From: Acidimicrobiia bacterium
Lineage (GTDB): Bacteria; Actinomycetota; Acidimicrobiia; Spongiisociales; ZC4RG35
Assembly: GCA_035253825.1 (NCBI GenBank)
Contig: DATFBM010000012.1
Location: 150,054 to 214,053, forward strand
Direction of reading: 5' to 3'
Length of the DNA: 64,000 nucleotides
Below are positions 1-64,000 of the stretch, in pieces (the stretch's first letter is position 1; the number at the start of each line of letters is the position of its first letter). The translations under genes and the position numbers were made by a program. Under the pieces are notes generated by a model. The model saw nothing but the letters and a program-made list of their open reading frames with translations, was not told the origin of the DNA and did no database searches.

Positions 1-1286
1 CGATCGATCTCGGCGAGGTCGGGATCTGAGCTGGAGCGGTAGATGCGCATCCGACTGCCGGCTTCATCGATGAGGTCGATGGCCTTGTCCGGAAGGTGCC
101 GATCGGAGATGTATCGATCGGCCAGGTTGGCCGAGGAGACGATGGCCGCGTCTGTGAAACGCACCGAGTGGTGGGTCTCGTAGCGCTCCTTCAAGCCCAT
201 CAAGATCTGAATCGTGTCGGTCACCGATGGCTCCTCGACTCGGACCGGTTGGAAACGCCGTTCGAGGGCGGAGTCCTTCTCGAGGTACTTGCGATATTCC
301 TCGAGCGTCGTGGCACCAATGGTCTGCAGCTCACCGCGAGCCAGCATCGGTTTGAGGATGGAGGCGGCGTCGATTGCTCCCTCGGCAGCACCTGCACCGA
401 CCAGGGTGTGGATTTCGTCGATGAAGAGAATGATGTCGCCCCGAGTGCGAATCTCCTTCAGCACCTTCTTGAGGCGCTCTTCGAAGTCGCCGCGATAACG
501 CGACCCTGCCACGAGAGCTCCGAGGTCGAGGGTATAGAGCTGACGATTGTGGAGCGTCTCGGGCACGTCGTTGGCGACGATGCGCTGGGCCAGGCCCTCA
601 ACGATGGCCGTCTTGCCCACGCCCGGCTCGCCAATGAGGACCGGATTGTTCTTTGTTCGGCGGGAGAGGATCTGCATGACCCGCTCGATCTCCCGGGTGC
701 GGCCGATCACCGGGTCGAGTTTGCGCTCGCGGGCGAGTTGGGTGTAGTTGCGGCCGAATTGATCCAGGACGGTGGAGCCCGAGGTGGAGGACTCGCCCCG
801 TGAGCTACCGGACCCGGCAGAGCTCTGCTGGGGCTGATCCTCGCTTTGACCGGAACCGTTGAGAAGCTGGATCACGGCATGGCGAACCTTGGTGAGTTCG
901 GCTCCCATCTTTTGCAGGACTTGCGCCGCCACGCCCTCACCCTCGCGGATTAGACCCAAGAGAATGTGTTCGGTCCCGATGTAGTTGTGTCCGAGCTGGA
1001 GTGCTTCTCGCAATGAGAGCTCGAGGACTTTCTTCGCCCGGGGAGTGAAGGGAATGTGTCCGCTCGGAGCCTGCGCTCCCCGACCGATGATTTCCACCAC
1101 CTGATCGCGCACTCCGACAAGATTGATATTGAGGCCTTCGAGAGCACGGGCGGCGATGCCTTCGCCTTCATTGAGGAGACCGAGGAGGATGTGCTCGGTT
1201 CCGATGTAGCTGTGATTGAGCAGGCGTGCTTCTTCCTGAGCGAGGACGACTACTCGTCGTGCCCGGTCGGTAAAGCGCTCAAACAC
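1..1286 (-). CDS. clpC: ATP-dependent Clp chaperone ClpC, N-terminal ~428 aa (3' end lies beyond the window start)
   Basis: Absent from the ORF track because it runs off the edge. Reverse-strand translation from GTG at 1286 reads [37 protein letters not shown] (Clp_N repeats). It continues into AAA+ module 1 ([17 protein letters not shown] Walker [11 protein letters not shown] Walker B). The + strand ORFs 96..803 and 214..498 are antisense shadows. Confidence 0.9.
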
Positions 1287-1432
1287 TCTCAATGCTCCTG
1301 ACTGCTACACCCCTGGCGAGGTAGTAGCGATTATATCGGCAGGGTCTCACAACACCTTGTGACCAACTCCGAAGTGCCCGCGTAGATCACTCCGCCGGAG
1401 TCCGGAGCCCGCCATGTCATTACGATTTGCCC

Positions 1433-2425
1433 ATGCAGGAACTCAGCGCGCTGGTTCCCCTCCCTCACGTCTGGGACCGCCTCGCCACGGTCGAAGCAAG
1501 GCTGCTCGAGGTGACCAACGCCGACGATCCCTACCTCACCAAGATCTTTCAACACCTGCTGGTGGCGGGGGGGAAACGCTTCCGACCCTTGCTGGCCTTG
1601 CTGGCGGCTGAGTTTGGCCCCGAATCCCCCACCCGACGACCCGTCGAGGCCGGGGTGGCGGTCGAGTTGATTCATGTCGGGAGCCTTTATCACGATGATG
1701 TCATCGACGAGTCGGATACCCGTCGGGGAGCGCCGTCCGCCAACGTCAACTGGAACAACACCGTCGCCATCCTCGCCGGCGATTTCCTCCTCGCCCGCGC
1801 CTCGGAGGTCGCCGCCACCTACCTTTCCCAGGAGGCGGTCCGTCTGCTGGCGGTCACCTATGCCGAACTGGTAGTGGGCCAGAGCCGCGAGTTGCAATTG
1901 GTGGATTCGCTCGATCATTCCCGGTCCGAGTATGAACGCGTTATCGGCGGCAAAACGGCATCTTTGATCAGGACTTCGGCCCGGCTCGGTGCCATGGCCG
2001 CGGCGGCTACCGATGACATCGTCGACACTCTGACCGAATGGGCCTGGGAGCTCGGAATGGTTTTCCAGCTGAGCGACGATGCGCTCGATCTGGTGGGAAA
2101 CGAGACCACTCTTGGGAAACCGGCCGGTTCCGACATTCGCGAAGGCACTTTCACCCTCCCGGTGCTGGCGGCTATAGCCGCCCCCGACGGCGATCGACTG
2201 CGAGCCCTGCTCGACCGACCTCGCCCCTATTCCGAGGAGGTGGTGGCGAGCGCCATTGCCCACCTGCGCGACGGTGGCTGGGTCGATCAGGCGGTCGATG
2301 CCGCTCTCGAGCGGCTCCACAAGGCCCAGCGGCTGCTGCTGGACCTGCCCGAAACCAAGGTGAGGGCGGTGCTAACGAATCTTGGGGAATACCTGGTCGA
2401 GCGGGTCGAGGCAGCTCGGCCTTAG
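1433..2425 (+). CDS. trans-polyprenyl diphosphate synthase (IspA/HepT-like)
   Basis: ORF 1427..2425 (TTG at 1427, ATG at 1433). Both Asp-rich motifs are present: LYHDDVIDESDTRRG and FQLSDDALD. Confidence 0.85.
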   Translation: MQELSALVPLPHVWDRLATVEARLLEVTNADDPYLTKIFQHLLVAGGKRFRPLLALLAAEFGPESPTRRPVEAGVAVELIHVGSLYHDDVIDESDTRRGAPSANVNWNNTVAILAGDFLLARASEVAATYLSQEAVRLLAVTYAELVVGQSRELQLVDSLDHSRSEYERVIGGKTASLIRTSARLGAMAAAATDDIVDTLTEWAWELGMVFQLSDDALDLVGNETTLGKPAGSDIREGTFTLPVLAAIAAPDGDRLRALLDRPRPYSEEVVASAIAHLRDGGWVDQAVDAALERLHKAQRLLLDLPETKVRAVLTNLGEYLVERVEAARP

Positions 2426-2426
2426 C

Positions 2427-3005
2427 TCACAGTTCGATTTCGGCGATGTTGGGAACTTCGGAGCGCGCCGTCCGTGCCGCCTCCAGAGCCAAGTCGAGAT
2501 AGTCCTCGGGCCGGGCGCTGTCACCTTCCACCGCCACTACCAGACCGAACTTGATCTCGGCCGTGATCTCGGGGTCAGCGATGGCGTGGCGCAAGGTCGT
2601 CCGCATCCGGGAGGTGACGGTCGAGGCCCCATGGCGCTGGAACTCTCGAAGCACGACGGCGAAGGTGTGGCTATCCAACCGACCGGTGTCGTCGACGGCC
2701 CGTCCGGCATCGGAGAGGGCGAGGGAGACCAATCGGGCCAGGCTGGCAGCCTGCTCCGCTGAACGATCGGCCATGGCCGGGATCACGATCACCATCACAC
2801 CAAATGGTTCTCGCCGCCGGTTCCACCAGGCCCAGGCTCGACGAATGGCTTCGATGGTCCCGGTTCGATTGAGCATGCCGGTGTCGACGTCGACCGGTAG
2901 GAAGGTGTCGACCAGCTGTCGCAGGCGGGCGATCTCCTCGTCCTTCTGGTCGATCAGGGCCAATAGACCAGACACATCGGTTATGGGTTGCTCAGGATCT
3001 CCCAT
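2427..3005 (-). CDS. degenerate GGDEF-like domain protein with an N-terminal coiled-coil
   Basis: 192 aa. DVDTGMLNRTG resembles the GGDEF-domain start. The signature position reads GRLDSHTFAVVL instead of RxGGDEF, and the upstream DxDxFK metal site is missing. Confidence 0.55.
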   Translation of the reverse strand: MGDPEQPITDVSGLLALIDQKDEEIARLRQLVDTFLPVDVDTGMLNRTGTIEAIRRAWAWWNRRREPFGVMVIVIPAMADRSAEQAASLARLVSLALSDAGRAVDDTGRLDSHTFAVVLREFQRHGASTVTSRMRTTLRHAIADPEITAEIKFGLVVAVEGDSARPEDYLDLALEAARTARSEVPNIAEIEL

Positions 3006-3048
3006 GGCATTAAATCGGCCGGATTCGGCCCCTACTTGATGGTCTCGC

Positions 3049-4473
3049 CTAGGGCGCGGGGCTTTCCGGACGGAGGGTCGGAAAGAGGATGACGTCCCGG
3101 ATGTGATGGGTGTCGGTGACGAGCATCACCAACCGATCGACTCCGATGCCGAGGCCGCCGGTGGGCGGCATGCCGTACTCGAGCGCCCGCAAGAAGTCCT
3201 CGTCGAGCGGGTGGGCTTCGACATCGCCCGCCGCCCGAGCGGCGGCCTGTTCTACGAACCGCACCCTCTGGTCGAGCGGATCGATCAACTCGGAGAAGGC
3301 GTTGACATACTCGGATCCCGCGATGACGAGCTCGAAGCGCTCGGTCAAGCCGGCGCTCGAGCGGTGGACTCGGGCCAATGGCGAAATCTCTTTGGGGTAA
3401 TCGGTGACAAAAGTCGGCTCCCAGATGCTCCCCTCGACCACCTGGTCGTATATCGCCTCGATCACCCGACCCGGACCCCAAGCGTCCTCGACCTCGGTCC
3501 CCAGCCGGTGAGCAAGGCGGCGGAGCTCGTCGAGAGGACGTTCGAGGGAGACGGGCTCGGTGGCGGCCTCGCTGACCAGGTCCAGCATCGTCGCCCTCCG
3601 AAATGGCGGGTTGAAGTCGAGTGGCTTGCCCCGATAGCTGATGGTGGTCCCGCCTGTGACCGATTTCACCACTGCGACGAAGACCTCTTCGACGAGCGCG
3701 ATCATGTCGTGATAGTCGGCCAGGGCCTGATAGGCCTCGAGCATGGTGAACTCGGGATTGTGGGTGGAGTCGATGCCTTCGTTACGAAACACGCGTCCGA
3801 TCTCAAAAACCCGCTCCATTCCTCCAACGACGAGCCGTTTCAGATAGAGCTCGAGTGAGATACGTAGCTTCATCTGCACGTCGAGGGATTCGTGATGGGT
3901 AATAAAAGGTCGAGCGATGGCCCCGGTGGCCTGCGATAGGAGCACCGGGGTCTCGACTTCGACGAAGCCACGGGCAAGGAACTCGGAGCGAAGCTCGCTG
4001 ACCACCTCCGAGCGGGCCTGGGCCACGGCCAGGGAGCGGTCGTTGACGATGAGGTCGAGGTAACGCTGGCGGGACCGGGCCTCGATGTCGGTCAGGCCAT
4101 GCCACTTGTCGGGAAGGGGTCGATGAATCCGGGCCAGAACCACGAACGACTCGAGACGCACCGAGAGCTCGCCCTTTTTTGTCGTGACGATTTCACCCGC
4201 CCCGCCCACCCAGTCACCAAGGTTGGCCTCCGCCACTTGCTCGAAGGCCAGGCCTGCGAGACGAGACAACTCGGCAAGGAGTTGAATCCGCCCCGAGTAA
4301 TCACGAATCGTGAGGAAGATGAGCTTGCCGAACGAGCGCTTGAGCATCACCCGACCGGCCACGGCCACCATCTGTCCGGTTTCCGCTCCGGGACCGAGAT
4401 CGGCGTGGGCAGCCGCTAAGTCAGCCGCCAGGGCGCTGCGCTCGAACCGGTAGGGAAGCTCGTCAGTGCTCAC
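3049..4473 (-). CDS. lysS: lysine--tRNA ligase, class II
   Basis: 474 aa. Motifs FRNEGIDSTHNPEFTMLEAY and GGLGIGVDRLVMLV. Confidence 0.93.
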   Translation of the reverse strand: MSTDELPYRFERSALAADLAAAHADLGPGAETGQMVAVAGRVMLKRSFGKLIFLTIRDYSGRIQLLAELSRLAGLAFEQVAEANLGDWVGGAGEIVTTKKGELSVRLESFVVLARIHRPLPDKWHGLTDIEARSRQRYLDLIVNDRSLAVAQARSEVVSELRSEFLARGFVEVETPVLLSQATGAIARPFITHHESLDVQMKLRISLELYLKRLVVGGMERVFEIGRVFRNEGIDSTHNPEFTMLEAYQALADYHDMIALVEEVFVAVVKSVTGGTTISYRGKPLDFNPPFRRATMLDLVSEAATEPVSLERPLDELRRLAHRLGTEVEDAWGPGRVIEAIYDQVVEGSIWEPTFVTDYPKEISPLARVHRSSAGLTERFELVIAGSEYVNAFSELIDPLDQRVRFVEQAAARAAGDVEAHPLDEDFLRALEYGMPPTGGLGIGVDRLVMLVTDTHHIRDVILFPTLRPESPAP

Positions 4474-4513
4474 CGTCAGACCTTATCTGCGCCCGGTTGC
4501 GCTCCGCTGCCAC

Positions 4514-5275
4514 CTAACCGTCGTGGTTCAAGGCGAAGATCTCGGCCAAGCCGACGAGGGTCAAGTCCGCTTGGACCTCCTTCACCAGGCGGGTGTGAGC
4601 GACGACGGTCGGCGCCAGCCCGCCAGTAGCCACAACCGGGACCGGCGTGTCGACTTGAGCCAGGATGCGCTCGACGAGGCCGTCCACCAGTCCGGCGTAG
4701 CCATAGATGAGGCCGCTCTGAATTGCCTCGACGGTCGAGCGGCCGACCGGGCTCCGGGGGGCGGAAAGCTCAACCCTTCGCAGGGCGGCAGTGTGAGTCA
4801 CCAAGGCATCGGCCGAGACTTCGAGGCCCGGCGCTATCGCTCCCCCTCTGTAGGACCCGTCCGGACCAACCAGGTCGACAGTGGTGGCGGTCCCAAAATC
4901 GACCACGATCACCGGTGCCCCGAGGAGGCGGACCGCCCCGATGGCGTTGGCCACCCGATCGGCCCCGACCTCGCGTGGATTGTCGACCGACAACGCAATC
5001 CCCGTCTTGACACCGGGTCCAACCACGACCAACCGGCCTTCGATAAGGGGAGCAAGGGCCTGCCGCCAACTCTCGGTGCGTTGCGGCACCACCGAGGACA
5101 AGCAGCCGCCACTGACCGGGCCGGCGTACTCAGCAAGCATCGATCTCAGGAGGAGCCGACATTCATCGGCGGTGCGCTCCAAATCGGTGGATATCCGCCA
5201 GCGGTGGACAGCCGCCTCGCCATCCCAGAGGCCGACGATGGTGTTGGTGTTGCCGACGTCACAAAGCAGCAGCAT
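4514..5275 (-). CDS. coaX: type III pantothenate kinase
   Basis: 253 aa. N-terminal LLLCDVGNTNTIVGLW motif. The start overlaps the panC stop by 1 nt. Confidence 0.9.
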   Translation of the reverse strand: MLLLCDVGNTNTIVGLWDGEAAVHRWRISTDLERTADECRLLLRSMLAEYAGPVSGGCLSSVVPQRTESWRQALAPLIEGRLVVVGPGVKTGIALSVDNPREVGADRVANAIGAVRLLGAPVIVVDFGTATTVDLVGPDGSYRGGAIAPGLEVSADALVTHTAALRRVELSAPRSPVGRSTVEAIQSGLIYGYAGLVDGLVERILAQVDTPVPVVATGGLAPTVVAHTRLVKEVQADLTLVGLAEIFALNHDG

Positions 5276-6159
5276 CAGCGGTAGAGCACACTTTCTCGCT
5301 CGAGCCGACGGCCTCGATCGGCCATCACCTGTCCGACGACAAGGTCGAACGCCACATTGTCGATCAGGCGCACCTTGCCGACCCGGGCGGCGATCGCCAG
5401 AAAAGAAGGCCGGTCAAGCTCGGCTAGCGGCTGGGCATGATTCTGGGAGGCAAGGGTGACGTACTCGATATCGACACCGTCGGCCACCTGGCTCGCGACC
5501 CCGAGCAACCGTCTGCCATCTCGCTCTCCGGCTTCGGCCAGGTCAGCGGCGGCGAAGAGTCCGGCGCTGATAGACAAGGCCGCCACCCGCTCTTCAGGGC
5601 TGAGAAAGACATTGCGGCTGGAGAGCGCGAGTCCGTCCTGTTCGCGGATGGTGGGCTGGCCGCTGATAGTCACCGGAAACGAGAGGTCCTTTGTCATCTG
5701 GCGGACGAGAGCGAGTTGTTGCGCATCCTTCCGACCAAAGAAGGCGAGGTCGGGCTGAATCCCGGCGAAGAGCTTTGCTACCGCCGTCGCCACGCCCTCG
5801 AAATGACCCGGCCGCCTGGGTCCTTCAAGGTGATCCTCTACCTTGGCAACTCTCACCCGGGTGAGCGGAGGCTCGGGGTACATCTCCTCCGACGAAGGAG
5901 CAAAGACAACGTCGACCTTCTCGGCCCTTGCCATCTCCAGATCCCGTTCGAGGTCGCGGGGATATCTCTCCAGATCGGCGGGGTCGTTGAACTGGAGGGG
6001 GTTGACGAACAGGGAGACGATCACCGTCTCTGCCGCCTGACGAGCCGCCACCATCAATGCCAGGTGCCCCTCGTGGAAATAGCCCATGGTCGGCACGAGG
6101 GCGGTGAGCCCCCGCCGCTGGAGACGGCTTTCGAAAAAGGTTCGGGTGACCTCAGTCAC
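5275..6159 (-). CDS. panC: pantoate--beta-alanine ligase
   Basis: 294 aa. PTMGYFHEGHLALM motif and overall PanC-like sequence. Confidence 0.92.
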   Translation of the reverse strand: MTEVTRTFFESRLQRRGLTALVPTMGYFHEGHLALMVAARQAAETVIVSLFVNPLQFNDPADLERYPRDLERDLEMARAEKVDVVFAPSSEEMYPEPPLTRVRVAKVEDHLEGPRRPGHFEGVATAVAKLFAGIQPDLAFFGRKDAQQLALVRQMTKDLSFPVTISGQPTIREQDGLALSSRNVFLSPEERVAALSISAGLFAAADLAEAGERDGRRLLGVASQVADGVDIEYVTLASQNHAQPLAELDRPSFLAIAARVGKVRLIDNVAFDLVVGQVMADRGRRLERESVLYR

Positions 6160-6955
6160 GGTGAAGCCTCAGATCCGCCGGAACCTCGACCGATGCGGTG
6201 ATGGCCGTCGCCGCCGTGAGGAGGTCGAACTGCGTCAAGGCCTCCTCTCCCATTTCGGCCGCGGCCGATCTTTGCAAGCGAACGGTTTCCCAATCCTGGC
6301 GCAGGATGGGCCCGGTCAGCGACCGCCTTGCGCCCAGGGCGAAGGCATGGCTCACCACCGCTTTCGACAAGGGCTCGGCGGCAGCGAACGGCACCTTGGC
6401 CTTCTCGAAGAACTGCTGGGCGAGATCGAGTGCTGCCACGAGGAAATTGGAGGCGGCGGCCGCCCCCGAGTGGTAGGCGGGGCGGACCTCGTCGTCCAGG
6501 TCGAAGTCGTGCATGCCGAGGCTGGCGGCCAGCCCTCGCAGCAGCTCTCGCAACCGACCGCCGGCCGTTACCGCCACCCAGGAACCAGCGAGGACCCGGG
6601 CGCCGTCTCGTGGGTCGGGTAGGGATTGGAGGGGGTGAAAGGAGCCGACCTCCCATCCCAACCCCGCCAAGCCGGAGAGAACCGAGATGCTGGTGGCACC
6701 CGACAGATGCACAGCGGCGGTTGGGGGGTGATAGTGGGCTGCTTGGCGGGCAGCCTCGGCGATTTCCCCGTCGCGAGTGGCGATCACGACGAGATCGGCC
6801 GCGGGCCAATGGCCTTCCACCAGCGGAAACCCGAGCTCCCAACGAAGGGGTGAGCGAGCGACGAGGCCGCAGATCTCATGGCCGGCGGCGGCGGCCGCCA
6901 GTGCCAAGGCTCCCCCGGCGCGACCGGGACCTATTAGCAGAATCTTCATCGCCAA
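6152..6955 (-). CDS. Rossmann-fold NAD(P)-binding protein (DUF2520-like) in the pan/fol cluster
   Basis: 267 aa. N-terminal KILLIGPGRAGGALALAAAAAGHEI dinucleotide fold. It occupies the same slot as the conserved Rossmann-like gene upstream of panC in actinobacteria, and overlaps both neighbours. Confidence 0.6.
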   Translation of the reverse strand: MAMKILLIGPGRAGGALALAAAAAGHEICGLVARSPLRWELGFPLVEGHWPAADLVVIATRDGEIAEAARQAAHYHPPTAAVHLSGATSISVLSGLAGLGWEVGSFHPLQSLPDPRDGARVLAGSWVAVTAGGRLRELLRGLAASLGMHDFDLDDEVRPAYHSGAAAASNFLVAALDLAQQFFEKAKVPFAAAEPLSKAVVSHAFALGARRSLTGPILRQDWETVRLQRSAAAEMGEEALTQFDLLTAATAITASVEVPADLRLHRD

Positions 6956-7890
6956 CCCGGAAGAATGGTCGCCCGAACATCTCCGGCATAGTCGGCGTAC
7001 TCCGGATAGATCACCCTGAGTCGCCGTTCTTCAAATCGAGCCTTGAGCCAGAAGAAGCCTGCCAGCACACCGACGAGCAAAAAACCCCACCAGGCCCGCC
7101 ACAAGATCACCGCTCCGATCGCGCCCAGCAGCAGACCCAGATAGATCGGATGGCGAACGACTCGATAGACGCCTCCCTGGGCCAGCTTGGCTTGGCGCGG
7201 AGTGGGACTGGCTGTGAAGGCGGCCCCCAGCTCTTTGGCGCCGGCGCCGATGAAGAAGAGACCCGCCCCGATCGGAATCAGACCCAGCCAGCTCCAACCG
7301 GCGGGCGGCCAGGCGCCGCCGACGAGGACGAACATCGCGATCGCGATCAGAAGGACGAACTGAGCGGCCACCCAGGGAGCGCCCTTCTCGACGAAGTGGA
7401 TAGGCCCGGTTAGCCAGGTATCTGCCAGCCGCACCACCTGCTGACCGCGTACGGTTCTCAATAGGCCTGCTGCCGGCCCACCGCTCAGGGACGCCTCCGG
7501 CCACACCTCGGTCAGCGGCTCGACCACAAACCGCCTCTGATGACTGCGGGGGTGAGGAAGCTCGAGGTCGGCGCTGGCCCAACTGATGCCTTCGATCGCG
7601 ATCAGATCGAGATCGAGCGTGCGGGGCCCAAAGCGCTCGTTTCGAACCCGTCCGGCCGCCGCCTCGATGCCCTGAAGCTGCCCCAAGATCTCGAGCGGGG
7701 GTTGATCGGAATCGATCAGCGCGACTGCGTTCAGAAAGTCGTCTTGGGCAGGGCCCCCCACCGGGGCCGTGAGATAGAGAGATGAAACCGCGGTCAGCGA
7801 AAACGACCGCGAGAGTCGCTCTATTGCGAAGCGGAGGTTGGCCAAGCGGTCGCCGAGATTCGATCCGAGTGAGATCGCAACCTTCGGCAC
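6946..7890 (-). CDS. folK: HPPK (FolK) fused to a C-terminal ICMT/PEMT-family membrane methyltransferase domain
   Basis: 314 aa. The N-terminal ~150 aa are HPPK (VAISLGSNLGDR, RFGPRTLDLDLI, LELPHPR). Hydrophobic segments follow. The C-terminus carries GGVYRVVRHPIYLGLLL and FEERRLRVIYPEYADYAGDV, typical of isoprenylcysteine carboxyl methyltransferase-like proteins. Confidence 0.8.
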   Translation of the reverse strand: MPKVAISLGSNLGDRLANLRFAIERLSRSFSLTAVSSLYLTAPVGGPAQDDFLNAVALIDSDQPPLEILGQLQGIEAAAGRVRNERFGPRTLDLDLIAIEGISWASADLELPHPRSHQRRFVVEPLTEVWPEASLSGGPAAGLLRTVRGQQVVRLADTWLTGPIHFVEKGAPWVAAQFVLLIAIAMFVLVGGAWPPAGWSWLGLIPIGAGLFFIGAGAKELGAAFTASPTPRQAKLAQGGVYRVVRHPIYLGLLLGAIGAVILWRAWWGFLLVGVLAGFFWLKARFEERRLRVIYPEYADYAGDVRATILPGWR

Positions 7891-7903
7891 CTAGCTCCTA
7901 GGC

Positions 7904-8260
7904 CTAGCGATGGCGTTCAATTGTCACGCTGACATCGGCGAAATCGACGGCAATGGGCGCGTTGGGTTTGTGAACCGTCACGGCTATCGCTTTCACGAGG
8001 GGAATCGAGAGAACCAATTTGGCGATTTCTTCGGCAACCTTCTCGATCAAGTTCCACCGCGACCCCCCGACTAACTCGTGAATCTTCTCCGCCAGGCTGC
8101 CGTAGTCGATGGTGTCGTCGAGGCTGTCACTTCTTCCAGCGGCCTTGAGATCGGCTTCGATATCAAGATCGATCAGAAACCTTTGACCGATCTGTTTTTC
8201 CTCGGGCAGGACTCCGTGGTGAGCAAAGACCTCGATGCCCGTGAGTTGCAGCCGATCCAC
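7904..8260 (-). CDS. folB: dihydroneopterin aldolase
   Basis: 118 aa. GIEVFAHHGVLPEEKQIGQRFLIDLDI is FolB-like, and the gene sits in the fol operon. Confidence 0.88.
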   Translation of the reverse strand: MDRLQLTGIEVFAHHGVLPEEKQIGQRFLIDLDIEADLKAAGRSDSLDDTIDYGSLAEKIHELVGGSRWNLIEKVAEEIAKLVLSIPLVKAIAVTVHKPNAPIAVDFADVSVTIERHR

Positions 8261-8703
8261 TAGCTGGGCACGAGGGCGCGCCCCTCGGGGCCGAGCGGGC
8301 GGCGCAAAATCTCTTCTACGAGGGAGACCGCCATGATTGGCTGTCCCACCATCCCCGACCAGACCAGATAACCGGCCAGAAGCCCCGCCAAGTCGTCGTT
8401 GATGACTTCACCGTGGACCAACACGCGGGCAGTGGGATCCGACAGTTCTTCGTGCACGGCCTTGAAAACTCGCTCGGCCTCCTGTGGTGTCGGGCGTTCG
8501 GAGATCATGACCTGGCGAGCGTTCAGGCCGGCATCGCGGTACGCGGCCAGGTTCTGATTGCCAGGCAAGAGGGTGATGACCGACGTGACCTGCGCCCCCC
8601 GCTTCAGCCAGTTGATCTCTTCCTCTCGCCGGATCTTGCGATGCTGAAACCCGTGCCCCCCGATGCGTTCGGAAACTGCCAAGCGATCAGCTATCACCCA
8701 CAT
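8260..8703 (-). CDS. dual-specificity-phosphatase-fold protein lacking the catalytic cysteine
   Basis: 147 aa. The layout resembles the DSP/PTP fold (VTSVITLL ... ARVLVHGEVINDDLAGLLAGYLV ... EEILRRP). The HCx5R P-loop reads HGEVINDD, and the protein contains no Cys at all. Its stop overlaps the folB start by 1 nt. Confidence 0.5.
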   Translation of the reverse strand: MWVIADRLAVSERIGGHGFQHRKIRREEEINWLKRGAQVTSVITLLPGNQNLAAYRDAGLNARQVMISERPTPQEAERVFKAVHEELSDPTARVLVHGEVINDDLAGLLAGYLVWSGMVGQPIMAVSLVEEILRRPLGPEGRALVPS

Positions 8704-8785
8704 GAATCCGCGGGGCTTTAAACCGGTATTGATCTGTCAGCCTTTCTCGCCCGGCCAGCTCAAATTTATGTGAAGCCGACGTGCT

Positions 8786-9649
8786 CTAGACCTGTGTTGT
8801 TTCGTCACGGTGATCGACAGGCGGGACGATAGCCATAGCCACCAAAAGCGCTTCTCGACAAGCGGCCACATTGTGAACGCGAAAAACGTCGACTCCCTGG
8901 TCCCAGAGGGTGGCGACCCCAGCCGCGGTAGCGACATCCCGACGCAGCGGATCCTTCTCGCCGGTGATGCGCCCGAGAAAGGCCTTGCGTGAGATGCCGA
9001 CCATGATTGGAAAGCCCAACTTCCTCAATCGGGACACGCCGGCGAGCAAGGCGAGGTTGTGCTCGGCCAACTTCCCAAACCCGATCCCGGGGTCGACGCA
9101 GATGTGGTCGGGCGAGACCCCGAGCTGCATCGCCATTCGGGTCCGTTGGGCCAGGAAGTCTCCGACCTCGGTGACGACGTCGGCGTACGTCGGATCGTCC
9201 TGCATGGTTTGGGGAGTGCCTTGCATATGCATCAGCACCAGCCCCGCGTTGAATTGGGCCACGGCCTCTACCAGGTCCGGATCCGAGCCACCGCTGATGT
9301 CATTGACAATGACGGCCCCGGCTTCGAGGGCTGCTCGGGCCACGTCCGCTTTCGTGGTATCGATCGAGACCAGCGCCCCTGACGCGCTGAGCCCTTCCAC
9401 CACCGGAAGGATCCGCTCCAACTCCACCTCCAAAGCGACCGGTTCGGCGCGAGGGCGCGTCGATTCACCGCCGATGTCGAGCAAGGCCGCGCCGTCTGAC
9501 ACCAACCGCCTTCCATGCGCGATCGCTGACTCCGCGGTGGGAAGAAGTCCACCGTCTGAGAACGAATCCGGGGTGACGTTGACGATGCCCATCAGGAGGG
9601 GCGCCTCGAGGGAAAGCTCTCCCCGAGACGTGCCCCACCGGCGGGTCAT
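8786..9649 (-). CDS. folP: dihydropteroate synthase
   Basis: I use the internal start MTRRWGTS at 9649, which forms an ATGA overlap with the folE stop. [14 protein letters not shown] motif. The longer ORF to 9985 would run through folE. Confidence 0.9.
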
Positions 9650-10245
9650 CGCCCGCGATCGATAAGGGCCAGGGCCTCCGCTCGCGTGGATGGGTTGTTG
9701 GCCATGGTTCCCCGCACCGCCGAGGTGACCGTGACGCTTCCCGGCTTCTTCACCCCGCGCATGGTCATGCACAGATGCTCGGCTTCCAGCACCACCAGGA
9801 CCCCCATGGCGTCGAGACGGTCCATCAGGGCGTCGGCCACTTGGGAGGTCAGGCGCTCTTGCATCTGCAGCCGCCGGCAGTAGCCCTCGAGCAACCGCGC
9901 AAGCTTGGAGAGTCCCGTCACCCGCCCTCTGGGAATGTAGGCGACATGCGCTTTGCCGAGGAAAGGAAGCATGTGATGCTCGCAAAAGGTTTGAAACGGA
10001 ATGTCGCGCACCATCACGATCTCCTGGTAGTGCTCGTCGCCGAAGAAGGCGTCGACCTCATCAGCGGGATCGCGATGGATGCCCTCGAAGATCTCTGCGT
10101 ACATTCGCGCCACTCGCTCTGGCGTTCCCGCCAAGCCCTCGCGAGTGGGGTCCTCGCCGATAGCGATCAGGATCTGGAGGACCGCGGCTTCGATGGCGTT
10201 TGTGTCGATAGCCCCGGAGGGGGCGGGCTGTCGGCGATCGCCCAT
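9646..10245 (-). CDS. folE: GTP cyclohydrolase I
   Basis: 199 aa. [19 protein letters not shown] motif. Confidence 0.93.
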
Positions 10246-10251
10246 GTTGGG

Positions 10252-12246
10252 CTAGGAGCCGGGGGCGTCGGCCGGCTTCATCCGCGGCAGCAGGACCCGA
10301 GGCTTGCGTCCCGTCGGTTCCGGCGGGGTCGGAGCCTCGTGAGCAGCGGCGGCAGCGAGGTCGGGCTTCTTAGCTCCCATCCCTCCTTCGGGCTTGCGAA
10401 TGCGGAGCCCACCCTCGGGGTCGTGCTCCCACTTGGGCACCTCGGCGAAGATCTCGGCCAGCTCTTCCGGCCCCACCGTTTCCTTCTCGAGCAGGATCCC
10501 GACCATCCGCTCCATGGCATCGGTGTGGGATTCGAGAATGAGTAGTGCTTCGGAATGGGCGGCGTTGATCATCTGCCGAACCTCCTCGTCGATGAAGGCG
10601 GCCACCTCGTCGGAGTAATCCTGCTGGCGCACGTAGTCGCGACCCAAGAACACCTCGCCCCCCGGCCGGCCGTACTGCATGGGACCGAGCTTGTCGCTCA
10701 TCCCGAACTCCATCACCATCCGTCGAGCGATCTGGGTTGCCTTTTCGATGTCGTTGGCTGCCCCGGTGGTGGGGTCGGCGTAGATCAACTCCTCAGCGGT
10801 GCGACCCCCGAGCAACATCGCCAGCTGATCGACCAGTTCTGACCTCCGGGTTAGATATTTGTCGTGAGTCGGCAAGGCCAGTGTGTGGCCGAGGGAACGG
10901 CCCCTGGCCACGATCGTGATCTTGTGGACCGGATCGGCCATCGGCAACGCCCAACCGACCAGAGCGTGGCCAGTCTCGTGATAGGCGATAAGGCGCTTCT
11001 CGTCGTCAGTCATCACCTTGGTCTTGCGCTCCGGCCCGGCGATAACGCGATCGATCGCCTCTTCCATCTCCAGCATTGAGATCGTGCTCTTGCGGCGGCG
11101 GGCCGTGAGGAGTGCCGCCTCGTTGATCAGGTTGGCGAGGTCGGCTCCTGTGAATCCGGGAGTGCGACGAGCCATCACCTCGAGACTGACGTCGGTACCC
11201 AAGGGCTTGCCCTTGGCGTGCACCTGGAGGATCGCCTCGCGTCCGACGATGTCGGGGGCATCGATCACCACCTGGCGATCAAATCGACCCGGACGCAGCA
11301 GGGCGGGATCGAGGATGTCGGGTCGGTTGGTGGCGGCGACGACGATGACGCCGTTATTGGTGTCGAAGCCATCCAGCTCGACCAGCAACTGATTGAGGGT
11401 CTGCTCGCGCTCATCGTGTCCCCCACCCAGACCCGCTCCGCGGTGGCGGCCGACGGCGTCGATCTCATCGATGAAGACAATGGCGGGAGCGTGGCTCTTG
11501 GCCTGCTCGAAGAGGTCGCGCACCCGCGAGGCACCGACTCCCACGAACATCTCGACAAAGTCAGATCCCGAGATGGAGAGGAAGGGAACGCCTGCCTCCC
11601 CGGCCACCGCCCGCGCGAGGAGTGTCTTGCCGGTGCCAGGAGGGCCGAAGAGGAGCACGCCCTTGGGAATCTTGGCTCCCAAGGATCGGTACTTGTCGGG
11701 ATTCTGAAGGAAGTCCTTGATCTCCTGCAGTTCTTCGATCGCCTCGGCCAGGCCGGCGACATCGTTGAAGGTCACCCGCGGCTGCTCTTTGGAAAACATG
11801 CGGGCTCTCGCCTTGCCGAACTGCATCACCCGGTTTCCGCTCCCCTGCATTTGCATGAAGATGAAGATCATGAAGCCGAGAAGGAATACCCAGGGCAAGA
11901 GGCTGATGAGGATCGCCCAGAGACCATCGGGTTGGTTGTTGACCTGGAAGAAGACTCCGCCGTTCTTGAGAAGCTCGGTGAGCTCGCCTTCCCAACCGTC
12001 GGGGTAGTCGGCGATGACGTCGTAACGATCGGCGGGAAGCGGGGAGCCTTCCACGCGACCCTGGACCTGGTTGGACCGGGTGAGGACCTCAACCGCGACG
12101 ATCTGTTCCCGGTTGACCTCATCCAAGAACTTGGTAAGGGTTACTTCCTGGGGCTGGCCCCACTGGTCAAACCAACGCTGTGCCAAGAGCGCAAGGGCCA
12201 TGATGGCAATGGCATAGATAGCCAAAGTGCGAAGGGAACGATTCAC
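10252..12246 (-). CDS. ftsH: ATP-dependent zinc metalloprotease FtsH (copy 1)
   Basis: 664 aa. Two N-terminal TM segments, [18 protein letters not shown] Walker [10 protein letters not shown] zinc site, and a charged C-terminal tail. Confidence 0.95.
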
Positions 12247-12273
12247 GGGTTCCTAGATGCTACGACCAGTTTC

Positions 12274-12383
12274 CAGATATCAGACATCAGATTTCAGACG
12301 TCAGATCTCAGATTCGGTCTGTTAACGGATGTCTGAAGTCTGATGTCTTAAGTCTGATGTCCTAAGTCTGATGTCTTAAGTCT
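12274..12383. repeat. dyad-symmetric array of heptad repeats in the hpt-ftsH intergenic region
   Basis: Left arm 12274..12315 is six heptads CAGAYNT (cagatat cagacat cagattt cagacgt cagatct cagattc). The spacer contains GTTAAC. Right arm 12328..12383 is eight complementary heptads (gatgtct gaagtct gatgtct taagtct gatgtcc taagtct gatgtct taagtct), equivalent to four 14-mers ATGTCTTAAGTCTG. The hpt stop codon (12376..12378) lies in the last unit. Confidence 0.85.
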
Positions 12384-12900
12384 CTTCCATCACCCCGACA
12401 TAGGGGAGGTTGCGGTAGAGGCCGGCGTAGTCGAGGCCATAGCCCACCACGAACTCGGGGCCGATTCGAAAGCCGACGTACTTCACGTCGAGGGGGATTC
12501 GCTGGATTCCCTCCTTCAAGAGCAGGGCCGCCACTTCAAGCGAGGCCGGGCGCCGCACCTGCAGCGATTTGAGGAGATAGCTGAGGGTGAGCCCGGAGTC
12601 GATGATGTCCTCGACGATCAGAACGTCCTTGCCGGCGATTTCGTTGTCCAGGTCCTTGAGGATCCGCACTACTCCGGATGTCTGCGTCGATGCTCCGTAA
12701 GAAGACACCGCCATGAAATCGAACGCGACCGGAACCGAGATGTGCCGAGCGAGATCGGCCATGACGATGAAGGCACCCTTGAGGACCCCGACCATCAGGA
12801 GGTCGCGCCCGCGGTAGTCGTCGCTGATCTCCTTGCCCATCTTCTCCAGAGCGGACGAGATCTCGTCCGCCGAGATCAGGTTGCGAATGTTCGACTCCAC
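12376..12900 (-). CDS. hpt: hypoxanthine phosphoribosyltransferase
   Basis: 174 aa. PRPP-binding motif VLIVEDIIDSGLTLS. Confidence 0.92.
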   Translation of the reverse strand: MESNIRNLISADEISSALEKMGKEISDDYRGRDLLMVGVLKGAFIVMADLARHISVPVAFDFMAVSSYGASTQTSGVVRILKDLDNEIAGKDVLIVEDIIDSGLTLSYLLKSLQVRRPASLEVAALLLKEGIQRIPLDVKYVGFRIGPEFVVGYGLDYAGLYRNLPYVGVMEET

Positions 12901-12909
12901 GTTCCAAAC

Positions 12910-13845
12910 CTAGCGCCGCGGATCGACGTCGCCGCCGTGGCCCGGGCGGGCGCAGATAAGCCACGGGCCCTCCCTATAAACGCGTAGCCCGCCGGTCAAC
13001 TCCGCGGCCGTGGCGCCCCCGGTGACCACCTCCCAGATTCTCGCCAACTCCGCCCGGTCGGGACCATATCCCTGGTAGAGCCGGCGCAGCGAGGCTCGCA
13101 GGATGGCAGCCGCCCGCTCGAACCCGACTGCCCACAGAATCGAATTCGACACCCTCCAGTCTCTGTCTCGATGCTCCCCGACGGGATCCTCGGCGCTAAC
13201 CGCCGTGAACGCCTGCGCCGCCGCCACTAGCGCCGAGCGGATTCCCGGATTGAACTCGGCTTCGATTGTGGGGAGCAGCCAGTGTCGGATCCGATTGCGT
13301 TGATAGGAGAGGTCATCGTTTTGGGGGTCGTCGACCCATGCCAGCTCCGCCAGAGTGGCGAATTCGCGGGTCTCCGATCGGGTCACCTCCAGGAATGGGC
13401 GCACAATTCGTCCCCGTCGGGCGGGAATTCCGGCCAGACCGCCGCTCCCCGCTCCTCGCATCAGGTTGGCGAGAACGGTTTCAGCCTGATCGTCGCGGGT
13501 GTGGCCGGTGAGAAGCCACTCTTGAGAGGTCAGAGCCGATTCGAGAAGCCGATAGCGCTCGCGGCGGGCGGTCTCCTCCCGAAATGGCTCCACTTTCAGG
13601 GCTGCGATCACCAGCGGCAGATGGAGGCGGTCGGCGATTGCCCGGGCGGCTTGCTCCATCCGATCGGAGGTCGGCAGGCCGTGATGGACGTGCATCGCCC
13701 GGGTCGATTGCCGACCCGCCGCCAGCTCCGCCAGCGCCGCCGAGTCCGCCCCGCCGGATAGGGCGACGACTAACGGGCCCGCAGGCAGGCTGGTCCGGGC
13801 CTCGATTTGTCGGCGTAACTCCTCTAGGCGACGCGTCGCAGCCAT
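12910..13845 (-). CDS. tilS: tRNA(Ile)-lysidine synthase
   Basis: 311 aa. PP-loop LVVALSGGADSAAL. Conserved position next to hpt. Confidence 0.88.
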   Translation of the reverse strand: MAATRRLEELRRQIEARTSLPAGPLVVALSGGADSAALAELAAGRQSTRAMHVHHGLPTSDRMEQAARAIADRLHLPLVIAALKVEPFREETARRERYRLLESALTSQEWLLTGHTRDDQAETVLANLMRGAGSGGLAGIPARRGRIVRPFLEVTRSETREFATLAELAWVDDPQNDDLSYQRNRIRHWLLPTIEAEFNPGIRSALVAAAQAFTAVSAEDPVGEHRDRDWRVSNSILWAVGFERAAAILRASLRRLYQGYGPDRAELARIWEVVTGGATAAELTGGLRVYREGPWLICARPGHGGDVDPRR

Positions 13846-14861
13846 TCGCCCGGGCTGTGGATCTCGGGGAGGGTGGGGAGTGATTCGGGTCCTGCCCAGG
13901 CGCGGTCGAGTGCGGGCCAGCCCGCCTCCTTCTCGACTTCGACGATGAAGGCTTCGCCCAACTCGTACTGCTTCATCTTCATCTCCATGCCGAGGAGTCT
14001 GAACAACGCCGCCGTCCGCGGGTCGCGACGGCGCGCCTTGAGAATCGCCGACATGCGATCCTGACTGGGAAGGAGCCGAGCGCCGATTCGATCCATCACC
14101 ACGTGGCCGTGGCCCTCGAGCAGAGACATCAACGCCTGCACCCGATCGATGACTGACTTTTGCTCGGGAGTGGCAAAGAGCCCAAGCAGGCCCGAATCAT
14201 CGATAAGGGGTCTATTGCTGCGCCCGGCCTCGATGACCTCGGCCACCAGTCGCGATAGGCGGCCGGGGGTAGGACCTGCACTCGCGACCAGCTGATCGAT
14301 CAGCGCGAGGAAATAGTCCCGTAGCCAAGGCACTCCGAGGAATTGCGCTCGGTGGGTGGCCTCGTGGAGCACGATCCACATTCGAAATTCCGAGGGGCGG
14401 AACTGATGCTGTCGTTCGAGGGCGAGGATGTTGGCTCCGACCAGCGCCACCACATCGCCTGATTCATCTTCCGGCAAGACCAGTTCGTATTGTCCCAACA
14501 CTCGCTTGGCGAGCAGGCCCAGCAGGGCCCCAGTCTCGATGGCGATGACTCTGCGGGCGAACGCCGGGCTGCTGCGACCGGCTTCCTCCAGCCGGAAGGC
14601 AATCTTTTCCTCCAATGGGGCCAGCATCCTCGCGAACGTTGCCAGGTTTCGCTCCGCCCACTCGCCCCGGGAAACAACTCTCACTTCAGGAGCGCCCGGA
14701 GTGGTGAGGCCGGTCTCCTTTTCGACCAAGCCGGCCGCCTCGGAGAAAAGCTCGGGCACCTGAGCCCTCATATGAGCGAGGTGGTAGGTGTCGGCGAGTG
14801 GATAAGTCCCGGCGATCCTGGTCGCCACTGGCACCGCCAGTGGCCAGCGACCCTCGCTCAC
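13824..14861 (-). CDS. zinc-dependent metalloprotease-like protein (DUF2342 family)
   Basis: 345 aa. HEATHRAQF (HExxH). It sits beside tilS, like the conserved actinobacterial hypothetical gene at that position. Confidence 0.7.
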   Translation of the reverse strand: MSEGRWPLAVPVATRIAGTYPLADTYHLAHMRAQVPELFSEAAGLVEKETGLTTPGAPEVRVVSRGEWAERNLATFARMLAPLEEKIAFRLEEAGRSSPAFARRVIAIETGALLGLLAKRVLGQYELVLPEDESGDVVALVGANILALERQHQFRPSEFRMWIVLHEATHRAQFLGVPWLRDYFLALIDQLVASAGPTPGRLSRLVAEVIEAGRSNRPLIDDSGLLGLFATPEQKSVIDRVQALMSLLEGHGHVVMDRIGARLLPSQDRMSAILKARRRDPRTAALFRLLGMEMKMKQYELGEAFIVEVEKEAGWPALDRAWAGPESLPTLPEIHSPGEWLRRVA

Positions 14862-15190
14862 CGGATCACGCGATAGCGCTTGCGGACCACGCGGGTGAAG
14901 TACTGGATGACCGTGACGATCACCACCAACGCAGCTAGCACCAAGAGCGTGGGGATGAAGAAGCGATAAGTCCAGTCGGGTTGGGTTTCCGGTGGTTCGG
15001 TCACCTCCACCGAGACCGCGGGCACAATCGCCTCGAGCGTGGTGGCGGACTCGCCGGCGGTCGTGCCCGTTCCCTCGGCGACGGTGGTTGCGGTCCCTGG
15101 ACCGGTGGTGGTGGTCGCCCCAAGGGGAAAGGTCAGACCAATGACGAGGAAAGAAACAATGAGGAACGCCAGCAAGCGACGAGATCCCAT
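14858..15190 (-). CDS. small membrane protein with a Thr/Gly-rich low-complexity linker
   Basis: 110 aa. N-terminal hydrophobic segment LLAFLIVSFLVIGLTF, a T/G/A-rich middle, and a C-terminal TM FFIPTLLVLAALVVIVTVIQYF. ATGA-type overlap with the downstream gene. Confidence 0.5.
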   Translation of the reverse strand: MGSRRLLAFLIVSFLVIGLTFPLGATTTTGPGTATTVAEGTGTTAGESATTLEAIVPAVSVEVTEPPETQPDWTYRFFIPTLLVLAALVVIVTVIQYFTRVVRKRYRVIR

Positions 15191-15223
15191 CCGAGAGGTG
15201 AGCCTAATCAGAGGTAGGGAAAG

Positions 15224-15517
15224 CTACGGACCGTTCTGGATCGCCTGGCGAAGTCGCTCCATGAATTCCGGCGGGACCTCTTCGTGCAGGCGCTCCTTGA
15301 CGACCACCCGCAGTCTCTGCTCAAACTTGTAGGCCTGAACACAGGGTGGGCAACCCTTGAGGTGGCGACGAATAATCCAGGAGCGGTACCAGTTGACCTC
15401 TTGGTCGAGGTAGCTGTAGACCTCGTGGAGGGCGTCGTCGCAATCGCTCAAAGCTGTCTCTCTGGTTGATTCATCGGGGCCGGTCGCCTTCGCCGACCAA
15501 CCCGCGCTTGGTTGCAA
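15224..15517 (-). CDS. rshA: ZAS-family anti-sigma factor (RshA/RsrA-like)
   Basis: HLKGCPPC matches the HxxxCxxC zinc/redox motif, with an upstream Cys in [15 protein letters not shown]. It lies directly downstream of the sigH-like gene. The true start may be TTG at 15451 (76 aa), which avoids a 47-nt overlap with the sigma gene. Confidence 0.8.
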
Positions 15518-16049
15518 AATCCCACAACGCCACCTGGAGCGCCTTTCTTCCCCGATGGAGCCGGGACATCACGGTACCTATGGGAATGTCGAGGATGTCG
15601 GCGATCTCCTTGTAGGAGAATCCTTCCAGATCGGCGAGGAGAACCACCATCCGAAAGTTCTCCGGCAAGCTCTCGATCGCCTGCTTGATGTCCTCCTCGA
15701 CGAGGCCCTCGAGGAGCTGATCCTCGGCCGAGCCCGAGCTCGTGGGCGACGTCTCTCGTGCCAGGCGGCGAAACAGATAGAGATCTTCAAGCTCGCCGAG
15801 ATCGGTTTCCTGGGGCCGTCGGGTGTCGCGGCGGTAATTGTTGATGAAGGTGTTGGTGAGAATGCGGTAGAGCCAGGCCTTGAGATTGGTGCCTTCTTCG
15901 AACGTGTTGTAGGCCCGGTAAGCCTTGAGGAAGGTCTCTTGGACGAGATCTTCGGCGTCGGCGGGGTTGCGTGTGAGCCGCACCGCCGCCCCGTAGAGCT
16001 GGGGGGCGAGGGGCATGGCATCGCGCTCGAAGTTCGCCTGATCCGCCAT
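15471..16049 (-). CDS. sigH: ECF-type RNA polymerase sigma factor, SigH/SigR-like
   Basis: 192 aa. Region 2 [43 protein letters not shown]. Region 4 [28 protein letters not shown]. Confidence 0.88.
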
Positions 16050-16085
16050 TCCTCAACGGTAGCGAGAGGCACTGACATCCCAACT

Positions 16086-16185
16086 GCGCGGATTTCTACG
16101 TGCCAGCGACGGACAAATCGACACAGAACCGACGACGACCGGGCCCGAGCGGATTTATAGGTGCCACCGACGGAAAAATCCGCGC
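16086..16185. repeat. two ~35-bp direct repeats between tRNA-Thr and sigH, each with internal GATTT-N19-AAATC symmetry
   Basis: Copy A is 16086..16120 gcgcggatttctacgtgccagcgacggacaaatcg. Copy B is 16147..16181 gagcggatttataggtgccaccgacggaaaaatcc. They match at 29 of 35 positions and start 61 nt apart. On the coding (minus) strand each copy carries TGGCAC followed by TAGAAAT or TATAAAT. Confidence 0.75.
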
Positions 16186-16194
16186 AGAAGGTCG

Positions 16195-16267
16195 AGCCGG
16201 AGAGGGGAGTCGAACCCCTGACCTGCTCATTACGAGTGAGCTGCTCTGCCAACTGAGCTACCCCGGC
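16195..16267 (-). tRNA. tRNA-Thr (anticodon CGT)
   Basis: The reverse complement GCCGGGGTAGCTCAGTTGGCAGAGCAGCTCACTCGTAATGAGCAGGTCAGGGGTTCGACTCCCCTCTCCGGCT folds as a 73-nt cloverleaf. It has a 7-bp acceptor stem with one G-U pair, anticodon loop CTCGTAA and T-loop GGTTCGACTCC. No CCA is encoded. Confidence 0.9.
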
Positions 16268-16300
16268 GGTAGCTAAAAGGATAATTCGACCGTCCTCGGT

Positions 16301-17350
16301 TCAGTCAGCGGCCAAGGCCGAGAAGAGCGCCGCCAGCACCGGGACCGGCCGCAGATTGCCCGCCAGATCGACGATGGCGTCGAGCACCAAATGGGAGGCA
16401 GCCACAGCCCGCGCCGGTGAGGATCGAGTGAGCTCGGGAAGCGGGACATCAGTGTTGCGAATCGGCCCCCCTAGCTGCAGCGAGGCCGAGTCGAGATAGA
16501 AGGAGGCCAGGATCTCGAGCCCCCCGGCCAGCAAGGACTGGCTCGCCCGGCGCTTCGCCCGATCGCGCTGATCGGCGGTCGGCTGAGGAGAAGCCACCTC
16601 GGTCGCCAGCGGGTCGATTCGGGCCAGCATCTCCTCGGCCATGGTGATGGAATCGCCGGGACGGGCGCTGAGCCGGCTCGGGACCGACAGCCATGCTTGG
16701 CGCAACTCGGCGATCTGGGGCTGACCGGCGAGCTGAAGGGCCAGACCAGGTCGACCGCCACTCACCAGAGCCAGAACCCGAGCCTTCTCCTCCTCGATGC
16801 CTCGGTCCATCAGGGCCGCGGTCAGATCGTCTTCGGGAACTCTTCCCACTCGGACGATGCGGCAACGGCTCGCCACCGTCGGCGGAAAGTCTTCTTCGGA
16901 CTCCGCCACCAGCAGGAACACCACGGCCGCGCTCGGCTCTTCCAGCGTCTTCAACAAGGCGTTTGCGGCCTGATCGGTCATCATCCCTGCCTCCTCGATG
17001 AGGAAGAGGCGCCGGTCGGACTCCACCGGAGTCAACACCGCCTGGCCGACCACCCATCGGGCGGTGTCGGCGCCAAGGCTTGTCCGCCCTTCGGGTTCAA
17101 CCAGCACCAGGTCCGGATGGTTGCCGGTTCCGATTCGCCGGCACGAAGAGCAGGCCTCGTCGTGTGTCCCGTGCTCTGGACAGAGGAGAAGCCGGGCGAA
17201 CTCTCGGGCCAACGTTGCCTTGCCAGTGCCGGTTGGGCCGACGAAGAGGTAGGCGTGGGATGGATTGTGGAGTTCGCTTTCAAGGAACACCAGAACGTCG
17301 TCATGGCCGATCAGCGGACCAACATCCGCGGCGCGGGCGAGATCGGTCAC
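16301..17350 (-). CDS. holB: DNA polymerase III subunit delta'
   Basis: 349 aa. FVGPTGTGKATLAREFARLLLC, a Cys cluster (CSSCRR), and LFLIEEAGMM. Confidence 0.85.
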   Translation of the reverse strand: MTDLARAADVGPLIGHDDVLVFLESELHNPSHAYLFVGPTGTGKATLAREFARLLLCPEHGTHDEACSSCRRIGTGNHPDLVLVEPEGRTSLGADTARWVVGQAVLTPVESDRRLFLIEEAGMMTDQAANALLKTLEEPSAAVVFLLVAESEEDFPPTVASRCRIVRVGRVPEDDLTAALMDRGIEEEKARVLALVSGGRPGLALQLAGQPQIAELRQAWLSVPSRLSARPGDSITMAEEMLARIDPLATEVASPQPTADQRDRAKRRASQSLLAGGLEILASFYLDSASLQLGGPIRNTDVPLPELTRSSPARAVAASHLVLDAIVDLAGNLRPVPVLAALFSALAAD

Positions 17351-17958
17351 GTGCCGGAGCGCTTGGCTTCGATGAGGTCGACGATCTCTTTGGCCACCGC
17401 TTCAGGATCGTCACCCGCAGGGACAATTGTCACCCGGTCCGGTTCGGCCGCTTCGAGCTGCCGATAAGCGTCGGCAACTCTTAGCTGGAATTGGTCATGC
17501 TCCCGGCCGATCCGATCCGGAACCTCCTGGCGTAAGCGACCGACTTCGGGGTCAACCCCAAGCACGACGACCAGTTCGGGAACGAGCCCACCCACGGCGA
17601 GGAGATTCGCACCGAGAACGTCCGAGTATGCAAGGCCCCGGCCCCCAGCCTGATAGGCGAGCGAGGAGTATAGAGAACGGTCGGAGATGACAATCTCGCC
17701 CCGCTCCAACGCCGGACGTACGACTTCGCTCACCAGCTGGGCCCGTTGGGCGGCGAAGAGCATCGCCTCTGCCCACGGAGTCATATCGACGGAGTGAAGG
17801 ACCAGGAGCCGGATAGCGTCGCCGAGCTCGGTGCCACCCGGCTCTCTCACCAGAGTCACTCGCTCGCCCCGTTTCTCGAGCATCTCCTGGAGGAGGGCGG
17901 AGACCGTGGTCTTCCCCGCTCCTTCTCCCCCTTCGAGAGCGAGGTAGAAACCCGTCAT
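17347..17958 (-). CDS. tmk: thymidylate kinase
   Basis: 203 aa. P-loop ALEGGEGAGKTT. 4-nt overlap with holB. Confidence 0.9.
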   Translation of the reverse strand: MTGFYLALEGGEGAGKTTVSALLQEMLEKRGERVTLVREPGGTELGDAIRLLVLHSVDMTPWAEAMLFAAQRAQLVSEVVRPALERGEIVISDRSLYSSLAYQAGGRGLAYSDVLGANLLAVGGLVPELVVVLGVDPEVGRLRQEVPDRIGREHDQFQLRVADAYRQLEAAEPDRVTIVPAGDDPEAVAKEIVDLIEAKRSGT

Positions 17959-19373
17959 TGCCCTGCCTGATCGTCGCGGCGGAACCGCGCACCGCTGCGA
18001 TCGCCTCGCATCCAGGTGATGGCATCACTGGCTTCGGCGAGAGTCGTGAGCTGCTCGTGATTGAGATGAGCCCGAAGCTCCTCCCGAGAAGCCCAGAGCA
18101 CCGCAATACCGACCACCGTCACGACGGCACCCCCCAGGACGATGACAGCTCGAATCCCCTCGTTGAGCTCGCCCGCCAGAACACCATCCAGAGCCGCGGC
18201 ACCGACTCCTGCCAGGGCGAAGGAGATCAGGAGGGCTACGCGAGCAAAAGCGAACATTGCCGCGAAGGTACGGCCCCGGAGGGAATCGTCAACCGTGGCG
18301 TGGAGTTGGGTGAAGCCGGTGACGTAGGCGACTCCGGTTCCGACGCCGGTAAAGAAGGTCCACCCCGCGGCAATCGAGACGGTGTTGGCAAACCCGGTGA
18401 AGACGATCGCAATGCCGGTACCGAGCAGCGCCAGTGAGAACAACAGCTGGCGACGGGTGTTCATCGTCCCAAGGATGGTCACGCCGAGCATCCCCAGCCC
18501 GACCCCCACCCCCAACGAGGTGGCGATCAGGCCGTAGCCCGAGTCCGAGGCTCGCAGCACCTGGCGGGCAAACGGCTGACCGATAACAAATAGCGCCCCT
18601 CCTCCGAACAGTCCGGCCGCCATGCCCAAGATCATCCTCCGAATCGGACCGCTGCGAGTGACGAAACGAAAGCCGTCGACCAGGTCGCGCCAGGGAGCCC
18701 GGAAGTCGGTGCGGGTTCGAGCCTTTCGGTCCCGGGGGACTCTGACCTCGGGAACATCCGTAAAAAGGACGATCACCGCCGAGGCCAGGAACGTAACGGC
18801 ATCGAAAACGAAGGCTGCTCCGATGGAGGGCCCGAAGCTTCCAAACTCGGGCAGCCTCGATCCGATCTCGCTCAAACCGGCAAAGAGCGCCGACCCGATG
18901 GGTGCGGTTCCATAGTTCGAGAGCAGCGAGAGTCCGTTGGCCGTCAGCAGGTGCCGCTCCGGAATCAGGTTCGGGACCACCGCCTCGCGGGCGGGCTGGC
19001 GCACCATCGACAGGAGCTCGGTGATAAACGTAAGGACGAATAGCTGCCGGAAGTTGTCGACGAACAGAAACCCGCCGGCCAGGACAGCCCTTCCCAGGTC
19101 GCTCACCAGCATGGTCGCCTTCCGGCTCCAGCGATCGGCCAGAACCCCGCCCACAAAGCCCAGTACCAGCGCCGGGAGAATTCTTCCGACCAGGGGAACA
19201 AGGATGCCGAGGCTGGCGCCCCTTCCTCCGCCGGAGATCCTGGCAGCGAGGGCAAAGCTGGCGAAGAGCGTCACCCAGTCGCCCAGAGATGAGATCGCCT
19301 GCGACCACCAGATACGGGCGAAAGGGCCCCTTCTGATCAAATCTCGGCCACGCAGTTCAGAAATGGTGTCCAT
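17955..19373 (-). CDS. MFS transporter
   Basis: I use the internal start MDTISELRG at 19373; the longer ORF to 19487 would overlap topA. Multiple TM segments and an MFS-like GVLADRWSRK motif. Confidence 0.75.
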   Translation of the reverse strand: MDTISELRGRDLIRRGPFARIWWSQAISSLGDWVTLFASFALAARISGGGRGASLGILVPLVGRILPALVLGFVGGVLADRWSRKATMLVSDLGRAVLAGGFLFVDNFRQLFVLTFITELLSMVRQPAREAVVPNLIPERHLLTANGLSLLSNYGTAPIGSALFAGLSEIGSRLPEFGSFGPSIGAAFVFDAVTFLASAVIVLFTDVPEVRVPRDRKARTRTDFRAPWRDLVDGFRFVTRSGPIRRMILGMAAGLFGGGALFVIGQPFARQVLRASDSGYGLIATSLGVGVGLGMLGVTILGTMNTRRQLLFSLALLGTGIAIVFTGFANTVSIAAGWTFFTGVGTGVAYVTGFTQLHATVDDSLRGRTFAAMFAFARVALLISFALAGVGAAALDGVLAGELNEGIRAVIVLGGAVVTVVGIAVLWASREELRAHLNHEQLTTLAEASDAITWMRGDRSGARFRRDDQAGQ

Positions 19374-19443
19374 GTGCCGCAGAGCTAGAGCTTGACAGTT
19401 GACGCCAGACGGTAGACAGTGAAAAAAGGGAACCGGCCACGCA

Positions 19444-22131
19444 ATGAAGCTTGTAATCGTCGAATCACCAGCCAAAGCCAGGACCATCGCCCGCTATCTG
19501 GGCGATGACGTGGCGGTAGAAGCATCGATGGGCCACATCCGCGATCTGGCTGCCAAAAAGGACTTGCCGGCCGAGCACCAAGACAAGTACTGGGCTCAGT
19601 TCGGTGTCGACACCGAATCCGGATTCGTCCCCTATTACGTGATCCACCCGGCCAAGAAGGCTCAGGTCAAAAAGCTTCGGGATGCTCTCAAGAAGGCCGA
19701 CGAGCTCTATCTCGCCACCGATGAGGACCGCGAGGGGGAGTCAATCGCCTGGCACTTGACGGAAGTGCTGAAGCCCAAGAACGCGCCCAGGCGAATGGTC
19801 TTCCACGAGATCACTGAGGGCGCGATCCGGGCCGCGTTCGAAAACCCGCGAGCCATCGATCAGCAGCTGGTGGACGCCCAAGAGGCCCGTCGAATTCTCG
19901 ACAAACTCTACGGATACGAAGTTTCCCCGGTCCTCTGGAGGCGGGTGAGAACCGGGCTCTCGGCCGGACGAGTCCAGAGCGTGGCTGTAAGAATGATTGT
20001 CGAGCGGGAACGAGAGCGAATGAGCTTCGTCTCGGGCAGTTATTGGGACCTGCTCGGGATCTTCGCCACCGATGCGGAGCAGATCCACTTCCCGGCGACT
20101 CTGGTCGCCATCGACGGGGTTCGAGTCGCTAACGGCTCCGACTTTGCATCCAACGGCCAGCTGCAGAGCGATGGGGTGGTCCTGGTCGACGAGGCGGTGG
20201 CCCGCTCCCTGGCAACCGAATTGGAGGGGGCAGATTTTGCAGTTCGCTCAGTGGAGTCAAAGCCCTACCGGCGCAGTCCATACCCCCCCTTTCGCACGTC
20301 CACCCTGCAACAGGAGGCACAGCGCAAGCTGCGCTTCTCGGCTTCCCGCACGATGCGGATCGCCCAGCGCCTTTACGAGGCGGGCTACATCACCTACATG
20401 CGCACCGATTCGACGGCGCTATCCGAGTCGGCGGTGGCCGCCGCCCGCTCCCAGATCGGATCATTGTTCGGGGCCGAATACCTGCCGGCCAAGCCCCGCA
20501 CATACACCAACAAGGTGAAGAACGCCCAGGAGGCGCACGAAGCCATCCGGCCAGCCGGCGATCGATTCCGGACTCCTGCCCAGGTGGAACGGGAGGTGAG
20601 CGAGGACGAAGCGCGGGTCTACGAGCTCATCTGGAAACGGACCGTGGCCTCACAGATGAAAGACGCCCTCGGAGAATCCATGGCGGTACGGCTCGGAGCA
20701 GTGAGCAGCGCCGGGAGGGATGGCGAATTCGCCGCCAGCGGGCGCACAATCACCTTCCCCGGATTCCTGCGAGCGTATGTCGAAGGATCAGATGATCCCG
20801 AAGCCGCCCTCGACGATCAGGAAACCCCGCTGCCTCGACTGGAAGAGGGCGAGCCCCTGACAGTCGTCGACCTCGAAGCTACTGGCCACAGCACCAAGCC
20901 TCCCGCTCGCTTCACCGAGGCGTCGTTGGTTCGTCAGTTAGAGGAAATGGGAGTGGGCCGGCCATCGACGTATGCCTCGATTCTCGAGACGATCCAGGAG
21001 CGTGGGTACATCTGGAAGCGGGGACAATCCCTTATCCCGACCTTCACCGCCTTGGCGGTGGTGACGTTGCTGGAACAGAACTTCGAAGACCTCGTCGATT
21101 ACGCCTTCACCGCCCGGATGGAGGACGACCTCGACCGAATCGCCGAGGGAGAGGAGGAAACCGCCCCTTGGCTTTCTCGCTTCTACCTCGGACCGGAGGG
21201 ATTGCGCCAGCAGGTGGTGGACCGTTTGGAGAGCATCGACGCCCGCGAAGTCAACTCGATACCTCTCGGGTCCGACGACCAAGGCCGGGAGATCGTTGTC
21301 CGGGTGGGTCGATATGGCCCTTACATCCAGCGGCTCGACGACCGGGCCTCGATCCCCGACAACCTTCCGCCGGACGAGCTCACCATTGAGAAGGCGATCG
21401 AGTTGCTCGAGGAGCAACCCTCCGGCGAGAAAATATTGGGAACAGATCCCGAGAGCGGTCTCACGGTCATCGTCAAGAGCGGTCGTTTTGGGCCCTATGT
21501 GCAGCTGGGCGAGGGAACGAGCAAGGACAAACCGAAGACGGCGTCGCTGTTTCAAAGCATGAGCCTCGACTCCATCTCGCTCGAGGAAGCCCTGCAACTT
21601 CTCACCCTCCCCCGCCTGGTGGGGATCGATCCTGAAACCGGTGAGGAGGTGATGGCTCTCAACGGCCGTTACGGACCCTTCCTTAGTCGGGGAGGGGAGA
21701 ATCGGTCCCTCCAAAACGAAGAGCAGCTGTTCACGGTGGACCTCCCCGAGGCGCTCGCGCTGTTCTCCCAGCCTCCGACCCGGCGACGGCGCGGTCCCCA
21801 AGGTGGCGCCTCCGGACGCGAAATCGGCGTGACTGCCGACGGCAAGACCATCTCGGTGCGGAGGGGTCGCTACGGCCCGTACGTCACCGATGGGGAGGTC
21901 AACGCCTCGCTGAGAGCGGGCGACGATGAGGAGAAGGTTGACCTGGCAAGGGCCGTTGAGCTCCTCGCTGCCCGCCGGGATCGTCTGGCCTCCGAGGATG
22001 GGTCCCCTTCCCGAAAGAGCGGAGAAAAGAAATCAGCCAAAAAAGCGGCGCCGACCAAGAAGCGCGGAGCCAAGAAAAGCACCAGCAAGGCGGTCAGGGC
22101 TTCCAAGAAGAAGACGGAGAAGAAGACCTGA
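19444..22131 (+). CDS. topA: DNA topoisomerase I (actinobacterial type with a Lys-rich C-terminal tail)
   Basis: 895 aa. Toprim KLVIVESPAKARTI and DEDREGE. Active-site GYITYMRTDS. C-terminal KKSAKKAAPTKKRGAKK tail. Confidence 0.95.
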   Translation: MKLVIVESPAKARTIARYLGDDVAVEASMGHIRDLAAKKDLPAEHQDKYWAQFGVDTESGFVPYYVIHPAKKAQVKKLRDALKKADELYLATDEDREGESIAWHLTEVLKPKNAPRRMVFHEITEGAIRAAFENPRAIDQQLVDAQEARRILDKLYGYEVSPVLWRRVRTGLSAGRVQSVAVRMIVERERERMSFVSGSYWDLLGIFATDAEQIHFPATLVAIDGVRVANGSDFASNGQLQSDGVVLVDEAVARSLATELEGADFAVRSVESKPYRRSPYPPFRTSTLQQEAQRKLRFSASRTMRIAQRLYEAGYITYMRTDSTALSESAVAAARSQIGSLFGAEYLPAKPRTYTNKVKNAQEAHEAIRPAGDRFRTPAQVEREVSEDEARVYELIWKRTVASQMKDALGESMAVRLGAVSSAGRDGEFAASGRTITFPGFLRAYVEGSDDPEAALDDQETPLPRLEEGEPLTVVDLEATGHSTKPPARFTEASLVRQLEEMGVGRPSTYASILETIQERGYIWKRGQSLIPTFTALAVVTLLEQNFEDLVDYAFTARMEDDLDRIAEGEEETAPWLSRFYLGPEGLRQQVVDRLESIDAREVNSIPLGSDDQGREIVVRVGRYGPYIQRLDDRASIPDNLPPDELTIEKAIELLEEQPSGEKILGTDPESGLTVIVKSGRFGPYVQLGEGTSKDKPKTASLFQSMSLDSISLEEALQLLTLPRLVGIDPETGEEVMALNGRYGPFLSRGGENRSLQNEEQLFTVDLPEALALFSQPPTRRRRGPQGGASGREIGVTADGKTISVRRGRYGPYVTDGEVNASLRAGDDEEKVDLARAVELLAARRDRLASEDGSPSRKSGEKKSAKKAAPTKKRGAKKSTSKAVRASKKKTEKKT

Positions 22132-22313
22132 TGTTCGGGCCCCTCAACGGCGTTCGCACCACACTGGTGGCGGGAGCGGTGGTGGCATCGATAGTGGCCC
22201 TGATCCTCGGCTACCCGATTGTGGCATTGGTCTTGGGGGTGGGGATCGCCGCCCACATCGGCCTCTGGATTTGGCTCTACCAAAAACGGCCTCAGGGTCC
22301 GCCCTCAAATTAG
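22131..22313 (+). CDS. small two-TM membrane protein, translationally coupled to topA
   Basis: 60 aa. Its ATG overlaps the topA TGA (ATGA junction). Two hydrophobic helices, VAGAVVASIVALILGYPIVALVLGV and IAAHIGLWIWLY. Confidence 0.4.
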   Translation: MFGPLNGVRTTLVAGAVVASIVALILGYPIVALVLGVGIAAHIGLWIWLYQKRPQGPPSN

Positions 22314-22985
22314 CCACCGCCCTTCTCTCCACGATTCGGCGAGCTGGCACGCTCGATCGAGATCGCCCGGATAGGTCACCTTGATGTTGCGCCGGTCGCC
22401 GGGCACCGCTGCGATCTGGAGGTCGCCGTGGCGCATGACTGTCTCCGCCGTATCAGGTGGCACCCCCGTGGACCGCCGAAAGGCTCGCAACAATTCTCCA
22501 CCCCTGAAGACCTGAGGAGTCTGAGCTCTGCGGACCCCATGTTGCAAAGGTGACAAGGCACCACTTTTGAGGCGGTAGAGAGGGCCCGCATTCAGAGTTG
22601 GGACCGCTCCCCCGTGGGCAGCAGCCGCCCTCACACATGCTTGCCAGAGATCGATGGTTAGAAACGGCCGCGCTCCGTCGTGGATGCCGATGAACGCGTC
22701 GCCCCCAACCTCTTCAAGGGCAGCTTCGATTCCCTGTCGTTCGCTGGCGTAGCGAGTCGGTCCTCCGTGGACCAACCGTGGTCGGTTCGGGAACTCGTCT
22801 GCCAAGGCGGATGCCAGTTGTTCATCCTGCGGGCGGGTCACGACCAAGATCCTCGTGGTTTCGTGGAAGAGGGCGGCCGCCCGCAATGGGTACCAGAGGA
22901 GGGGCCTACCGTTCACATCCGCATAGACCTTGTTGCTGTCGGAACTGCCGGCACGAGCACCGCTTCCACCGGCGAGAACAACCAA
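22305..22985 (-). CDS. IspD/TarI-family cytidylyltransferase
   Basis: 226 aa. N-terminal VVLAGGSGARAG...NKVYADVNGRPLLWYPL nucleotidyltransferase signature. No ispF follows it. Confidence 0.7.
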   Translation of the reverse strand: MVVLAGGSGARAGSSDSNKVYADVNGRPLLWYPLRAAALFHETTRILVVTRPQDEQLASALADEFPNRPRLVHGGPTRYASERQGIEAALEEVGGDAFIGIHDGARPFLTIDLWQACVRAAAAHGGAVPTLNAGPLYRLKSGALSPLQHGVRRAQTPQVFRGGELLRAFRRSTGVPPDTAETVMRHGDLQIAAVPGDRRNIKVTYPGDLDRACQLAESWREGRWLI

Positions 22986-22989
22986 AGCG

Positions 22990-23583
22990 TTAACCGGCCG
23001 CTCCTGGCTTCTCGGACAGGGTGGCGTATTCGGGAGAGGGCCAAAGACGACGTTGCGATCGAAGCGGAGTCAGACCCATTCCCCAAAGCAAGTTCTCCAC
23101 CCGGCCGGGATTGAGCTTGTGGACGTGGACTTGACGAGCCTTGAGGGGGGTGCCATGAAGGATCACTGCCGTTGGAACTGCAAACAAACCCCGCACCGGC
23201 TCGGCTGGATAGATCAGCAACACTTTGCCGCCGGGACGCACCACTCGCGCCATCTCTCCCATTGCCGCTTTGACATCAGGGATATGTTCAATGGCGTGGA
23301 ACGAGACGATGGCATCGAAGTATCCATCTTCGTAGTTGAGCGAGGTCGCCGACATGGTCTTGACCTGTGGCACCATCGCCACCTCTGCCGCGTTGGGGTT
23401 GAGATCGATGCCCTCAGCATCGACACCTACCGATCGCAAAGCATTGACCAGGTGCCCCCTACCGCATCCGACGTCGAGGATTCGATCACCGGGCTTTGGT
23501 TTGACCCAATCGCGGATGATCTCGAAGTTGCGCGGGTTCCAGCGATTGATCAGCGCATAGCGACGCGAGTCATAACGCGTCAT
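22990..23583 (-). CDS. class I SAM-dependent methyltransferase
   Basis: 197 aa. Motif I ILDVGCGRGHL and post-I/II regions (FDAIVSFHAIEHI). Confidence 0.8.
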   Translation of the reverse strand: MTRYDSRRYALINRWNPRNFEIIRDWVKPKPGDRILDVGCGRGHLVNALRSVGVDAEGIDLNPNAAEVAMVPQVKTMSATSLNYEDGYFDAIVSFHAIEHIPDVKAAMGEMARVVRPGGKVLLIYPAEPVRGLFAVPTAVILHGTPLKARQVHVHKLNPGRVENLLWGMGLTPLRSQRRLWPSPEYATLSEKPGAAG

Positions 23584-24416
23584 TGCAGCGAATCGTCCAG
23601 ATGGGGCGCCAGCCCGTAATCGATCACCGTTGGTGTATCCCCCATCACCAAATGGGTTACCGACGTGTTAGCGGGGGTCAGAATGTTGGCGGCACCCCGC
23701 CATCCGCTCCCGGTCAGAGAGGTGATGACTGCGCGGATTGCGGCTCCATGGGTGACAACTCCGGTGATCTTGCCTCCAGCCGGTTCGATCTCCTCGAGCG
23801 CCTTGCGCATACGCCGTTCGAGAAGGGCCCAGGTCTCTCCGGTTTCGCCTCGGGGGTGATCGCTTCCATCGACGAAGATCTGATCGAAGAGCGCTCCGGC
23901 TGCCCGGATCTCTTCGGTGGTGAGACCCTCCCACTTCCCGAAATTGAGCTCCACCAAGTCGGGGTGATGGCTCGGCTGGGAATGAAGTGCGGCCGCGGTG
24001 GCGGCGGCCCGCCGCGCCGGTGAGGTCCAGACCGATTCCAAGCCGCCGTACCAACCGAAGAGAGCGGCCGCTTGCTTCTCACCGATCTCATCCAGCACGT
24101 CATCCATGCTGCCCTGCCAGCGCCCGGCCAGGTTGGCAGCGGTGCGCCCGTGGCGAATCAAAGCGACCACCGGCAAGCCCCTAGCTAAGGCCACCGCCAG
24201 CGCCCGCGGGCGCCGACCAAGTCGCGTCGTGTCATTGAAGGTGACGAGTCGTTCCCGGCCGCGGAGCTTGACCAAACGGGTTAAGGAGCCCTCGTCGGCG
24301 TGAGCGGCCACCGGCGGGATCCGATCGCCGAAGAATGCAGACATGATCGCCGACAGGTCGTCGGCGGACACCGTCTTGCCGGTGATCAACTCTCGACCAG
24401 AGCCCATCGTCGTCAA
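23580..24416 (-). CDS. histidine phosphatase family protein with a ~85-aa N-terminal extension
   Basis: 278 aa. RHG motif VALIRHGRTAANLAGRWQG and distal VVTHGAAIRA. Confidence 0.8.
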   Translation of the reverse strand: MTTMGSGRELITGKTVSADDLSAIMSAFFGDRIPPVAAHADEGSLTRLVKLRGRERLVTFNDTTRLGRRPRALAVALARGLPVVALIRHGRTAANLAGRWQGSMDDVLDEIGEKQAAALFGWYGGLESVWTSPARRAAATAAALHSQPSHHPDLVELNFGKWEGLTTEEIRAAGALFDQIFVDGSDHPRGETGETWALLERRMRKALEEIEPAGGKITGVVTHGAAIRAVITSLTGSGWRGAANILTPANTSVTHLVMGDTPTVIDYGLAPHLDDSLQ

Positions 24417-25576
24417 GGGCCGAGAGATCCATCGACGAGATCCCCGAACATCTCACCCGCACCTGGGGTGAGGTAGACCACCGAGGCGGCGCCGGCAGTG
24501 CCGATCCGTCCCGGCGCCACCGCGTTGGCGACGGCGGAAAGGGGGGTGTCTATTGCGACCGCGGCCACGGCGAGGATCTCCCCGGCGGTGAGATCGGTGA
24601 CCAACCACGGCCAGCCTCGTTGCATCATGGACGGGAAGGCCAAAGGTCCAAGGTGCTCCACCGCGCTAAAGGCACCCTGCAACAGCATTCCGCCGTGCAA
24701 CGACCGTTGCAGGTCACCTCCGGAGAGGTTCTTCCGGGCGCGGGCAAAGGAGAGCGCCTGGGGACCGTTGAAATACTGAAACCCGGGACTGAAGTTGGCC
24801 CCTGAAGAGCGGTCAACGAGACCTGAGGCCAGCTCCAAGTTGGCTCCCCCGAGGACGTTTCCCCACAACTCCTGGAAGCCCTCGAATCCGGTGAGAAGGT
24901 AGCCGTCATAGTTGAGTCCGGTGACGTTGGCCAAGGTCTGGAGAAACAGCTCCGGCCCCCCGAGGGATAGTGAGCCGTTGATCTTCCCTCTTCCTCCGCC
25001 GGCGTAGTCGACCCAAGAGTCGCGTGGTACTCCGACGATCGCCCCTCGTCCCTCGCCATCGAGGGCGAAGATATGGATGCTGTCGGCCCGGGAGATCGTG
25101 GAATCCTCCCCGGGCCGGGCATCGGAGCCGATCACTGCCACCGTCTTGGGAAGCGGTCCGTAATAAGTGCCCTCCAACGATGGCACCCGGGCGGCGACGA
25201 TTTGGAACCCACTCCCCTGGTCGAAGCCGTAAATCACATCGGTTCCGAGCGCGGCCACCGCCACAGTGGTTCCCGCGATCATGGCGCTCGAGGCCGTGCC
25301 ATCGAGAGGACAATCCTCAGCCATCGCCCAGTCCTTCATATCGGGAGGGACAAGTGACCGATCGCCGTCACAGACTGGTCCGTAGACGTTGGCCACCGCC
25401 TGGCGCCACGAGGTCCCTCCCCCGCGGAGAGGTGTGGGCCGAGGGGCCGCCTCGGTGGTGGCGGTGGTAGCAGACGTGACGGTGATGGACGGTGAGAAAG
25501 ACGGGGGCGTCACCGTCTCTGTCACCGCCGGGCTACAGGCGAGGAAGAAAACGAGCGCGACGACAGACCATCTCAT
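24413..25576 (-). CDS. LytR-CpsA-Psr (LCP) family cell-wall glycopolymer transferase, lipoprotein-type signal
   Basis: 387 aa. Signal/lipobox VVALVFFLACSP. LCP core RADSIHIFALDG...IVGVPRDSWVDY...KINGSL. Confidence 0.8.
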   Translation of the reverse strand: MRWSVVALVFFLACSPAVTETVTPPSFSPSITVTSATTATTEAAPRPTPLRGGGTSWRQAVANVYGPVCDGDRSLVPPDMKDWAMAEDCPLDGTASSAMIAGTTVAVAALGTDVIYGFDQGSGFQIVAARVPSLEGTYYGPLPKTVAVIGSDARPGEDSTISRADSIHIFALDGEGRGAIVGVPRDSWVDYAGGGRGKINGSLSLGGPELFLQTLANVTGLNYDGYLLTGFEGFQELWGNVLGGANLELASGLVDRSSGANFSPGFQYFNGPQALSFARARKNLSGGDLQRSLHGGMLLQGAFSAVEHLGPLAFPSMMQRGWPWLVTDLTAGEILAVAAVAIDTPLSAVANAVAPGRIGTAGAASVVYLTPGAGEMFGDLVDGSLGP

Positions 25577-25625
25577 ACTTGCGTAAAAACTCCCCCGAAT
25601 AGGGGCGCGATTCTATGCAAGAAGC

Positions 25626-27353
25626 TCAGCGGCGAGACCTCGCGAAGTCGAGGAAGGCCGGGGAGTCGAGGGTGTTGAGGACATCGGCTCCGGCGGCCCA
25701 GCCCCTTTGGGCGTTCGCCACCCCGAACTCCATGCGACGGAGGTCGGAGGTGTGGTGGGAGTCGGTGGAGATCACGAGCTTCACGCCCGCCGCCACCGCC
25801 CGCCGAATGGTCTCAGCCGATGCATCCAAACGGTCTAAAGCGCCGTTGACTTCCAGAGCCACGCCCGAAACGGCGAGTCCCTCCAGCACCGAGTCGAGGT
25901 CGAGTTCGATTCCCGGCCGCCGGCCGATATAGCGACCGGTGAGATGTCCAATCACATTTACGGCTGGATCGGACATGGCTCGCAATAGTCGTGCGGTCTG
26001 CTCCTGGGCGGGGAGGTCGAACGAGGAATGAACCGAGGCCACGCACCAGTCGAAGAGCAATCGGAAATCAAGGTCGTAGTCAAGGCCACCAGTGGGACCG
26101 ATATTGAGTTCGCATCCGTAGAGCAAGGTCATATCCGGGTACTGCTCACCGAGACTGCGGATCCGGTCTCGGTGAGCAAGCATCTGCTCCCGGCTCGACC
26201 CGTTGATGGCGAGATCTTCACCGTGCTCGGTGATCGCCAGATAGTGATAACCACGAGCCGCGGCCGCGGCCACCATCTCCTCCAGGGTCGAGCGGCCGTC
26301 GCCGGACCGGTCGGAGTGGAAGTGGAGGTCCCCTTTGATCTCGTCGAAGTGGACGAGGGCGGGGAGGGTGCCCTTGGCGGCAGCCTGGATCTCGCCACTG
26401 TTCTCGCGGATCGGAGGAGGGAGGAGCGGGAGATCGAGGGACTTGTAGATCGCCTCTTCTGTCTCTGCGGCGATGACCGTATCGCCCTCGAAGAGCCCAT
26501 ATTCGTTGAGCAACCAACCTCGATCGATCGCTCTTTGGCGGAGTGAGATGTTGTGGGCCTTCGATCCGGTGAAGTAGAGAAGAGCCGCACCGAGCTGAGA
26601 AGGGGACACCGCCCGAACATCGATCTGCAGACCCGATCGAGTTATGACCGAGGTCTTCTTCTCCCCGCTTCCAACCACCGATTGGGCCAAGGAATGGCCC
26701 GCCACTGCATCCATAACCGGCTGGGCGTCGCCCGCGGCCACCACGATGTCGATATCTCCGATGGTCTCAGCCAGGCGACGCAGCGATCCTGCCGGGACCG
26801 CCGCCGTGACCCCATCGATCGCGGCCAGCTCCGTTGCCAATGAGGTGGCCATCGGCCACGCCTCGGCGATCGGAGTCCGTCGATCTTTGCCGTGAAGTCC
26901 CAACCGGTCGATCGCCCGGGCGATCTTCTCCTCCGAGGTTTTCCCCATCCCCGGCAAAGCCCGAAGTGCCTCCCGATCAAGGGCGGCTTTGAGGTCGTCG
27001 AGATTCCCGATGCCGAGCTCGCTTCGCAGCATCTTCAGCGTCTTCGGGCCCAGGCCGGGAATCTTCAGCAACTCGACGAACTCGGTCGGATAGGAGCTTC
27101 GCAACTCGTCAAGTTTTTTCACCGAGCCGGTCTCGATGAACTCGACGATGCGAGCGGCAATGGATGGCCCCACCCCCTTTATCCCTGCCATCGCCTTGGC
27201 ATCCAGCTCGGCCACATTGCCTGAGTAGCCCTCGATGCCGTGGATGGCGTTCTCATACGCTCGCACCTTGAAGGCCTGCGAGGTGCCTTCGTCGATCGTG
27301 ATCAAGCGCGCCATCTCGGCGAGCATCCCGAGTATGCGTCCATTGGAGATCAC
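25626..27353 (-). CDS. family X DNA polymerase with a C-terminal PHP domain (PolX)
   Basis: 575 aa. HhH motifs (IKGVGPSIAARI, IPGLGPKTLKML), nucleotidyltransferase GDIDIVV, and PHP motifs GDLHFHSDRSGDG and AITEHGE. Confidence 0.88.
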   Translation of the reverse strand: MISNGRILGMLAEMARLITIDEGTSQAFKVRAYENAIHGIEGYSGNVAELDAKAMAGIKGVGPSIAARIVEFIETGSVKKLDELRSSYPTEFVELLKIPGLGPKTLKMLRSELGIGNLDDLKAALDREALRALPGMGKTSEEKIARAIDRLGLHGKDRRTPIAEAWPMATSLATELAAIDGVTAAVPAGSLRRLAETIGDIDIVVAAGDAQPVMDAVAGHSLAQSVVGSGEKKTSVITRSGLQIDVRAVSPSQLGAALLYFTGSKAHNISLRQRAIDRGWLLNEYGLFEGDTVIAAETEEAIYKSLDLPLLPPPIRENSGEIQAAAKGTLPALVHFDEIKGDLHFHSDRSGDGRSTLEEMVAAAAARGYHYLAITEHGEDLAINGSSREQMLAHRDRIRSLGEQYPDMTLLYGCELNIGPTGGLDYDLDFRLLFDWCVASVHSSFDLPAQEQTARLLRAMSDPAVNVIGHLTGRYIGRRPGIELDLDSVLEGLAVSGVALEVNGALDRLDASAETIRRAVAAGVKLVISTDSHHTSDLRRMEFGVANAQRGWAAGADVLNTLDSPAFLDFARSRR

Positions 27354-27412
27354 CGTCGAGAAGTTAGACCCGGTTCCCTAGAAGGGCGCGATCGGTACGA
27401 TTCCGACACCGA

Positions 27413-29350
27413 ATGACTGGCCGCTCCACACCGCAAGCCGAAAAGAAGCCGCCAGGCTGGAAAGTCGAGGGCGTAAAGAAGCCTGAGCCTGCTCCGGAGG
27501 AGCAGCCCAACCTTCTCCGCCGCCCCCCCAACCGCCGTCTGCTGATCATCGCCCTGGTCCTCTTTGCGGTGAACTGGTATCTCACCTCGCTCTTCTTCGC
27601 TCGGGCCGAAATCGAGCTCTCCTACAGCCAGTTCCTCGACGCGGTCGAGGACGGCGATGTGGAGACTGTCTTCTCACAGGGCGACAGCATCGAAGGGCTT
27701 TTTCGGGAAGCGCAGGCCAACCCCGAGAACCCAGAGGAAATGGCCGAAGCCTTTTCGACCGTGCGACCGAGCTGGGCGGACGATTCGCTCGTGGAGACGC
27801 TTCGGGAGAACGGCGTCGAGATCTCGGCGGTCGATCCCGAGCAGCGCCCCATCTGGCAGCAATTGCTTTTCGGGTTCGGGCCCACACTCCTCTTGCTCTG
27901 GCTTTTCGTTTCGATGTGGAGGCGGGCCGGGTCGGCGCTCGGCGGCATCGGCGGGCTCGGTCGCAGCCGGGCCAAGCGCTTCGAAGCTTCAACGCAACGA
28001 ACTACTTTTGATGACGTCGCTGGCATCGACGATGCCAAGGCGGAACTTTTGGAGATCGTCGACTTCCTCAAGAATCCGGGTAAGTACACCCGGTTGGGAG
28101 GCGCCATCCCCAAAGGGGTGCTGCTCTCGGGGCCTCCAGGGACCGGCAAGACTCTTCTCGCCCGGGCCGTGGCCGGAGAGGCCGACGTACCCTTTTTCTC
28201 TATATCGGCCTCCGAGTTCATCGAGATGGTGGTCGGTGTTGGGGCGAGTCGGGTCCGGGACCTATTTGATGAGGCCAAAAAGGTCGCCCCCGCCATCATC
28301 TTCATCGACGAGCTCGACGCCATCGGCCGCACCCGCGGCGGAAGCGTCTCTCTCGGCGGCCACGACGAACGCGAGCAGACGCTCAACCAGATCCTCACCG
28401 AGATGGATGGCTTCACCGGATCCGAAGGGGTGATCGTGATCGCCGCCACCAACCGGCCCGAGGTTCTCGACGTCGCCCTGCTCCGGCCGGGTCGATTCGA
28501 CCGACATGTGGCTGTGAGCCCGCCCGACCAACGCGGGCGGCTCATGATTCTCGAGGTCCACACCCGCAACGTCCCGTTGGCCGAGGATGTCGACCTGGCA
28601 TCCATCGCTTCTTCGACCCCGGGCATGGTGGGAGCCGACCTCCGCAACCTGGTCAACGAAGCCGCCTTGATGGCCGCTCGACGGAATCACGAGAAGGTGA
28701 CGATGCCCGACTTCGCCGACGCTCTCGAGAAGATCGTTCTCGGGACCGAGCGTCAAATAATGATGAGCGAGGCTGAGAAAGAGCGAACCGCTTTCCACGA
28801 AGCCGGCCATGCGCTGTTGGGCATGCTTCTTCCGGGCGCCGATCCCGTGCGCAAGATCTCCATCATCCCCCGCGGCCGTGCTCTCGGGGTGACCTTTCAG
28901 TCCCCCGACGCCGACCGCTACGCGTATGACCGCAACTATCTCGAAGGTCGGATCGTCGGAGCCTTGGGAGGACGTGCCGCCGAGGATGTCGTCTTTGGAA
29001 CGATCACGACCGGAGCTGAGAACGACCTCGTGCAAGTTACCCGCATCGCCCGTTCGATGGTTGGCAAGTGGGGGATGTCCGAAGCCATCGGACCGATCAC
29101 GCTGATCGACGAGAACCGCGAGCCGTACTTCGCCTCGGAAGTAGGTGAGCGAACTCAAGAGCTCATGGACGAGGAGGTGCGACGCATCGTCGATGACTGC
29201 TACCAGCGAGCCGTGACCGTACTCAAGGAGCACCGTTCGCAACTTGACGCCATTGCCGGGGCCCTGTTGGAGAAGGAAACCCTCGACGAAGCCGAGGCCT
29301 ACGAGGTTGCCGGGATCAAGCGTTCCGAGGCAGTAACGGCATCAGGTTAA
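27413..29350 (+). CDS. ATP-dependent zinc metalloprotease FtsH (copy 2)
   Basis: 645 aa. Two TM segments, [21 protein letters not shown] region, HEAGHALLG zinc site. Confidence 0.92.
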
Positions 29351-29357
29351 ACCTGCG

Positions 29358-31592
29358 ATGGGTTGGGACCCGGAGCTTGTCCTCAAGCGGTGGGACGAAG
29401 AAGACGAGCTTTCGCATCGACGCACCATCCCGCCCCGTGAGGCCCGATTCGGCTCTGTCGACCTAGATCCGCTGCTCAAAACCCGGCTCGGCGAACGCGG
29501 GATAGAAAATCTCTACCTCCATCAAACCCGTGCGATTGACGCGATCAGAGCAGGGCGTCACACGATGCTGTCGCTTGGGACCGCCAGCGGCAAATCGCTG
29601 GCCTTTCAAATTCCAATCCTCGAACGGATCATCGCCCAGCCCAAATCGACGGCCCTCCTGATCTACCCCACCAAGGCCCTCGCTCAGGATCAGGCCCGGT
29701 CGATGCGTTCCTTCAAAGTCCCCCTCGCAGGTGTTGCCATCTACGACGGCGACACGCCTCCCGAGGAACGTCCCCAGATCCGACGCCGAACCAACATCGT
29801 CCTCACCAATCCCGACATGCTTCACCTCGGGATCCTTCCCTTCCACAGCGGCTGGTCGGATTTCTTCCACCGGCTGGCGTATGTCGTCATCGATGAAGTC
29901 CACCACCTCCGAGGAGTCTTCGGGACGCACGTGGCCTTCATCATTCGCCGGTTGCGGCGAATCTGTGAGCACTACGGTGCTTCGCCCACCCTGATCCTCG
30001 CCTCGGCCACGATCGGCAACGCCGCCGAGTTGGCCGAGCAGTTGACCGGGCTCGACGTTGAGGTCATCGAAGGCGACTACTCGCCCGCTGGCGAGCGCAG
30101 CTTCGCACTCTGGAATCCCGGGCTCATCGATCCCGAATTGGGTCTGCGCCGTTCGGCCCTGGGTGACGCCACCTATCTCTTCGCCGAGTTGGTCAAGGAG
30201 GGCGGCAAAGTGATCGCCTTCACCCGAGGACGCAAGAGCACCGAGCTCATGTACCGGTGGGCGGCCGGTCGCCTTCCTCCCGAGCTGGCTGCCGAGATCG
30301 CGCCTTATCGGGCGGGCTACACGCCCGCCCAACGGCGCCTGGTCGAGTCGCGGCTTTTCGGTGGGCAGCTGGCAGGCGTCATCGCCACCAACGCCCTCGA
30401 ATTGGGAATCGACGTCGGAGGGCTTGACGCGGCGGTTATCACCACGTTCCCGGGCACGATGGCCGCCTTCCGCCAGCAGGCGGGGAGGGCCGGTCGCAGC
30501 GGTCAGAGCTCCCTGGTGGTGTTGGTGGCGGGCGACGATGCCCTTGACCAATACCTAATGCGTCATCCTCAGGAGCTATTTGAGAGACCGTCGGAGGCTG
30601 TGGTAGTCAACCCCAGCAACCCTCTCCTGGCGGCCGCCCATCTGGCGTGCGCGGCATACGAAAAGCCACTTGAGCTCGACGATCGCCAGTTTCTCGGTCC
30701 CGCCACCGAGGAAGTCGCCAACAGCCTCGTCCAGAGCGAGCATTTGAAACTGAAGGACGGAAAACTGCACTGGGCGGTGCGACAGAAGCCCGCCCCTTCG
30801 ATCGATCTCCGCGCCAGCGGAGGTCCCCCCTACACCATTAGTGCCGGCGGCAAATTCCTCGGGACCCTCGACCAGGCGCGGGTCAACCGCGACGCTCACC
30901 CCGGGGCGATCTATCTACACCAGGGTGATTCCTTTCTGGTCCAGACCGTCGACCACCAGCTGCGCGAGGTCGGGGTGCGGCCGGCCACAGTCGACTACTA
31001 CACCCAGACCCGAACCGAGACCGACCTCGGAATCGTCGAGATGGAAATCAGGAACCAAATCGGGTCCCGGGGGGTCCACATCCACCTCGGAATGGTCGAT
31101 GTCGAGAATCAGGTGGTCGCCTATCAGAAGCGCCATCTCCGTACCCGCGAGGTCATGGAGACCGTCCCTCTCGACCTTCCCTCCTATCGGATGACGACCT
31201 CGGCGGTGTGGCTGACGATCCCCGACCCGCTTCTCGGAGCCCTCCGGGGCGACTTGCTGGGGTCCTTGCACGCGGCCGAGCACGCCGGGATCGCCATGCT
31301 GCCCTTGATGGCCGTCTGCGACCGCTGGGATCTCGGCGGGCTCTCGACCAACTGGCATCCCGATACCGGGAGCGCCACCATCTTCATCCACGAGGGCTAC
31401 CCCGGAGGAGCGGGAATCGCTCCTATCGCCTACGAGCGACGACAGAAGCACTGGCAGGCGACCAGGGATGCCATCGCCGAGTGCCCGTGTGTTTCGGGAT
31501 GTCCCTCCTGCGTGCAGTCGCCCAAGTGCGGCAACCTCAACGAGCCCCTATCGAAGAGCGGAGCGGTCGAACTCCTCGATGTCATCCTCTAA
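29358..31592 (+). CDS. DEAD/DEAH-box helicase with a C-terminal DUF1998 zinc module (MrfA/YprA-like)
   Basis: 744 aa. Motif I GTASGKSLAF, motif II VIDEVHHLRG, motif III SATIGN. C-terminal four-Cys cluster CPCVSGCPSCVQSPKCGN. Confidence 0.88.
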   Translation: MGWDPELVLKRWDEEDELSHRRTIPPREARFGSVDLDPLLKTRLGERGIENLYLHQTRAIDAIRAGRHTMLSLGTASGKSLAFQIPILERIIAQPKSTALLIYPTKALAQDQARSMRSFKVPLAGVAIYDGDTPPEERPQIRRRTNIVLTNPDMLHLGILPFHSGWSDFFHRLAYVVIDEVHHLRGVFGTHVAFIIRRLRRICEHYGASPTLILASATIGNAAELAEQLTGLDVEVIEGDYSPAGERSFALWNPGLIDPELGLRRSALGDATYLFAELVKEGGKVIAFTRGRKSTELMYRWAAGRLPPELAAEIAPYRAGYTPAQRRLVESRLFGGQLAGVIATNALELGIDVGGLDAAVITTFPGTMAAFRQQAGRAGRSGQSSLVVLVAGDDALDQYLMRHPQELFERPSEAVVVNPSNPLLAAAHLACAAYEKPLELDDRQFLGPATEEVANSLVQSEHLKLKDGKLHWAVRQKPAPSIDLRASGGPPYTISAGGKFLGTLDQARVNRDAHPGAIYLHQGDSFLVQTVDHQLREVGVRPATVDYYTQTRTETDLGIVEMEIRNQIGSRGVHIHLGMVDVENQVVAYQKRHLRTREVMETVPLDLPSYRMTTSAVWLTIPDPLLGALRGDLLGSLHAAEHAGIAMLPLMAVCDRWDLGGLSTNWHPDTGSATIFIHEGYPGGAGIAPIAYERRQKHWQATRDAIAECPCVSGCPSCVQSPKCGNLNEPLSKSGAVELLDVIL

Positions 31593-31625
31593 TCGCCACG
31601 AAGCCCGTCGAGAAGCCACAGATAG

Positions 31626-31781
31626 TCATCGGCTCCGATGATCGAGGTAGGAGGCCAGGGCGAGGACCACGTAGACGATCGCAAGCCCGATCGGCACGAA
31701 CCGAAATTCCCCATCGGTCAACGGAATCAGCGCTGCCACTAGAGCGGCGGCGAACAAGAAGAACAGGGCGCGGCGATCCAT
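31626..31781 (-). CDS. small membrane protein coupled to the PiT gene
   Basis: 51 aa, MDRRALFFLFAAALVAALIPLTDGEFRFVPIGLAIVYVVLALASYLDHRSR. It is the in-frame tail of shadow ORF 31626..32642. Its ATG overlaps the PiT stop by 1 nt (TGATG). Two hydrophobic helices. Confidence 0.4.
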   Translation of the reverse strand: MDRRALFFLFAAALVAALIPLTDGEFRFVPIGLAIVYVVLALASYLDHRSR

Positions 31782-32776
31782 CAGGACAGCGCGGCGATGA
31801 TGGCATAGGTCAGGCCGGCAATGATCCAGGCTCCGGGAATGGTCAGGATCCAGGCCCACACCACCCGCCCCGCGATTCCCCAGCGGACCGCCGACAGCCG
31901 CCTGCTGGCGCCGACCCCGACGATGGCGCCGGTAATGGTGTGGGTGGTCGATACCGGAATGCCGGCGAAGGAGGTGAAGAAGAGGGTGGCTGCCGCGGCA
32001 CTCTCGGCCGCCACCCCGCCGATCGGCTGCAATCGAGTGATTTTTGAGCCCATGGTCTTCACAATCCGCCAGCCGCCGGAGAGGGTGCCGAGGCCAATCG
32101 CGATATGGGCCGACAACACCACCCACAAGGGCACGTCGGAGCCTTCGGGCAGGTAACCGGCGCCGATGAGGACCGCCAGAATGACTCCCATCGTCTTTTG
32201 GGCGTCGTTGCCGCCGTGTCCGAGACTGAAGGCCGCCGCCGACACCAGCTGTGCTCGGCGAAAGAAGCGATTGATGAGATCGACCTTGGGATAGCCGGCC
32301 ACCGCCCATTGCAGCCCCACCATCAGGATCAGACCCAGGGCGAGGCCGACCAGAGGCGAGAGGACGATAAAGACCCCGATGGTGCGGATGCCATCGCCGA
32401 TCAGGACCGAGAAGCCGCTCTTGGCCACGGCGGCTCCGGCGATGCCGCCGATAAGGGCATGAGAGGAGCTGGACGGCAAACCAAAATAGAAGGTGATGAG
32501 GTTCCAGGCGACCGCGCCAATGAGCCCGGCGAATATGACCCCGATCGACAGTGCTCCGGGCTCGACGACCCCGGAAGCGATGGTCGCCGCGACGGCGGTC
32601 CCGAAGACCAGGAAGGCGACGAAGTTGAAGAATGCCGCCCAAGCCACCGCCAGACGGGGCGAGAGCACACGGGTGGAGACGACCGTGGCGATCGAGTTGG
32701 CGGCGTCATGAAAGCCGTTGACAAAGTCGAAGGCCAGAGCGATGCCAACCACCAGCACCACAGCGGCGAGTTCCAT
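31781..32776 (-). CDS. inorganic phosphate transporter, PiT family
   Basis: 331 aa. FVNGFHDAANSIATVV and GHGGNDAQKTMG signature repeats. Polytopic. Confidence 0.9.
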   Translation of the reverse strand: MELAAVVLVVGIALAFDFVNGFHDAANSIATVVSTRVLSPRLAVAWAAFFNFVAFLVFGTAVAATIASGVVEPGALSIGVIFAGLIGAVAWNLITFYFGLPSSSSHALIGGIAGAAVAKSGFSVLIGDGIRTIGVFIVLSPLVGLALGLILMVGLQWAVAGYPKVDLINRFFRRAQLVSAAAFSLGHGGNDAQKTMGVILAVLIGAGYLPEGSDVPLWVVLSAHIAIGLGTLSGGWRIVKTMGSKITRLQPIGGVAAESAAAATLFFTSFAGIPVSTTHTITGAIVGVGASRRLSAVRWGIAGRVVWAWILTIPGAWIIAGLTYAIIAALS

Positions 32777-32779
32777 CGA

Positions 32780-33394
32780 CTAGGCGTGCTTGAGGACGAT
32801 GCCCTCGAGAACGTCGGACACATCCTCGAGAGCGTCAAGGGCAGCCTCCATCGTCGATGCGAGATCTTTCCAGTAGTGCACATACCCCTTCGGCTTGAAC
32901 TCAGGCGAATAGATCCTCTGCAACGCCTGGCGGTAGACGAGGTCACCTTTGGTTTCCAACTCGTCGATGGCGTCGAAATGCGGTTGCAGACCCTTCAACG
33001 ATGCCAGCTTGGGCATCATCGCGGCTGTCTCCTCGGCCATCTGCACCAGTAGCTCGGATTGCAGCTCGAGCTCGGGCATGATCGAGAACTCGCGATCGCC
33101 GTAGTCGAGTCGATAGGCGACCTCGACCATGGCGTCGATCACATCGTCGAATTCCACGACCAAGGCATGGATGTCCTCTCGATCAATGGGGGTGACGAAC
33201 GAAGTGTTGAGGCGATGCATCACCGATTCCGTCACCTCGTCGGCTCTGGTCTCGCACGCAATCACGTCCTCCAGGCCACCGTTGCCGCCGCCTAGAAGCT
33301 TGGCGAGGCGGCGGCTGCACTCGGCAACGTTTCCAGCTGCTTCATCGAAAAGCTCGAAAAAACGCTCGTCGGTCGGTAGTAACCGGAACTTCAT
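32780..33394 (-). CDS. DUF47 (PhoU-like) phosphate-transport accessory protein
   Basis: I use the internal start MKFRLLPTDERFFELF at 33394. The DUF47 plus PiT pairing is typical. Confidence 0.8.
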   Translation of the reverse strand: MKFRLLPTDERFFELFDEAAGNVAECSRRLAKLLGGGNGGLEDVIACETRADEVTESVMHRLNTSFVTPIDREDIHALVVEFDDVIDAMVEVAYRLDYGDREFSIMPELELQSELLVQMAEETAAMMPKLASLKGLQPHFDAIDELETKGDLVYRQALQRIYSPEFKPKGYVHYWKDLASTMEAALDALEDVSDVLEGIVLKHA

Positions 33395-33515
33395 CACCGG
33401 GGAACGTAGACGCGCTGGGGCCTCCATGCACATCGGCCCCGTTCCTGTTGAACCACACAGCCAGGGCAAGCATCGGCTCGATTGCCCGGTGATACCGCCG
33501 GTAGGCTCCCTCCAA

Positions 33516-35435
33516 ATGTCTGATCATGTCGGCGTCGCTTCAGAGCTGGCCGCCGCTGAGCAGGCGTTGGAAGACCACGATTGGCAACGGGCCTTCGACC
33601 TTCTCCGCCAGGTGGGGTTGCGAGACCTCGATGCCCGGCGCCTGACGATGGTGGCTGAAGCAGCGTGGTGGCTGGGGCGAATCGATGACGCCATCGATGC
33701 TGGCCAACGTGCTTATCGCTTACTGATTAATGCCGGCGCGGTGGAGGAAGCGGCGCTTGTAGCCATCCGGCTGGCCGAGGATCACATCCACAAGCTCGAG
33801 CCGAGCTTGGGTCGGGGCTGGCTCCAGACCGCCGTCCGCCTGCTCGGAGACCAGGCCCCATCCCTCGCCCAGGCTCAGGTCCGCCGTTTTCAAGCGATGT
33901 TTGCGCTCGAGTCAGAAAACGACCTGGACCGTGCACTTGCTTTGGCGGAGGAGTCGCTGCAGTTGGCCGAAACCTTCAACGACAAGGATCTGCGTTACCT
34001 CGCAATTCAGGACAAGGGCCGAATCCTGATAGCCAAGGGCGACACTGCCGCTGGTCTGGCCTTGATGGAGGAAGCGATGCTTCCCGCTATCAGCGGTGAG
34101 CTGAGCGCATCGGTGACTGGGCGTATCTACTGCAACATGGTCGATACCTGCGAGCGACTGGGAGAGTATCGGCGGGCTTTCGAGTGGGACGACGCCGCCA
34201 GGCGGTGGTGCGAACAGTTCGGCAACATCACCGGATTCCCGGGCATCTGCCGAGTCAAGCGGGCCGAAATCCGCCGCTACCGCGGCGAGTTGGAGGTAGC
34301 TGCGGCCGAGGCTGAGCACGCGGCAGACGAACTCGCCGAATACCGATACTTCGTCGCGCAGGCCTATGCCGAACTCGGCGAGATCAGGCGCCGGCGGGGC
34401 GAATGGGAGGCTGCAGAGGAAGCCTTTGCACGTGCCATGGGCCTAGGGGCCCTCCCCCTCCCGGGGCTGGCCCTCCTCCGGCTCGATCAGGGTGATACGG
34501 CCGCCGCCGGCGACATGCTGGAGGAAGCGCTGACGGGAGCAACGTTGATTCTTGATCGGGCCCGTTTGCTTCCAGCGGTGGTTGAGAGCCGCCTGCGCCT
34601 TGGACACGTCAATGGGGCACGGGAAGCTGCCGAGGAGCTGGCCGAGGTGTCTTCCCGCTTCTCTTCTCCTGTTTGGAGCGCGGCCGCCAACACCGCGGCA
34701 GGGAAAGTAGCACTGGCCGCCGGCGAGACCGAGAAGGCGGTGGACGCGCTCCGCGCTGCTTTGAAGGCCTGGTCGGAGGCAGAGATGCCTGTAGAGGCGG
34801 GCCTCACCCGCCTTGCCCTAGCAGAGAGTTACCAACAAGCGGGCAAAGAGGACCGGGCGCGCTTGGAACGACGGGCTGGAGAGGCCGTACTCGAACGACT
34901 GGGGGCAGACGGAGGTTTGGGCAGACGTCGCCGATCGGCTTCCAAAGTGGCAGCCATGATGTTCACCGACATCGTGGGCTCCACGCAGCTGCTCGAGGCC
35001 ATGGGCGACCAGGCTTGGACTCGAGTGCTGGCGTGGCACGACGCCATGGTTCGTAATTGTCTACTCGAGCACGGGGGGAGCGAGCTCAACCACACTGGAG
35101 ACGGCTTCTTCGCCAGCTTCGGCGACGTCGATTCAGCTGTCACCGCCGCCATCGAAATCCAGCGGCGGCTAGAAGAGCGGCGGCTGGAGAGCTTCGCCCC
35201 GGAGGTGCGCATCGGCATCCACGCCGCGGAGGTACTGGAGGAGGCCGGATCGCTTCGAGGCAAGGGCGTCCACATCGCCGCCCGGATAGGCGCCTTGGCA
35301 GGTCCGGGGGAAATCCTCGTCAGCGGTAGCATGGCCCGCCTTCTGGGAGGCAGCCGGCGAGTGGGTCCCGCCCGCACCGTCGAATTGAAGGGCCTTATCG
35401 AACCTGTCGAGGTGCTGTCGATCCCCTGGAACTGA
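33516..35435 (+). CDS. TPR-repeat protein with a C-terminal class III adenylate/guanylate cyclase domain
   Basis: I use the start MSDHVGVAS at 33516; the ORF-track start at 33129 overlaps the opposite-strand DUF47 gene. The N-terminal ~460 aa are helical and TPR-like. The C-terminus has AAMMFTDIVGSTQLLE, HTGDGFFASF and RIGIHAAEV cyclase motifs. Confidence 0.8.
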   Translation: MSDHVGVASELAAAEQALEDHDWQRAFDLLRQVGLRDLDARRLTMVAEAAWWLGRIDDAIDAGQRAYRLLINAGAVEEAALVAIRLAEDHIHKLEPSLGRGWLQTAVRLLGDQAPSLAQAQVRRFQAMFALESENDLDRALALAEESLQLAETFNDKDLRYLAIQDKGRILIAKGDTAAGLALMEEAMLPAISGELSASVTGRIYCNMVDTCERLGEYRRAFEWDDAARRWCEQFGNITGFPGICRVKRAEIRRYRGELEVAAAEAEHAADELAEYRYFVAQAYAELGEIRRRRGEWEAAEEAFARAMGLGALPLPGLALLRLDQGDTAAAGDMLEEALTGATLILDRARLLPAVVESRLRLGHVNGAREAAEELAEVSSRFSSPVWSAAANTAAGKVALAAGETEKAVDALRAALKAWSEAEMPVEAGLTRLALAESYQQAGKEDRARLERRAGEAVLERLGADGGLGRRRRSASKVAAMMFTDIVGSTQLLEAMGDQAWTRVLAWHDAMVRNCLLEHGGSELNHTGDGFFASFGDVDSAVTAAIEIQRRLEERRLESFAPEVRIGIHAAEVLEEAGSLRGKGVHIAARIGALAGPGEILVSGSMARLLGGSRRVGPARTVELKGLIEPVEVLSIPWN

Positions 35436-35486
35436 TCCCGCCAACAGGCCGCGGCTGTCTCGAGCCACAGCCAGTAGCTTCTTGGC

Positions 35487-37259
35487 ATGGCCGCGACGAT
35501 GCACATCGATTGGGATGTGGCGATCGAAATGGACGACGGCCAGGTCCTCCGAGCGGACGTCTACCGCCCCGCTACCGATGCCTCCTATCCGGTCATCCTC
35601 TCCTATGGGCCTTACGCCAAGGGCCTGGCCTTCCAAGAGGGCTACCCCGACCAATGGCGGATCATGACCACCCAGCATCCCGACGTCGAGGCGGGGTCGA
35701 GCAACCGCTTCCAGAACTGGGAGGTGGTCGATCCCGAGAAGTGGGTACCCGACGGGTACGCCGTGGTGAGAGTCGACTCGCGAGGCTGCGGCCGGTCGCC
35801 CGGCTACATAGACGTATTTTCTCCCCGGGAAACCGAAGACCTGGTGGCCTGCATCGAGTGGGCCGGACTCCAACCCTGGAGCACGGGGAAAGTGGGTTTG
35901 AACGGGATCTCGTACTACGCCATCAACCAATGGCACGCCGCTTCCCGGCAACCCGATCATCTGGCGGCCATGTGCGTGTGGGAGGGCGCTGCCGACTGCT
36001 ATCGAGACATGACGCACCACGGTGGCATCCTGTCCACGTTCTGGGCCAACTGGTACGACATGCAGGTGAAGACGGTCCAGCACGGCCTGGGTGATCGGGG
36101 CGCGGTGAGTCGAGTGACTGGAGCCGCCGTCACCGGCGACATCAACCTCACCGACGACGAGCTGGAGCGCAACCGTTCCGATCTCGGCGCCGATGTTCGG
36201 GATCATTCCCTCGACGACTCGTTCCACCGTGACCGATCGCCGCAGTGGTCGAAGATCGACGTGCCTCTCCTCACCGCCGGAAACTGGGGAGGCCAGGGCT
36301 TGCATCTCCGCGGCAACGTCGAGGGATTCGTACGTGCGGCCACGTCGCAGAAGTGGCTCGAGCTCCATGGTCTCGAGCACTGGACCCACTTCTACACCGA
36401 CTATGGGGTCGGGCTGCAGAAGCGGTTCTTCGCCCGATTCCTCAAGGACGAAGACAACGGCTGGGACGCAGAACCCCCGGTCCGGCTCCAGGTCCGACAT
36501 CTCGATCGCTTCGAGGAACGGATGGGAGAGGGCTGGCCGCTTCCGGAGACGTCATGGACGACGATGTTTCTCGACGCCGGCAACATGACCCTTTCTCAGC
36601 AGACCGCGGTAACAGGCAGAGAGGTGCGCTACGACGCCACCGGCGAGGGCGCCACCTTCTTACTCGACCCGTTCCAGTCGGAGACGGAGATCACCGGGCC
36701 TATCTCCCTAAAGCTGTTCGCTTCCTCGGAGACATCCGATGCCGACATATTTGCGGTGTTGAGGATCTTCGACCCCCAGGGTGGAGAGGTCACATTTCAA
36801 GGTGCCATTGACCCGCACACACCGGTGGCTCAGGGTTGGCTTCGGGCATCGCATCGACGCCTCGATGAGGAGTTGTCCCTCCCTTACCGCCCCTATCACA
36901 CCCACGACCGGGCCGAGCCGCTCACTCCCGGCGAGATATACGAGCTCGACGTCGAGATCTGGCCGACCTCGATCGTCGCTCCCCCCGGCTACCGGCTGGG
37001 CCTCTCAATCCGAGGCAACGACTACAAGTACGAAGGAGATCTTGGCCAGGCATCGCTGACCACCTTCAAGAACCAGCTGACAGGATGTGGGCCCTTTCTT
37101 CACGACGACCCTCTCGACCGACCTCCGGAGGTTTTCGGCAAGGGGGTGACGATCCACACCGGCCCCGATCACAAGTCGGCGCTATTGGTGCCGGTGATCC
37201 CCTCGGCCCCGCTATCCGGCGGGAGGTCCGGTCGAGGACCTGATGGCGATGGTCGGTGA
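35487..37259 (+). CDS. CocE/NonD-family (S15) serine hydrolase, copy 1
   Basis: 590 aa. YPVILSYGPYAKG, VRVDSRGCGRSPG, nucleophile LNGISYYA, and a C-terminal beta-sandwich region. Paralog of 47921..49681. Confidence 0.85.
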   Translation: MAATMHIDWDVAIEMDDGQVLRADVYRPATDASYPVILSYGPYAKGLAFQEGYPDQWRIMTTQHPDVEAGSSNRFQNWEVVDPEKWVPDGYAVVRVDSRGCGRSPGYIDVFSPRETEDLVACIEWAGLQPWSTGKVGLNGISYYAINQWHAASRQPDHLAAMCVWEGAADCYRDMTHHGGILSTFWANWYDMQVKTVQHGLGDRGAVSRVTGAAVTGDINLTDDELERNRSDLGADVRDHSLDDSFHRDRSPQWSKIDVPLLTAGNWGGQGLHLRGNVEGFVRAATSQKWLELHGLEHWTHFYTDYGVGLQKRFFARFLKDEDNGWDAEPPVRLQVRHLDRFEERMGEGWPLPETSWTTMFLDAGNMTLSQQTAVTGREVRYDATGEGATFLLDPFQSETEITGPISLKLFASSETSDADIFAVLRIFDPQGGEVTFQGAIDPHTPVAQGWLRASHRRLDEELSLPYRPYHTHDRAEPLTPGEIYELDVEIWPTSIVAPPGYRLGLSIRGNDYKYEGDLGQASLTTFKNQLTGCGPFLHDDPLDRPPEVFGKGVTIHTGPDHKSALLVPVIPSAPLSGGRSGRGPDGDGR

Positions 37260-38237
37260 GAGCAGCACGCGACCTGGGGCAACGTCCTCACCGGCAATTA
37301 GCGCAAGCAGCGTGCTGGCAGCATCGGCGCCCATCCGGCGATAAGGAACGCGAACTGCGGTCATGGAGGGCTGCATGAGATCGAGCAGGGGCATGTCGTT
37401 GTAGCCGGTTATCGAAACATCAACGCCGATGACCTTGCCGAGGGACCTCACCGCCCGGTAGCACCCCAGCCCCAACAAGTCGTTGGCGGCGACGATCGCC
37501 GTGAGGTCGGGGTGACGGCTGAGTAGGGCCAGGGCCGCCGTCATCCCCGGCTCCACCTGATACCACTCGGCCTCCTCGACCAAATCGCGTTCGGCCTCGA
37601 GACCCACGGTCGACATCCAGTCGAGGAAAGCATCCCGTCTTCCGCGACCAGTCGAAACCCATTCCGGCCCGGCCACATGACCGATGCGCTCGTGTCCCAA
37701 TTCCCGCAGATGCCTCACCGCCAGACCGATCCCGGCGTGGTCGTCACCGACGATCGCCGGGATGGAGTCGTCGTCGACCGAGCGGTTGACGAGGACCATC
37801 GACACGTCTCGCTGCGCTTGTCTGGCGGTCTCGGAAACAATTCGACCAGGAGTGGCGAGAATCAGGCCGTCGACATGACGCTCCAGCATGTCCTCCACCA
37901 GGCTGTCAGCATGATCTGGCCCCCGGTCGGCATTTCCGATGAGCACCGAATAGCCCTCCTCGACCAGCACCGACTCGACTCCGGCGATGATCGGCCCAAA
38001 GAGGGGGTTCTCGACGTCAGGGATGATCACTCCCACCGACATGGTGCGGTTGGTCCGTAGACCCCGCGCCAGAGGGTGGGGCCGGTAGCCCAGCTTGCGA
38101 GCAGCCTCGGCGACCCTCTCCACCGTCACCGGGTGGACGATGAAAGCGGTGCTCGGGTTCAGAGCCCGCGATGCTGTCGAGATGTGGACCCCCGCCTCGC
38201 GGGCCACGTCTTTCAATGTGGATCGGATCGACGACAC
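37212..38237 (-). CDS. LacI-family transcriptional regulator
   Basis: 341 aa. N-terminal HTH LKDVAREAGVHISTASRALN and a periplasmic-binding-protein-like effector domain. Confidence 0.9.
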   Translation of the reverse strand: MSSIRSTLKDVAREAGVHISTASRALNPSTAFIVHPVTVERVAEAARKLGYRPHPLARGLRTNRTMSVGVIIPDVENPLFGPIIAGVESVLVEEGYSVLIGNADRGPDHADSLVEDMLERHVDGLILATPGRIVSETARQAQRDVSMVLVNRSVDDDSIPAIVGDDHAGIGLAVRHLRELGHERIGHVAGPEWVSTGRGRRDAFLDWMSTVGLEAERDLVEEAEWYQVEPGMTAALALLSRHPDLTAIVAANDLLGLGCYRAVRSLGKVIGVDVSITGYNDMPLLDLMQPSMTAVRVPYRRMGADAASTLLALIAGEDVAPGRVLLSPTIAIRSSTGPPAG

Positions 38238-38335
38238 GTTGGTCTCGAGGCTATTCGTTGCTCAGCTGCCGGGGCGAGCTCTGCGGCCGACAGGTACCGG
38301 GGGCTGTTTGCGCTGCCCAGCCAAAGATCCGATAC

Positions 38336-38349
38336 TACAAACGATTGCG
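38336..38349. promoter_or_regulatory. candidate LacI-type operator S1 (TACAAACGATTGCG)
   Basis: Pseudo-palindrome centred on CG, in the divergent lacI/dehydrogenase intergenic region. It shares the exact 10-mer CAAACGATTG with S4. Confidence 0.45.
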
Positions 38350-38388
38350 GAGCGATCAGAACCGGTGACCGCCAGCGCGAGGGGAGAC

Positions 38389-39324
38389 ATGGCCGAAAAC
38401 AAGTACCCGCACCGGGTGGGCTGGATCGGGGCGGGTCGGATGGGCGCAGCCCTCGTCAATCGCTTGCTGGCCTCGGACGTGGACCTCTGGGTCTACAACC
38501 GAACTCGCTCCAAGGCCGAGCCCTTGGCGGCCAAGGGTGCGAAGGTCGTCGACTCTCCGGCCGACCTCGCCGAACGTGAGATTGTCTTCACCATGGTCGC
38601 CGGTCCCGAAGATGTCCTCGAAGTGACGCTCGGGGCGGAAGGGGTGCTCTCTCGATCCGACCGCCGACCGGAAATCATCGTCGACTCGACGACTATCGAC
38701 GCCACGACCTCACGGACGCTCACCAAGCGGGCCGAAGAACTGGGGACGGCGGTGCTGGCGGCGCCGGTATCGGGCAATCCAAAGGTCGTGAAGTCGGGCC
38801 GCCTCACCTCGGTGGTGTCGGGGCCAAAGGACGCCTATCAAACGGTGCTGCCCTATCTCCAGTGTTTCGGGCGCAAGGTCACCTATGTCGGTGAGGGGGA
38901 CGAAGCCCGCTTGGTCAAGATCTGCCACAACCTGATGCTCGGGGTGGTGACGCAATCGATGGCGGAGATCACCCTTCTCGCCGAGGCGGCCGGAGTGTCG
39001 CGGGCCGACTTCCTTGAGTTTCTCAACGACAGCGTGATGGGCTCCACCTTCACCCGGTACAAGACCCCGGCGTTCGTGAACCTGGACTACACCCCTTCCT
39101 TCACCTGGCATCTGCTTCGCAAGGATTTCGAGTTAGGCCTGGAATCCGGGAGGCTGCTCGGGGTCCCCCTTCCAACCGCCGCCCTCGTGCACCAGATCGT
39201 CATGGACGGAATCGGGCGGGGTTTTGGCGACCAGGACTTCGCCTCGATGCTGGCCCGACACGCCGAAGGCACCGGGATCGACCTCGTCCCGGAGAACAGA
39301 GACATCTCCGACGGACTGAGCTAG
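38389..39324 (+). CDS. NAD(P)-dependent beta-hydroxyacid dehydrogenase (3-hydroxyisobutyrate dehydrogenase family)
   Basis: I use the start MAENKYPHRVGWIGAGRMGAALVNRLL at 38389. 6PGDH-type NAD-binding fold. Confidence 0.8.
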   Translation: MAENKYPHRVGWIGAGRMGAALVNRLLASDVDLWVYNRTRSKAEPLAAKGAKVVDSPADLAEREIVFTMVAGPEDVLEVTLGAEGVLSRSDRRPEIIVDSTTIDATTSRTLTKRAEELGTAVLAAPVSGNPKVVKSGRLTSVVSGPKDAYQTVLPYLQCFGRKVTYVGEGDEARLVKICHNLMLGVVTQSMAEITLLAEAAGVSRADFLEFLNDSVMGSTFTRYKTPAFVNLDYTPSFTWHLLRKDFELGLESGRLLGVPLPTAALVHQIVMDGIGRGFGDQDFASMLARHAEGTGIDLVPENRDISDGLS

Positions 39325-39352
39325 GGAATCCCCCTCGCCGGAATTTCCCGGG

Positions 39353-40252
39353 CTAGAGATGCCGGTCTAGATAGTCGAGGACCCCGGCGATAGCGGCTTC
39401 GGCGACCTCGTTGACTTCGTATTGGCCGTCAGGACCGCGTAATGGGTAGATGTAGCCGTGGAGATCGTGGTCCCAGCTCACCCACTCCACGGGTTTGCCG
39501 GCCTCGGCCAGCAACTCGTAAGAGACCCGGAATATCCCTTGCAGGTGGTCGTCTTCCCTCCCCATAACCAGGAGCGGGGTGTCAATCGTCGAGATCCGTT
39601 CGGCCGCCTTCTTCATATCAATACGCGAGCGCACCTTTTCCGTTTCCACCATCTGCATTTCCTCGATGTTGCGCATACCCGTTTCGGGGGCAACGAAGGC
39701 GGTGTTGTCGGGAGTCAACGCCAAGAACTCGTGCGAGGCGGGTTCGGAAGCAACCGCCGCTTTGATGCCCTGGTATTCGGAGGTGAGCTTGAGGACCATC
39801 TCCCCACCATGGCTCATTCCGATCAATCCCACTCGCTCGGCATCGAAGCGTGGGTCCTTCTTGAGCTGCTCGACGATGGCGATTTCATCCTCGTACTCGA
39901 GAGGTGAGCGATTGAACATGTCACGCCCCTGTCGGGTGTCACGGATCAGGCGACCCCCGTTCTCGTAGCCGAGCTCAACCTCGGTTCGATAACGAATCCA
40001 GGCGCATGCGTACCCCCGCTCGAGGAGACGCTCCATGATGTAGCCACGGTTGGCGACCGCGTTCCTGATCCAGGCCATGCCTCCTCCACCGTTGCCGGAG
40101 GCGAGAAGGACGAGGGGGAAGGGACCCTCGCCCCGAGGGACACGAAGACCGATTGGGGCATAAAGGCCGTCCCAAGTCTCCAAATATCTGAGCTCGACGG
40201 GGACGTCGGAGCCGGCTACTTCTTCGGTGATGCTGATGTTCTCTGGATCCAT
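39353..40252 (-). CDS. alpha/beta hydrolase (S9/dienelactone-hydrolase-like)
   Basis: 299 aa. Nucleophile elbow GMSHGGEM. Distal D and H (WDHDLHGY) are present. Confidence 0.75.
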   Translation of the reverse strand: MDPENISITEEVAGSDVPVELRYLETWDGLYAPIGLRVPRGEGPFPLVLLASGNGGGGMAWIRNAVANRGYIMERLLERGYACAWIRYRTEVELGYENGGRLIRDTRQGRDMFNRSPLEYEDEIAIVEQLKKDPRFDAERVGLIGMSHGGEMVLKLTSEYQGIKAAVASEPASHEFLALTPDNTAFVAPETGMRNIEEMQMVETEKVRSRIDMKKAAERISTIDTPLLVMGREDDHLQGIFRVSYELLAEAGKPVEWVSWDHDLHGYIYPLRGPDGQYEVNEVAEAAIAGVLDYLDRHL

Positions 40253-40255
40253 GAG

Positions 40256-42559
40256 CTATCCCTCTCCGTTGTCCGTCTTCAACCTGCGATCTTTCGATTG
40301 TGCCAGCGCCGTCCACACTGTCGCCGGGCGGAGCGGCATGTCGATATGGGTCACTCCGTAGGGGGCGAGGGCGTCGAGCACGGCATTGACGATCGCCGGG
40401 GGAGCCCCGATGCAGCCCGCCTCCCCCGTCCCCTTCGCCCCGAGGGGGTTGGAGGGGGCCGGGTGCACGAGGCGTTTGGAGCTGATCGGAGGAGCGTCGC
40501 TCGCCCGGGGTAGCGCATAGTCGACCAGGGTCGACGTGAGCAGCTGTCCCTGGTCGGAGTACTGGACTCCCTCGTAAAGGGCCTGCCCGATTCCCTGCAT
40601 TAGGGAACCATGGAGCTGGCCCTCCACGAGCATCGGGTTGAGGACATTGCCGCAATCATCGACGGCCACCATTCGGAGGAGATCCACTTCCCCGGTCTCG
40701 AGGTCCACTTCGACCACGGCGACGTGCACTCCGTATGGGAAGGTCTGGGCGCCGGGCACGAACCATTCCTCGGCCGTGAGGTCGACGCCGCGTTCGTGGG
40801 CCGCCTCGGCAACCCGCGACCAGCTCATCTCGGTTCCTGGCACCCCGGTAATCGAAAAGATTCCATTTGATATCAACACATCGGTCGACGCCGACTCGAG
40901 GAGGTCGGCGACCAACTCGATCGCCTTGTCCCTCACCACGTGGGCAGTTCGCCAGATTGCCGCTCCGCCAATCTGAGCCGACCGGCTGGCGAAGGTGCCG
41001 GTGCCCTGGGCGACTTCGTCCGTGTCGCCCGCCACGTAGCGGACATCCTCCGGGGCGACACCGAGGGCGGCCGCCGCCAGTTGCGCCCAGGCGGTCTCGT
41101 GGCCTTGGCCGGATGAGGCCGAGCCGGTTCGGACGGTAATCGCTCCGGCCCGGTCGACTTCGGTACGACCGTACTCCCCGCCGTCGACGGCGCCCCCGGC
41201 CCGCTCGACGAAGGCGCCAAAGCCCACTCCAATGGGATTGCGCCTCTCGGCGCGACGCTCCTTTTGCTCCTGTCGGAGGCGGTCCAATCCCACCAGGTCG
41301 ATGGCAAGTCGCAGGGCGGCGGCATAGTCGCCAGAGTCGTAGACAGCACCGGTCGGCGTGCGGTGGGGCAGGGCCTCAGACCGTATGAAGTTGGCCAACC
41401 GCACCTCGATGGGATCGAGATTCGCCTCCCGGGCGAAAGCATCCACAGCCCGCTCGATGGCGTACGCGGCCTCGGGGCGTCCGGCGCCTCGGTACGAACC
41501 GGTCGGCGCCGCGTTGGTGACCACCGCGGTGGTCTTCACCGACACGTTCTCGATGTCATACAGGCCGAGGGCGACCAGCCGGGAGAAGCTGGGGATCCCG
41601 GTCCCATTGTGGGGATAGGCACCGACATCGGCCAGGATGTCGATCTCGGCCCGCTCGATACGACCACTCCGTTTCCCCATGAGCTTCACTCGGTGGATCG
41701 ATCCCCGGCCGTGGGTGCCTCCGCTCAGGTGTTCGCGACGTCTTTCCGTCCACAGCACCGGTTGGGCGAGGCGGAGGGCGAGAGCCGCGGTCACAGTGTG
41801 CTCGGGGTAGGTCATTCCCTTCATCCCGAAGGCCCCTCCCACGTCGGGAACGACGATGTGGAGCTTGGTTCGATCCATCGGGATGAGCTGGGAGAGGCGC
41901 GCCTGCACGCCATGAGGTCGCTGGTGGCTGATGTACACCACGAGTCCCCCGTCCTCCTGAGGGATGGCGAGGATGACGAGAGGCTCGATGGGATTGGGAG
42001 CGAGCCGCTGGTTGACAACCTCAAGCTCGACTGCGACCTCGTAATCGCCCGAAGAATCTCCCACGGCGAGGTCAGTCCGGTGAACGACGTTGGTACCCGC
42101 CGCCTCGTGAATGATCACTTCATCGGCAAGACTTGCGCGTGGATCGACGACGGCGGTGATGGGCTCGTAATCCACCCAGACCGCATCGGCGGCGTCGACC
42201 GCCGCCGACTCGGACCTCGCAGCCACCACCGCGATGGGTTCGCCGACATAACGAACCTTCTCGTGGGCGAGGTGGGGCCGGGGAAACGCGAGGGCAGCGG
42301 CGGCAATGCTGTCCCCCGGGATATCAGCAAGATTCATATCCTCGGCGGTAAACACCCCGATCACGTCTGCTCCGAGAACGGCATCGGTGTCGATCCCGGT
42401 GATGAGAGCATGAGCCTCGGTGCTGCGCACGAAGGCGATGTGGATGCTCTCCGGAGGGGCAAGGTCGGCGACGTAACGCCCGGCACCGGTTATGAGGCGA
42501 AGGTCTTCCCGTCGCTTGGATGAGCGAGCCTCGAAATAGGTGATCTCGACCACTCCCAT
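40256..42559 (-). CDS. xanthine dehydrogenase/CO dehydrogenase-family molybdopterin-binding large subunit
   Basis: 767 aa. Ald_Xan_dh N-terminal a/b hammerhead region and a GSYRGAGRPEAAYAIER active-site loop. No FeS or FAD subunit gene is adjacent. Confidence 0.88.
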   Translation of the reverse strand: MGVVEITYFEARSSKRREDLRLITGAGRYVADLAPPESIHIAFVRSTEAHALITGIDTDAVLGADVIGVFTAEDMNLADIPGDSIAAAALAFPRPHLAHEKVRYVGEPIAVVAARSESAAVDAADAVWVDYEPITAVVDPRASLADEVIIHEAAGTNVVHRTDLAVGDSSGDYEVAVELEVVNQRLAPNPIEPLVILAIPQEDGGLVVYISHQRPHGVQARLSQLIPMDRTKLHIVVPDVGGAFGMKGMTYPEHTVTAALALRLAQPVLWTERRREHLSGGTHGRGSIHRVKLMGKRSGRIERAEIDILADVGAYPHNGTGIPSFSRLVALGLYDIENVSVKTTAVVTNAAPTGSYRGAGRPEAAYAIERAVDAFAREANLDPIEVRLANFIRSEALPHRTPTGAVYDSGDYAAALRLAIDLVGLDRLRQEQKERRAERRNPIGVGFGAFVERAGGAVDGGEYGRTEVDRAGAITVRTGSASSGQGHETAWAQLAAAALGVAPEDVRYVAGDTDEVAQGTGTFASRSAQIGGAAIWRTAHVVRDKAIELVADLLESASTDVLISNGIFSITGVPGTEMSWSRVAEAAHERGVDLTAEEWFVPGAQTFPYGVHVAVVEVDLETGEVDLLRMVAVDDCGNVLNPMLVEGQLHGSLMQGIGQALYEGVQYSDQGQLLTSTLVDYALPRASDAPPISSKRLVHPAPSNPLGAKGTGEAGCIGAPPAIVNAVLDALAPYGVTHIDMPLRPATVWTALAQSKDRRLKTDNGEG

Positions 42560-42585
42560 CCTTTATAGCTCTGCCAGCTGCGCCC

Positions 42586-42599
42586 GCACAATCGATTGC
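42586..42599. promoter_or_regulatory. candidate LacI-type operator S2 (CACAATCGATTGCA)
   Basis: Contains the perfect 10-bp palindrome CAATCGATTG. It lies in the divergent region between the Mo-hydroxylase unit and the 10-gene unit. Confidence 0.5.
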
Positions 42600-42649
42600 A
42601 GCGAGGTTAGGATCGCCTCGGGGGCGACGATCAGGCATGAAGGAGAGTC

Positions 42650-43630
42650 ATGGCCGAGAGGGTGAGGGTGGCCAGCATCGGCTTGGGGTGGTGGGGGAAG
42701 GAACTCGCTCGCGGGGCCGTGGCCGCGGGCATGGACCTGGTGGCCTGCTACGCCCGCACTGAAGAGACCAGGAAAGAGTTCGCGACAGCCCTCGGCTGTG
42801 AGCCGGCATCGAGTCTCGAAGACATTCTCACCGACCCCTCGATCGAGGCGGTGCTCATCGCCACATCACACCAAAGCCATCGTCGGTTGGTGGAGGCTGC
42901 GGCCCATGCCGGAAAGCACGTTTTCATCGAGAAGCCTCTGGCGCTGTCGGTCGAAGATGCCCGAGCTTCTCTCAAGGCGGCGGAAGCGGGCGGCATAGTC
43001 CTCCAAGTTGGATTCCAACGACGACGCCATCCTGCTCATCGAGAAATGAAGCGTCTCATCGACGACGGCGAAATCGGCGAGATCGAAACGCTAGAGGCGA
43101 ATCATTCCCTCCCCAATCGCATCGCCGAGGGTGCCTGGCGCTGGGACGAAGAAGAGAGTCCTCTCGGGTCGATGACCTCGCTGGGAATCCATCAGATCGA
43201 GAACTTTCACTACCTTGCGGGCCCTATCGCCAGGGTGGCAGCGGTGTCTCGTCGCGGCCGCACGGTTCCAATCGACGAATCCACCGCCATGGTCTTTGAG
43301 TTCGCCAGCGGAGCTGTAGGCACCCTCGTCTCCTCCTTCTTCACCCCCTGGCGCATCAGCCTCTCCGTCCAGGGGACCGAGGGGGCTGCCTTCGCCGATC
43401 GCGACGGCGCCACTCTCAGCTACCAGCGCCGGGGCGAGTCCGAGGCGACCGAGATCCGACTGAGAGAATTCGACGCCGTCGCCGATCAACTGATCGAATT
43501 CGCCACTTGCATCCGGAGTGGCAGCCACCCGGAGGTGTCCGGAGCCGAGGGTCTGGCTGTTGTCGCCGTGCTGGAGGCGGCCCAGCGCAGCGCAACCAGT
43601 GGGTGCTTCGAAGCGGTAGACGCCGGGTGA
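42650..43630 (+). CDS. Gfo/Idh/MocA-family oxidoreductase, copy 1
   Basis: 326 aa. VRVASIGLGWWGKELA Rossmann start and EKPLAL motif. Confidence 0.85.
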   Translation: MAERVRVASIGLGWWGKELARGAVAAGMDLVACYARTEETRKEFATALGCEPASSLEDILTDPSIEAVLIATSHQSHRRLVEAAAHAGKHVFIEKPLALSVEDARASLKAAEAGGIVLQVGFQRRRHPAHREMKRLIDDGEIGEIETLEANHSLPNRIAEGAWRWDEEESPLGSMTSLGIHQIENFHYLAGPIARVAAVSRRGRTVPIDESTAMVFEFASGAVGTLVSSFFTPWRISLSVQGTEGAAFADRDGATLSYQRRGESEATEIRLREFDAVADQLIEFATCIRSGSHPEVSGAEGLAVVAVLEAAQRSATSGCFEAVDAG

Positions 43631-43638
43631 CGAGGGCG

Positions 43639-44625
43639 ATGGGCCAAAGACGACCCAAGGTGGCGATTCTCGGAACCCGCTTCGGCGGTTTTGATGTCGA
43701 GCGCCAGATTCTCGGCGATGTTGAACTCAGTTCGGGTCACGCCCGAAACCGCGCCGAGATCTTGGAGGTGGCGACGGGAGCAGATGTGATTCTCGCCGGT
43801 GCCGCGCCGGTGTTCGACGCCCAGACGCTGGAGGCATTGCGGGCTCGGGCGATCGTCCGTCTCGGAGTCGGCACCGACACTATCGATCTCGACGCTGCTC
43901 GTCAGCTGGGCATGTGGGTAGCAAACGTACCGGACTACGGGACTGAGGCCGTCGCCTTGCACACGGTGACCCTCGTTCTCGCCTGCCTTCGCCGATTGAC
44001 TCAGGCCGACCGCCAGATGAAGAGTGGCGCGTGGGGCGTGGCCGACTTGCGTCCGCTCCATCTACCGCCGTCGCTCACCGTCGGATTGATCGGATTCGGG
44101 CGGATCGGTCGACGTGTCGCCCAGATGCTGAAGGGTGTCGGGTTTGACCGCTTCTTGGTGGCAGATCCGATACCCGCTGCTCTCAGCGGAGACCTTGCAG
44201 ACCTCAATGTCAAGTTCGTCAAACTACCTGACGTTCTTACCACCGCTGACGTCGTGAGCCTGCACGCTCCCCCGGAAGCCCGCGGCCATCTGCTCGGGTC
44301 TTCTGAATTGAGTCTGATGAAAGAGGGTTCGGTTCTGGTCAACACGGCCCGGGGAGCCTTGGTTGACGCCGTTGCCCTCATTAGCGCACTCGCCCAAGGC
44401 CGGCCGGCGATGGCGGCTCTGGATGTCTTCGAGCACGAACCGCCCGATGTCACGATTTTCGAGGGCATCGGTGATCACTTGATCCTCACACCGCATATGT
44501 CCTGGTACACCGAGGAGAGCGAGCTGGCTCTTCGTCGACAGGGAGCAGCCGAGGCGCTCCGAATTCTCCAATCCCAACCGCCACTAAACGCGGTGGTGAC
44601 GCCTGCCGGGAGCGAAGTTTCGTGA
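43639..44625 (+). CDS. D-isomer-specific 2-hydroxyacid dehydrogenase
   Basis: I use the start MGQRRPKVAILG at 43639. NAD site GLIGFGRIGRRVAQML, plus VNTARGALVD and TPHMSWYT. Confidence 0.85.
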   Translation: MGQRRPKVAILGTRFGGFDVERQILGDVELSSGHARNRAEILEVATGADVILAGAAPVFDAQTLEALRARAIVRLGVGTDTIDLDAARQLGMWVANVPDYGTEAVALHTVTLVLACLRRLTQADRQMKSGAWGVADLRPLHLPPSLTVGLIGFGRIGRRVAQMLKGVGFDRFLVADPIPAALSGDLADLNVKFVKLPDVLTTADVVSLHAPPEARGHLLGSSELSLMKEGSVLVNTARGALVDAVALISALAQGRPAMAALDVFEHEPPDVTIFEGIGDHLILTPHMSWYTEESELALRRQGAAEALRILQSQPPLNAVVTPAGSEVS

Positions 44626-45386
44626 GCCCGACCCTCCGCTCGATCTACGACCTGACCTCGCCCGACGTCCGTGAACTCCTCGACCGCAGCCGACGGGTGG
44701 TGATGCCGTTTGGAAGCATCGAGCAGCACGGCCCCCATCTCCCCTGTGGAACTGACATGATGGCAGCCGACCTGGTGGCGGTGGAGCTCGCCGAGATCCT
44801 CGACGCGATCATCGTCCCCGCCGGCCCCTATGGGGTTACCCCGATTCATGCAGGCCACCCGGGCACTGTCTCGTTACGACGAGACGTCTTCGAGCGGTAT
44901 CTTGCCAACCTCTCTGAAGAGATGGTTGCGATGGGTGCTCGCACCTTCGTCTTTGTCAATTGGCATGAAGGCAACATCGCCTCGCTCGACTCGGTAGCTA
45001 CCGACCTCCAGTCAAAGAACGACGTGCTCGTGGTCACCGCCCACGCCTGTTACACCGCGCAGCGCATCTATGCGCCGGCTGGGGGCGAGCTCACTCACGG
45101 GGGAGGAATAGAGACCCTCGCCGTCCTAGCCCACCAGCCCGAGCTGGCCCGCCTCAACCGGGCTGGGATGCCCACGAGACCAGAAGGAGCCGAAGAGCTC
45201 GATGCCATGCGACGTTCGCGCGAGGTCTACGGCTACATAACTGATATCACCGAGATCGCCGATCAAGGCTGGTATGGAAATCCGGCCTGGGCCGACGAAT
45301 CTGCGGCGGCTGACTTTGCCCAGACCGTCGCTACTGAGATTGCGGTAGCCGTCGAGGAGATCTTGAAAATGAGAGGTCGGTCATGA
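44622..45386 (+). CDS. creatininase-family amidohydrolase
   Basis: 254 aa. PFGSIEQHGPHLPCGTD metal-site motif. GTGA overlap with the upstream gene. Confidence 0.8.
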   Translation: MSPTLRSIYDLTSPDVRELLDRSRRVVMPFGSIEQHGPHLPCGTDMMAADLVAVELAEILDAIIVPAGPYGVTPIHAGHPGTVSLRRDVFERYLANLSEEMVAMGARTFVFVNWHEGNIASLDSVATDLQSKNDVLVVTAHACYTAQRIYAPAGGELTHGGGIETLAVLAHQPELARLNRAGMPTRPEGAEELDAMRRSREVYGYITDITEIADQGWYGNPAWADESAAADFAQTVATEIAVAVEEILKMRGRS

Positions 45387-45769
45387 CCGTCGTCGGACCA
45401 GGGGAACTCGAGTTCCGCGAACTCCCGGGCCGGACGACCTCCGATCCTTTCCGGAATGCGGGGCACGGCGCTTCGACGGTGCGCCAGGTCACGATCGAAT
45501 ACGTCCCTTCCCGGTCTCCTCACCTACATCCCGAAAGTGAGGAGATTGTCTACGTGGTTGCCGGGACCGGCCGGGTTTGGCTCGATGGAGTCTTCCACCC
45601 GGTCGGACCTGGCAGCTGGTATCGAATCCCGGCGCGCACACCCCACGCCACCTTGGCTGATCAGGGCGAGACGATGTCCCTTTGCTGCTTCTTCCCCCAC
45701 GACGACTTTGCCAACAACATCGAAGAGCTCGACCTGATAATCAGCGCCGAGGAGGGAGGAGGGAAGTGA
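45383..45769 (+). CDS. cupin-domain protein
   Basis: 128 aa. SPHLHPESEEIVYVVAGTGRVWLDG and PARTPHA cupin motifs. ATGA overlap. Confidence 0.75.
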   Translation: MTVVGPGELEFRELPGRTTSDPFRNAGHGASTVRQVTIEYVPSRSPHLHPESEEIVYVVAGTGRVWLDGVFHPVGPGSWYRIPARTPHATLADQGETMSLCCFFPHDDFANNIEELDLIISAEEGGGK

Positions 45770-46824
45770 CTAAGGGAGTGAAGCTCGCATCGATTGGGTT
45801 AGGGCGGTGGGCCCGGGTCCTGGCACGGGGAGCGCAAAGAGGATCGGTGATTGAGCTGGCGAGCTGCTTCTCCCGCTCGGCCGAGCGCCGCGCCGCCTTT
45901 CAGGAAGAGTTTGGCATCCCCAAAGCGGCAGCAACCCTGGACGAGCTGTTGGCCGACCCCGAGATCGAAGGGGTATTGGTGACCACGCCCAACGACACCC
46001 ACAAGGCCGTGATCTTGGAGAGCTTGGATGCCGGCAAGGCGGTCTACACCGATAAGCCGATCGCCCACACCATGGAGGATGCGGGAGTGATCGCCCGGGC
46101 GGCCGCCGCCTCGGGCCTGCCCTTTGCGGTGGGCCATAGCGCACGCCGGCTTGGTGGACATCGAGCAATGAAGCAATGGATCGAGACCGGGAAGGTGGGG
46201 CGGGTTTCGCTGGCCGAGGCGAACTTCTCCAACGAGCGGGGACTGGAGCTGACCACTGACACCTGGAGGTGGTTCGCCGACAAGAGCCCGGGCGGGGCGA
46301 TGATCCAGCTCGGCGTTCATCACGCCGACAACCTGCAGTACCTGCTTGGCCCGGTGGCGGCCGTTTCCAGCCACGCCCGCAAGCTCTACACCCGGGCCGA
46401 GGTCCCCGATGCGGTCATGTCGATCCTCGAGTTCGAGTCGGGACCGCTTGGCTACCTGGGAACGGGATGGGCCTCACCCGGGGTCTATCAGCTCCGGCTC
46501 CAAGGAACGGAAGCCAATCTGTTCTACGACCTCGACTTCAACAATTGGGATGAGTCCCACCAGGTCGACTCGAAGAGCACCTTGGTCAGCCAGGCCTATC
46601 GAGAGTCGGTGAGGCCACCAGTCGACATCCCCTCCACCGACATGTTCCGCGAGCAGCTAGACGAGTTCGCCCTCGCCATTCGGGGGGAGGCCGAGGTCGA
46701 GGTGGGAACGCTGGAGGCGATCCGAGCCCTGGCCGTGGTCCACGCCGCCTTGGAATCCTCACAACGAAATGGTGAGGCAGTAGCGGTAGCACCGATGGTG
46801 GAGAGGGCCGGAGCCCTCCAATGA
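45766..46824 (+). CDS. Gfo/Idh/MocA-family oxidoreductase, copy 2
   Basis: I use GTG at 45766 (GTGA overlap with the cupin stop). VKLASIGLGRWARVLA and DKPIAH motifs. Confidence 0.85.
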   Translation: MTKGVKLASIGLGRWARVLARGAQRGSVIELASCFSRSAERRAAFQEEFGIPKAAATLDELLADPEIEGVLVTTPNDTHKAVILESLDAGKAVYTDKPIAHTMEDAGVIARAAAASGLPFAVGHSARRLGGHRAMKQWIETGKVGRVSLAEANFSNERGLELTTDTWRWFADKSPGGAMIQLGVHHADNLQYLLGPVAAVSSHARKLYTRAEVPDAVMSILEFESGPLGYLGTGWASPGVYQLRLQGTEANLFYDLDFNNWDESHQVDSKSTLVSQAYRESVRPPVDIPSTDMFREQLDEFALAIRGEAEVEVGTLEAIRALAVVHAALESSQRNGEAVAVAPMVERAGALQ

Positions 46825-47924
46825 GGGTCGATCCAGCCACCACTCGCACCCTGCACCACGAGGACCCGCAGGTTCAAGAGGTCCTCGACATCTGGGCGGC
46901 GCGGTTTCTCCATGGTCAGATCGAGCTGGGCGATCTGACGACGACGGTCGGCCGGATCAAAGGGTGGTCGGACTGGGGACCCGAATGGATGAAAACGGGT
47001 CAGGGCCACGAGGAGCTGGGTGAAACAGCCTGGGCCGAGGGTCGTCGCCTTTCGGCGGTGAGCCATTTCGTTTCGGCGGCGCGTTGCTACCACCTCTCCT
47101 ACTTCCTCTCCGTCGATGACGAGGAGGCCCATTCCCGGGGCCTGGCCAAGATGTTGGAGTGTCACGATCGGGTTCTCCCCTACATGGAGCCCGCGGTCGC
47201 GAAAATCGCCATTCCCTTTCTTGGAGCCGATCTCTCAGGGCTGTTGAGCATCCCCGCCGGCGAGGGTCCCCACCCGCTGGTGATTCTTCTCCCAGGCTTG
47301 GACTCGACCAAGGAGCAACGCCACGGTGGGCGAGGCTCGCTACTTCGCCGCGGAATGGCGGTGCTCAGTCTCGACGGCCCCGGCCAAGGCGAGATCAGCC
47401 TCAAGCTGCCAATCCGCCACGACTACGAGGTGGCCGTCTCCGCCGCCATCGATCTCCTGAACGATGACGATCGAATTGATGCCAGCCGGGTGGGCCTGAT
47501 CGGAGCCAGCCTGGGTGGCTATTACGCCTGCCGGGCGGCCGCCTTCGAGCCGCGGGTGAGCGCGGCCGTGGCCAACTGCGGCCCTTATCGCTGGATCGAG
47601 TGCTGGGACGAGCTGCCGGCGGTGACCAGAGATGCATTTCGCAAGTACTCGTGGTCGTCCTCGGCGGACGAGGCCCGAGAAAAAGCCAAGGCCCTCGACC
47701 TCACCGGTGTCGCCGAGAGGATCTCCCAGCCTTTGCTTGTGGTCCACGGCATGCTCGATCCCCTGATCGGTGTCGACCATGCCCAGCGCATCGCCGCAGA
47801 GGCACCCAACGCCACTCTGATCACGATTGAAGAAGCCACCCACGGAGTCAGCAACCTGGCCTACAAGTTCGCTCCATGGACAGACGATTGGATGGCGGAG
47901 AGGTTGGGCGGGCGGGTCAGGTGA
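46821..47924 (+). CDS. alpha/beta hydrolase with an N-terminal helical lid (FrsA/DUF1100-like, C-C hydrolase-like)
   Basis: 367 aa. Nucleophile elbow IGASLGGYYA. ATGA overlap. Paralogous architecture to 52227..53378. Confidence 0.75.
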   Translation: MRVDPATTRTLHHEDPQVQEVLDIWAARFLHGQIELGDLTTTVGRIKGWSDWGPEWMKTGQGHEELGETAWAEGRRLSAVSHFVSAARCYHLSYFLSVDDEEAHSRGLAKMLECHDRVLPYMEPAVAKIAIPFLGADLSGLLSIPAGEGPHPLVILLPGLDSTKEQRHGGRGSLLRRGMAVLSLDGPGQGEISLKLPIRHDYEVAVSAAIDLLNDDDRIDASRVGLIGASLGGYYACRAAAFEPRVSAAVANCGPYRWIECWDELPAVTRDAFRKYSWSSSADEAREKAKALDLTGVAERISQPLLVVHGMLDPLIGVDHAQRIAAEAPNATLITIEEATHGVSNLAYKFAPWTDDWMAERLGGRVR

Positions 47925-49681
47925 CCTCCCGCGGGGACGAGCACACGTTCGCCATCTCGGCCGACGGGATGTGCATTGACTACCAGGTGCCGGTGACGAT
48001 GAGCGATGGGGCCGTATTGCGGGCCGACGTCTTCCGACCCGAGACCGATGGCCAGTACCCGGTGATTCTCTCCCATGGCGTCTACGCCAAGGGTCTTCCC
48101 TTCAATGGCCCCATCTACCGGATGCAGTGGGACAAACTGGTGGCCAAGGACCCATCGCTCCTCGAGTGCTCGACAGGGAAGTACCAGGCGTGGGAGGTAA
48201 CAGACCCCGAGCGCTGGGTCCCCTCCGGCTACGTCGTGGTGCGGGTCGACTCGCGCGGGGCTGGTTGGTCGCCGGGCATCCTTTGGCCGCGCAATCCGAA
48301 GGAGTACGACGACATCGCCGAGTCGGTGGAGTGGGCAGCATCCCAGCCCTGGAGCGATGGTCGGGTGGGAATCATGGGCATCTCCTATTACGCGGTGATG
48401 GCGTGGGCGGCGGCTGAACGCCAGCCTGATCACCTCGCCGCCATCATCGCCTGGGAAGGCTTCAACGATCCCTACCGGGATGCCTATTACCACGGTGGCA
48501 TCCTCAGCGAATTCACCAGGCGCTGGCAGGAGCGTCAGATCAATCCGATCCAATATGGGCGCGGCTCGCGCGCTCCGGTGAACCCCAACACCGGACAGTC
48601 GGTCGCCGGCCCCGTCGATCTTTCCGAAGAAGAGCTCGCCGCCAACCGAGTGGAGTCGTTCCCCGACATCAAGGCCCATCCCCTCGACGACGAATGGCAT
48701 CGAGCCCGCGCTATCGGCCTAGAGAAGGTGACTGTTCCATTTCTGTCGGCGGCCAACTGGGGCGGGCAAGGGATCCACCCCCGCGGCAACTTTCGTGGAT
48801 TCGTTGAAGCGGCTTCGGGCCAGAAATGGCTTGAGGCCCATGGCGACACGCATTGGACTCATTTCTACTCCGAATACGGGCGCGACCTGCAGAAGCGATT
48901 CTTCGACCATTTCTTAAAAGGCGAGGACAACGGCTTCGACCGCACACCCCGAGTTCAGCTCAACATCCGTCATCCCGGTGAGAAATTCGAGTGGCGGGGA
49001 GAGAACGAGTGGCCCTTGGCCCGCACCATCTGGACGACGCTCCACCTCAATGGCGACCAGGCTCTTTCCACCGAGCCGGCCGCGACGGCAACCTTATGGC
49101 AGTACGACCCCATGGGCGAGGGGCTCCATTTCGCCATGGCGCCCTTCACCGAAGAGACCGAAATAACGGGGCCGCTTGCCGCCAAGCTGTTCATCTCTTC
49201 GACGACGAAGGACGCCGATCTCTTTCTCATCCTGCAGTTGTTCGATCCCGGCGGCAACGAGGTGACGTTCGAAGGTTCCACCGACCCCAACACGCCCATC
49301 GCCAATGGATGGCTCCGCGCCTCCCACCGCGCCCTCGACCCGATGAGAAGCAAGCCATGGCAGCCCTTTCATCTCCACGATCGCATCGACCCTCTCCAAC
49401 CGGGTGTGGTCTACGAGCTCGACATCGAGATCGTCCCCACCTGCATCGTGGTTCCTACCGGCTATTGGCTCGAGCTCTGGGTCAGGGGCAGGGACTACGA
49501 GTACCGGGGACCGCTCGACGAGTACGGCCAGGCCTTTTATTACGCCACCCGCGGCACCGGAGGTATGACCCACGCTGACCCCGACGACCGGCCAGAGGAG
49601 CTTTTCGGAGGACAGGTCACCCTGCACGCCGGCCCCCACCACCCCTCACACCTCCTCGTACCTCTCGTACCGCCAAAATGA
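47921..49681 (+). CDS. CocE/NonD-family (S15) serine hydrolase, copy 2
   Basis: I use GTG at 47921 (GTGA overlap). YPVILSHGVYAKG, VRVDSRGAGWSPG and IMGISYYA. Collinear with copy 1. Confidence 0.85.
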   Translation: MTSRGDEHTFAISADGMCIDYQVPVTMSDGAVLRADVFRPETDGQYPVILSHGVYAKGLPFNGPIYRMQWDKLVAKDPSLLECSTGKYQAWEVTDPERWVPSGYVVVRVDSRGAGWSPGILWPRNPKEYDDIAESVEWAASQPWSDGRVGIMGISYYAVMAWAAAERQPDHLAAIIAWEGFNDPYRDAYYHGGILSEFTRRWQERQINPIQYGRGSRAPVNPNTGQSVAGPVDLSEEELAANRVESFPDIKAHPLDDEWHRARAIGLEKVTVPFLSAANWGGQGIHPRGNFRGFVEAASGQKWLEAHGDTHWTHFYSEYGRDLQKRFFDHFLKGEDNGFDRTPRVQLNIRHPGEKFEWRGENEWPLARTIWTTLHLNGDQALSTEPAATATLWQYDPMGEGLHFAMAPFTEETEITGPLAAKLFISSTTKDADLFLILQLFDPGGNEVTFEGSTDPNTPIANGWLRASHRALDPMRSKPWQPFHLHDRIDPLQPGVVYELDIEIVPTCIVVPTGYWLELWVRGRDYEYRGPLDEYGQAFYYATRGTGGMTHADPDDRPEELFGGQVTLHAGPHHPSHLLVPLVPPK

Positions 49682-50604
49682 CGATGATTCAGCCGATCAG
49701 ATACATTCCGCACTTGATGCGGATGGTCAGCCCCCACCGGATTGCCGTTGGAATCAGTCTCGTGCTTGCCGCCTGCTCGGGCCCTGGAACCCCTACCGAC
49801 CCGACGCCGGCGCCATACGCCGCCGACGTCGATGTTGGGGGCCGAAAGCTCCACATCGTCTGCGCTGGCCCGACCAACACCGGTAGGCCGACGGTCGTCT
49901 TCGAGAATGGTGGCGGCCCCACCTTTCGGACCTGGTCCCGAGTGATGGACGAACTCCAAACCACGGACAGAAGCTGCGCCTACGATCGAGCCGGCATCGG
50001 ACTCAGTGATGCCGCGCCGATGCCATGGACGAGGCGAGATCAGGTAAACGACCTCGCCACTCTGCTCGATGCTGCTGGCGTCGGCGGCCCGATCATCCTC
50101 GTCGCCCACAGCCTCGGTGGCTGGAACGCGATCGTCTTCACGGCCGATCACCCAGATCGAGTCGTAGGGGCCGTCCTCGTAGATATCTTGCCCCCAGGAC
50201 TCGAGCGCCGACTGCTCGAGGAGTTGCCGCCCGAGGGGCCGGGCGAGCCCGAGGTCGTCCGCCAGGCCCGGGAGGAATTCACGGCCTTCTGGACTGACCC
50301 GTCGATGAACCCAGAAGGACTCCACATCGCCGACAGCGAGGCACAAGTGTTGGCCGCCCCAGGCTTCGGCGGTCGTCCGACTGAGGTCCTATGGGCAACC
50401 GACACAGAGCTAACCGTGTGGCCGGGCTTCGAACCCAATCTTGTCGCACGGCTCAATGCCGCCATCGAGGATCTCCGCCGCGAGGTAGAAGGGCTAGCCG
50501 ATAACCCAAATGTCACCTGGATCGACACGGGCCACGCCATCCAGGAGGAGCGCGCCGAAGTCGTCATCGAGGCCATACGGCGAGTCTTGGACCAGCTCGC
50601 GTGA
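49678..50604 (+). CDS. secreted alpha/beta hydrolase lipoprotein
   Basis: 308 aa. Signal plus lipobox VGISLVLAACSG. Nucleophile elbow VAHSLGGW. ATGA overlap. Confidence 0.75.
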   Translation: MTMIQPIRYIPHLMRMVSPHRIAVGISLVLAACSGPGTPTDPTPAPYAADVDVGGRKLHIVCAGPTNTGRPTVVFENGGGPTFRTWSRVMDELQTTDRSCAYDRAGIGLSDAAPMPWTRRDQVNDLATLLDAAGVGGPIILVAHSLGGWNAIVFTADHPDRVVGAVLVDILPPGLERRLLEELPPEGPGEPEVVRQAREEFTAFWTDPSMNPEGLHIADSEAQVLAAPGFGGRPTEVLWATDTELTVWPGFEPNLVARLNAAIEDLRREVEGLADNPNVTWIDTGHAIQEERAEVVIEAIRRVLDQLA

Positions 50605-52187
50605 CGACGACCACAGATTTCGTCGTTGCCGGTGGAGGCCACAACAGCCTGATCACCGCGGCTTACCTGGCAAAGGCGGGTTACGAGGTGGTGGTCCTCG
50701 ACGCTCGGCGCGAGGTGGGTGGAGGCGCCTCCACCGAGGAGATCCTGCTCCCCGGGTTCTGGTTCGACACCTGCTCCACCGGCCACACCCTGATCCAGGT
50801 GAATCCACTGCTCGCAAGGGACGAGCTGGGATTGCTGTCGGAGTTCGGCCTTCAGTATCTCGATCCTGATCCGGTGGCGCATGTCGTCTTCCCCGATGGC
50901 GAACGGTTCACCATGTGGCTCGACCTCGACCGCACCCTCGACGAGATCGGGAGGTTCTCAAAGAGCGATGCCGCCGCCTACCGACGGATGCTCGAGGAAT
51001 TCGACGCGGTGAAGGGAATCTATGGCGAATACCGCTTCACTCCCATCGGGTATGGCCCTTCCCTCGAGGAAAGACTCGCCAATCAACCGATGGGCACGGT
51101 GTGGATGCGCCGCAACGTCATGTCGGCCTGGGAGGTGATCCGACGGGAATACGAGAGCCGGCACGTGCGCGCCTTCATGGCGTGGATGGCGTTCCAAACG
51201 GCCCAGCCCCTCGAGTCACCTGGCTCCGGCTATCTGGCTTACTCCTTGGTCGGAGGTCGTCAGCGGCGGAGTTGGTCGGTTCCGGTCGACGGTTCTTCGA
51301 GCCTGCCCAGGGCCATCGTCGCGGCTCTCGAGAAAGCGGGCGGCACAGTCATCACCGATACGTTGGTGACCTCCCTGATCGTGGAGGGGGGGCGGTGCGT
51401 CGGGGTGGAGAGCGATGGCGGGACCCAGTATCGGGCTCGTAAGGGCGTGGTCTCCTCGATCCATATCAAGAGGCTGGTCGAGATGGCGCCCGCCGCCGTC
51501 TGGGGTGAAGGCTTTCTCTACGGTGTCGACACCTACGACCCGGGGCTCTCCTCGTTCGCTTCCTACTACGCCACCAGTGAGGCCCCCAGATTTCCGACCG
51601 ACGACGGAGAGATCGAACCCGTCTCGGCGGGACCGGCGCCATGGGTCGAGGACGTCATCGAGTTCGGGCGGGGGTTGCGCGAGGGTCGGCTCCATCGACC
51701 AGGGACATTCCTCCTCTTCGCCACTCCCACCATCATCGACCCCTCTCGCGCCCCGGAGGGAAAGCACACGGTGAAGATCCTCAGCCTCGCTCCCTACGAA
51801 GCTCCCGCCGACCTTGGTGATTGGGAAACGGGGAAGGAAGTTCTGGCGGAGGAGCATCTACGGGTCCTCCAGCAGTGCGCTCCCAACCTGACGGATGAGA
51901 TGATTCTCGCCCGCAAGGCCAAGAGCCCAGTCGACATCGAGGCGGCCAATCCCCACATGTTTCGAGGGACCATCCATGGCGGCGACCGGAGTCTCGCCTA
52001 CGGCGGCGCCCAGCGACCGGTCCCCGGTTGGGCCCAACACCGGATGCCCATCCCCGGCCTTTATCAGACCGGTGCCACCACCCACCCCGGCGGATCGATC
52101 ACAGGAGGCCCGGGAAGGAATGCAGCAATCGTCATCCTGAATGATCTCGGCACCACTATCGAAAAAGTTGTCTCAAACGAACCCTAA
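50601..52187 (+). CDS. FAD-dependent oxidoreductase, phytoene-desaturase/amine-oxidase (CrtI-like) family
   Basis: 528 aa. DFVVAGGGHNSLITAAYLAKAGYEVVVLDAR dinucleotide fold. GTGA overlap. Confidence 0.8.
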   Translation: MTTTTDFVVAGGGHNSLITAAYLAKAGYEVVVLDARREVGGGASTEEILLPGFWFDTCSTGHTLIQVNPLLARDELGLLSEFGLQYLDPDPVAHVVFPDGERFTMWLDLDRTLDEIGRFSKSDAAAYRRMLEEFDAVKGIYGEYRFTPIGYGPSLEERLANQPMGTVWMRRNVMSAWEVIRREYESRHVRAFMAWMAFQTAQPLESPGSGYLAYSLVGGRQRRSWSVPVDGSSSLPRAIVAALEKAGGTVITDTLVTSLIVEGGRCVGVESDGGTQYRARKGVVSSIHIKRLVEMAPAAVWGEGFLYGVDTYDPGLSSFASYYATSEAPRFPTDDGEIEPVSAGPAPWVEDVIEFGRGLREGRLHRPGTFLLFATPTIIDPSRAPEGKHTVKILSLAPYEAPADLGDWETGKEVLAEEHLRVLQQCAPNLTDEMILARKAKSPVDIEAANPHMFRGTIHGGDRSLAYGGAQRPVPGWAQHRMPIPGLYQTGATTHPGGSITGGPGRNAAIVILNDLGTTIEKVVSNEP

Positions 52188-52226
52188 GGCTTCAGCAGGC
52201 GGATTCGGCATGTTTCAGCCTTTGGT

Positions 52227-53378
52227 ATGCGAAAGGAGGTTGGTTTGACGCTCGAGCTGGGCTTTGCCCCCAACGAGGACCCCTTTGTCATCGTCCACGG
52301 TGGCTTCTACCGGCGTTGGTACTCAATGATCGACGACATCTCCGAACTGGAATCAGCCGTCGCTCGCCTCGAGGGAACGACCCAGGACAAGTGGGTCCCG
52401 GTGTGGGAAGAGCTCGGGCGTCGGCACGAAGCGGAGGGGGATCGGCTAGAGGCGACGGGTGATTTCGAAGGATCGAGGCGCTCCTATCTCCAGGCCAAGA
52501 CCTACTACGCCATCGGCCGATTTCCCGGCGAAGTCTCGGAGGTCAAGCGCCGGATCAGCGACGACTGCGCCCGCGCCTATCGGAAGGCCTGCGCTCATCT
52601 CGACCCGCCGGTCGAAATTGTCGAGTTCGAGCATCAGGGCAAGACGATCCGAGCCCATTTTCGATCACCCCATTCCAAAGTCCCGGTTCCTGCGGTCCTC
52701 GTCATGTGCGGCGCCGACGTTTTCAAAGAGGACCGTGGCTGGGCACAAGACATGTGCATCGAAAACGGCCTCGCCGCCCTGGTAATGGATGGTCCCGGGA
52801 CCGGGGAGAACCCATTCCCCTGGGCCCCGGAGTCAGTGAGCGCCTGGGAGGCGGCGGTGGACTATCTCGCCGCTCGCCCCGAGGTGGACGGTGATCGGAT
52901 CGGGGCGTTCGGGATCAGCCGCGGTGGTTACTCAGTCCTGCAGCTGGCCGGCACCGCCCCCGACAAGCTCAAGGCGGTGGTGGCCAGCGCCGGCCATCCC
53001 TTCGGGTATGTCATGGATGACGAGGAGCTCGAGGAGTTCGTGCGGGTCCGCAACGAGCGGGCAGAATGGCGCTTCGGCGCTCCTGAGGATCCTCCCTCGT
53101 TTCCTTCGACCTCTATCGAGCAGGAGCGGGCTGATTTCTCCCGCTGGGCGCTATCCGAACAGGGGATCCTCGACAACATCACGATGCCGGTGTTGATGAT
53201 CAATGGCAAGCTCGACCATCTGGCACCGATCGGGAACATCTACTTCATGCTCGAAACCGGGCCTGCCACCGGCAAGGAAGCTCGCATCTATCCCGACGAT
53301 GGTCATTGTGCTTTCAAACACTTCAATCATTGGGCCCCTGCGACGTTCCGGTGGCTGGCCGAGAAGCTGGGTCGGTAG
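52227..53378 (+). CDS. alpha/beta hydrolase with an N-terminal helical lid (FrsA/DUF1100-like), copy 2
   Basis: 383 aa. Nucleophile elbow FGISRGGY. C-terminal DDGHCAF. Confidence 0.75.
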   Translation: MRKEVGLTLELGFAPNEDPFVIVHGGFYRRWYSMIDDISELESAVARLEGTTQDKWVPVWEELGRRHEAEGDRLEATGDFEGSRRSYLQAKTYYAIGRFPGEVSEVKRRISDDCARAYRKACAHLDPPVEIVEFEHQGKTIRAHFRSPHSKVPVPAVLVMCGADVFKEDRGWAQDMCIENGLAALVMDGPGTGENPFPWAPESVSAWEAAVDYLAARPEVDGDRIGAFGISRGGYSVLQLAGTAPDKLKAVVASAGHPFGYVMDDEELEEFVRVRNERAEWRFGAPEDPPSFPSTSIEQERADFSRWALSEQGILDNITMPVLMINGKLDHLAPIGNIYFMLETGPATGKEARIYPDDGHCAFKHFNHWAPATFRWLAEKLGR

Positions 53379-54819
53379 CCGCGAACGGACCGCGCTCGAT
53401 TTCACCTCGGGATGTAAGAACGGCCGAGCCGGCCCGGGGACGGATGTTCTGGTTGTGGTGGAACACGTTCTCCGGGTCGTATTCCGCCTTGACCTCGGCC
53501 AGTCGTTGGTAGACCGCGCTGCCATAAGCCTCTTCGACCCGGTCGGGTTCTTCATCGCCACCGAGGAAGTTGACGTACACCCCTTCCCGGTATTCATCGA
53601 GGGCGGTGAAGAAGCGCTTGGCCCATGCGATGTCTCCGTCGGCATAGTCGTCGCCAGGCCGCCACACGCCGTCGAGAGTGACGGCATGAGAGGCCCGTCG
53701 GTTCCCGAACGCAGTGGCCCCTACCGGCACCCGACTCACCGCGCCGCCCAGGTGAAACATGGCCACGTAGGACCGCGGGGAAGAGGCGGCGAACGCGTTC
53801 TCGACCATCACCTTGATCAGGTGGTCGTCTAGCTCGGGAAGATACGTCGACTTCCAGTAGTAGTTCCAGCCGTGCGCCACCGTGGAGTCGAGAGCACTTT
53901 GGTGATTGACATACGGTGATGTTGCGATGAGATCGAGGAGCGGCTTTCCAAAAGCTCGCAAAGGTCGGATTACATCTTCAGCCTCCTCGACCGGTCCTGC
54001 GAAACAGACGCCCACCAAAACGACGGGCCGCCAATGCAGATCCTCAGGGATGACGGGTAGAGGCGGAGCAGTGCCGAATCTCACCACAGTCCCGAGTTCG
54101 TCAGGGGCATTCCTAATGAACTCGCGGTAGAAGTGGAGAACCTCGACGGCGTCATCGGCGCTCCACAAAATGGGACCCGCCAAGACCCCTGGGCCGAGGG
54201 GGTGGAGCTGGAACTCGAAGGACGTGACGACACCAAAGTTGCCGCCCCCTCCCCGCAGCCCCCAGAAAAGGTCGGGATGCTGGTCCTCTGACGCCCGCAG
54301 GAAGTCGCCGTCCGCTGCCACGACGTCGGCGGCGCGCAAGTTGTCGATCGTTAGACCCTGCTTGCGCATCAGCCAGCCGATGCCACCGCCAAGCGTTAGA
54401 CCGGCGACACCGGTGTGGCTGATGATTCCGCCGGTCGTAGCCAGTCCGTGGATCTGTGTTCGTCGATCGACGTCGCTCCACAGGGCCCCGCCCTGCACGT
54501 GGACCGTACGGCGGTCAGGATCAACTCGGACCTCCCGCATTGCGGTGAGGTCGATGACGATGCCGTCGTCACAGACAGCGGTCCCGGCGACGTTGTGGCC
54601 CCCACCCCGGATCGCGATCTCCAAGTCGTGCCGGCGGGCGAACCGTAACGCGGCGATCACGTCGGCGTTCCTCTGGCATCGCGCAATCACGAGCGGGTGG
54701 CGGTCGATGATTCCGTTCCAGACGGCTCGGGCAGCGTCGTATTCGGCGTGACCAGCCGTGATCACCTCGCCCGAGAACTGGTCGATCTTCATGGTCGTTG
54801 CCTCCTTCGGGTGCTCCAA
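53323..54819 (-). CDS. FAD-linked oxidase of the PCMH/berberine-bridge-enzyme-like family
   Basis: 498 aa. FAD_binding_4 region with AIRGGGHNVAG, where the His sits at the position used for covalent FAD in this family. C-terminal BBE signature YDPENVFHHNQNIRP. The 3' tail overlaps the convergent gene by 56 nt. Confidence 0.85.
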   Translation of the reverse strand: MEHPKEATTMKIDQFSGEVITAGHAEYDAARAVWNGIIDRHPLVIARCQRNADVIAALRFARRHDLEIAIRGGGHNVAGTAVCDDGIVIDLTAMREVRVDPDRRTVHVQGGALWSDVDRRTQIHGLATTGGIISHTGVAGLTLGGGIGWLMRKQGLTIDNLRAADVVAADGDFLRASEDQHPDLFWGLRGGGGNFGVVTSFEFQLHPLGPGVLAGPILWSADDAVEVLHFYREFIRNAPDELGTVVRFGTAPPLPVIPEDLHWRPVVLVGVCFAGPVEEAEDVIRPLRAFGKPLLDLIATSPYVNHQSALDSTVAHGWNYYWKSTYLPELDDHLIKVMVENAFAASSPRSYVAMFHLGGAVSRVPVGATAFGNRRASHAVTLDGVWRPGDDYADGDIAWAKRFFTALDEYREGVYVNFLGGDEEPDRVEEAYGSAVYQRLAEVKAEYDPENVFHHNQNIRPRAGSAVLTSRGEIERGPFAATDPASRPATGTSQGPND

Positions 54820-54932
54820 CCATTTGGTGGTCGGCGATTGCTGAAACGCCTCGATTGCACCACCCGAGACGACCTCTGTGAAGTCAAGAATCTGGACTTC
54901 CAGCCGACTGAGCAGGAAGCCACAATGGAGTC

Positions 54933-55622
54933 ATGCGCACTTATGGGCAGTACTGCCCGATCGCCCGCGGTGCCGAGATCTTTGGCGAGCGTTGGACGCC
55001 GCTGATTGTTCGCAACCTTTACCTCGGCTGTAGAAGCTTCGGCGAGATCCTGGAGGGAGCGCCCGGACTATCGCGCACACTGCTCTCGCAGCGCCTCCAG
55101 CAGCTGGAGCGGCTTGGGATCGTCGTCACCGCTCCCAAAGCCGTAGGGAGCGGGCGCTTTTATGACCTCACGCCAGCTGGTCGTGACCTCTTCAAGGTCT
55201 GCGCCTCACTTGGCGAGTGGGGGGCCCGCTGGCTCGAGATTGCTCCGGAGAATCTCGATCCTTTCGTCGCCTTGTGGTCGATGTGCAACGCTTTGCGCCG
55301 AGACCGCCTCCCAAACCGGCGTGTCGTGATCCAGTTCGACTTCATTGATCGGCAACCGCGCGAGCGCTACTGGCTGCTTATCGAGGCTGGCGACACCGAG
55401 ATTTGCAAGACCTATCCGGGCCTCGACGAGGACCTCTACGTAACCGCTCAAGCGGAAGCGTTCGTCAAGTGGCACGCCGGGCAGCTCAGCTGGGCCGAGG
55501 CTATTCGTGACGACCGCATTCACCTGCATGGCCCGTCATCATTGGTACGAGCCTTCCCGACCTGGAATGGCCGGAGCATGTTCGCTCATGTGAAGCGAGC
55601 CGCTCGGAACGGAGCCAATTGA
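54933..55622 (+). CDS. HxlR-family winged-helix regulator with a ~120-aa C-terminal extension
   Basis: 229 aa. YCPIARGAEIFGERWTPLIVRNL HxlR signature. Confidence 0.8.
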   Translation: MRTYGQYCPIARGAEIFGERWTPLIVRNLYLGCRSFGEILEGAPGLSRTLLSQRLQQLERLGIVVTAPKAVGSGRFYDLTPAGRDLFKVCASLGEWGARWLEIAPENLDPFVALWSMCNALRRDRLPNRRVVIQFDFIDRQPRERYWLLIEAGDTEICKTYPGLDEDLYVTAQAEAFVKWHAGQLSWAEAIRDDRIHLHGPSSLVRAFPTWNGRSMFAHVKRAARNGAN

Positions 55623-56924
55623 TCAGACGACGATCAACTCGTGGGGGAAGTTCGTCACCTGCTCGTGGCCTCTTTCTGTGAGGACGTAGGTTCGCCCAAA
55701 GAAGATTCCGAGCAACCCATCGGGGGTGATGATTGTCGGTTCGAGCATCGCCACGATCCCCGGGACGAGGTCGAGTTCGTTGTCATTGGCGATGACGTGG
55801 TCCCACATCACATGCGGGGTGTGACTGGTGAAGTCGATGCAATGCAAGAAGAGCGGCCGCGAGTCGTAGCCTTTGTCGCGGAAGAACTGGCTCGCCTTCA
55901 TCACATCGTCCCAGCTGTTGCCCCCGACGAGCTGTTGCGCCATGAGGTCATAGCCAGGGAGGACCACCTCGTCGAAGAACTCTCGGACCCACGACGGCGG
56001 CTCCCCGATAGAGATGGGGCCGCCGATTTGCACCGAGTAACCGTTGTAGCCACAGGCCAGCTCGTTGATGATGATGTCGCCTTTCTCGAGGCGACGGCTC
56101 GAGGGCCAGGGATTGCCGAAGACCATCCCCGGGTTGTCCATTGGCGTCGACCCGATGATGTTGAAGTCCATTTGACCCCCACCGTCTATGACGGCGTGGG
56201 TAGCAGCGGCGGCAAGTTGGTACTCGGTGATCCCGGGGCGGGCGGTGGCGACCATGGCCCCGAAGGCCTGGTCCATCAGCTTCCCGGCCTGGCGGACGCA
56301 CTCGATCTCCTCCGGACTCTTCACATGGACCAGCTCGTGGAAGAAGTCCCCGACTCGCTCCAACTTGGCCTCGGGAAGTCCTTCACGAAGACGCTCCCAC
56401 TCGTCCACCGGAAGGTGATGTCCGTAGACGGGATCGACATGGGAAATACCGACCGTGGCGTCGCCCAGACCCCACTCCTTGATGAGCTCGACGATCACCT
56501 CGCCTGATCGACCCCAGCGCGAGTGGCGAACGTCAGTCAATGGAGTGGCGCGACGCACCGCCTCGCGATGGGCGCCGCCGGGCCCGCAGATCAGAACCGG
56601 CTCCCCTTCCGGAGGCACCACGACATAGGCCGACATCCCGTGCCATTCCCAGTGACCCGAGAGCCACCGCATCCCGCCGCCCCAGCTCCAATGGTTGGGT
56701 CCGCCGGAGGCGATGAGCACGTCGAGGCCGAGTCGCTTCATTTTCGCTCGGGTGGCGGCGAACCGACGTTGGTATTCGGCGTCGGAGAATCGTTCATAGA
56801 CCGCGTCGAAGTACCACGGCGAGTTGGTGACGCCGCCGAAGACCTCTGTGTGCATCTGGCCTACTGCGTTTTTGAAGTCGATGTCACCAGGTCTCATGAG
56901 TCCCTCCGTGTCGTCGTTGATCAA
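55623..56924 (-). CDS. M24-family (creatinase/Xaa-Pro peptidase fold) protein with non-canonical metal-site residues
   Basis: 433 aa. Creatinase_N-like N-terminus and pita-bread C-terminus (GDIIINELACGYNGYSVQIGG ... VAMLEPTII). Confidence 0.75.
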   Translation of the reverse strand: MINDDTEGLMRPGDIDFKNAVGQMHTEVFGGVTNSPWYFDAVYERFSDAEYQRRFAATRAKMKRLGLDVLIASGGPNHWSWGGGMRWLSGHWEWHGMSAYVVVPPEGEPVLICGPGGAHREAVRRATPLTDVRHSRWGRSGEVIVELIKEWGLGDATVGISHVDPVYGHHLPVDEWERLREGLPEAKLERVGDFFHELVHVKSPEEIECVRQAGKLMDQAFGAMVATARPGITEYQLAAAATHAVIDGGGQMDFNIIGSTPMDNPGMVFGNPWPSSRRLEKGDIIINELACGYNGYSVQIGGPISIGEPPSWVREFFDEVVLPGYDLMAQQLVGGNSWDDVMKASQFFRDKGYDSRPLFLHCIDFTSHTPHVMWDHVIANDNELDLVPGIVAMLEPTIITPDGLLGIFFGRTYVLTERGHEQVTNFPHELIVV

Positions 56925-56927
56925 TGA

Positions 56928-57911
56928 TCAGGAAACTGAGTCGAGGAGGCCCAAGCCGTCAAGGTCGGTACGCAACGCCTCCGTTTGATCTTCATTGAGC
57001 GGGATCAACGGCGGCCGCACCGGTCCCTGCGGCAAACCCATCAGAGCGAGCCACGTCTTCAAAGCAGCGATAGGAATCGCCCCCTCGCCGCGAGCCAGCC
57101 AACTGTCCCGCATCCAAAGCTCGAACGCGTCCCGCTCCCGTCCGAGGGTGCCGTGAAGAGCCCAGGCCCCTGCCACGTCTCCGCCATCGGCTTTGCGCGT
57201 GTAGTCGTAGATGGGGCGCTTGGCGGGAGTTTGATACATGGCCAGTGCCGGCGTCGACATGAGCGATTGGAAGCCGTGGTCGAGGTGCAGGCCCAACCAG
57301 TCGGCTTCCGAGGCATCACAAACGACCATCCTGTCACCGGCAAGTTCCTTGACCCGTAGCAGATGCTCTCTCGGCTTCGGATTCTTGATCCCGCACACCG
57401 TGTCGAGGTCGGCGAGCTCGGCGATGAGCTCGGGACTCAAGGCGTACCCGGAGTAAGAGGTGTTGAAGAGGAAGAAGGGGACCGATGACTCTGCGGTCAA
57501 ACGCCGAAACCAGTCACGAACGATTTCGTCGGACGGCTTGATCGGGAAGTAGGGATTTATGGCGATGACGAAATCGGCGCCGACCTCCTCGGCATGCCGA
57601 CTGAGTTGGGCCGCTTCCGAATAGGTGTGATGACCGATGTGCGCCATCACCGGAACCCGCCCGGCGGCGGCATTGACCACCAGTTCGTGAACCTGGGCAC
57701 GCTCTTCGACCGTCAGCGCCCAGAACTCGCCCATCACTCCCCCACAGAAGATGCCCTCGACCGCCAAACCCTCGATGTAGTAGTCCACCGACTTGCGAAG
57801 GATCCCCTCATCGACTGCCCCGGCTGAGGTGAACGGGGTGGGGATGGCGATCCAGAGCCCCTTTACCTTCTCGAAGGCCATCTCTTTCGCCCTGGAAGCC
57901 ATGGCGGTCAC
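56928..57911 (-). CDS. DapA/DHDPS-family lyase (class I aldolase)
   Basis: 327 aa. GIFCGGVMGEFWALTVEER and overall DHDPS/NanA-like layout. Confidence 0.75.
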   Translation of the reverse strand: MTAMASRAKEMAFEKVKGLWIAIPTPFTSAGAVDEGILRKSVDYYIEGLAVEGIFCGGVMGEFWALTVEERAQVHELVVNAAAGRVPVMAHIGHHTYSEAAQLSRHAEEVGADFVIAINPYFPIKPSDEIVRDWFRRLTAESSVPFFLFNTSYSGYALSPELIAELADLDTVCGIKNPKPREHLLRVKELAGDRMVVCDASEADWLGLHLDHGFQSLMSTPALAMYQTPAKRPIYDYTRKADGGDVAGAWALHGTLGRERDAFELWMRDSWLARGEGAIPIAALKTWLALMGLPQGPVRPPLIPLNEDQTEALRTDLDGLGLLDSVS

Positions 57912-57941
57912 CTCCTCGCGCTAACAGCCAGCGACATAGCG

Positions 57942-57955
57942 ACGGTAGCAGCACA
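57942..57955. promoter_or_regulatory. candidate LacI-type operator S3 (CACACACGTTTGCG)
   Basis: CG-centred pseudo-palindrome in the divergent DapA-like/M24 intergenic region. It matches S1 at 11 of 14 positions. Confidence 0.3.
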
Positions 57956-57986
57956 CACGTTTGCGCATTTCGGGGCAATCAGGGAT

Positions 57987-59144
57987 ATGGTCGACCACAT
58001 GGACGACCTCTATCCGAGGTTCAGCAAGGACGAACTGGCCAAGCGGCGCCAGATGATCGTCGAGCTGATGGAGAAGGCCGGCGTATCCCATCTCCTCGTC
58101 TACGGCGCCGAGCGGGTGGGATCGGCTATCCCCTGGCTGACCGAGTGGCCGGTCACCACCGAAGCTGCCCTGCTGTTCACACCGGAGGAGACACCGCGGC
58201 TTTTCGTGCAGCATTACAACCATCTGCCCAATGCCCGGATCATCGCCTCCGACTGCGAAGTGGAATGGGGCGGGCCCTCCACCATCACTCAAATCGAAGA
58301 GCTATTGCTGGCGCGGGTCGGACCTGGTCAGCGGGTCGGAGCATTGGGACCGCTGCGCCATCAAAGTCACTTGAAACTGGCGAGCGCGGTCGGTGAGTTG
58401 GTGGGGTTGGACGCGGAATACCAGCAACTGCGGCTTATCAAGTCGGAAGAGGAAATCGCCCGACTTGAAGTGGCAGCCCGTCTCTCGGATCAGGCGGTCG
58501 CAGCCCTGGTCGCCCAAGTCGAGGTCGGGATGGACGAACGCCAGTTAGCGGCGATCGTCGAGTCTGCCTATTTGTCCGAGGGGGCCACCAACCACATCCA
58601 CTACTTCGCCGTCACCTCGATGTCCGATCCCGACAAGTGCGTGCCGTCGCAGTTCCAGTCGACCCGGAAGTTGCAATCGGGTGACATTCTCTTCTGCGAG
58701 ATCAGCGCTGCCTACTGGGGATACGCCGCCCAGGTCTTGCGAACCTTCACTATTGCCGCCGACCCCACGCCGCTCTTCGTTGAGCTTCACCGCGCCGCCG
58801 ATGCCGCCTTCGATGCCATCGCCGCTGTCATTCGTCCGGGCGCCCATGCTTCCGAGCTCGTGGCGGCATCAGCGGTGATTGAAGAGATGGGGTTCACCAT
58901 CTATGACGACCTGGTTCATGGCTATGGCGGCGGCTATCTGCCGCCGGTCCTCGGGGCCAAGAGTCGCCCCAATTTGCCGATACCCGATCTGACTCTGAAA
59001 GAGGGGATGGCGTTGGTCATCCAACCCAATGTGATTACCACCGACGAGCGGGCCGGGGTCCAAACGGGACATCTCGTGGCAGTTACCCATGGCGGGCATC
59101 GCTCGCTTCATAACTTCCCTAGGGGACTGGGCCGGATCGCCTGA
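57987..59144 (+). CDS. M24-family (creatinase/Xaa-Pro peptidase fold) protein with non-canonical metal-site residues
   Basis: 385 aa. GDILFCEISAAYWGYAAQVLRTF ... LVHGYGGGY ... MALVIQPNVIT. Confidence 0.75.
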   Translation: MVDHMDDLYPRFSKDELAKRRQMIVELMEKAGVSHLLVYGAERVGSAIPWLTEWPVTTEAALLFTPEETPRLFVQHYNHLPNARIIASDCEVEWGGPSTITQIEELLLARVGPGQRVGALGPLRHQSHLKLASAVGELVGLDAEYQQLRLIKSEEEIARLEVAARLSDQAVAALVAQVEVGMDERQLAAIVESAYLSEGATNHIHYFAVTSMSDPDKCVPSQFQSTRKLQSGDILFCEISAAYWGYAAQVLRTFTIAADPTPLFVELHRAADAAFDAIAAVIRPGAHASELVAASAVIEEMGFTIYDDLVHGYGGGYLPPVLGAKSRPNLPIPDLTLKEGMALVIQPNVITTDERAGVQTGHLVAVTHGGHRSLHNFPRGLGRIA

Positions 59145-59208
59145 TTGGGTCCCATCCGGCGTGGGGATCGGTTGCAGAGGACGGCGCCCCTGGTTAGCGT
59201 GCAAACGA

Positions 59209-59222
59209 TTGGGCTGGCGATC
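59209..59222. promoter_or_regulatory. candidate LacI-type operator S4 (TGCAAACGATTGGG)
   Basis: Lies 24 nt upstream of the substrate-binding-protein start. The left half TGCAAACG is a perfect LacI/GalR half-site. It shares CAAACGATTG with S1. Confidence 0.45.
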
Positions 59223-59245
59223 GAGCCTGCTCGTCTGGAGACAAT

Positions 59246-60955
59246 TTGAGGAGGCCTCCCATGGGACGAAAATCGTTTGCGGCGAGGATATTGGCCTTAT
59301 GCGCTGTCCTCACACTGGTTCTGGCGGCGTGCGCCACAGGGACCACGGACACGACATCGGACACTGGCACCACGGCGGCGGCGGGCACCGGAGACGTGCC
59401 CAACCCCGATGTGCTAGTGGCCACGGTGAACGACGACGTCTTCAACCTCGATCCGGCGGCCGTCAATGGAAACGATGTCGGCATGGACGTCATCCTCAAT
59501 GTCTACGACCGTCTGGTTTTCATCGACGCCGAGGACGGTTCGGTGATCCCCCAACTTTCCACTGAGGTTCCCAGCCTGGAGAACGGGTTGGTCTCCGAGG
59601 ACGGGCTCACCTATACCTTCCCGCTCCGGGAGGGTGTGGTTTTCTCCGACGGCACCGACATGACCGCTGAGGACGTCAAGTACTCGTGGGATCGCGTCGT
59701 CGAAATGAACCTTCCCGAAGGCCAGGCGCCTCTCTTTGAAAACGTGGCCGAAACCCGGGTGGTCGACGACTTGACCTTCGAAGTGACCTTGAAGGAGGTT
59801 GATGCCTCCTTCCTCGCCTTCCTGGCTGCTCACCCGGTGGCATCGGTCGTCAGCCAAGACGCGGTCGAGGCGAACGGTGGCGTGGTCGCTGGCCAGCCCA
59901 ACGAATTCATGGCCCAGAACATGGTGGGAACCGGTCCTTACACCCTCGCCACGTGGGAACGCGGCGACCGCATGACCTTCGACATCAACCCCGACTACTG
60001 GGGTGAGCCGGCCCACCTGCCCGTGCGCTGGGAATTGATCGTCGACACGCCCGCTACCGGCTTGCAAGCGAGGGAGTACGACATCGTCGACATCAGCCCC
60101 ACGGATGTGCCCTCGATCGAGCCCATCGAACACGCGGTGGTCGACACCAGCATCCTCGACCTGCAGGTGCTCCAGATCGGCATGAACATGAACATCTGCG
60201 AGGGCTGCCTTCCGGAGGGCGACACCATCCCGCTCGACTTCTTCCAGGACGTGCGAGTGCGTCAAGCCTTCAATTACGCCTACAACTACCAGGGCATGAT
60301 CGACGGGATCCTGGGCGGCCTCGGAGGTCGCAACAGCTTCATCCTTCCCGTCGAGATGTACGGCTATGACCCCGAGGCTCCCATCTACGAGACCGACCCG
60401 GCCCGGGCGGAGGAGCTCTTCCGTGAAGCCGGCTACTGGGATGAGGGATTCACCATCTCCATTGCGAGCGACCAAACCCATGAGGGTTTCACGGGTGCGG
60501 CTCTGACCCTGAAAGACAGCATCGAGGCCCTCAACCCCAACTTCCACGTCAACGTGATGGCCGTGCCGGAGGCACAGTTCGACGAGATTCTGGCAACCGA
60601 CCCGCTGCCGGTGGCGATGTGGTCCTACACCAGCTCGCAATACAGCACGCCGGACGCCTACCTGTTTGACAGCGCGGTGTCAGACGGGAGATACGGGGCG
60701 GTGAACAGCTTCGTCGACGGATATTCAGATCCGGAGGCGATAGACGCACTGATCGCCTCGGCACGCACCACCTTGGACGAAGAGGAGCGGCTTAGCATCC
60801 TCTCCGAGATCCAGAATGTCCTCTTCGAGGAGGCCATGTGGATCATGCCCGCCAACGAGGGGGCACCTTCGGCTGCCGGGGAGTGGGTGAAGGGTCACGT
60901 GGAGAACCCGATGTGGGCGCGGCCGTCGCAGTACTGGGCGCTATACAGCAAATGA
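59246..60955 (+). CDS. ABC transporter substrate-binding lipoprotein, family 5 (peptide/nickel/oligosaccharide type)
   Basis: 569 aa. Lipobox LVLAACATG with a T/G-rich linker. SBP_bac_5-like body. Confidence 0.85.
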   Translation: MRRPPMGRKSFAARILALCAVLTLVLAACATGTTDTTSDTGTTAAAGTGDVPNPDVLVATVNDDVFNLDPAAVNGNDVGMDVILNVYDRLVFIDAEDGSVIPQLSTEVPSLENGLVSEDGLTYTFPLREGVVFSDGTDMTAEDVKYSWDRVVEMNLPEGQAPLFENVAETRVVDDLTFEVTLKEVDASFLAFLAAHPVASVVSQDAVEANGGVVAGQPNEFMAQNMVGTGPYTLATWERGDRMTFDINPDYWGEPAHLPVRWELIVDTPATGLQAREYDIVDISPTDVPSIEPIEHAVVDTSILDLQVLQIGMNMNICEGCLPEGDTIPLDFFQDVRVRQAFNYAYNYQGMIDGILGGLGGRNSFILPVEMYGYDPEAPIYETDPARAEELFREAGYWDEGFTISIASDQTHEGFTGAALTLKDSIEALNPNFHVNVMAVPEAQFDEILATDPLPVAMWSYTSSQYSTPDAYLFDSAVSDGRYGAVNSFVDGYSDPEAIDALIASARTTLDEEERLSILSEIQNVLFEEAMWIMPANEGAPSAAGEWVKGHVENPMWARPSQYWALYSK

Positions 60956-61004
60956 GATAAATATCTTCAGATGAGCGACGGAGGGGGGAAAGGAGAACTG
61001 AAGC

Positions 61005-62015
61005 GTGCATAGGTACATCGCACGCCGTCTGCTGGCTCTCCCCTTCGTCATCCTGGTCGTGAGCCTCCTGGTCTTCTCGATGACCCGGCTGGGAGGCACC
61101 ACGATCGGCCCCTACCTAGAGCCGGGAATGACCGACGAGGAAATCGCCGCCCTCGAGGAGCGGTTCAACCTCGACGAGCCGGTACCCATGCAATACCTGG
61201 CGTGGCTCGGTGGGGTGGTTCGGGGAGAACTCGGCTGGTCGGCCGTTGCTGTCTCGCCGGTGGTAGACGTGTTCCGGTCCCGGATTCCAGCATCGTTCGA
61301 GCTGGGAGTGGCGGCCGCTTTGTGGGCAGTCACGCTGGGGATCGGGTTGGGCACCTTCTCGGCCAGACGTCGCAACAAGCTGTCCGATCAGCTCACGAGT
61401 GTTTTCGCCGTTGGTGGGGCCAGCATGCCCACCTTCTGGCTGGGGATCGTCCTCCTCATCATCTTCTGGTCCTATCTCGGCTGGTTCCCCCATGGAAGGT
61501 CCGATTTTCGGATCTGGGCCAGCATCCCCCATCCCACCAACTTCTACGTCATCGATTCGATCCTCGCCGGCAGCTGGGCCGGCCTCAAAGACGCAGTTTG
61601 GCACCTGGTCCTGCCGGCCCTCACCCTGGGCTATGGGGCGGTCGGCATTGTGACCAGGATGATGCGCTCTTCGCTCCTCGAGGAGATGGGCAAGGACTAT
61701 GTGGACGCGGCACGGGCCCGTGGCCTCCCCGAGCGACTCGTGGTCCGTCGTCATGCCCGCCGCAACGCCTTCATCCCCACTGTCACGGTGATTGGTCTCT
61801 CGATCGGGATCATGTTCGAGGGAACGGTGGTAGTAGAGACAATTTTCGGCTGGCCCGGGCTCGGCAGTTGGATGGCCGACTCGGTCCTGAGCGGTGACCA
61901 AGCCACCACGCTCGCCTTCGTCATCTTCACCAGCATCCTCTTCCTCTGCATCAACCTCCTCGTCGATGTCACCTATGGGTATCTCGACCGCCGCGTGGTA
62001 CTGAGGAAGACCTGA
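61005..62015 (+). CDS. ABC transporter permease (DppB/OppB-like)
   Basis: 336 aa, GTG start. MHRYIARRLLALPF N-terminus. EAA-loop YVDAARARGLPERLVVRRHARRNA. Confidence 0.88.
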   Translation: MHRYIARRLLALPFVILVVSLLVFSMTRLGGTTIGPYLEPGMTDEEIAALEERFNLDEPVPMQYLAWLGGVVRGELGWSAVAVSPVVDVFRSRIPASFELGVAAALWAVTLGIGLGTFSARRRNKLSDQLTSVFAVGGASMPTFWLGIVLLIIFWSYLGWFPHGRSDFRIWASIPHPTNFYVIDSILAGSWAGLKDAVWHLVLPALTLGYGAVGIVTRMMRSSLLEEMGKDYVDAARARGLPERLVVRRHARRNAFIPTVTVIGLSIGIMFEGTVVVETIFGWPGLGSWMADSVLSGDQATTLAFVIFTSILFLCINLLVDVTYGYLDRRVVLRKT

Positions 62016-62017
62016 CC

Positions 62018-62947
62018 ATGTGGTTTCAGTCGGTTCGTACCGAGACGGCACCCCGGGTGCTCCGAGACACTCCCACCAGGGTCAAAGCCCGTCGACTGTG
62101 GGCAACCACCAGAGAGGTTTTCAGCCGTGGAAGTACGGCCTTTGGAGCCACCCTCATCGTGGTCATGCTGACGATGGCGATCTTCGCTCCCTTGATCGTG
62201 GACGTGAACCCCCGCGGCGCCTATCAGATGCCTCGCGACCTCTCCGCGGTTGCGGTCCCCCCGGGTACAGAAGGTCACCCTCTCGGAACGACCCGACTCG
62301 GTGGTGATGTCCTCTATGGCATCGTCTGGGGAGCCCGGCTGTCCTTGCAGCTGTCGCTCTACGTGGTGGCCGGAGCCGTGCTCATGGGTCTGATCGTCGG
62401 CTGCACGGCCGGCATCGTCGGGGGCAAGGTCGACGCCTTTCTGATGAGGACGGTGGACGTCTTCCTCTCCATACCGACGTTGGTCTTCCCGTTGGCGATC
62501 GCGGCCATTCTGGGACCGTCGTTCGTCAACATCGTTGTCGCCCTGGCCGCCATCATGTGGGCTCGGTACGCCCGGATCATCCGCAGCCAGATCCTGCAGG
62601 TGCGGGAGGAAGACTATGTCGACGCGGCGCGAACCATCGGAGACTCGAAGTTCGGAATCATTCGCAAAGACATCCTCCCCAACTCTTTCACCCCGGTGGC
62701 AGTCCAGGCCACCTTGGACATGGGCCACGCCGTGCTCTTGGGAGCGACACTCGCCTTTATCGGGTTGGCGGTCGCTGGTCAGGCGGAATGGGGTACTTTG
62801 GTAAGCGAGGGCCAGGCCGACATCATCGCCGGCCGTTGGTGGACTTCCGCCTTCCCCGGCCTGATGGTGTTCCTCTGGGCGCTGTCGTTCAACCTGGTGG
62901 GCGACGGCCTCCGCGACGTCCTCGACCCCCGCACCGAACGGCGCTGA
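62018..62947 (+). CDS. ABC transporter permease (DppC/OppC-like)
   Basis: 309 aa. EAA-loop YVDAARTIGDSKFGIIRKDILPNS. Confidence 0.88.
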   Translation: MWFQSVRTETAPRVLRDTPTRVKARRLWATTREVFSRGSTAFGATLIVVMLTMAIFAPLIVDVNPRGAYQMPRDLSAVAVPPGTEGHPLGTTRLGGDVLYGIVWGARLSLQLSLYVVAGAVLMGLIVGCTAGIVGGKVDAFLMRTVDVFLSIPTLVFPLAIAAILGPSFVNIVVALAAIMWARYARIIRSQILQVREEDYVDAARTIGDSKFGIIRKDILPNSFTPVAVQATLDMGHAVLLGATLAFIGLAVAGQAEWGTLVSEGQADIIAGRWWTSAFPGLMVFLWALSFNLVGDGLRDVLDPRTERR

Positions 62948-62950
62948 GGC

Positions 62951-64000
62951 TCACCGGTACTTGAGGCCGGTGCCGGTGTTGAACACCAGAACCCGGTCCT
63001 CACCTCCGATCCAACCCTGATCTTTGAGCATCACCAGCGCGGCCCACGCCGCCCCCGCCTCCGGGCAAGCGTCCACGCCCGTCGCCGCAGCCATCGCTGC
63101 TGCCGATGGGGCGATTGACTCTTCGGGCACCGCGACGGCGGTGCCCTTCGTCTGGCGTAAGGCCCGAAGACAAAGAAAGCCGGCGATCGGGTTGGGAACT
63201 CTCAGTCCATATGCCTTGGTTTTGGGGTCGAGCCAGGGCTGAGTCTGTTCCCGACCATTTCGGTGCCCCTCCACAATCGGCGCACACCCATCCGATTGCA
63301 CTGCCACCAAGCGAGGACGGGCGGTGCCGATCCACCCCATGGTCTCCATTTCGTCGAAGGCCTTCCACATCCCCACCAGACCGGTTCCGCCACCTGTGGG
63401 ATAGACGATCACGTCGGGCAAATCCCCGTCGAATTGTTCCCAGATCTCATAACCCATGGTCTTCTTGCCTTCGACCCGGAAGGGCTCTTTAAGCGTCGAG
63501 AGGTCGAAGTCCTCCGGAGAGCGGTTCTCGCCCAGCCAACGGCCCGAGTCGGAGATGGTCCCCGGGACGAGTTCCACCTGCGCCCCATAGTGGCGGCATT
63601 CCTCCACAAATGCACGAGGCGTGTCCTCGGGCATGGCCACCAGCACCTCGACGCCAGCGGCGGCGCCATAGGCGGCGAGAGCGCCCGCCGCGTTCCCGGC
63701 CGAAGGAGCGACCAGGCGTTTCACCCCCAAGGCGACGGCCCCTGAAACCGCCATCGACATCCCCCGGGCCTTGAAGGATCCAGTGGGGTTCCGGGCCTCG
63801 TCCTTGACCCAGGTACTCGCGTCAGCTCGCACCAGAGGAGTCCACCCTTCGGTCAAGCTGACGGCCCCCACGGGATCGATCGGGAGCACCCCTCGGTACC
63901 TCCACAGCGACGAAACCGACCGGTCGATTATCGAGTCGGGAGCGGTGCCTGGCTCCAACCGCATGTTGACCTGCAGAGGCAGACCACATCTTTCGCAGGT
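62951..64000 (-). CDS. thrC: threonine synthase with an N-terminal zinc-ribbon (5' end beyond the window)
   Basis: PLP-lysine motif NPTGSFKARGMS. The frame stays open upstream of the listed ATG (63964) to the window edge and reads TCERCGLPLQVN, so the true start is outside the window. Confidence 0.85.
   Translation of the reverse strand, partial: TCERCGLPLQVNMRLEPGTAPDSIIDRSVSSLWRYRGVLPIDPVGAVSLTEGWTPLVRADASTWVKDEARNPTGSFKARGMSMAVSGAVALGVKRLVAPSAGNAAGALAAYGAAAGVEVLVAMPEDTPRAFVEECRHYGAQVELVPGTISDSGRWLGENRSPEDFDLSTLKEPFRVEGKKTMGYEIWEQFDGDLPDVIVYPTGGGTGLVGMWKAFDEMETMGWIGTARPRLVAVQSDGCAPIVEGHRNGREQTQPWLDPKTKAYGLRVPNPIAGFLCLRALRQTKGTAVAVPEESIAPSAAAMAAATGVDACPEAGAAWAALVMLKDQGWIGGEDRVLVFNTGTGLKYR

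Follow-up and report, generated by a model that had tools for sequence, protein, structure and literature searches.

A Predicted Local Regulon of a LacI-Family Regulator and a CG-Centered 14-bp Palindrome in Uncultured Acidimicrobiia

The locus described here encodes a single LacI-family regulator beside a series of hydrolase, oxidoreductase, and transport genes, which raises the question of whether one repressor links these accessory genes into a regulon. An earlier note on this DNA had proposed as much, based on four similar 14-mers (S1–S4) in its intergenic regions. We analyzed the whole 64,000-nucleotide stretch (the window) together with nine genome loci and about 20 metagenome contigs of related uncultured soil Acidimicrobiia, whose regulator orthologs range from 96% down to 49% identity. 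Motif location, enrichment, footprint, and the invariant helix-turn-helix (HTH) and hinge of the regulator all support the proposal at the level of sequence. The locus is probably a local regulon, in which a LacI-family repressor and the CG-centered 14-bp palindrome YRCAAWCGWTTGYR would control seven units with about 20 genes (Table 1). To our knowledge, no LacI regulon has been characterized in uncultured Acidimicrobiia.

Table 1. Genes and putative operator sites of the locus; positions refer to the window and scores to the weight matrix described in the text.
Feature	Position	Strand	Score (bits)	Basis and remarks
LacI-family regulator gene (lacI), 341 aa	37212..38237	-		Pfam PF00356, PF00532, PF13377
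Half-site GTTTGCG, lacI leader	38306..38312			37 bp from S1 center; alignment block of L002-L005, L088, and the window
Putative operator S1, TACAAACGATTGCG	38336-38349		21.1	Earlier note: same position
HIBADH/tartronate-semialdehyde-reductase-like dehydrogenase	38389..39324	+		Pfam NAD_binding_2, NAD_binding_11
Alpha/beta hydrolase	39353-40252	-		Pfam; unit 39353..42559 with the Mo-hydroxylase
Mo-hydroxylase large subunit	40256-42559	-		Pfam; leftward from S2
Putative operator S2, CACAATCGATTGCA	42587-42600		23.0	Earlier note: 42586-42599
Ten-gene unit	42650..53378	+		Pfam; rightward from S2. Genes 1-5: Gfo/Idh/MocA, D-2-hydroxyacid dehydrogenase, creatininase-family amidohydrolase, cupin, Gfo/Idh/MocA. 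Genes 6-10: FrsA-like hydrolase, CocE/NonD (S15) hydrolase, alpha/beta hydrolase, CrtI-like FAD oxidoreductase, FrsA-like hydrolase
DapA-like (DHDPS family) and M24 peptidase-like genes	55623..57911	-		Pfam; leftward from S3
Putative operator S3, CACACACGTTTGCG	57952-57965		12.1	Earlier note: 57942-57955
Second M24 peptidase-like gene	57987..59144	+		Pfam; rightward from S3
Putative operator S4, TGCAAACGATTGGG	59200-59213		18.6	Earlier note: 59209-59222
Dpp/Opp-type ABC importer: family-5 substrate-binding protein and two permeases	59261..62947	+		Pfam SBP_bac_5, BPD_transp_1
Candidate second operator near S4, GAAAATCGTTTGCG	59268-59281		15.0	

The Regulator and Its Candidate Operators

According to tblastn and Pfam, the regulator gene is the sole LacI-family gene in the window, as had been claimed. 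Its product contains an N-terminal HTH (PF00356, residues 7–53, 45.8 bits against a cut-off of 27) and a C-terminal type I periplasmic-binding-protein-like effector domain (PF13377, 115 bits; PF00532, 97 bits), and it aligns over its full length to CcpA, RbsR, and PurR structures in a PDB sequence search. All NCBIfam equivalog models considered (RbsR, CytR, PurR, CcpA, GalR/S, GntR, UriR) score far below their cut-offs, the best being the RbsR-type NF047341 (183.6 bits against 382), and no NCBIfam model or solved structure points to an effector. The HTH (TLKDVAREAGVHISTASRALN) and the hinge (HPLARGLRTNRT, an ARxL(K/R) motif) are constant in orthologs down to 49% overall identity, as is the CG-centered motif. 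In the LacI/GalR family, the hinge helix carries a leucine lever for insertion at the central operator CpG, a role that this hinge may share. A search for further contigs encoding the regulator gave a single 1.4-kb contig without gene context.

The four 14-mers were recovered, and their sequences and gene contexts agree exactly with the earlier description; the position given for S1 was correct, and those of S2, S3, and S4 were misplaced (Table 1). The exact 10-mer CAAACGATTG is common to S1 and S4, and S2 contains the perfect palindrome CAATCGATTG. S3 is deviant in that position 5 is C or T rather than A. We described the motif with a weight matrix (PWM) trained solely on sites from related loci of other genomes, the window being excluded. 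Its consensus, YRCAAWCGWTTGYR, is an even palindrome with a central CG and invariant C3 and G12. The generic LacI/GalR consensus to which the sites had been compared agrees in shape, but the conserved part is CAAWCGWTTG and the outer TG/CA is only weakly kept. Site centers lie approximately 29–105 bp upstream of called start codons. The candidate second site near S4 is located 68 bp downstream of it, center to center, just past the start codon of the binding-protein gene.

Several other matches were rejected. The earlier note had also listed a half-site at 54852–54859; the sequence CGATTGCA is indeed there, but the best PWM score of the region is 1.8 bits, so it does not qualify as an operator. 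It is part of a local direct repeat within a BBE/HxlR insertion, and the BBE/HxlR gene pair, being missing from every related locus, was not counted among the regulon members. A match at 38951 (CGCAATCGATGGCG, 15.8 bits) is within the HIBADH-like coding sequence and is unconserved in orthologs, and one at 47879 (9.8 bits) is within the C-terminal coding sequence of FrsA1 and missing at the homologous place in L005; both were treated as chance. A second CocE/NonD hydrolase gene beside lacI (S15a) has no site in its upstream region (35436–35486; best score -9 bits) and was left out of the regulon. The idea of a foreign "island" finds no sign in base composition, GC content being 0.62–0.66 throughout.

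Motif Occurrence against Chance

A genome-wide PWM scan with a test for promoter enrichment had been suggested as a check; applied to the window and related loci, such a scan bears the proposal out: the strong sites lie in promoter regions and outside coding DNA, do not occur in the remaining 38 kb of the window, and are enriched in orthologous loci. The placement of the motif is non-random. CAAWCGWTTG has three exact matches in 64 kb (0.24 expected), all of them intergenic and in promoter regions, a count reached in 0 of 100 shuffles. At 18 bits or more, the PWM matches S2, S1, and S4, against 0.055 matches expected per 64 kb; at 14 bits or more there are five matches against 0.54 expected; and at 10 bits or more there are six, every one between 38.3 and 59.3 kb. 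With 64 kb of genome covered, bases 1–38000 contain zero matches of at least 10 bits. Among the window and 33 related loci, all 45 sites of at least 16 bits fall outside coding sequence, which makes up about 80% of the DNA; three of the 45 were flagged as coding, all in over-extended ORF calls. Sites of this strength number 42 in 0.32 Mb of orthologous loci versus 7 in 1.2 Mb of loci with unrelated LacI proteins, a roughly 23-fold difference in density.

It is extremely improbable that the recurrence reflects chance, or that the motif is a promoter or repeat element of a general kind with no connection to LacI proteins. Within the window only, a blind ranking of every 10-bp palindrome is not decisive, with CAATCGATTG and CAAACGTTTG tying at the top with one chance palindrome, and one shared 10-mer in about 700 bp of intergenic DNA is unremarkable by itself. 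Such an explanation is nevertheless at odds with the observed versus expected counts and with the non-coding position of all strong sites. In addition, the competing palindrome GTCTCGAGAC occurs at chance level, the sites match no Rfam family or repeat element, and conservation across loci down to 49% regulator identity already contradicts it.

Conservation across Related Loci

Phylogenetic footprinting, the other sequence-based check suggested, likewise favors a regulon: the motif is conserved before orthologous genes in spite of locus rearrangements. In alignments it forms a conserved island amid diverged intergenic DNA and is found upstream of the lacI ortholog, the HIBADH-like gene, the Gfo/Mo-hydroxylase divergon, the DapA-like gene, and the ABC binding-protein gene. 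The motif is also linked to the regulator, with a site upstream of the lacI ortholog, or of the operon containing it, in nine of nine genome loci.

Equivalents of S1 occur in all nine genome loci and in L088; the 14-mer is identical in L002–L007 and L088 and varies in L008–L010, and the surrounding spacers have diverged. The HIBADH-like gene is the most constant predicted target of the regulon. It adjoins the lacI ortholog in eight of the nine genome loci, and a strong site (22–24 bits) stands in front of it in seven of these eight and in L088, the exception being L010 with merely an 11.3-bit match. The half-site in the lacI leader, which has a near-complete site as its counterpart in L088, is a possible auxiliary contact of the regulator.

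S2 has equivalents in all three loci that retain the divergon (L002, L004, and, as a tandem duplicate, L003), and these also keep the order of the Mo-hydroxylase and hydrolase genes. The ten-gene unit, whose reading frames overlap or abut with a widest gap of 39 bp, is syntenic in L002–L005. Sub-blocks of it have their own sites elsewhere (2HADH in L003–L005, S15b in L092 and L095, AmOx in L087). Several relatives carry abutting tandem operators 13–14 bp apart, and L009 has an independent pair of sites 68 bp apart.

S3 equivalents were found in four of four loci with the DapA-like gene (L084, L085, L086, L100), and the block GCTAGCAGCACATACGTTTGCGCG is kept in four other loci with diverged flanks. 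Orthologs of the second M24 gene adjoin the lacI ortholog in L082 and L087–L089 and lie behind a site in L100; L090 has a 79% homolog in another context, without a site and without lacI. S4 equivalents are present in all five loci with a close ortholog of the binding protein (L083, L085, L086, L097, L100). The 59268 site occurs at equal spacing in L083, L086, L097, and L100, and is broken in L085.

The S3 score is not significant on its own, as 1.3 such matches are expected per 64 kb; we accepted the site on account of where it lies and of its retention in orthologous loci. The regulon could be limited to S1, S2, and S4, with S3 conserved as a promoter component and the 59268 site for encoding the N-terminus MGRKS(F/I)A. 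We regard this narrower version as rather unlikely, though less so than the other alternatives. The conserved S3 block is longer than the motif (GCTAGCAG...), and since the 59268 site is within coding sequence, its conservation may be partly protein-driven. On the other hand, the central CG and a perfect right half-site of S3 are retained in five loci with diverged flanks, and S3 is placed like S2 relative to a -10-like hexamer. Apart from the broken copy, the 59268 site varies only by the A/T allowed by the motif at position 9, which changes a residue (F/I), and the independent pair in L009 has the same spacing.

A separate matter is which protein binds the sites. Related genomes contain LacI paralogs (39–40% identity) that have a related HTH (HPSTVSRALN) and similar CAAACGnTTG-type sites (CAAACG(C/G)TTG) and that lie near the ortholog (L006, L007) or near target genes (L099). 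Some sites might therefore be shared with, or belong to, a paralog encoded outside the window. Some or all of them could then be real operators of that paralog, leaving just S1, and possibly S2, to the neighboring regulator. Such an arrangement would fit S3 and the L003–L005 AGCAAACGTTTGCG sites, which have the flavor of CAAACGTTTG rather than CAATCGATTG. Nevertheless, we consider it improbable: S1, S2, and S4 have one core, with an identical 10-mer in S1 and S4; A and T at positions 6 and 9 both occur in sites directly upstream of the regulator ortholog itself; and targets relocate yet stay beside the ortholog (M24b in L082 and L087–L089; FrsA2/AmOx/Gfo2 in L008).

Promoter Placement and Proposed Mechanism

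No sigma-70-type promoters turned up when the operator regions were scanned for promoter consensus sequences, so our placement of promoters is based solely on conserved TANNNT hexamers, one of which each operator overlaps or directly adjoins. S1 overlaps ATACTA/ATAATA (38332–37), which may serve as a -10 readable in either direction. S2 is flanked by TAGGAT (42608–42613), the presumed -10 of the rightward ten-gene unit, and by TATAAA (complement of 42563–42568). S3 is 4 nt from TACCGT/TAGCGT (complement of 57942–57947), possibly the -10 of the DapA-like gene, whose true start is likely the ATG at 57902, 9 nt after GAGGAG. In the five loci with S4 equivalents, the site is conserved together with TTGACA-17 nt-TAGCGT. 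The window counterpart is TTGCAG (59172–77) and TAGCGT (59195–59200), and S4 would overlap both the -10 and the transcription start of the promoter for the ABC transporter.

In the regulon that we propose, the LacI-family protein would bind YRCAAWCGWTTGYR as a dimer. S1 would control lacI itself (autoregulation) and the divergent HIBADH-like gene; S2, the Mo-hydroxylase/hydrolase pair and the divergent ten-gene unit; S3, the DapA-like/M24 pair and the divergent M24 gene; and S4, with a possible second site downstream, the Dpp-type importer. Given the position of the operators on or beside the hexamers, bound repressor would block access of RNA polymerase to at least one of the two divergent promoters. 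We predict repression rather than activation, and induction rather than co-repression: a small molecule in the C-terminal sugar-binding-type domain, probably the substrate after import or one of its first degradation products, would release the repressor.

Substrate of the Putative Pathway

Gene content weakly suggests a peptide-, amide-, or sugar-amino-acid-like substrate over a plain sugar. The suggestive components are the Dpp-type importer, two M24 prolidase/creatinase-like enzymes, CocE/NonD hydrolases, a creatininase-family amidohydrolase, and DHDPS-family lyases, joined in relatives by an ornithine-cyclodeaminase-family enzyme, RidA, an aldehyde dehydrogenase, and Liv-type binding proteins. 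A bolder reading, which we consider less likely than not, is that the effector is something other than a simple carbohydrate and that the roughly 20 genes form an import and breakdown pathway for a compound of the peptide, cyclic-amide, or sugar-amino-acid-conjugate (Amadori/opine-like) type. The solved structures closest to the ABC binding protein, at low similarity, are of proteins that bind dipeptides or glutathione. An NCBIfam scan of the island proteins gave no function-specific match, with only a generic CocE/NonD family model passing its cut-off; the flanking 62951–63964 gene, which is not an island member, matches the NCBIfam threonine synthase model above its cut-off. PDB sequence searches with the regulator and the HIBADH-like, DapA-like, creatininase-like, S15, substrate-binding, and M24 proteins gave generic family matches only. 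Literature searches yielded nothing relevant on the core 10-mer and no usable confirmation on LacI-regulated opine or Amadori systems.

Comparison with Known LacI-Family Systems

The majority of LacI-family motifs are CG-centered even palindromes, over 75% of the sites occur 30–140 bp ahead of start codons, autoregulation applies to 72% of the regulators, and 93% of local regulons have at most 20 genes, most having 2–7 (Ravcheev et al. 2014, PMC4052901). The present locus resembles the local LacI regulons of RegPrecise and that study in motif form, upstream site distance, predicted autoregulation, the clustering of the regulator with catabolic and ABC-transport genes, and divergent operons on one operator. 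It differs in size, about 20 genes in seven units being the top of the reported range, and in content: oxidoreductases and hydrolases of peptidase-, amidohydrolase-, and esterase-like types take the place of the glycoside hydrolases, sugar kinases, and sugar transporters of typical LacI regulons.

The motif shares the half-site GCAAAC-G and the central CpG with Escherichia coli PurR and RbsR operators (GCAAACGTTTGC / GCGAAACGTTTCGC type), and the regulator has the ARxL(K/R) hinge; some sites in related loci (AGCAAACGTTTGCG in L003–L005) have the sequence of a PurR-box core. In contrast to PurR and RbsR systems, the preferred core is CAATCGATTG, the targets are unrelated to purine or ribose metabolism, and the regulator scores far below the NCBIfam cut-offs (RbsR 183.6 versus 382, PurR 152.5 versus 501, CytR 182.2 versus 436). 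There is also a likeness to Firmicutes CcpA and its cre sites (TGNAANCGNTTNCA), as the generic consensus invoked earlier is essentially cre and CcpA structures (3oqm, 1rzr) are among the best PDB sequence matches of the regulator. However, the regulator scores 152.8 against the ccpA model cut-off of 442, its sites are confined to one gene neighborhood unlike global cre sites, and it is C3 and G12 that are invariant, with the outer TG/CA weakly conserved.

We view the regulon as real but conventional; its mechanism would be textbook LacI-type repression and does not change general understanding. What it provides is a testable regulatory map, with one regulator, five candidate operators, and seven units of about 20 function-unassigned genes, for an abundant uncultured class of soil actinobacteria. 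Genes with uninformative homology annotations would be tied into one co-regulated pathway, narrowing the search for its substrate, and the repressor with its 14-bp operator may offer a simple handle for ligand screening or biosensor construction.

Candidate operator sites in the window

Direct reading of the sequence finds the four 14-mers of the earlier note (S1–S4) exactly as quoted and in the gene contexts described, and Pfam scans bear out its gene map. Its position for S1 is correct; those for S2, S3, and S4 were off by one, ten, and nine bases, respectively, and are corrected in the table.

Candidate operators and genes in the accessory half of the window (window coordinates)
Feature	Position	Strand	Sequence or gene order	Basis
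S1 operator	38336-38349		TACAAACGATTGCG	direct sequence reading
S2 operator	42587-42600		CACAATCGATTGCA	direct sequence reading
S3 operator	57952-57965		CACACACGTTTGCG	direct sequence reading
S4 operator	59200-59213		TGCAAACGATTGGG	direct sequence reading
Half-site	54852-54859		CGATTGCA	direct sequence reading
LacI-family regulator	37212-38237	-		Pfam
HIBADH-like dehydrogenase	38389-39324	+		Pfam
Alpha/beta hydrolase	39353-40252	-		Pfam
Mo-hydroxylase large subunit	40256-42559	-		Pfam
Ten-gene unit	42650-53378	+	Gfo/Idh/MocA, D-2-hydroxyacid dehydrogenase, creatininase family, cupin, Gfo/Idh/MocA, FrsA-like, CocE/NonD, alpha/beta hydrolase, CrtI-like FAD enzyme, FrsA-like	Pfam
BBE-type FAD oxidase	53323-54819	-		Pfam
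HxlR regulator	54933-55622	+		Pfam
M24 peptidase-like protein	55623-56924	-		Pfam
DapA-like protein	56928-57911	-		Pfam
Second M24 peptidase-like protein	57987-59144	+		Pfam
Family-5 binding protein and two permeases	59261-62947	+		Pfam

The observed recurrence of the operator is real. The core CAAWCGWTTG has three matches in the window (S1, S2, and S4) against 0.24 expected, a count reached in 0 of 100 shuffles; with one mismatch allowed there are nine, S3 included, against 4.5 expected. A symmetrised weight matrix, built from 26 sites that all come from other genomes and so avoiding circularity, scores S2 at 23.0 bits, S1 at 21.1, and S4 at 18.6. Its other matches are at 38951 (15.8 bits), 59268 (15.0 bits), and S3 (12.1 bits), and none of at least 10 bits falls in bases 1–38000. 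A first-order Markov sequence of 64 kb is expected to yield 0.055 matches at ≥18 bits, 0.54 at ≥14 bits, and 1.3 at the level of S3. When all 1024 ten-base palindromes were scanned blindly across the 3.9 kb of non-coding DNA in the window, CAATCGATTG and CAAACGTTTG came out joint top, tied with GTCTCGAGAC, a palindrome no more frequent than chance predicts. S1, S2, and S4 are therefore convincing from the window alone, and S3 is on that basis a candidate.

Within the matrix, positions C3-A4-A5 and T10-T11-G12 are invariant. The proposed match to the generic LacI/GalR operator holds for the cre-like shape, but the outer TG/CA is weakly kept; the core resembles the PurR/RbsR half-site GCAAAC-G.

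Conservation in related loci

A genome scan with the regulator identified nine Acidimicrobiia MAG loci (L002–L010; 96, 90, 88, 89, 70, 69, 60, 51, and 49% identity), the closest from the soil MAG Acidimicrobiia SMAG_U3938; MAGs with orthologues include DATBKE01, CAWBOD01, CAWKEI01, and JANMST01. A metagenome scan with the M24 protein 57987–59144 added 24 contigs (L082–L105; homologues of 51–82% identity). Window proteins were placed on these loci by tblastn, followed by a matrix scan. This phylogenetic footprinting, the test that the earlier note had proposed, supports the interpretation of the sites as a putative LacI-type regulon under one repressor.

The S1 14-mer is identical upstream of the lacI orthologue in L002–L007 and L088. 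L009 and L010 have TACAATCGATTGCA/G at that place, and in L008, where the regulator is the last gene of a HIBADH–aldehyde dehydrogenase–lacI operon, a site lies ahead of the whole operon. S2 is retained between the Gfo and Mo-hydroxylase genes in L002 and L004 and duplicated in L003. S3 is retained ahead of the DapA-like gene in L084, L085, L086, and L100, with the sequence CACATACGTTTGCG (or its complement), and S4 ahead of the gene for the binding protein in L083, L085, L086, L097, and L100; four of these last five loci have a second site 68 bp downstream, matching window 59268–59281. In alignments the motif is a conserved island amid diverged spacers, most clearly for S1 (ten loci).

Rearranged loci have extra sites ahead of the genes for a 2-hydroxyacid dehydrogenase (L003–L005), CocE/NonD (L092, L095), an FAD oxidoreductase (L087), and a paralogue of the substrate-binding protein (L092, L099), and at the FrsA-like/M24 divergon (L100). 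At the more distant orthologue loci, the genes with a site upstream encode Liv-type binding proteins, EamA transporters, OsmC, and an OYE flavoenzyme. No gene accompanies the regulator more constantly than the HIBADH-like one, its neighbour in 8 of 9 genome loci. Neither site nor regulator was found in L090, a 21-kb contig of unrelated context with a 79% identical M24 homologue.

Sites of ≥16 bits number 45 in the 384 kb made up by the window and the 33 related loci, of which about 80% is coding sequence; 42 of the sites are outside called genes and the remaining three in ORF calls over-extended upstream of the true start; even with those three taken as coding, the binomial probability of such placement is about 4e-26. 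Orthologous loci have 42 sites of this strength in 0.32 Mb, and 71 loci of unrelated LacI genes (about 30–37% identity) have seven in 1.2 Mb, several of them immediately ahead of the LacI gene of the locus itself (L020, L029).

Two full operators abut at a 13–14 bp offset in L003 (4833–4859), L102 (2933–2960), L105 (80–107), and the comparison locus L020 (5439–5466), and two dimers bound there would occupy different helix faces; the window, unlike several related loci, has no tandem pair. In L004, additional half-sites form a series next to the S1 equivalent (about 9830–9881). Two transporter operons of different type, Dpp in the window (59200–59281) and Liv in L009 (16889–16970), are each preceded by a pair of sites exactly 68 bp apart centre to centre. 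Looping between paired sites is doubtful because the regulator lacks an obvious C-terminal tetramerisation helix.

Elements outside the proposed regulon

The half-site at 54852–54859, previously taken as related, is not an operator and is instead one copy of a local direct repeat, CGATTGC-N10-CGATTGC (54835–54858), in the BBE/HxlR spacer, where the best matrix score is 1.8 bits. The repeat is possibly an HxlR site. The divergent BBE and HxlR genes (53323–55622) are missing from every related locus and look like a separately regulated insertion; they interrupt an otherwise conserved FrsA-like/M24 neighbourhood. We also excluded the matches at 38951 and 47879, which are inside coding sequence and not conserved, and the CocE/NonD gene 35487–37259, which lacks an upstream site. 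Gene order in the accessory half is fluid among relatives, but base composition is even across the window, with no foreign sign.

Regulator and proposed mechanism

The 341-aa regulator combines a LacI HTH with a type-I periplasmic-binding-protein fold (Pfam) and can be aligned over its full length with structures of CcpA, RbsR, and PurR. A tblastn search of the window with it returned no second LacI gene, in agreement with the earlier note. It reaches no NCBIfam equivalog cut-off (the best, RbsR-type, is 183.6 against 382) and is far below those of the CytR, UriR, GntR, CcpA, and PurR models; by these sequence models it is therefore an unnamed LacI-family member. The operator motif stays unchanged, and in parallel the recognition region (TLKDVAREAGVHISTASRALN) and hinge (HPLARGLRTNRT) hardly vary among orthologues, even those with 49% overall identity; both segments differ in the paralogues of L006, L007, and L099.

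A strict sigma-70 scan of the operator regions returned no promoters, which is unsurprising for 63% G+C actinobacterial DNA, and we therefore infer the promoter positions. Each operator lies on or beside a TANNNT-form hexamer that is conserved together with it. S1 overlaps ATACTA/ATAATA (38332–38337), which for the dehydrogenase promoter would resemble GATAAT and for the lacI promoter TATTAT. S2 lies 7 nt upstream of TAGGAT (42608–42613) and 18 nt from TATAAA (complement of 42563–42568), predicted to serve the ten-gene and Mo-hydroxylase units, respectively. S3 is 4 nt from TACCGT (complement of 57942–57947), probably serving the DapA-like gene, and S4 starts on the last base of TAGCGT (59195–59200), 17 nt after TTGCAG (59172–59177), where relatives have TTGACA. 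Because of these positions, a bound dimer would be expected to block RNA polymerase. With three of the four operators each shared by two divergent promoters, the regulon would have seven units and about 20 genes.

The ligand may release the repressor, as is normal in the LacI family, or may act as a co-repressor, as it does for PurR.

Gene content and possible substrate

Glycoside hydrolases, sugar kinases, and binding proteins of sugar type are absent from the window targets. These comprise a Dpp-type importer (nearest solved relatives bind dipeptides or glutathione), two M24 enzymes (nearest solved relatives are Xaa-Pro peptidases), a CocE/NonD hydrolase (a second, 35487–37259, lies beside lacI), FrsA-like and further alpha/beta hydrolases, a creatininase-family amidohydrolase, a DHDPS-family lyase, and several dehydrogenases. 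Further genes in relatives encode a second DHDPS-family protein, an ornithine-cyclodeaminase-family protein, RidA, and an aldehyde dehydrogenase. These genes and the constancy of the HIBADH-like partner lead us to hypothesize a nitrogen-containing substrate, peptide-, amide-, or sugar-amino-acid-like; we keep this as a hypothesis because NCBIfam models and solved structures gave no specific substrate assignment for the regulon proteins. The effector, too, may well be something other than a simple sugar.

Several details of these genes are of note. No 2Fe-2S or FAD subunit genes adjoin the Mo-hydroxylase large subunit (nearest model glyceraldehyde dehydrogenase alpha, at 599 bits where the cut-off is 790). 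Its conserved TATAAA lies 9 nt ahead of a conserved GTG (42553); this spacing suggests that the mRNA has almost no leader and that translation begins six bases inside the called ATG. For the CocE/NonD gene, the most likely start is GTG 47921, not ATG 47876; this GTG overlaps the preceding stop as GTGA (ATGA in L005). The likely DapA-like start is ATG 57902, 9 nt after GAGGAG, not GTG 57911. In L084–L086 (e.g. L086 4219–6295), the S3 equivalent is separated from the M24 gene by another gene of the DHDPS family and one of the ornithine cyclodeaminase/mu-crystallin family; neither is present in the window, and S3 thus directly faces the M24 gene there.

The importer has no ATPase genes before the convergent threonine-synthase-like gene (62951–63964); in L092, a 2.6-kb gap past the permeases could hold them. 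The binding-protein leader (59214–59260) is conserved well past the operator (GGGCTGCCGATCGAGCCCGTTCG...GGAGACA...TGAGGAGG), with a possible GGGCT/AGCCC stem and no Rfam match. The called 3' ends of lacI and the convergent CocE/NonD gene overlap by 48 bp (37212–37259), a pair retained in L002–L005. The sole RNA gene detected in the window is tRNA-Thr (CGT; 16194–16267, minus strand).

Relation to known LacI-family systems

LacI-family motifs are mostly even palindromes centred on CG, over 75% of sites are located 30–140 bp upstream of start codons, 72% of regulators are autoregulated, and regulon size is at most 20 genes in 93% of cases and mostly 2–7 (Ravcheev et al. 2014, PMC4052901). The window regulon fits all four traits, with its size at the large end, but its content is unusual, with peptidase-, amidohydrolase-, and oxidoreductase-type targets rather than sugar genes. 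The system is a new, uncharacterised example of a very well known kind, and it joins about 20 genes with poor annotation, from an uncultured soil lineage, in a single unit that can be tested.

Follow-up and report, generated by a model that had tools for sequence, protein, structure and literature searches.

The ten genes at 42650-53378 of the 64-kb stretch of DNA analysed here (64,000 nt, the window), from a soil-type Acidimicrobiia-like bacterium, are, to judge from their packing, a real operon forming one compact co-directional unit. This operon is probably (probability about 0.55) a substrate-inducible catabolic operon within a LacI-family regulon that has three or more transcription units. 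No recognised pathway had been assigned to it in an earlier, sequence-only reading, and this holds: no known pathway fits and no block protein reaches an equivalog-level cut-off in NCBIfam, so every catalytic role given below is assigned by family analogy.

Ten plus-strand open reading frames tile the block in the order proposed earlier (Table 1), and the ten family labels proposed with it were reproduced by Pfam and NCBIfam profile searches. The seven claimed start/stop overlaps all read as described, with GTGA at 44622, 45766, 47921 and 50601 and ATGA at 45383, 46821 and 49678. The two other junctions as called, g1/g2 and g9/g10, have the expected gaps of 8 nt and 39 nt, the latter being the largest internal gap of the block. 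An in-frame GTG at 43627 is an alternative start of g2, which would create an eighth GTGA overlap, with the stop codon of g1. Overlaps are also far denser here than chance and the window baseline would give, a 4-nt overlap being possible at 8/9 block junctions vs 5/28 same-strand junctions elsewhere in the window. The overlaps, which suggest translational coupling of the block genes, are mostly retained in orthologous loci, and locus L003 has one at each junction between g2 and g10. The stoichiometric co-expression read from them earlier is more than such overlaps show. Automatic annotation of the source contig places the starts of g5, g7 and g8 elsewhere. The overlapping starts of g5 and g7 are supported because the alignment with their orthologues begins at residue 1 and most orthologues retain the overlap. 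For g7/g8 the overlap is less certain, since the N-terminus of g8 is not conserved and a later Met (residue 14 or 16) would give a more canonical lipoprotein signal.

Table 1. Features of the ten-gene block and of its surroundings (positions in the window).
Feature	Position	Strand	Basis or context
u5, CocE/NonD hydrolase	35487-37259		53% identical to g7
u4, LacI-family regulator, candidate repressor of the regulon	37212-38237	-	
Second operator copy ACAAACGATTGC (predicted)	38337-38348	.	between LacI gene u4 and u3
u3, beta-hydroxyacid dehydrogenase (tartronate-semialdehyde reductase/HIBADH-like)	38389-39324	+	
u2, alpha/beta hydrolase	39353-40252	-	downstream of u1
u1, molybdenum hydroxylase large subunit	40256-42559	-	divergent from g1, operator region in common with g1
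LacI-family-type operator ACAATCGATTGC (predicted)	42588-42599	.	90-nt divergent u1/g1 intergenic region
-10-like TAGGAT	about 42608-42614		3' of operator ACAATCGATTGC
g1, Gfo/Idh/MocA NAD(P) oxidoreductase, 326 aa	42650-43630	+	Pfam, NCBIfam
g2, D-isomer 2-hydroxyacid dehydrogenase, 328 aa	43639-44625	+	Pfam, NCBIfam
g3, creatininase-fold metal amidohydrolase, 254 aa	44622-45386	+	Pfam PF02633, 170.4 bits (gathering score 31.3); PDB matches
g4, monocupin (Cupin_2), 128 aa	45383-45769	+	Pfam; H-x-H-x3-E ... H metal motif
g5, Gfo/Idh/MocA oxidoreductase, 352 aa	45766-46824	+	Pfam, NCBIfam
g6, two-domain alpha/beta hydrolase, DHPON hydrolase/AntI/Ayg1 clade	46821-47924	+	PDB 2JBW and AntI matches
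g7, CocE/NonD (S15) hydrolase, 586 aa	47921-49681	+	TIGR00976, PF02129, PF08530
g8, predicted exported alpha/beta hydrolase lipoprotein	49678-50604	+	signal peptide, L-A-A-C lipobox
g9, CrtI/CrtO-like FAD flavoprotein, 528 aa	50601-52187	+	profiles, structure model and Foldseek
g10, second two-domain hydrolase, same clade as g6	52227-53378	+	PDB Wdyg1, Afyg1 and 2JBW matches
Third operator copy GCAAACGATTGG (predicted)	59201-59212	.	upstream of transporter operon
d6-d8, Dpp/Opp-type ABC importer: family-5 binding protein and two permeases	59246-62947	+	

The LacI-type palindrome GCAAWCGWTTGC precedes g1, the LacI gene/u3 pair and the downstream Dpp-type ABC transporter. Its pattern GCAAWCGATTGC has 7 matches in the window (1.97 expected), of which just three fall between genes, each in a promoter region, and allowing up to two mismatches does not change this; no further copy was found elsewhere in the intergenic DNA of 33-64 kb, nor any operator copy inside the ten-gene block. 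Because the same palindrome precedes all three units, the functional unit is read as a multi-operon regulon, larger than the block and made up of at least three transcription units. The proposal that the ten-gene block is itself the functional unit is thus given up; flanking genes also travel with g9 (u1, u2, u3, u4, d4 and d5 co-occur with it in distant genomes). The palindrome is kept at the equivalent position, upstream of g1/g2, in L003, L004, L007 and L023, and the transporter-site motif has the same position in L004. Across the related loci, the motif was found at 46 intergenic sites in 30 loci, an 8-fold intergenic enrichment; these sites precede transporter, u3, CocE-g9-g10 and Gfo genes, and equivalent promoters across Actinomycetota are marked by the same motif.

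The predicted operator is of the LacI/PurR type, a central-CG palindromic 12-mer in the promoters of the targets and of the regulator itself, and its core exactly matches the PurR box, GCAAACG(T/A)TTGC (PMC3739930, Table 1). The targets here, however, are catabolic and not purine biosynthetic as in the PurR regulon, and u4, which scores best on the RbsR, CytR and UriR models, is below all cut-offs. The u4 product is a candidate for the protein that binds the palindrome. LacI homologues adjoin g9 in distant loci, where the LacI genes are themselves preceded by variants of the motif. A search with the strict motif found it together with LacI in only 6-10 loci, and this improved only once the CGT variant was allowed.

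The gene-neighbourhood check across genomes found the orthologues co-localised and most of the block conserved as a unit. The g1/g2-g7, g9 and g10 genes have the same order in five loci of related Acidimicrobiia MAGs (L003, L004, L005, L007 and L023), and u1 is syntenic in L003, L004, L007 and L023. Conservation as a unit is seen for nine genes, and what is ruled out is a fixed set of ten. None of the 80 related loci has g8, and in them g7 is followed directly by g9 (-4 to +16 nt); g8 is a lineage-specific insertion between them, and its homologues (66-82% identity) stand alone as genes in other genomes. The g1 gene is present in L004 and L007 and missing from L003 and L023. Sub-modules also occur separately: L008-L016 and L022 carry g7-g9-g10, which has an operator of its own there, L024 and L026 carry g2-g5 plus g9, and L013 carries g2-g5 plus g7 and g9. 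The block is a patchwork in which smaller modules have been fused around a conserved pair, g9 and a DHPON-hydrolase-like enzyme. The g9 gene is the conserved anchor of the neighbourhood, the core being g9 and the g6-like hydrolase, which stands alongside it in 40/72 loci; distant neighbourhoods of g9 also have u3, at about 60% identity.

Since other genomes have the modules apart, there need not be one substrate for all ten enzymes. Two or three independent catabolic modules (g1-g5/g6, g7-g9-g10 and g8) with unrelated substrates might have come under one promoter through an accidental fusion, in line with the separate gene sets, the stand-alone homologues of g8 and the dispensability of g1 in L003 and L023. 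Yet all of these modules carry the same operator and have g9 as a common member even when apart, five MAG loci keep the fused order although their g9 is as little as 70% identical, and the overlapping stop/start codons are preserved over the g5/g6 and g6/g7 boundaries in orthologous loci, which makes such independent modules rather unlikely.

The g6 and g10 proteins (26% identity to each other) are, by sequence, homologues of the C-C-cleaving DHPON hydrolase/AntI/Ayg1 clade and not generic esterases. In the PDB, g6 matches 2JBW (6.3e-45) and AntI (6.8e-23), and g10 matches Wdyg1 (1.1e-25), Afyg1 (2.4e-22) and 2JBW (4e-16). Both align over the full length with these enzymes, a predicted N-terminal helical domain included (g6 residues 18-360 with 2JBW 23-362; g10 residues 61-350 with Wdyg1 and 74-381 with Afyg1). 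The catalytic residues of g6 are Ser230, Asp313 and His341, with the serine in G228-x-S230-x-G232, and this GxSxG motif, D313 and H341 are invariant in an alignment of nine family members including g6 and g10. In this clade, the G-L-D(S) loop provides the oxyanion-hole amide and the Asp of a keto-enol network (PMC11165489). The loop is GLDS in g6 and GADV in g10, its Gly and Asp being invariant across the family alignment, so both proteins keep the G-x-D oxyanion/tautomerisation loop besides the Ser, Asp and His of 2JBW, AntI, Afyg1p and Wdyg1p. They differ in that the substrate-pocket Tyr301 and Trp309 of Afyg1p are apparently not conserved in g10 (alignment reading), and that the context here is catabolic and LacI-controlled and is neither a nicotine plasmid nor a PKS cluster. 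The plain esterase FrsA is also a detectable relative (g6 and g10 are FrsA-like by Pfam/NCBIfam), so the relationship does not prove C-C cleavage. The sequence-only reading had called both proteins lid-bearing alpha/beta hydrolases, which is right as to the hydrolase family and misses the two-domain, C-C-hydrolase-like type; its count of four ester/amide/C-C-type hydrolases overstated the ester theme, since g6 and g10 group with the C-C-cleaving clade.

The g9 protein has an FAD Rossmann motif and a predicted CrtI-type FAD fold (model pLDDT 77.6, pTM 0.82), for which the top Foldseek matches are CrtI 4DGK and CrtD 4REP (TMq 0.72). The best sequence family match is also to this group, CrtO at 240.7 bits, but g9 is far below the family cut-offs (1000 for CrtO; 86.2 vs 238.1 for crtI_fam), and unlike CrtI, CrtO and CrtD it has hydrolases, importers and a LacI regulator as conserved partners. 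The carotenoid genes crtB, crtE and crtY were not found beside the block or in the related loci examined. Isoprenoid genes are represented solely by one for a polyprenyl synthase, some 40 kb away at 1427-2425. The g7 protein passes the CocE/NonD subfamily cut-off of TIGR00976 (253.6 vs 66.3 bits) and has PF02129 and PF08530 (PepX_C) domains; u5 is likewise above this cut-off, with S15 and PepX_C domains. The match of g7 to cocaine esterase is only 1.6e-25, and its nearest solved relative is 3IB3, a Staphylococcus structural-genomics protein of unknown function (2.8e-86).

Among the remaining enzymes, g1 and g5 (35% identity) have IolG as their best NCBIfam match, at 136.9 and 112 vs an equivalog cut-off of 355, and are placed by Pfam in the Gfo/Idh/MocA superfamily only. 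The g5 protein is the most conserved of the block, with 84-93% identity in orthologous loci, and its best PDB match is 3DB2 (function unknown, 1.3e-79). The g3 translation shows E34-x-H36, D45, H115 and H159, which we take to be metal ligands as in the creatininase of P. putida, and the protein is under the equivalog cut-offs of MftE (94 vs 172), creatininase (80.6 vs 235) and IolN (45.5 vs 245). The g4 cupin has a weak match to RemF.

In the inositol route of Thermotoga maritima (NCBIfam models TIGR04380, NF041097 and NF041098), a diketone is formed by two dehydrogenases and then hydrolysed by an enzyme of the creatininase fold. The same logic could apply to two IolG-like dehydrogenases with a creatininase-fold hydrolase that weakly matches IolN, and in L003 a g3 paralogue adjoins a Zn-ADH with an IolM-model score of 222 bits, a pair seen in related loci. 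The block might be a variant of the Thermotoga IolG-IolM-IolN cyclitol pathway or of a known N-heterocycle pathway, the nicotine pyridine route of Paenarthrobacter/Arthrobacter, which is paralleled by the DHPON hydrolase homologue, the Mo-hydroxylase large subunit u1, the amine-oxidase-fold flavoprotein and d1, a relative of 6-hydroxy-D-nicotine oxidase (6.5e-55). Such a variant is improbable: the scores are far under the equivalog cut-offs (those for IolG and IolN above, and IolM 222 vs 450), g3 fits the MftE and creatininase models better than that of IolN, and no equivalents of 2,6-dihydroxypyridine hydroxylase, IolO, IolK or other downstream genes were seen here. The u1 large subunit stands alone, the small and medium subunits of the Mo-enzyme not being found in the window, and d1, which is lineage-specific, matches EncM at 409 bits and 6HDNO at only 190 bits. 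A nicotine pyridine-pathway cluster, in which three-subunit Mo hydroxylases, 2,6-dihydroxypyridine hydroxylase and 6-hydroxynicotine oxidases accompany DHPON hydrolase, was rejected on the lone Mo large subunit, the hydroxylase not found and the EncM-nearer d1.

The likeness of d1 to EncM (1.7e-121) also bears on a biosynthetic reading, in which the block would be the tailoring part of a secondary-metabolite cluster, with AntI/Ayg1-like trimming, a cupin cyclase, ketoreductases and the neighbouring EncM-like oxygenase. The biosynthetic enzymes Ayg1/Wdyg1, AntI and AbyA5 are among the closest relatives of g10 and g6 with solved structures, and the weak RemF match of g4 fits as well. This reading is very improbable, given that no PKS, NRPS, terpene synthase, ACP or exporter was found in the 64-kb window or the related loci, that importers, peptidases and a LacI repressor surround the block, that d1 is missing from relatives, and that g6 matches the DHPON hydrolase, a catabolic enzyme, better than any other.

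In the preferred catabolic reading, the ABC system would import a small polar compound, which would relieve repression. The transporter binding proteins are nearest to dipeptide/amino-acid binders, that of d6-d8 to dipeptide/glutathione binders, which suggests an amino-acid- or peptide-like compound. The NAD(P) enzymes g1, g5 and g2 and the flavoprotein g9 may oxidise a secondary alcohol or C-C/C-N positions to ketones and beta-dicarbonyl-type intermediates, which g6 and g10 (Ser-His-Asp) would cleave by retro-Claisen C-C hydrolysis. The g3 and g7 enzymes could open cyclic amide, ester or amide bonds, the metal cupin g4 might isomerise or oxygenate an intermediate, and g8, a recent add-on, may act outside the cell on an esterified precursor and so set the substrate free.

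As to substrate class, a compound with ester and hydroxyl groups that is either N-containing and cyclic or derived from an amino acid is put forward tentatively; a cyclitol or sugar-derived compound is less likely, and a polyketide or polyphenol-type beta-diketone is unlikely. A catabolic character is supported by the ABC importers, M24 hydrolases, aldehyde dehydrogenase and amidohydrolase_2 genes of the neighbourhoods, in which PKS, NRPS and terpene core genes were not found. It is possible, if doubtful, that the regulon is an undescribed catabolic pathway, widespread in soil Actinomycetota (Acidimicrobiia, Thermoleophilia, Solirubrobacterales and Streptosporangiaceae), in which a CrtO/CrtI-like flavoprotein acts on a small non-carotenoid and DHPON-hydrolase/Ayg1-type retro-Claisen cleavage follows. 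If so, this would be the first catabolic role for the flavoprotein clade of g9 and a new source of C-C hydrolases, and the substrate could be an abundant, overlooked soil compound, e.g., an alkaloid-, aminocyclitol- or mycosporine-like one. The LacI-type regulator and the two sugar-type Gfo dehydrogenases fit a carbohydrate better, and the transporters point to an amino-acid-like substrate.

The ten consecutive forward-strand genes g1-g10 form, we conclude, one operon of a LacI-family regulon, which also comprises the LacI regulator gene u4, the beta-hydroxyacid dehydrogenase gene u3 and the Dpp/Opp-type ABC importer genes d6-d8. The genes u1-u2, for a Mo-hydroxylase large subunit and an alpha/beta hydrolase, are probably in the same regulon. 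The sequence-only reading had described ten open reading frames, seven start/stop tetranucleotides and two remaining junctions of 8 and 39 nt; all of these were recovered, and every family label was reproduced by Pfam and NCBIfam. Its observation of a tightly coupled unit is thus confirmed, and its interpretation as a dedicated route without a recognisable pathway is supported in part. For g5, g7 and g8, automatic gene prediction for the source contig (ENA ERZ27257138, k141_867565, 92.8 kb) placed the starts elsewhere. The overlapping starts of g5 and g7 are supported, since orthologue alignments begin at residue 1 and the overlap is usually kept. The g7/g8 overlap is uncertain, because the N-terminus of g8 is unconserved and a start at Met14 or Met16 would yield a more canonical lipoprotein signal. 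An eighth overlap could be formed at g1/g2 via an in-frame GTG. A 4-nt overlap is possible at 8 of the 9 junctions inside the block versus 5 of 28 same-strand junctions elsewhere in the window, so the compaction is a real property of the block and not merely of the genome.

Positions of the features discussed (window coordinates unless a related locus is named)
Feature	Position	Strand	Remark
Block g1-g10	42650-53378	+	g1, g5 Gfo/Idh/MocA; g2 D-2-hydroxyacid dehydrogenase; g3 creatininase family; g4 cupin; g6, g10 two-domain alpha/beta hydrolases; g7 CocE/NonD; g8 lipoprotein alpha/beta hydrolase; g9 CrtI/CrtO-like flavoprotein
Start/stop overlaps	44622, 45766, 47921, 50601	+	GTGA
Start/stop overlaps	45383, 46821, 49678	+	ATGA
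In-frame GTG, g1/g2	43627	+
Palindrome, u1/g1 gap	42588-42599
Promoter of block	42560-42649
u5	35487-37259	+	CocE/NonD hydrolase
u4	37212-38237	-	LacI regulator
u1	40256-42559	-	Mo-hydroxylase large subunit
d1	53323-54819	-	EncM-like flavoenzyme
d2	54933-55622		HxlR regulator
d6-d8	59246-62947	+	ABC importer
Transporter flanks	55623-59144, 62951-63964
FtsH-type genes	10252-12246; 27413-29350	-; +	AAA/M41 proteases
Zn-dependent alcohol dehydrogenase and g3 paralogue	L003 19268-21141	-
g8 homologue locus	L083 10001-13805
Interrupted g5 orthologue	L004 6067-6411		gap or in-frame stop
Interrupted Gfo gene	L027 12629-13612		gap or in-frame stop

The 90-nt intergenic region between u1 and g1 carries the palindrome ACAATCGATTGC, followed by TAGGAT, and the same palindrome is positioned at the equivalent place in four related loci (L003, L004, L007 and L023). 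With at most one mismatch allowed, GCAANCGNTTGC occurs 7 times in the window (1.97 expected), and the intergenic DNA of 33-64 kb contains exactly three operator-motif sites, even at two mismatches. These are located in the u4/u3 gap, in the u1/g1 gap and upstream of d6-d8. Among the related loci, 46 intergenic copies of the strict motif are spread over 30 loci; the motif is 8-fold enriched relative to coding DNA and typically lies upstream of the transporter, u3, CocE-g9-g10 or the first Gfo gene. Co-occurrence of LacI genes with the strict motif is weak (6-10 loci) and becomes better only once a CGT-centred variant, GCAAACGTTTGC, is allowed; this variant is present in most LacI-containing loci without the strict motif, including positions upstream of the LacI genes themselves. 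The operator core is the PurR box tabulated in PMC3739930, a match that informs on the type of DNA binding and not on the effector. From these data, we infer that u4 binds the palindrome. The main value of the finding is practical, as the conserved operator in the block promoter and the regulator u4 offer a direct route to the inducer, and hence a handle on the substrate.

For the comparison of gene neighbourhoods, 80 genome loci around g9 homologues were used, onto which the window proteins were mapped by tblastn, and de novo ORFs were clustered as well. The order g2-g3-g4-g5-g6-g7-g9-g10 is found in five Acidimicrobiia loci (L003, L004, L005, L007 and L023; g9 identity 70-86%). A divergent u1 borders the genes in all five, and four also have d3/d4 at the opposite end. 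Among the five, g1 is present only in L004 and L007, and in L003 a 4-nt overlap occurs at each junction from g2 to g10. The g8 gene was found in none of the 80 loci, where g7 and g9 abut (-4 to +16 nt), and its homologues (82, 69 and 66% identity) are free-standing genes with unrelated surroundings; g8 is therefore a lineage-specific recruit. Conservation of the block as a unit thus holds for g2-g7, g9 and g10 and fails for g8, and its modules also occur separately: g7-g9-g10 beside genes for an M24 peptidase and a Dpp-type transporter (L008-L016, L022), g2-g5 joined directly to g9 (L024, L026), and g2-g5 with g7 and g9 (L013). In Thermoleophilia, Solirubrobacterales and Streptosporangiaceae, a g9 about 60% identical has a different neighbourhood, consisting of amidohydrolase_2, a g6-like hydrolase, Gfo and a Mo-hydroxylase with a CoxS-like subunit, together with a Liv-type ABC importer, creatinase-like M24 enzymes, a DHDPS-like enzyme, a LacI regulator and a u3-like dehydrogenase (60% identity). 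Where the g9 ORF is intact (72 loci), its commonest partners are the g6-like hydrolase (40), the Liv binding protein (32), amidohydrolase_2 (29) and the Mo large subunit (24). Synteny, separate modules and partner counts together make the block a conserved but mosaic super-operon around g9. That independent modules were fused by accident, as the separate modules might suggest, is unlikely beside the gene order kept in five loci. The search with g3 returned close relatives only (at least 73% identity) and no distant contexts for the g2-g5 module.

The hydrolases g6 and g10 had been read as lid-bearing alpha/beta hydrolases; they are no generic esterases but homologues of the C-C-cleaving clade of 2,6-dihydroxypseudooxynicotine (DHPON) hydrolase, AntI and Ayg1. 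The matches of g6 are DHPON hydrolase (6.3e-45) and AntI (6.8e-23), those of g10 Wdyg1 (1.1e-25) and Afyg1 (2.4e-22). A family alignment including both keeps the G-x-D loop, GxSxG-Ser230, Asp313 and His341, and such a loop with Ser/Asp/His is given for the C-C-cleaving alpha/beta hydrolase class (PMC11165489). Although the esterase FrsA is likewise a relative, g6 and g10 are candidate C-C hydrolases by these family features. All creatininase-fold metal motifs are present in g3, whose scores fall short of the creatininase, MftE and IolN cut-offs. In L003, L036, L071, L075 and L082, a g3 paralogue (33-37% identical to g3) is directly preceded by a gene for a Zn-dependent alcohol dehydrogenase. 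The score of this dehydrogenase with the IolM model, 222 bits, ties with that for threonine dehydrogenase and is below the cut-offs; the arrangement is reminiscent of the IolM/IolN pair in the Thermotoga inositol route. The g7 protein passes the CocE/NonD subfamily cut-off, and its nearest structure, 3IB3, is of unknown function. A second CocE/NonD gene, u5 (53% identical to g7), converges on u4 with a 48-nt tail-to-tail overlap; L027 has a u5-like gene (68% identity) that diverges from the operator-bearing promoter of the transporter.

The most conserved protein of the block is g5, with nearest structure 3DB2 (function unknown), and g4 is a 128-aa metal cupin weakly similar to quercetinase domains and KdgF. 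The g9 protein has a CrtI fold (model pLDDT 77.6); Foldseek placed CrtI and CrtD on top and NicA2-type amine oxidases next, without separating desaturase-like from amine-oxidase-like function. Its best family score, CrtO at 240 bits, is far under the cut-off, and a carotenoid role was rejected because no carotenoid genes lie nearby and the scores are below cut-offs. More than 3700 database clusters match g9 at E < 1e-20, and all of the 120 listed have generic names ("phytoene dehydrogenase-like", "NAD(P)/FAD-dependent oxidoreductase") or none.

Among the ten block proteins and ten neighbours, no equivalog assignment passed its cut-off apart from the broad CocE/NonD subfamily, which agrees with the earlier view that the block has no recognisable pathway. 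A variant of the nicotine or Thermotoga inositol pathways, to which DHPON hydrolase and IolN kinship would point, is improbable: every equivalog score fell below its cut-off in membership tests, which rejected both pathways, and key genes are missing. Literature searches on the creatininase, CocE/NonD and phytoene desaturase gene combination, on DHPON hydrolase with Acidimicrobiia, on IolN with creatininase and on tropine beta-diketone hydrolase returned nothing relevant.

The evidence, in which operon compaction, gene-order conservation, mosaic origin, the shared operator and the family and fold assignments are direct observations, supports a repressor-controlled catabolic route. A small polar compound would be imported, and the three NAD(P) dehydrogenases and g9 would oxidise hydroxyl or C-C/C-N positions to beta-dicarbonyl-type intermediates. 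These may be cleaved by g6 and g10 through retro-Claisen hydrolysis, while g3 and g7 might open cyclic amide, ester or amide bonds and g8 may act as a recent extracellular helper. Families that produce or cleave ketones and beta-dicarbonyls appear repeatedly (the C-C hydrolase clade, the IolN creatininase-fold precedent, cupin dioxygenase relatives and the EncM-like d1 recruited beside the block), which by analogy lends the model some coherence. Several features speak for an N-containing cyclic or amino-acid-derived substrate, namely the Mo-hydroxylase, the amine-oxidase-like fold of g9, the hydrolases of M24 and creatininase type and the relatives of the transporters; in both lineages, the transporter binding proteins have dipeptide, glutathione and amino-acid binders as their nearest relatives. 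The LacI regulator and the Gfo enzymes point to a sugar- or cyclitol-derived compound, and the AntI/Ayg1/EncM relatives to a polyketide-like beta-diketone. That the block is the tailoring part of a biosynthetic cluster, as the last relatives might suggest, is very improbable.

The finding is a genuine, uncharacterised and widely distributed catabolic regulon of known enzyme families, not a new kind of system. As it stands, it is one among many uncharacterised catabolic clusters of soil Actinomycetota and mechanistically unsurprising. Solving the pathway would give a function to a large CrtI-like flavoprotein family and extend the short list of characterised serine C-C hydrolases by catabolic enzymes from bacteria.

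Homologues of d4 and d5, located after the block, accompany g9 in distant genomes, so these two genes are probably part of the pathway; in the window, no copy of the operator was detected between d4 and d5. The transporter is flanked by two M24 (creatinase/prolidase-like) hydrolases, a DHDPS-family enzyme and a PLP-dependent (PALP) enzyme. For u1, which scores 599 bits with the glyceraldehyde dehydrogenase alpha model and so misses its cut-off of 790, no CoxS-like or CoxM-like subunit genes were found in the whole 64-kb window; in distant g9 neighbourhoods, the small subunit adjoins the large one. The d1 gene, which converges on g10 with a 56-nt overlap of 3' ends, strongly matches the flavin-N5-oxide oxygenase EncM (PDB 4XLO, 1.7e-121) and also 6-hydroxy-D-nicotine oxidase (6.5e-55). 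Together with the adjacent d2, it is absent from all syntenic relatives, in which d3/d4 directly follow g10, and d1-d2 is therefore a lineage-specific insertion. The g8 homologue most similar to the operon copy (82% identity) is in L083, close to genes for a further alpha/beta hydrolase and an HxlR-family regulator, a context hinting that g8 and the d1-d2 insertion derived from a similar locus. The interruptions in L004 and L027 may equally be sequencing errors or pseudogenes, since both loci come from MAG assemblies.

The Rfam scan of 35-64 kb revealed no riboswitches or leaders, the sigma-70 scan no promoter-like sites, and the intrinsic-terminator scan background level only, so that the latter two were uninformative. 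Base composition is uniform across the window, whose first 35 kb hold housekeeping genes (topA, two ftsH, lysS, panC, coaX, folK, tilS and holB) and whose remainder from 35.5 kb holds catabolic or transport genes. The closest named database relatives are Acidimicrobiia MAGs, and the source replicon is probably the chromosome of an Acidimicrobiia member. The two FtsH-type protease genes of the housekeeping part lie at most 17 kb apart.
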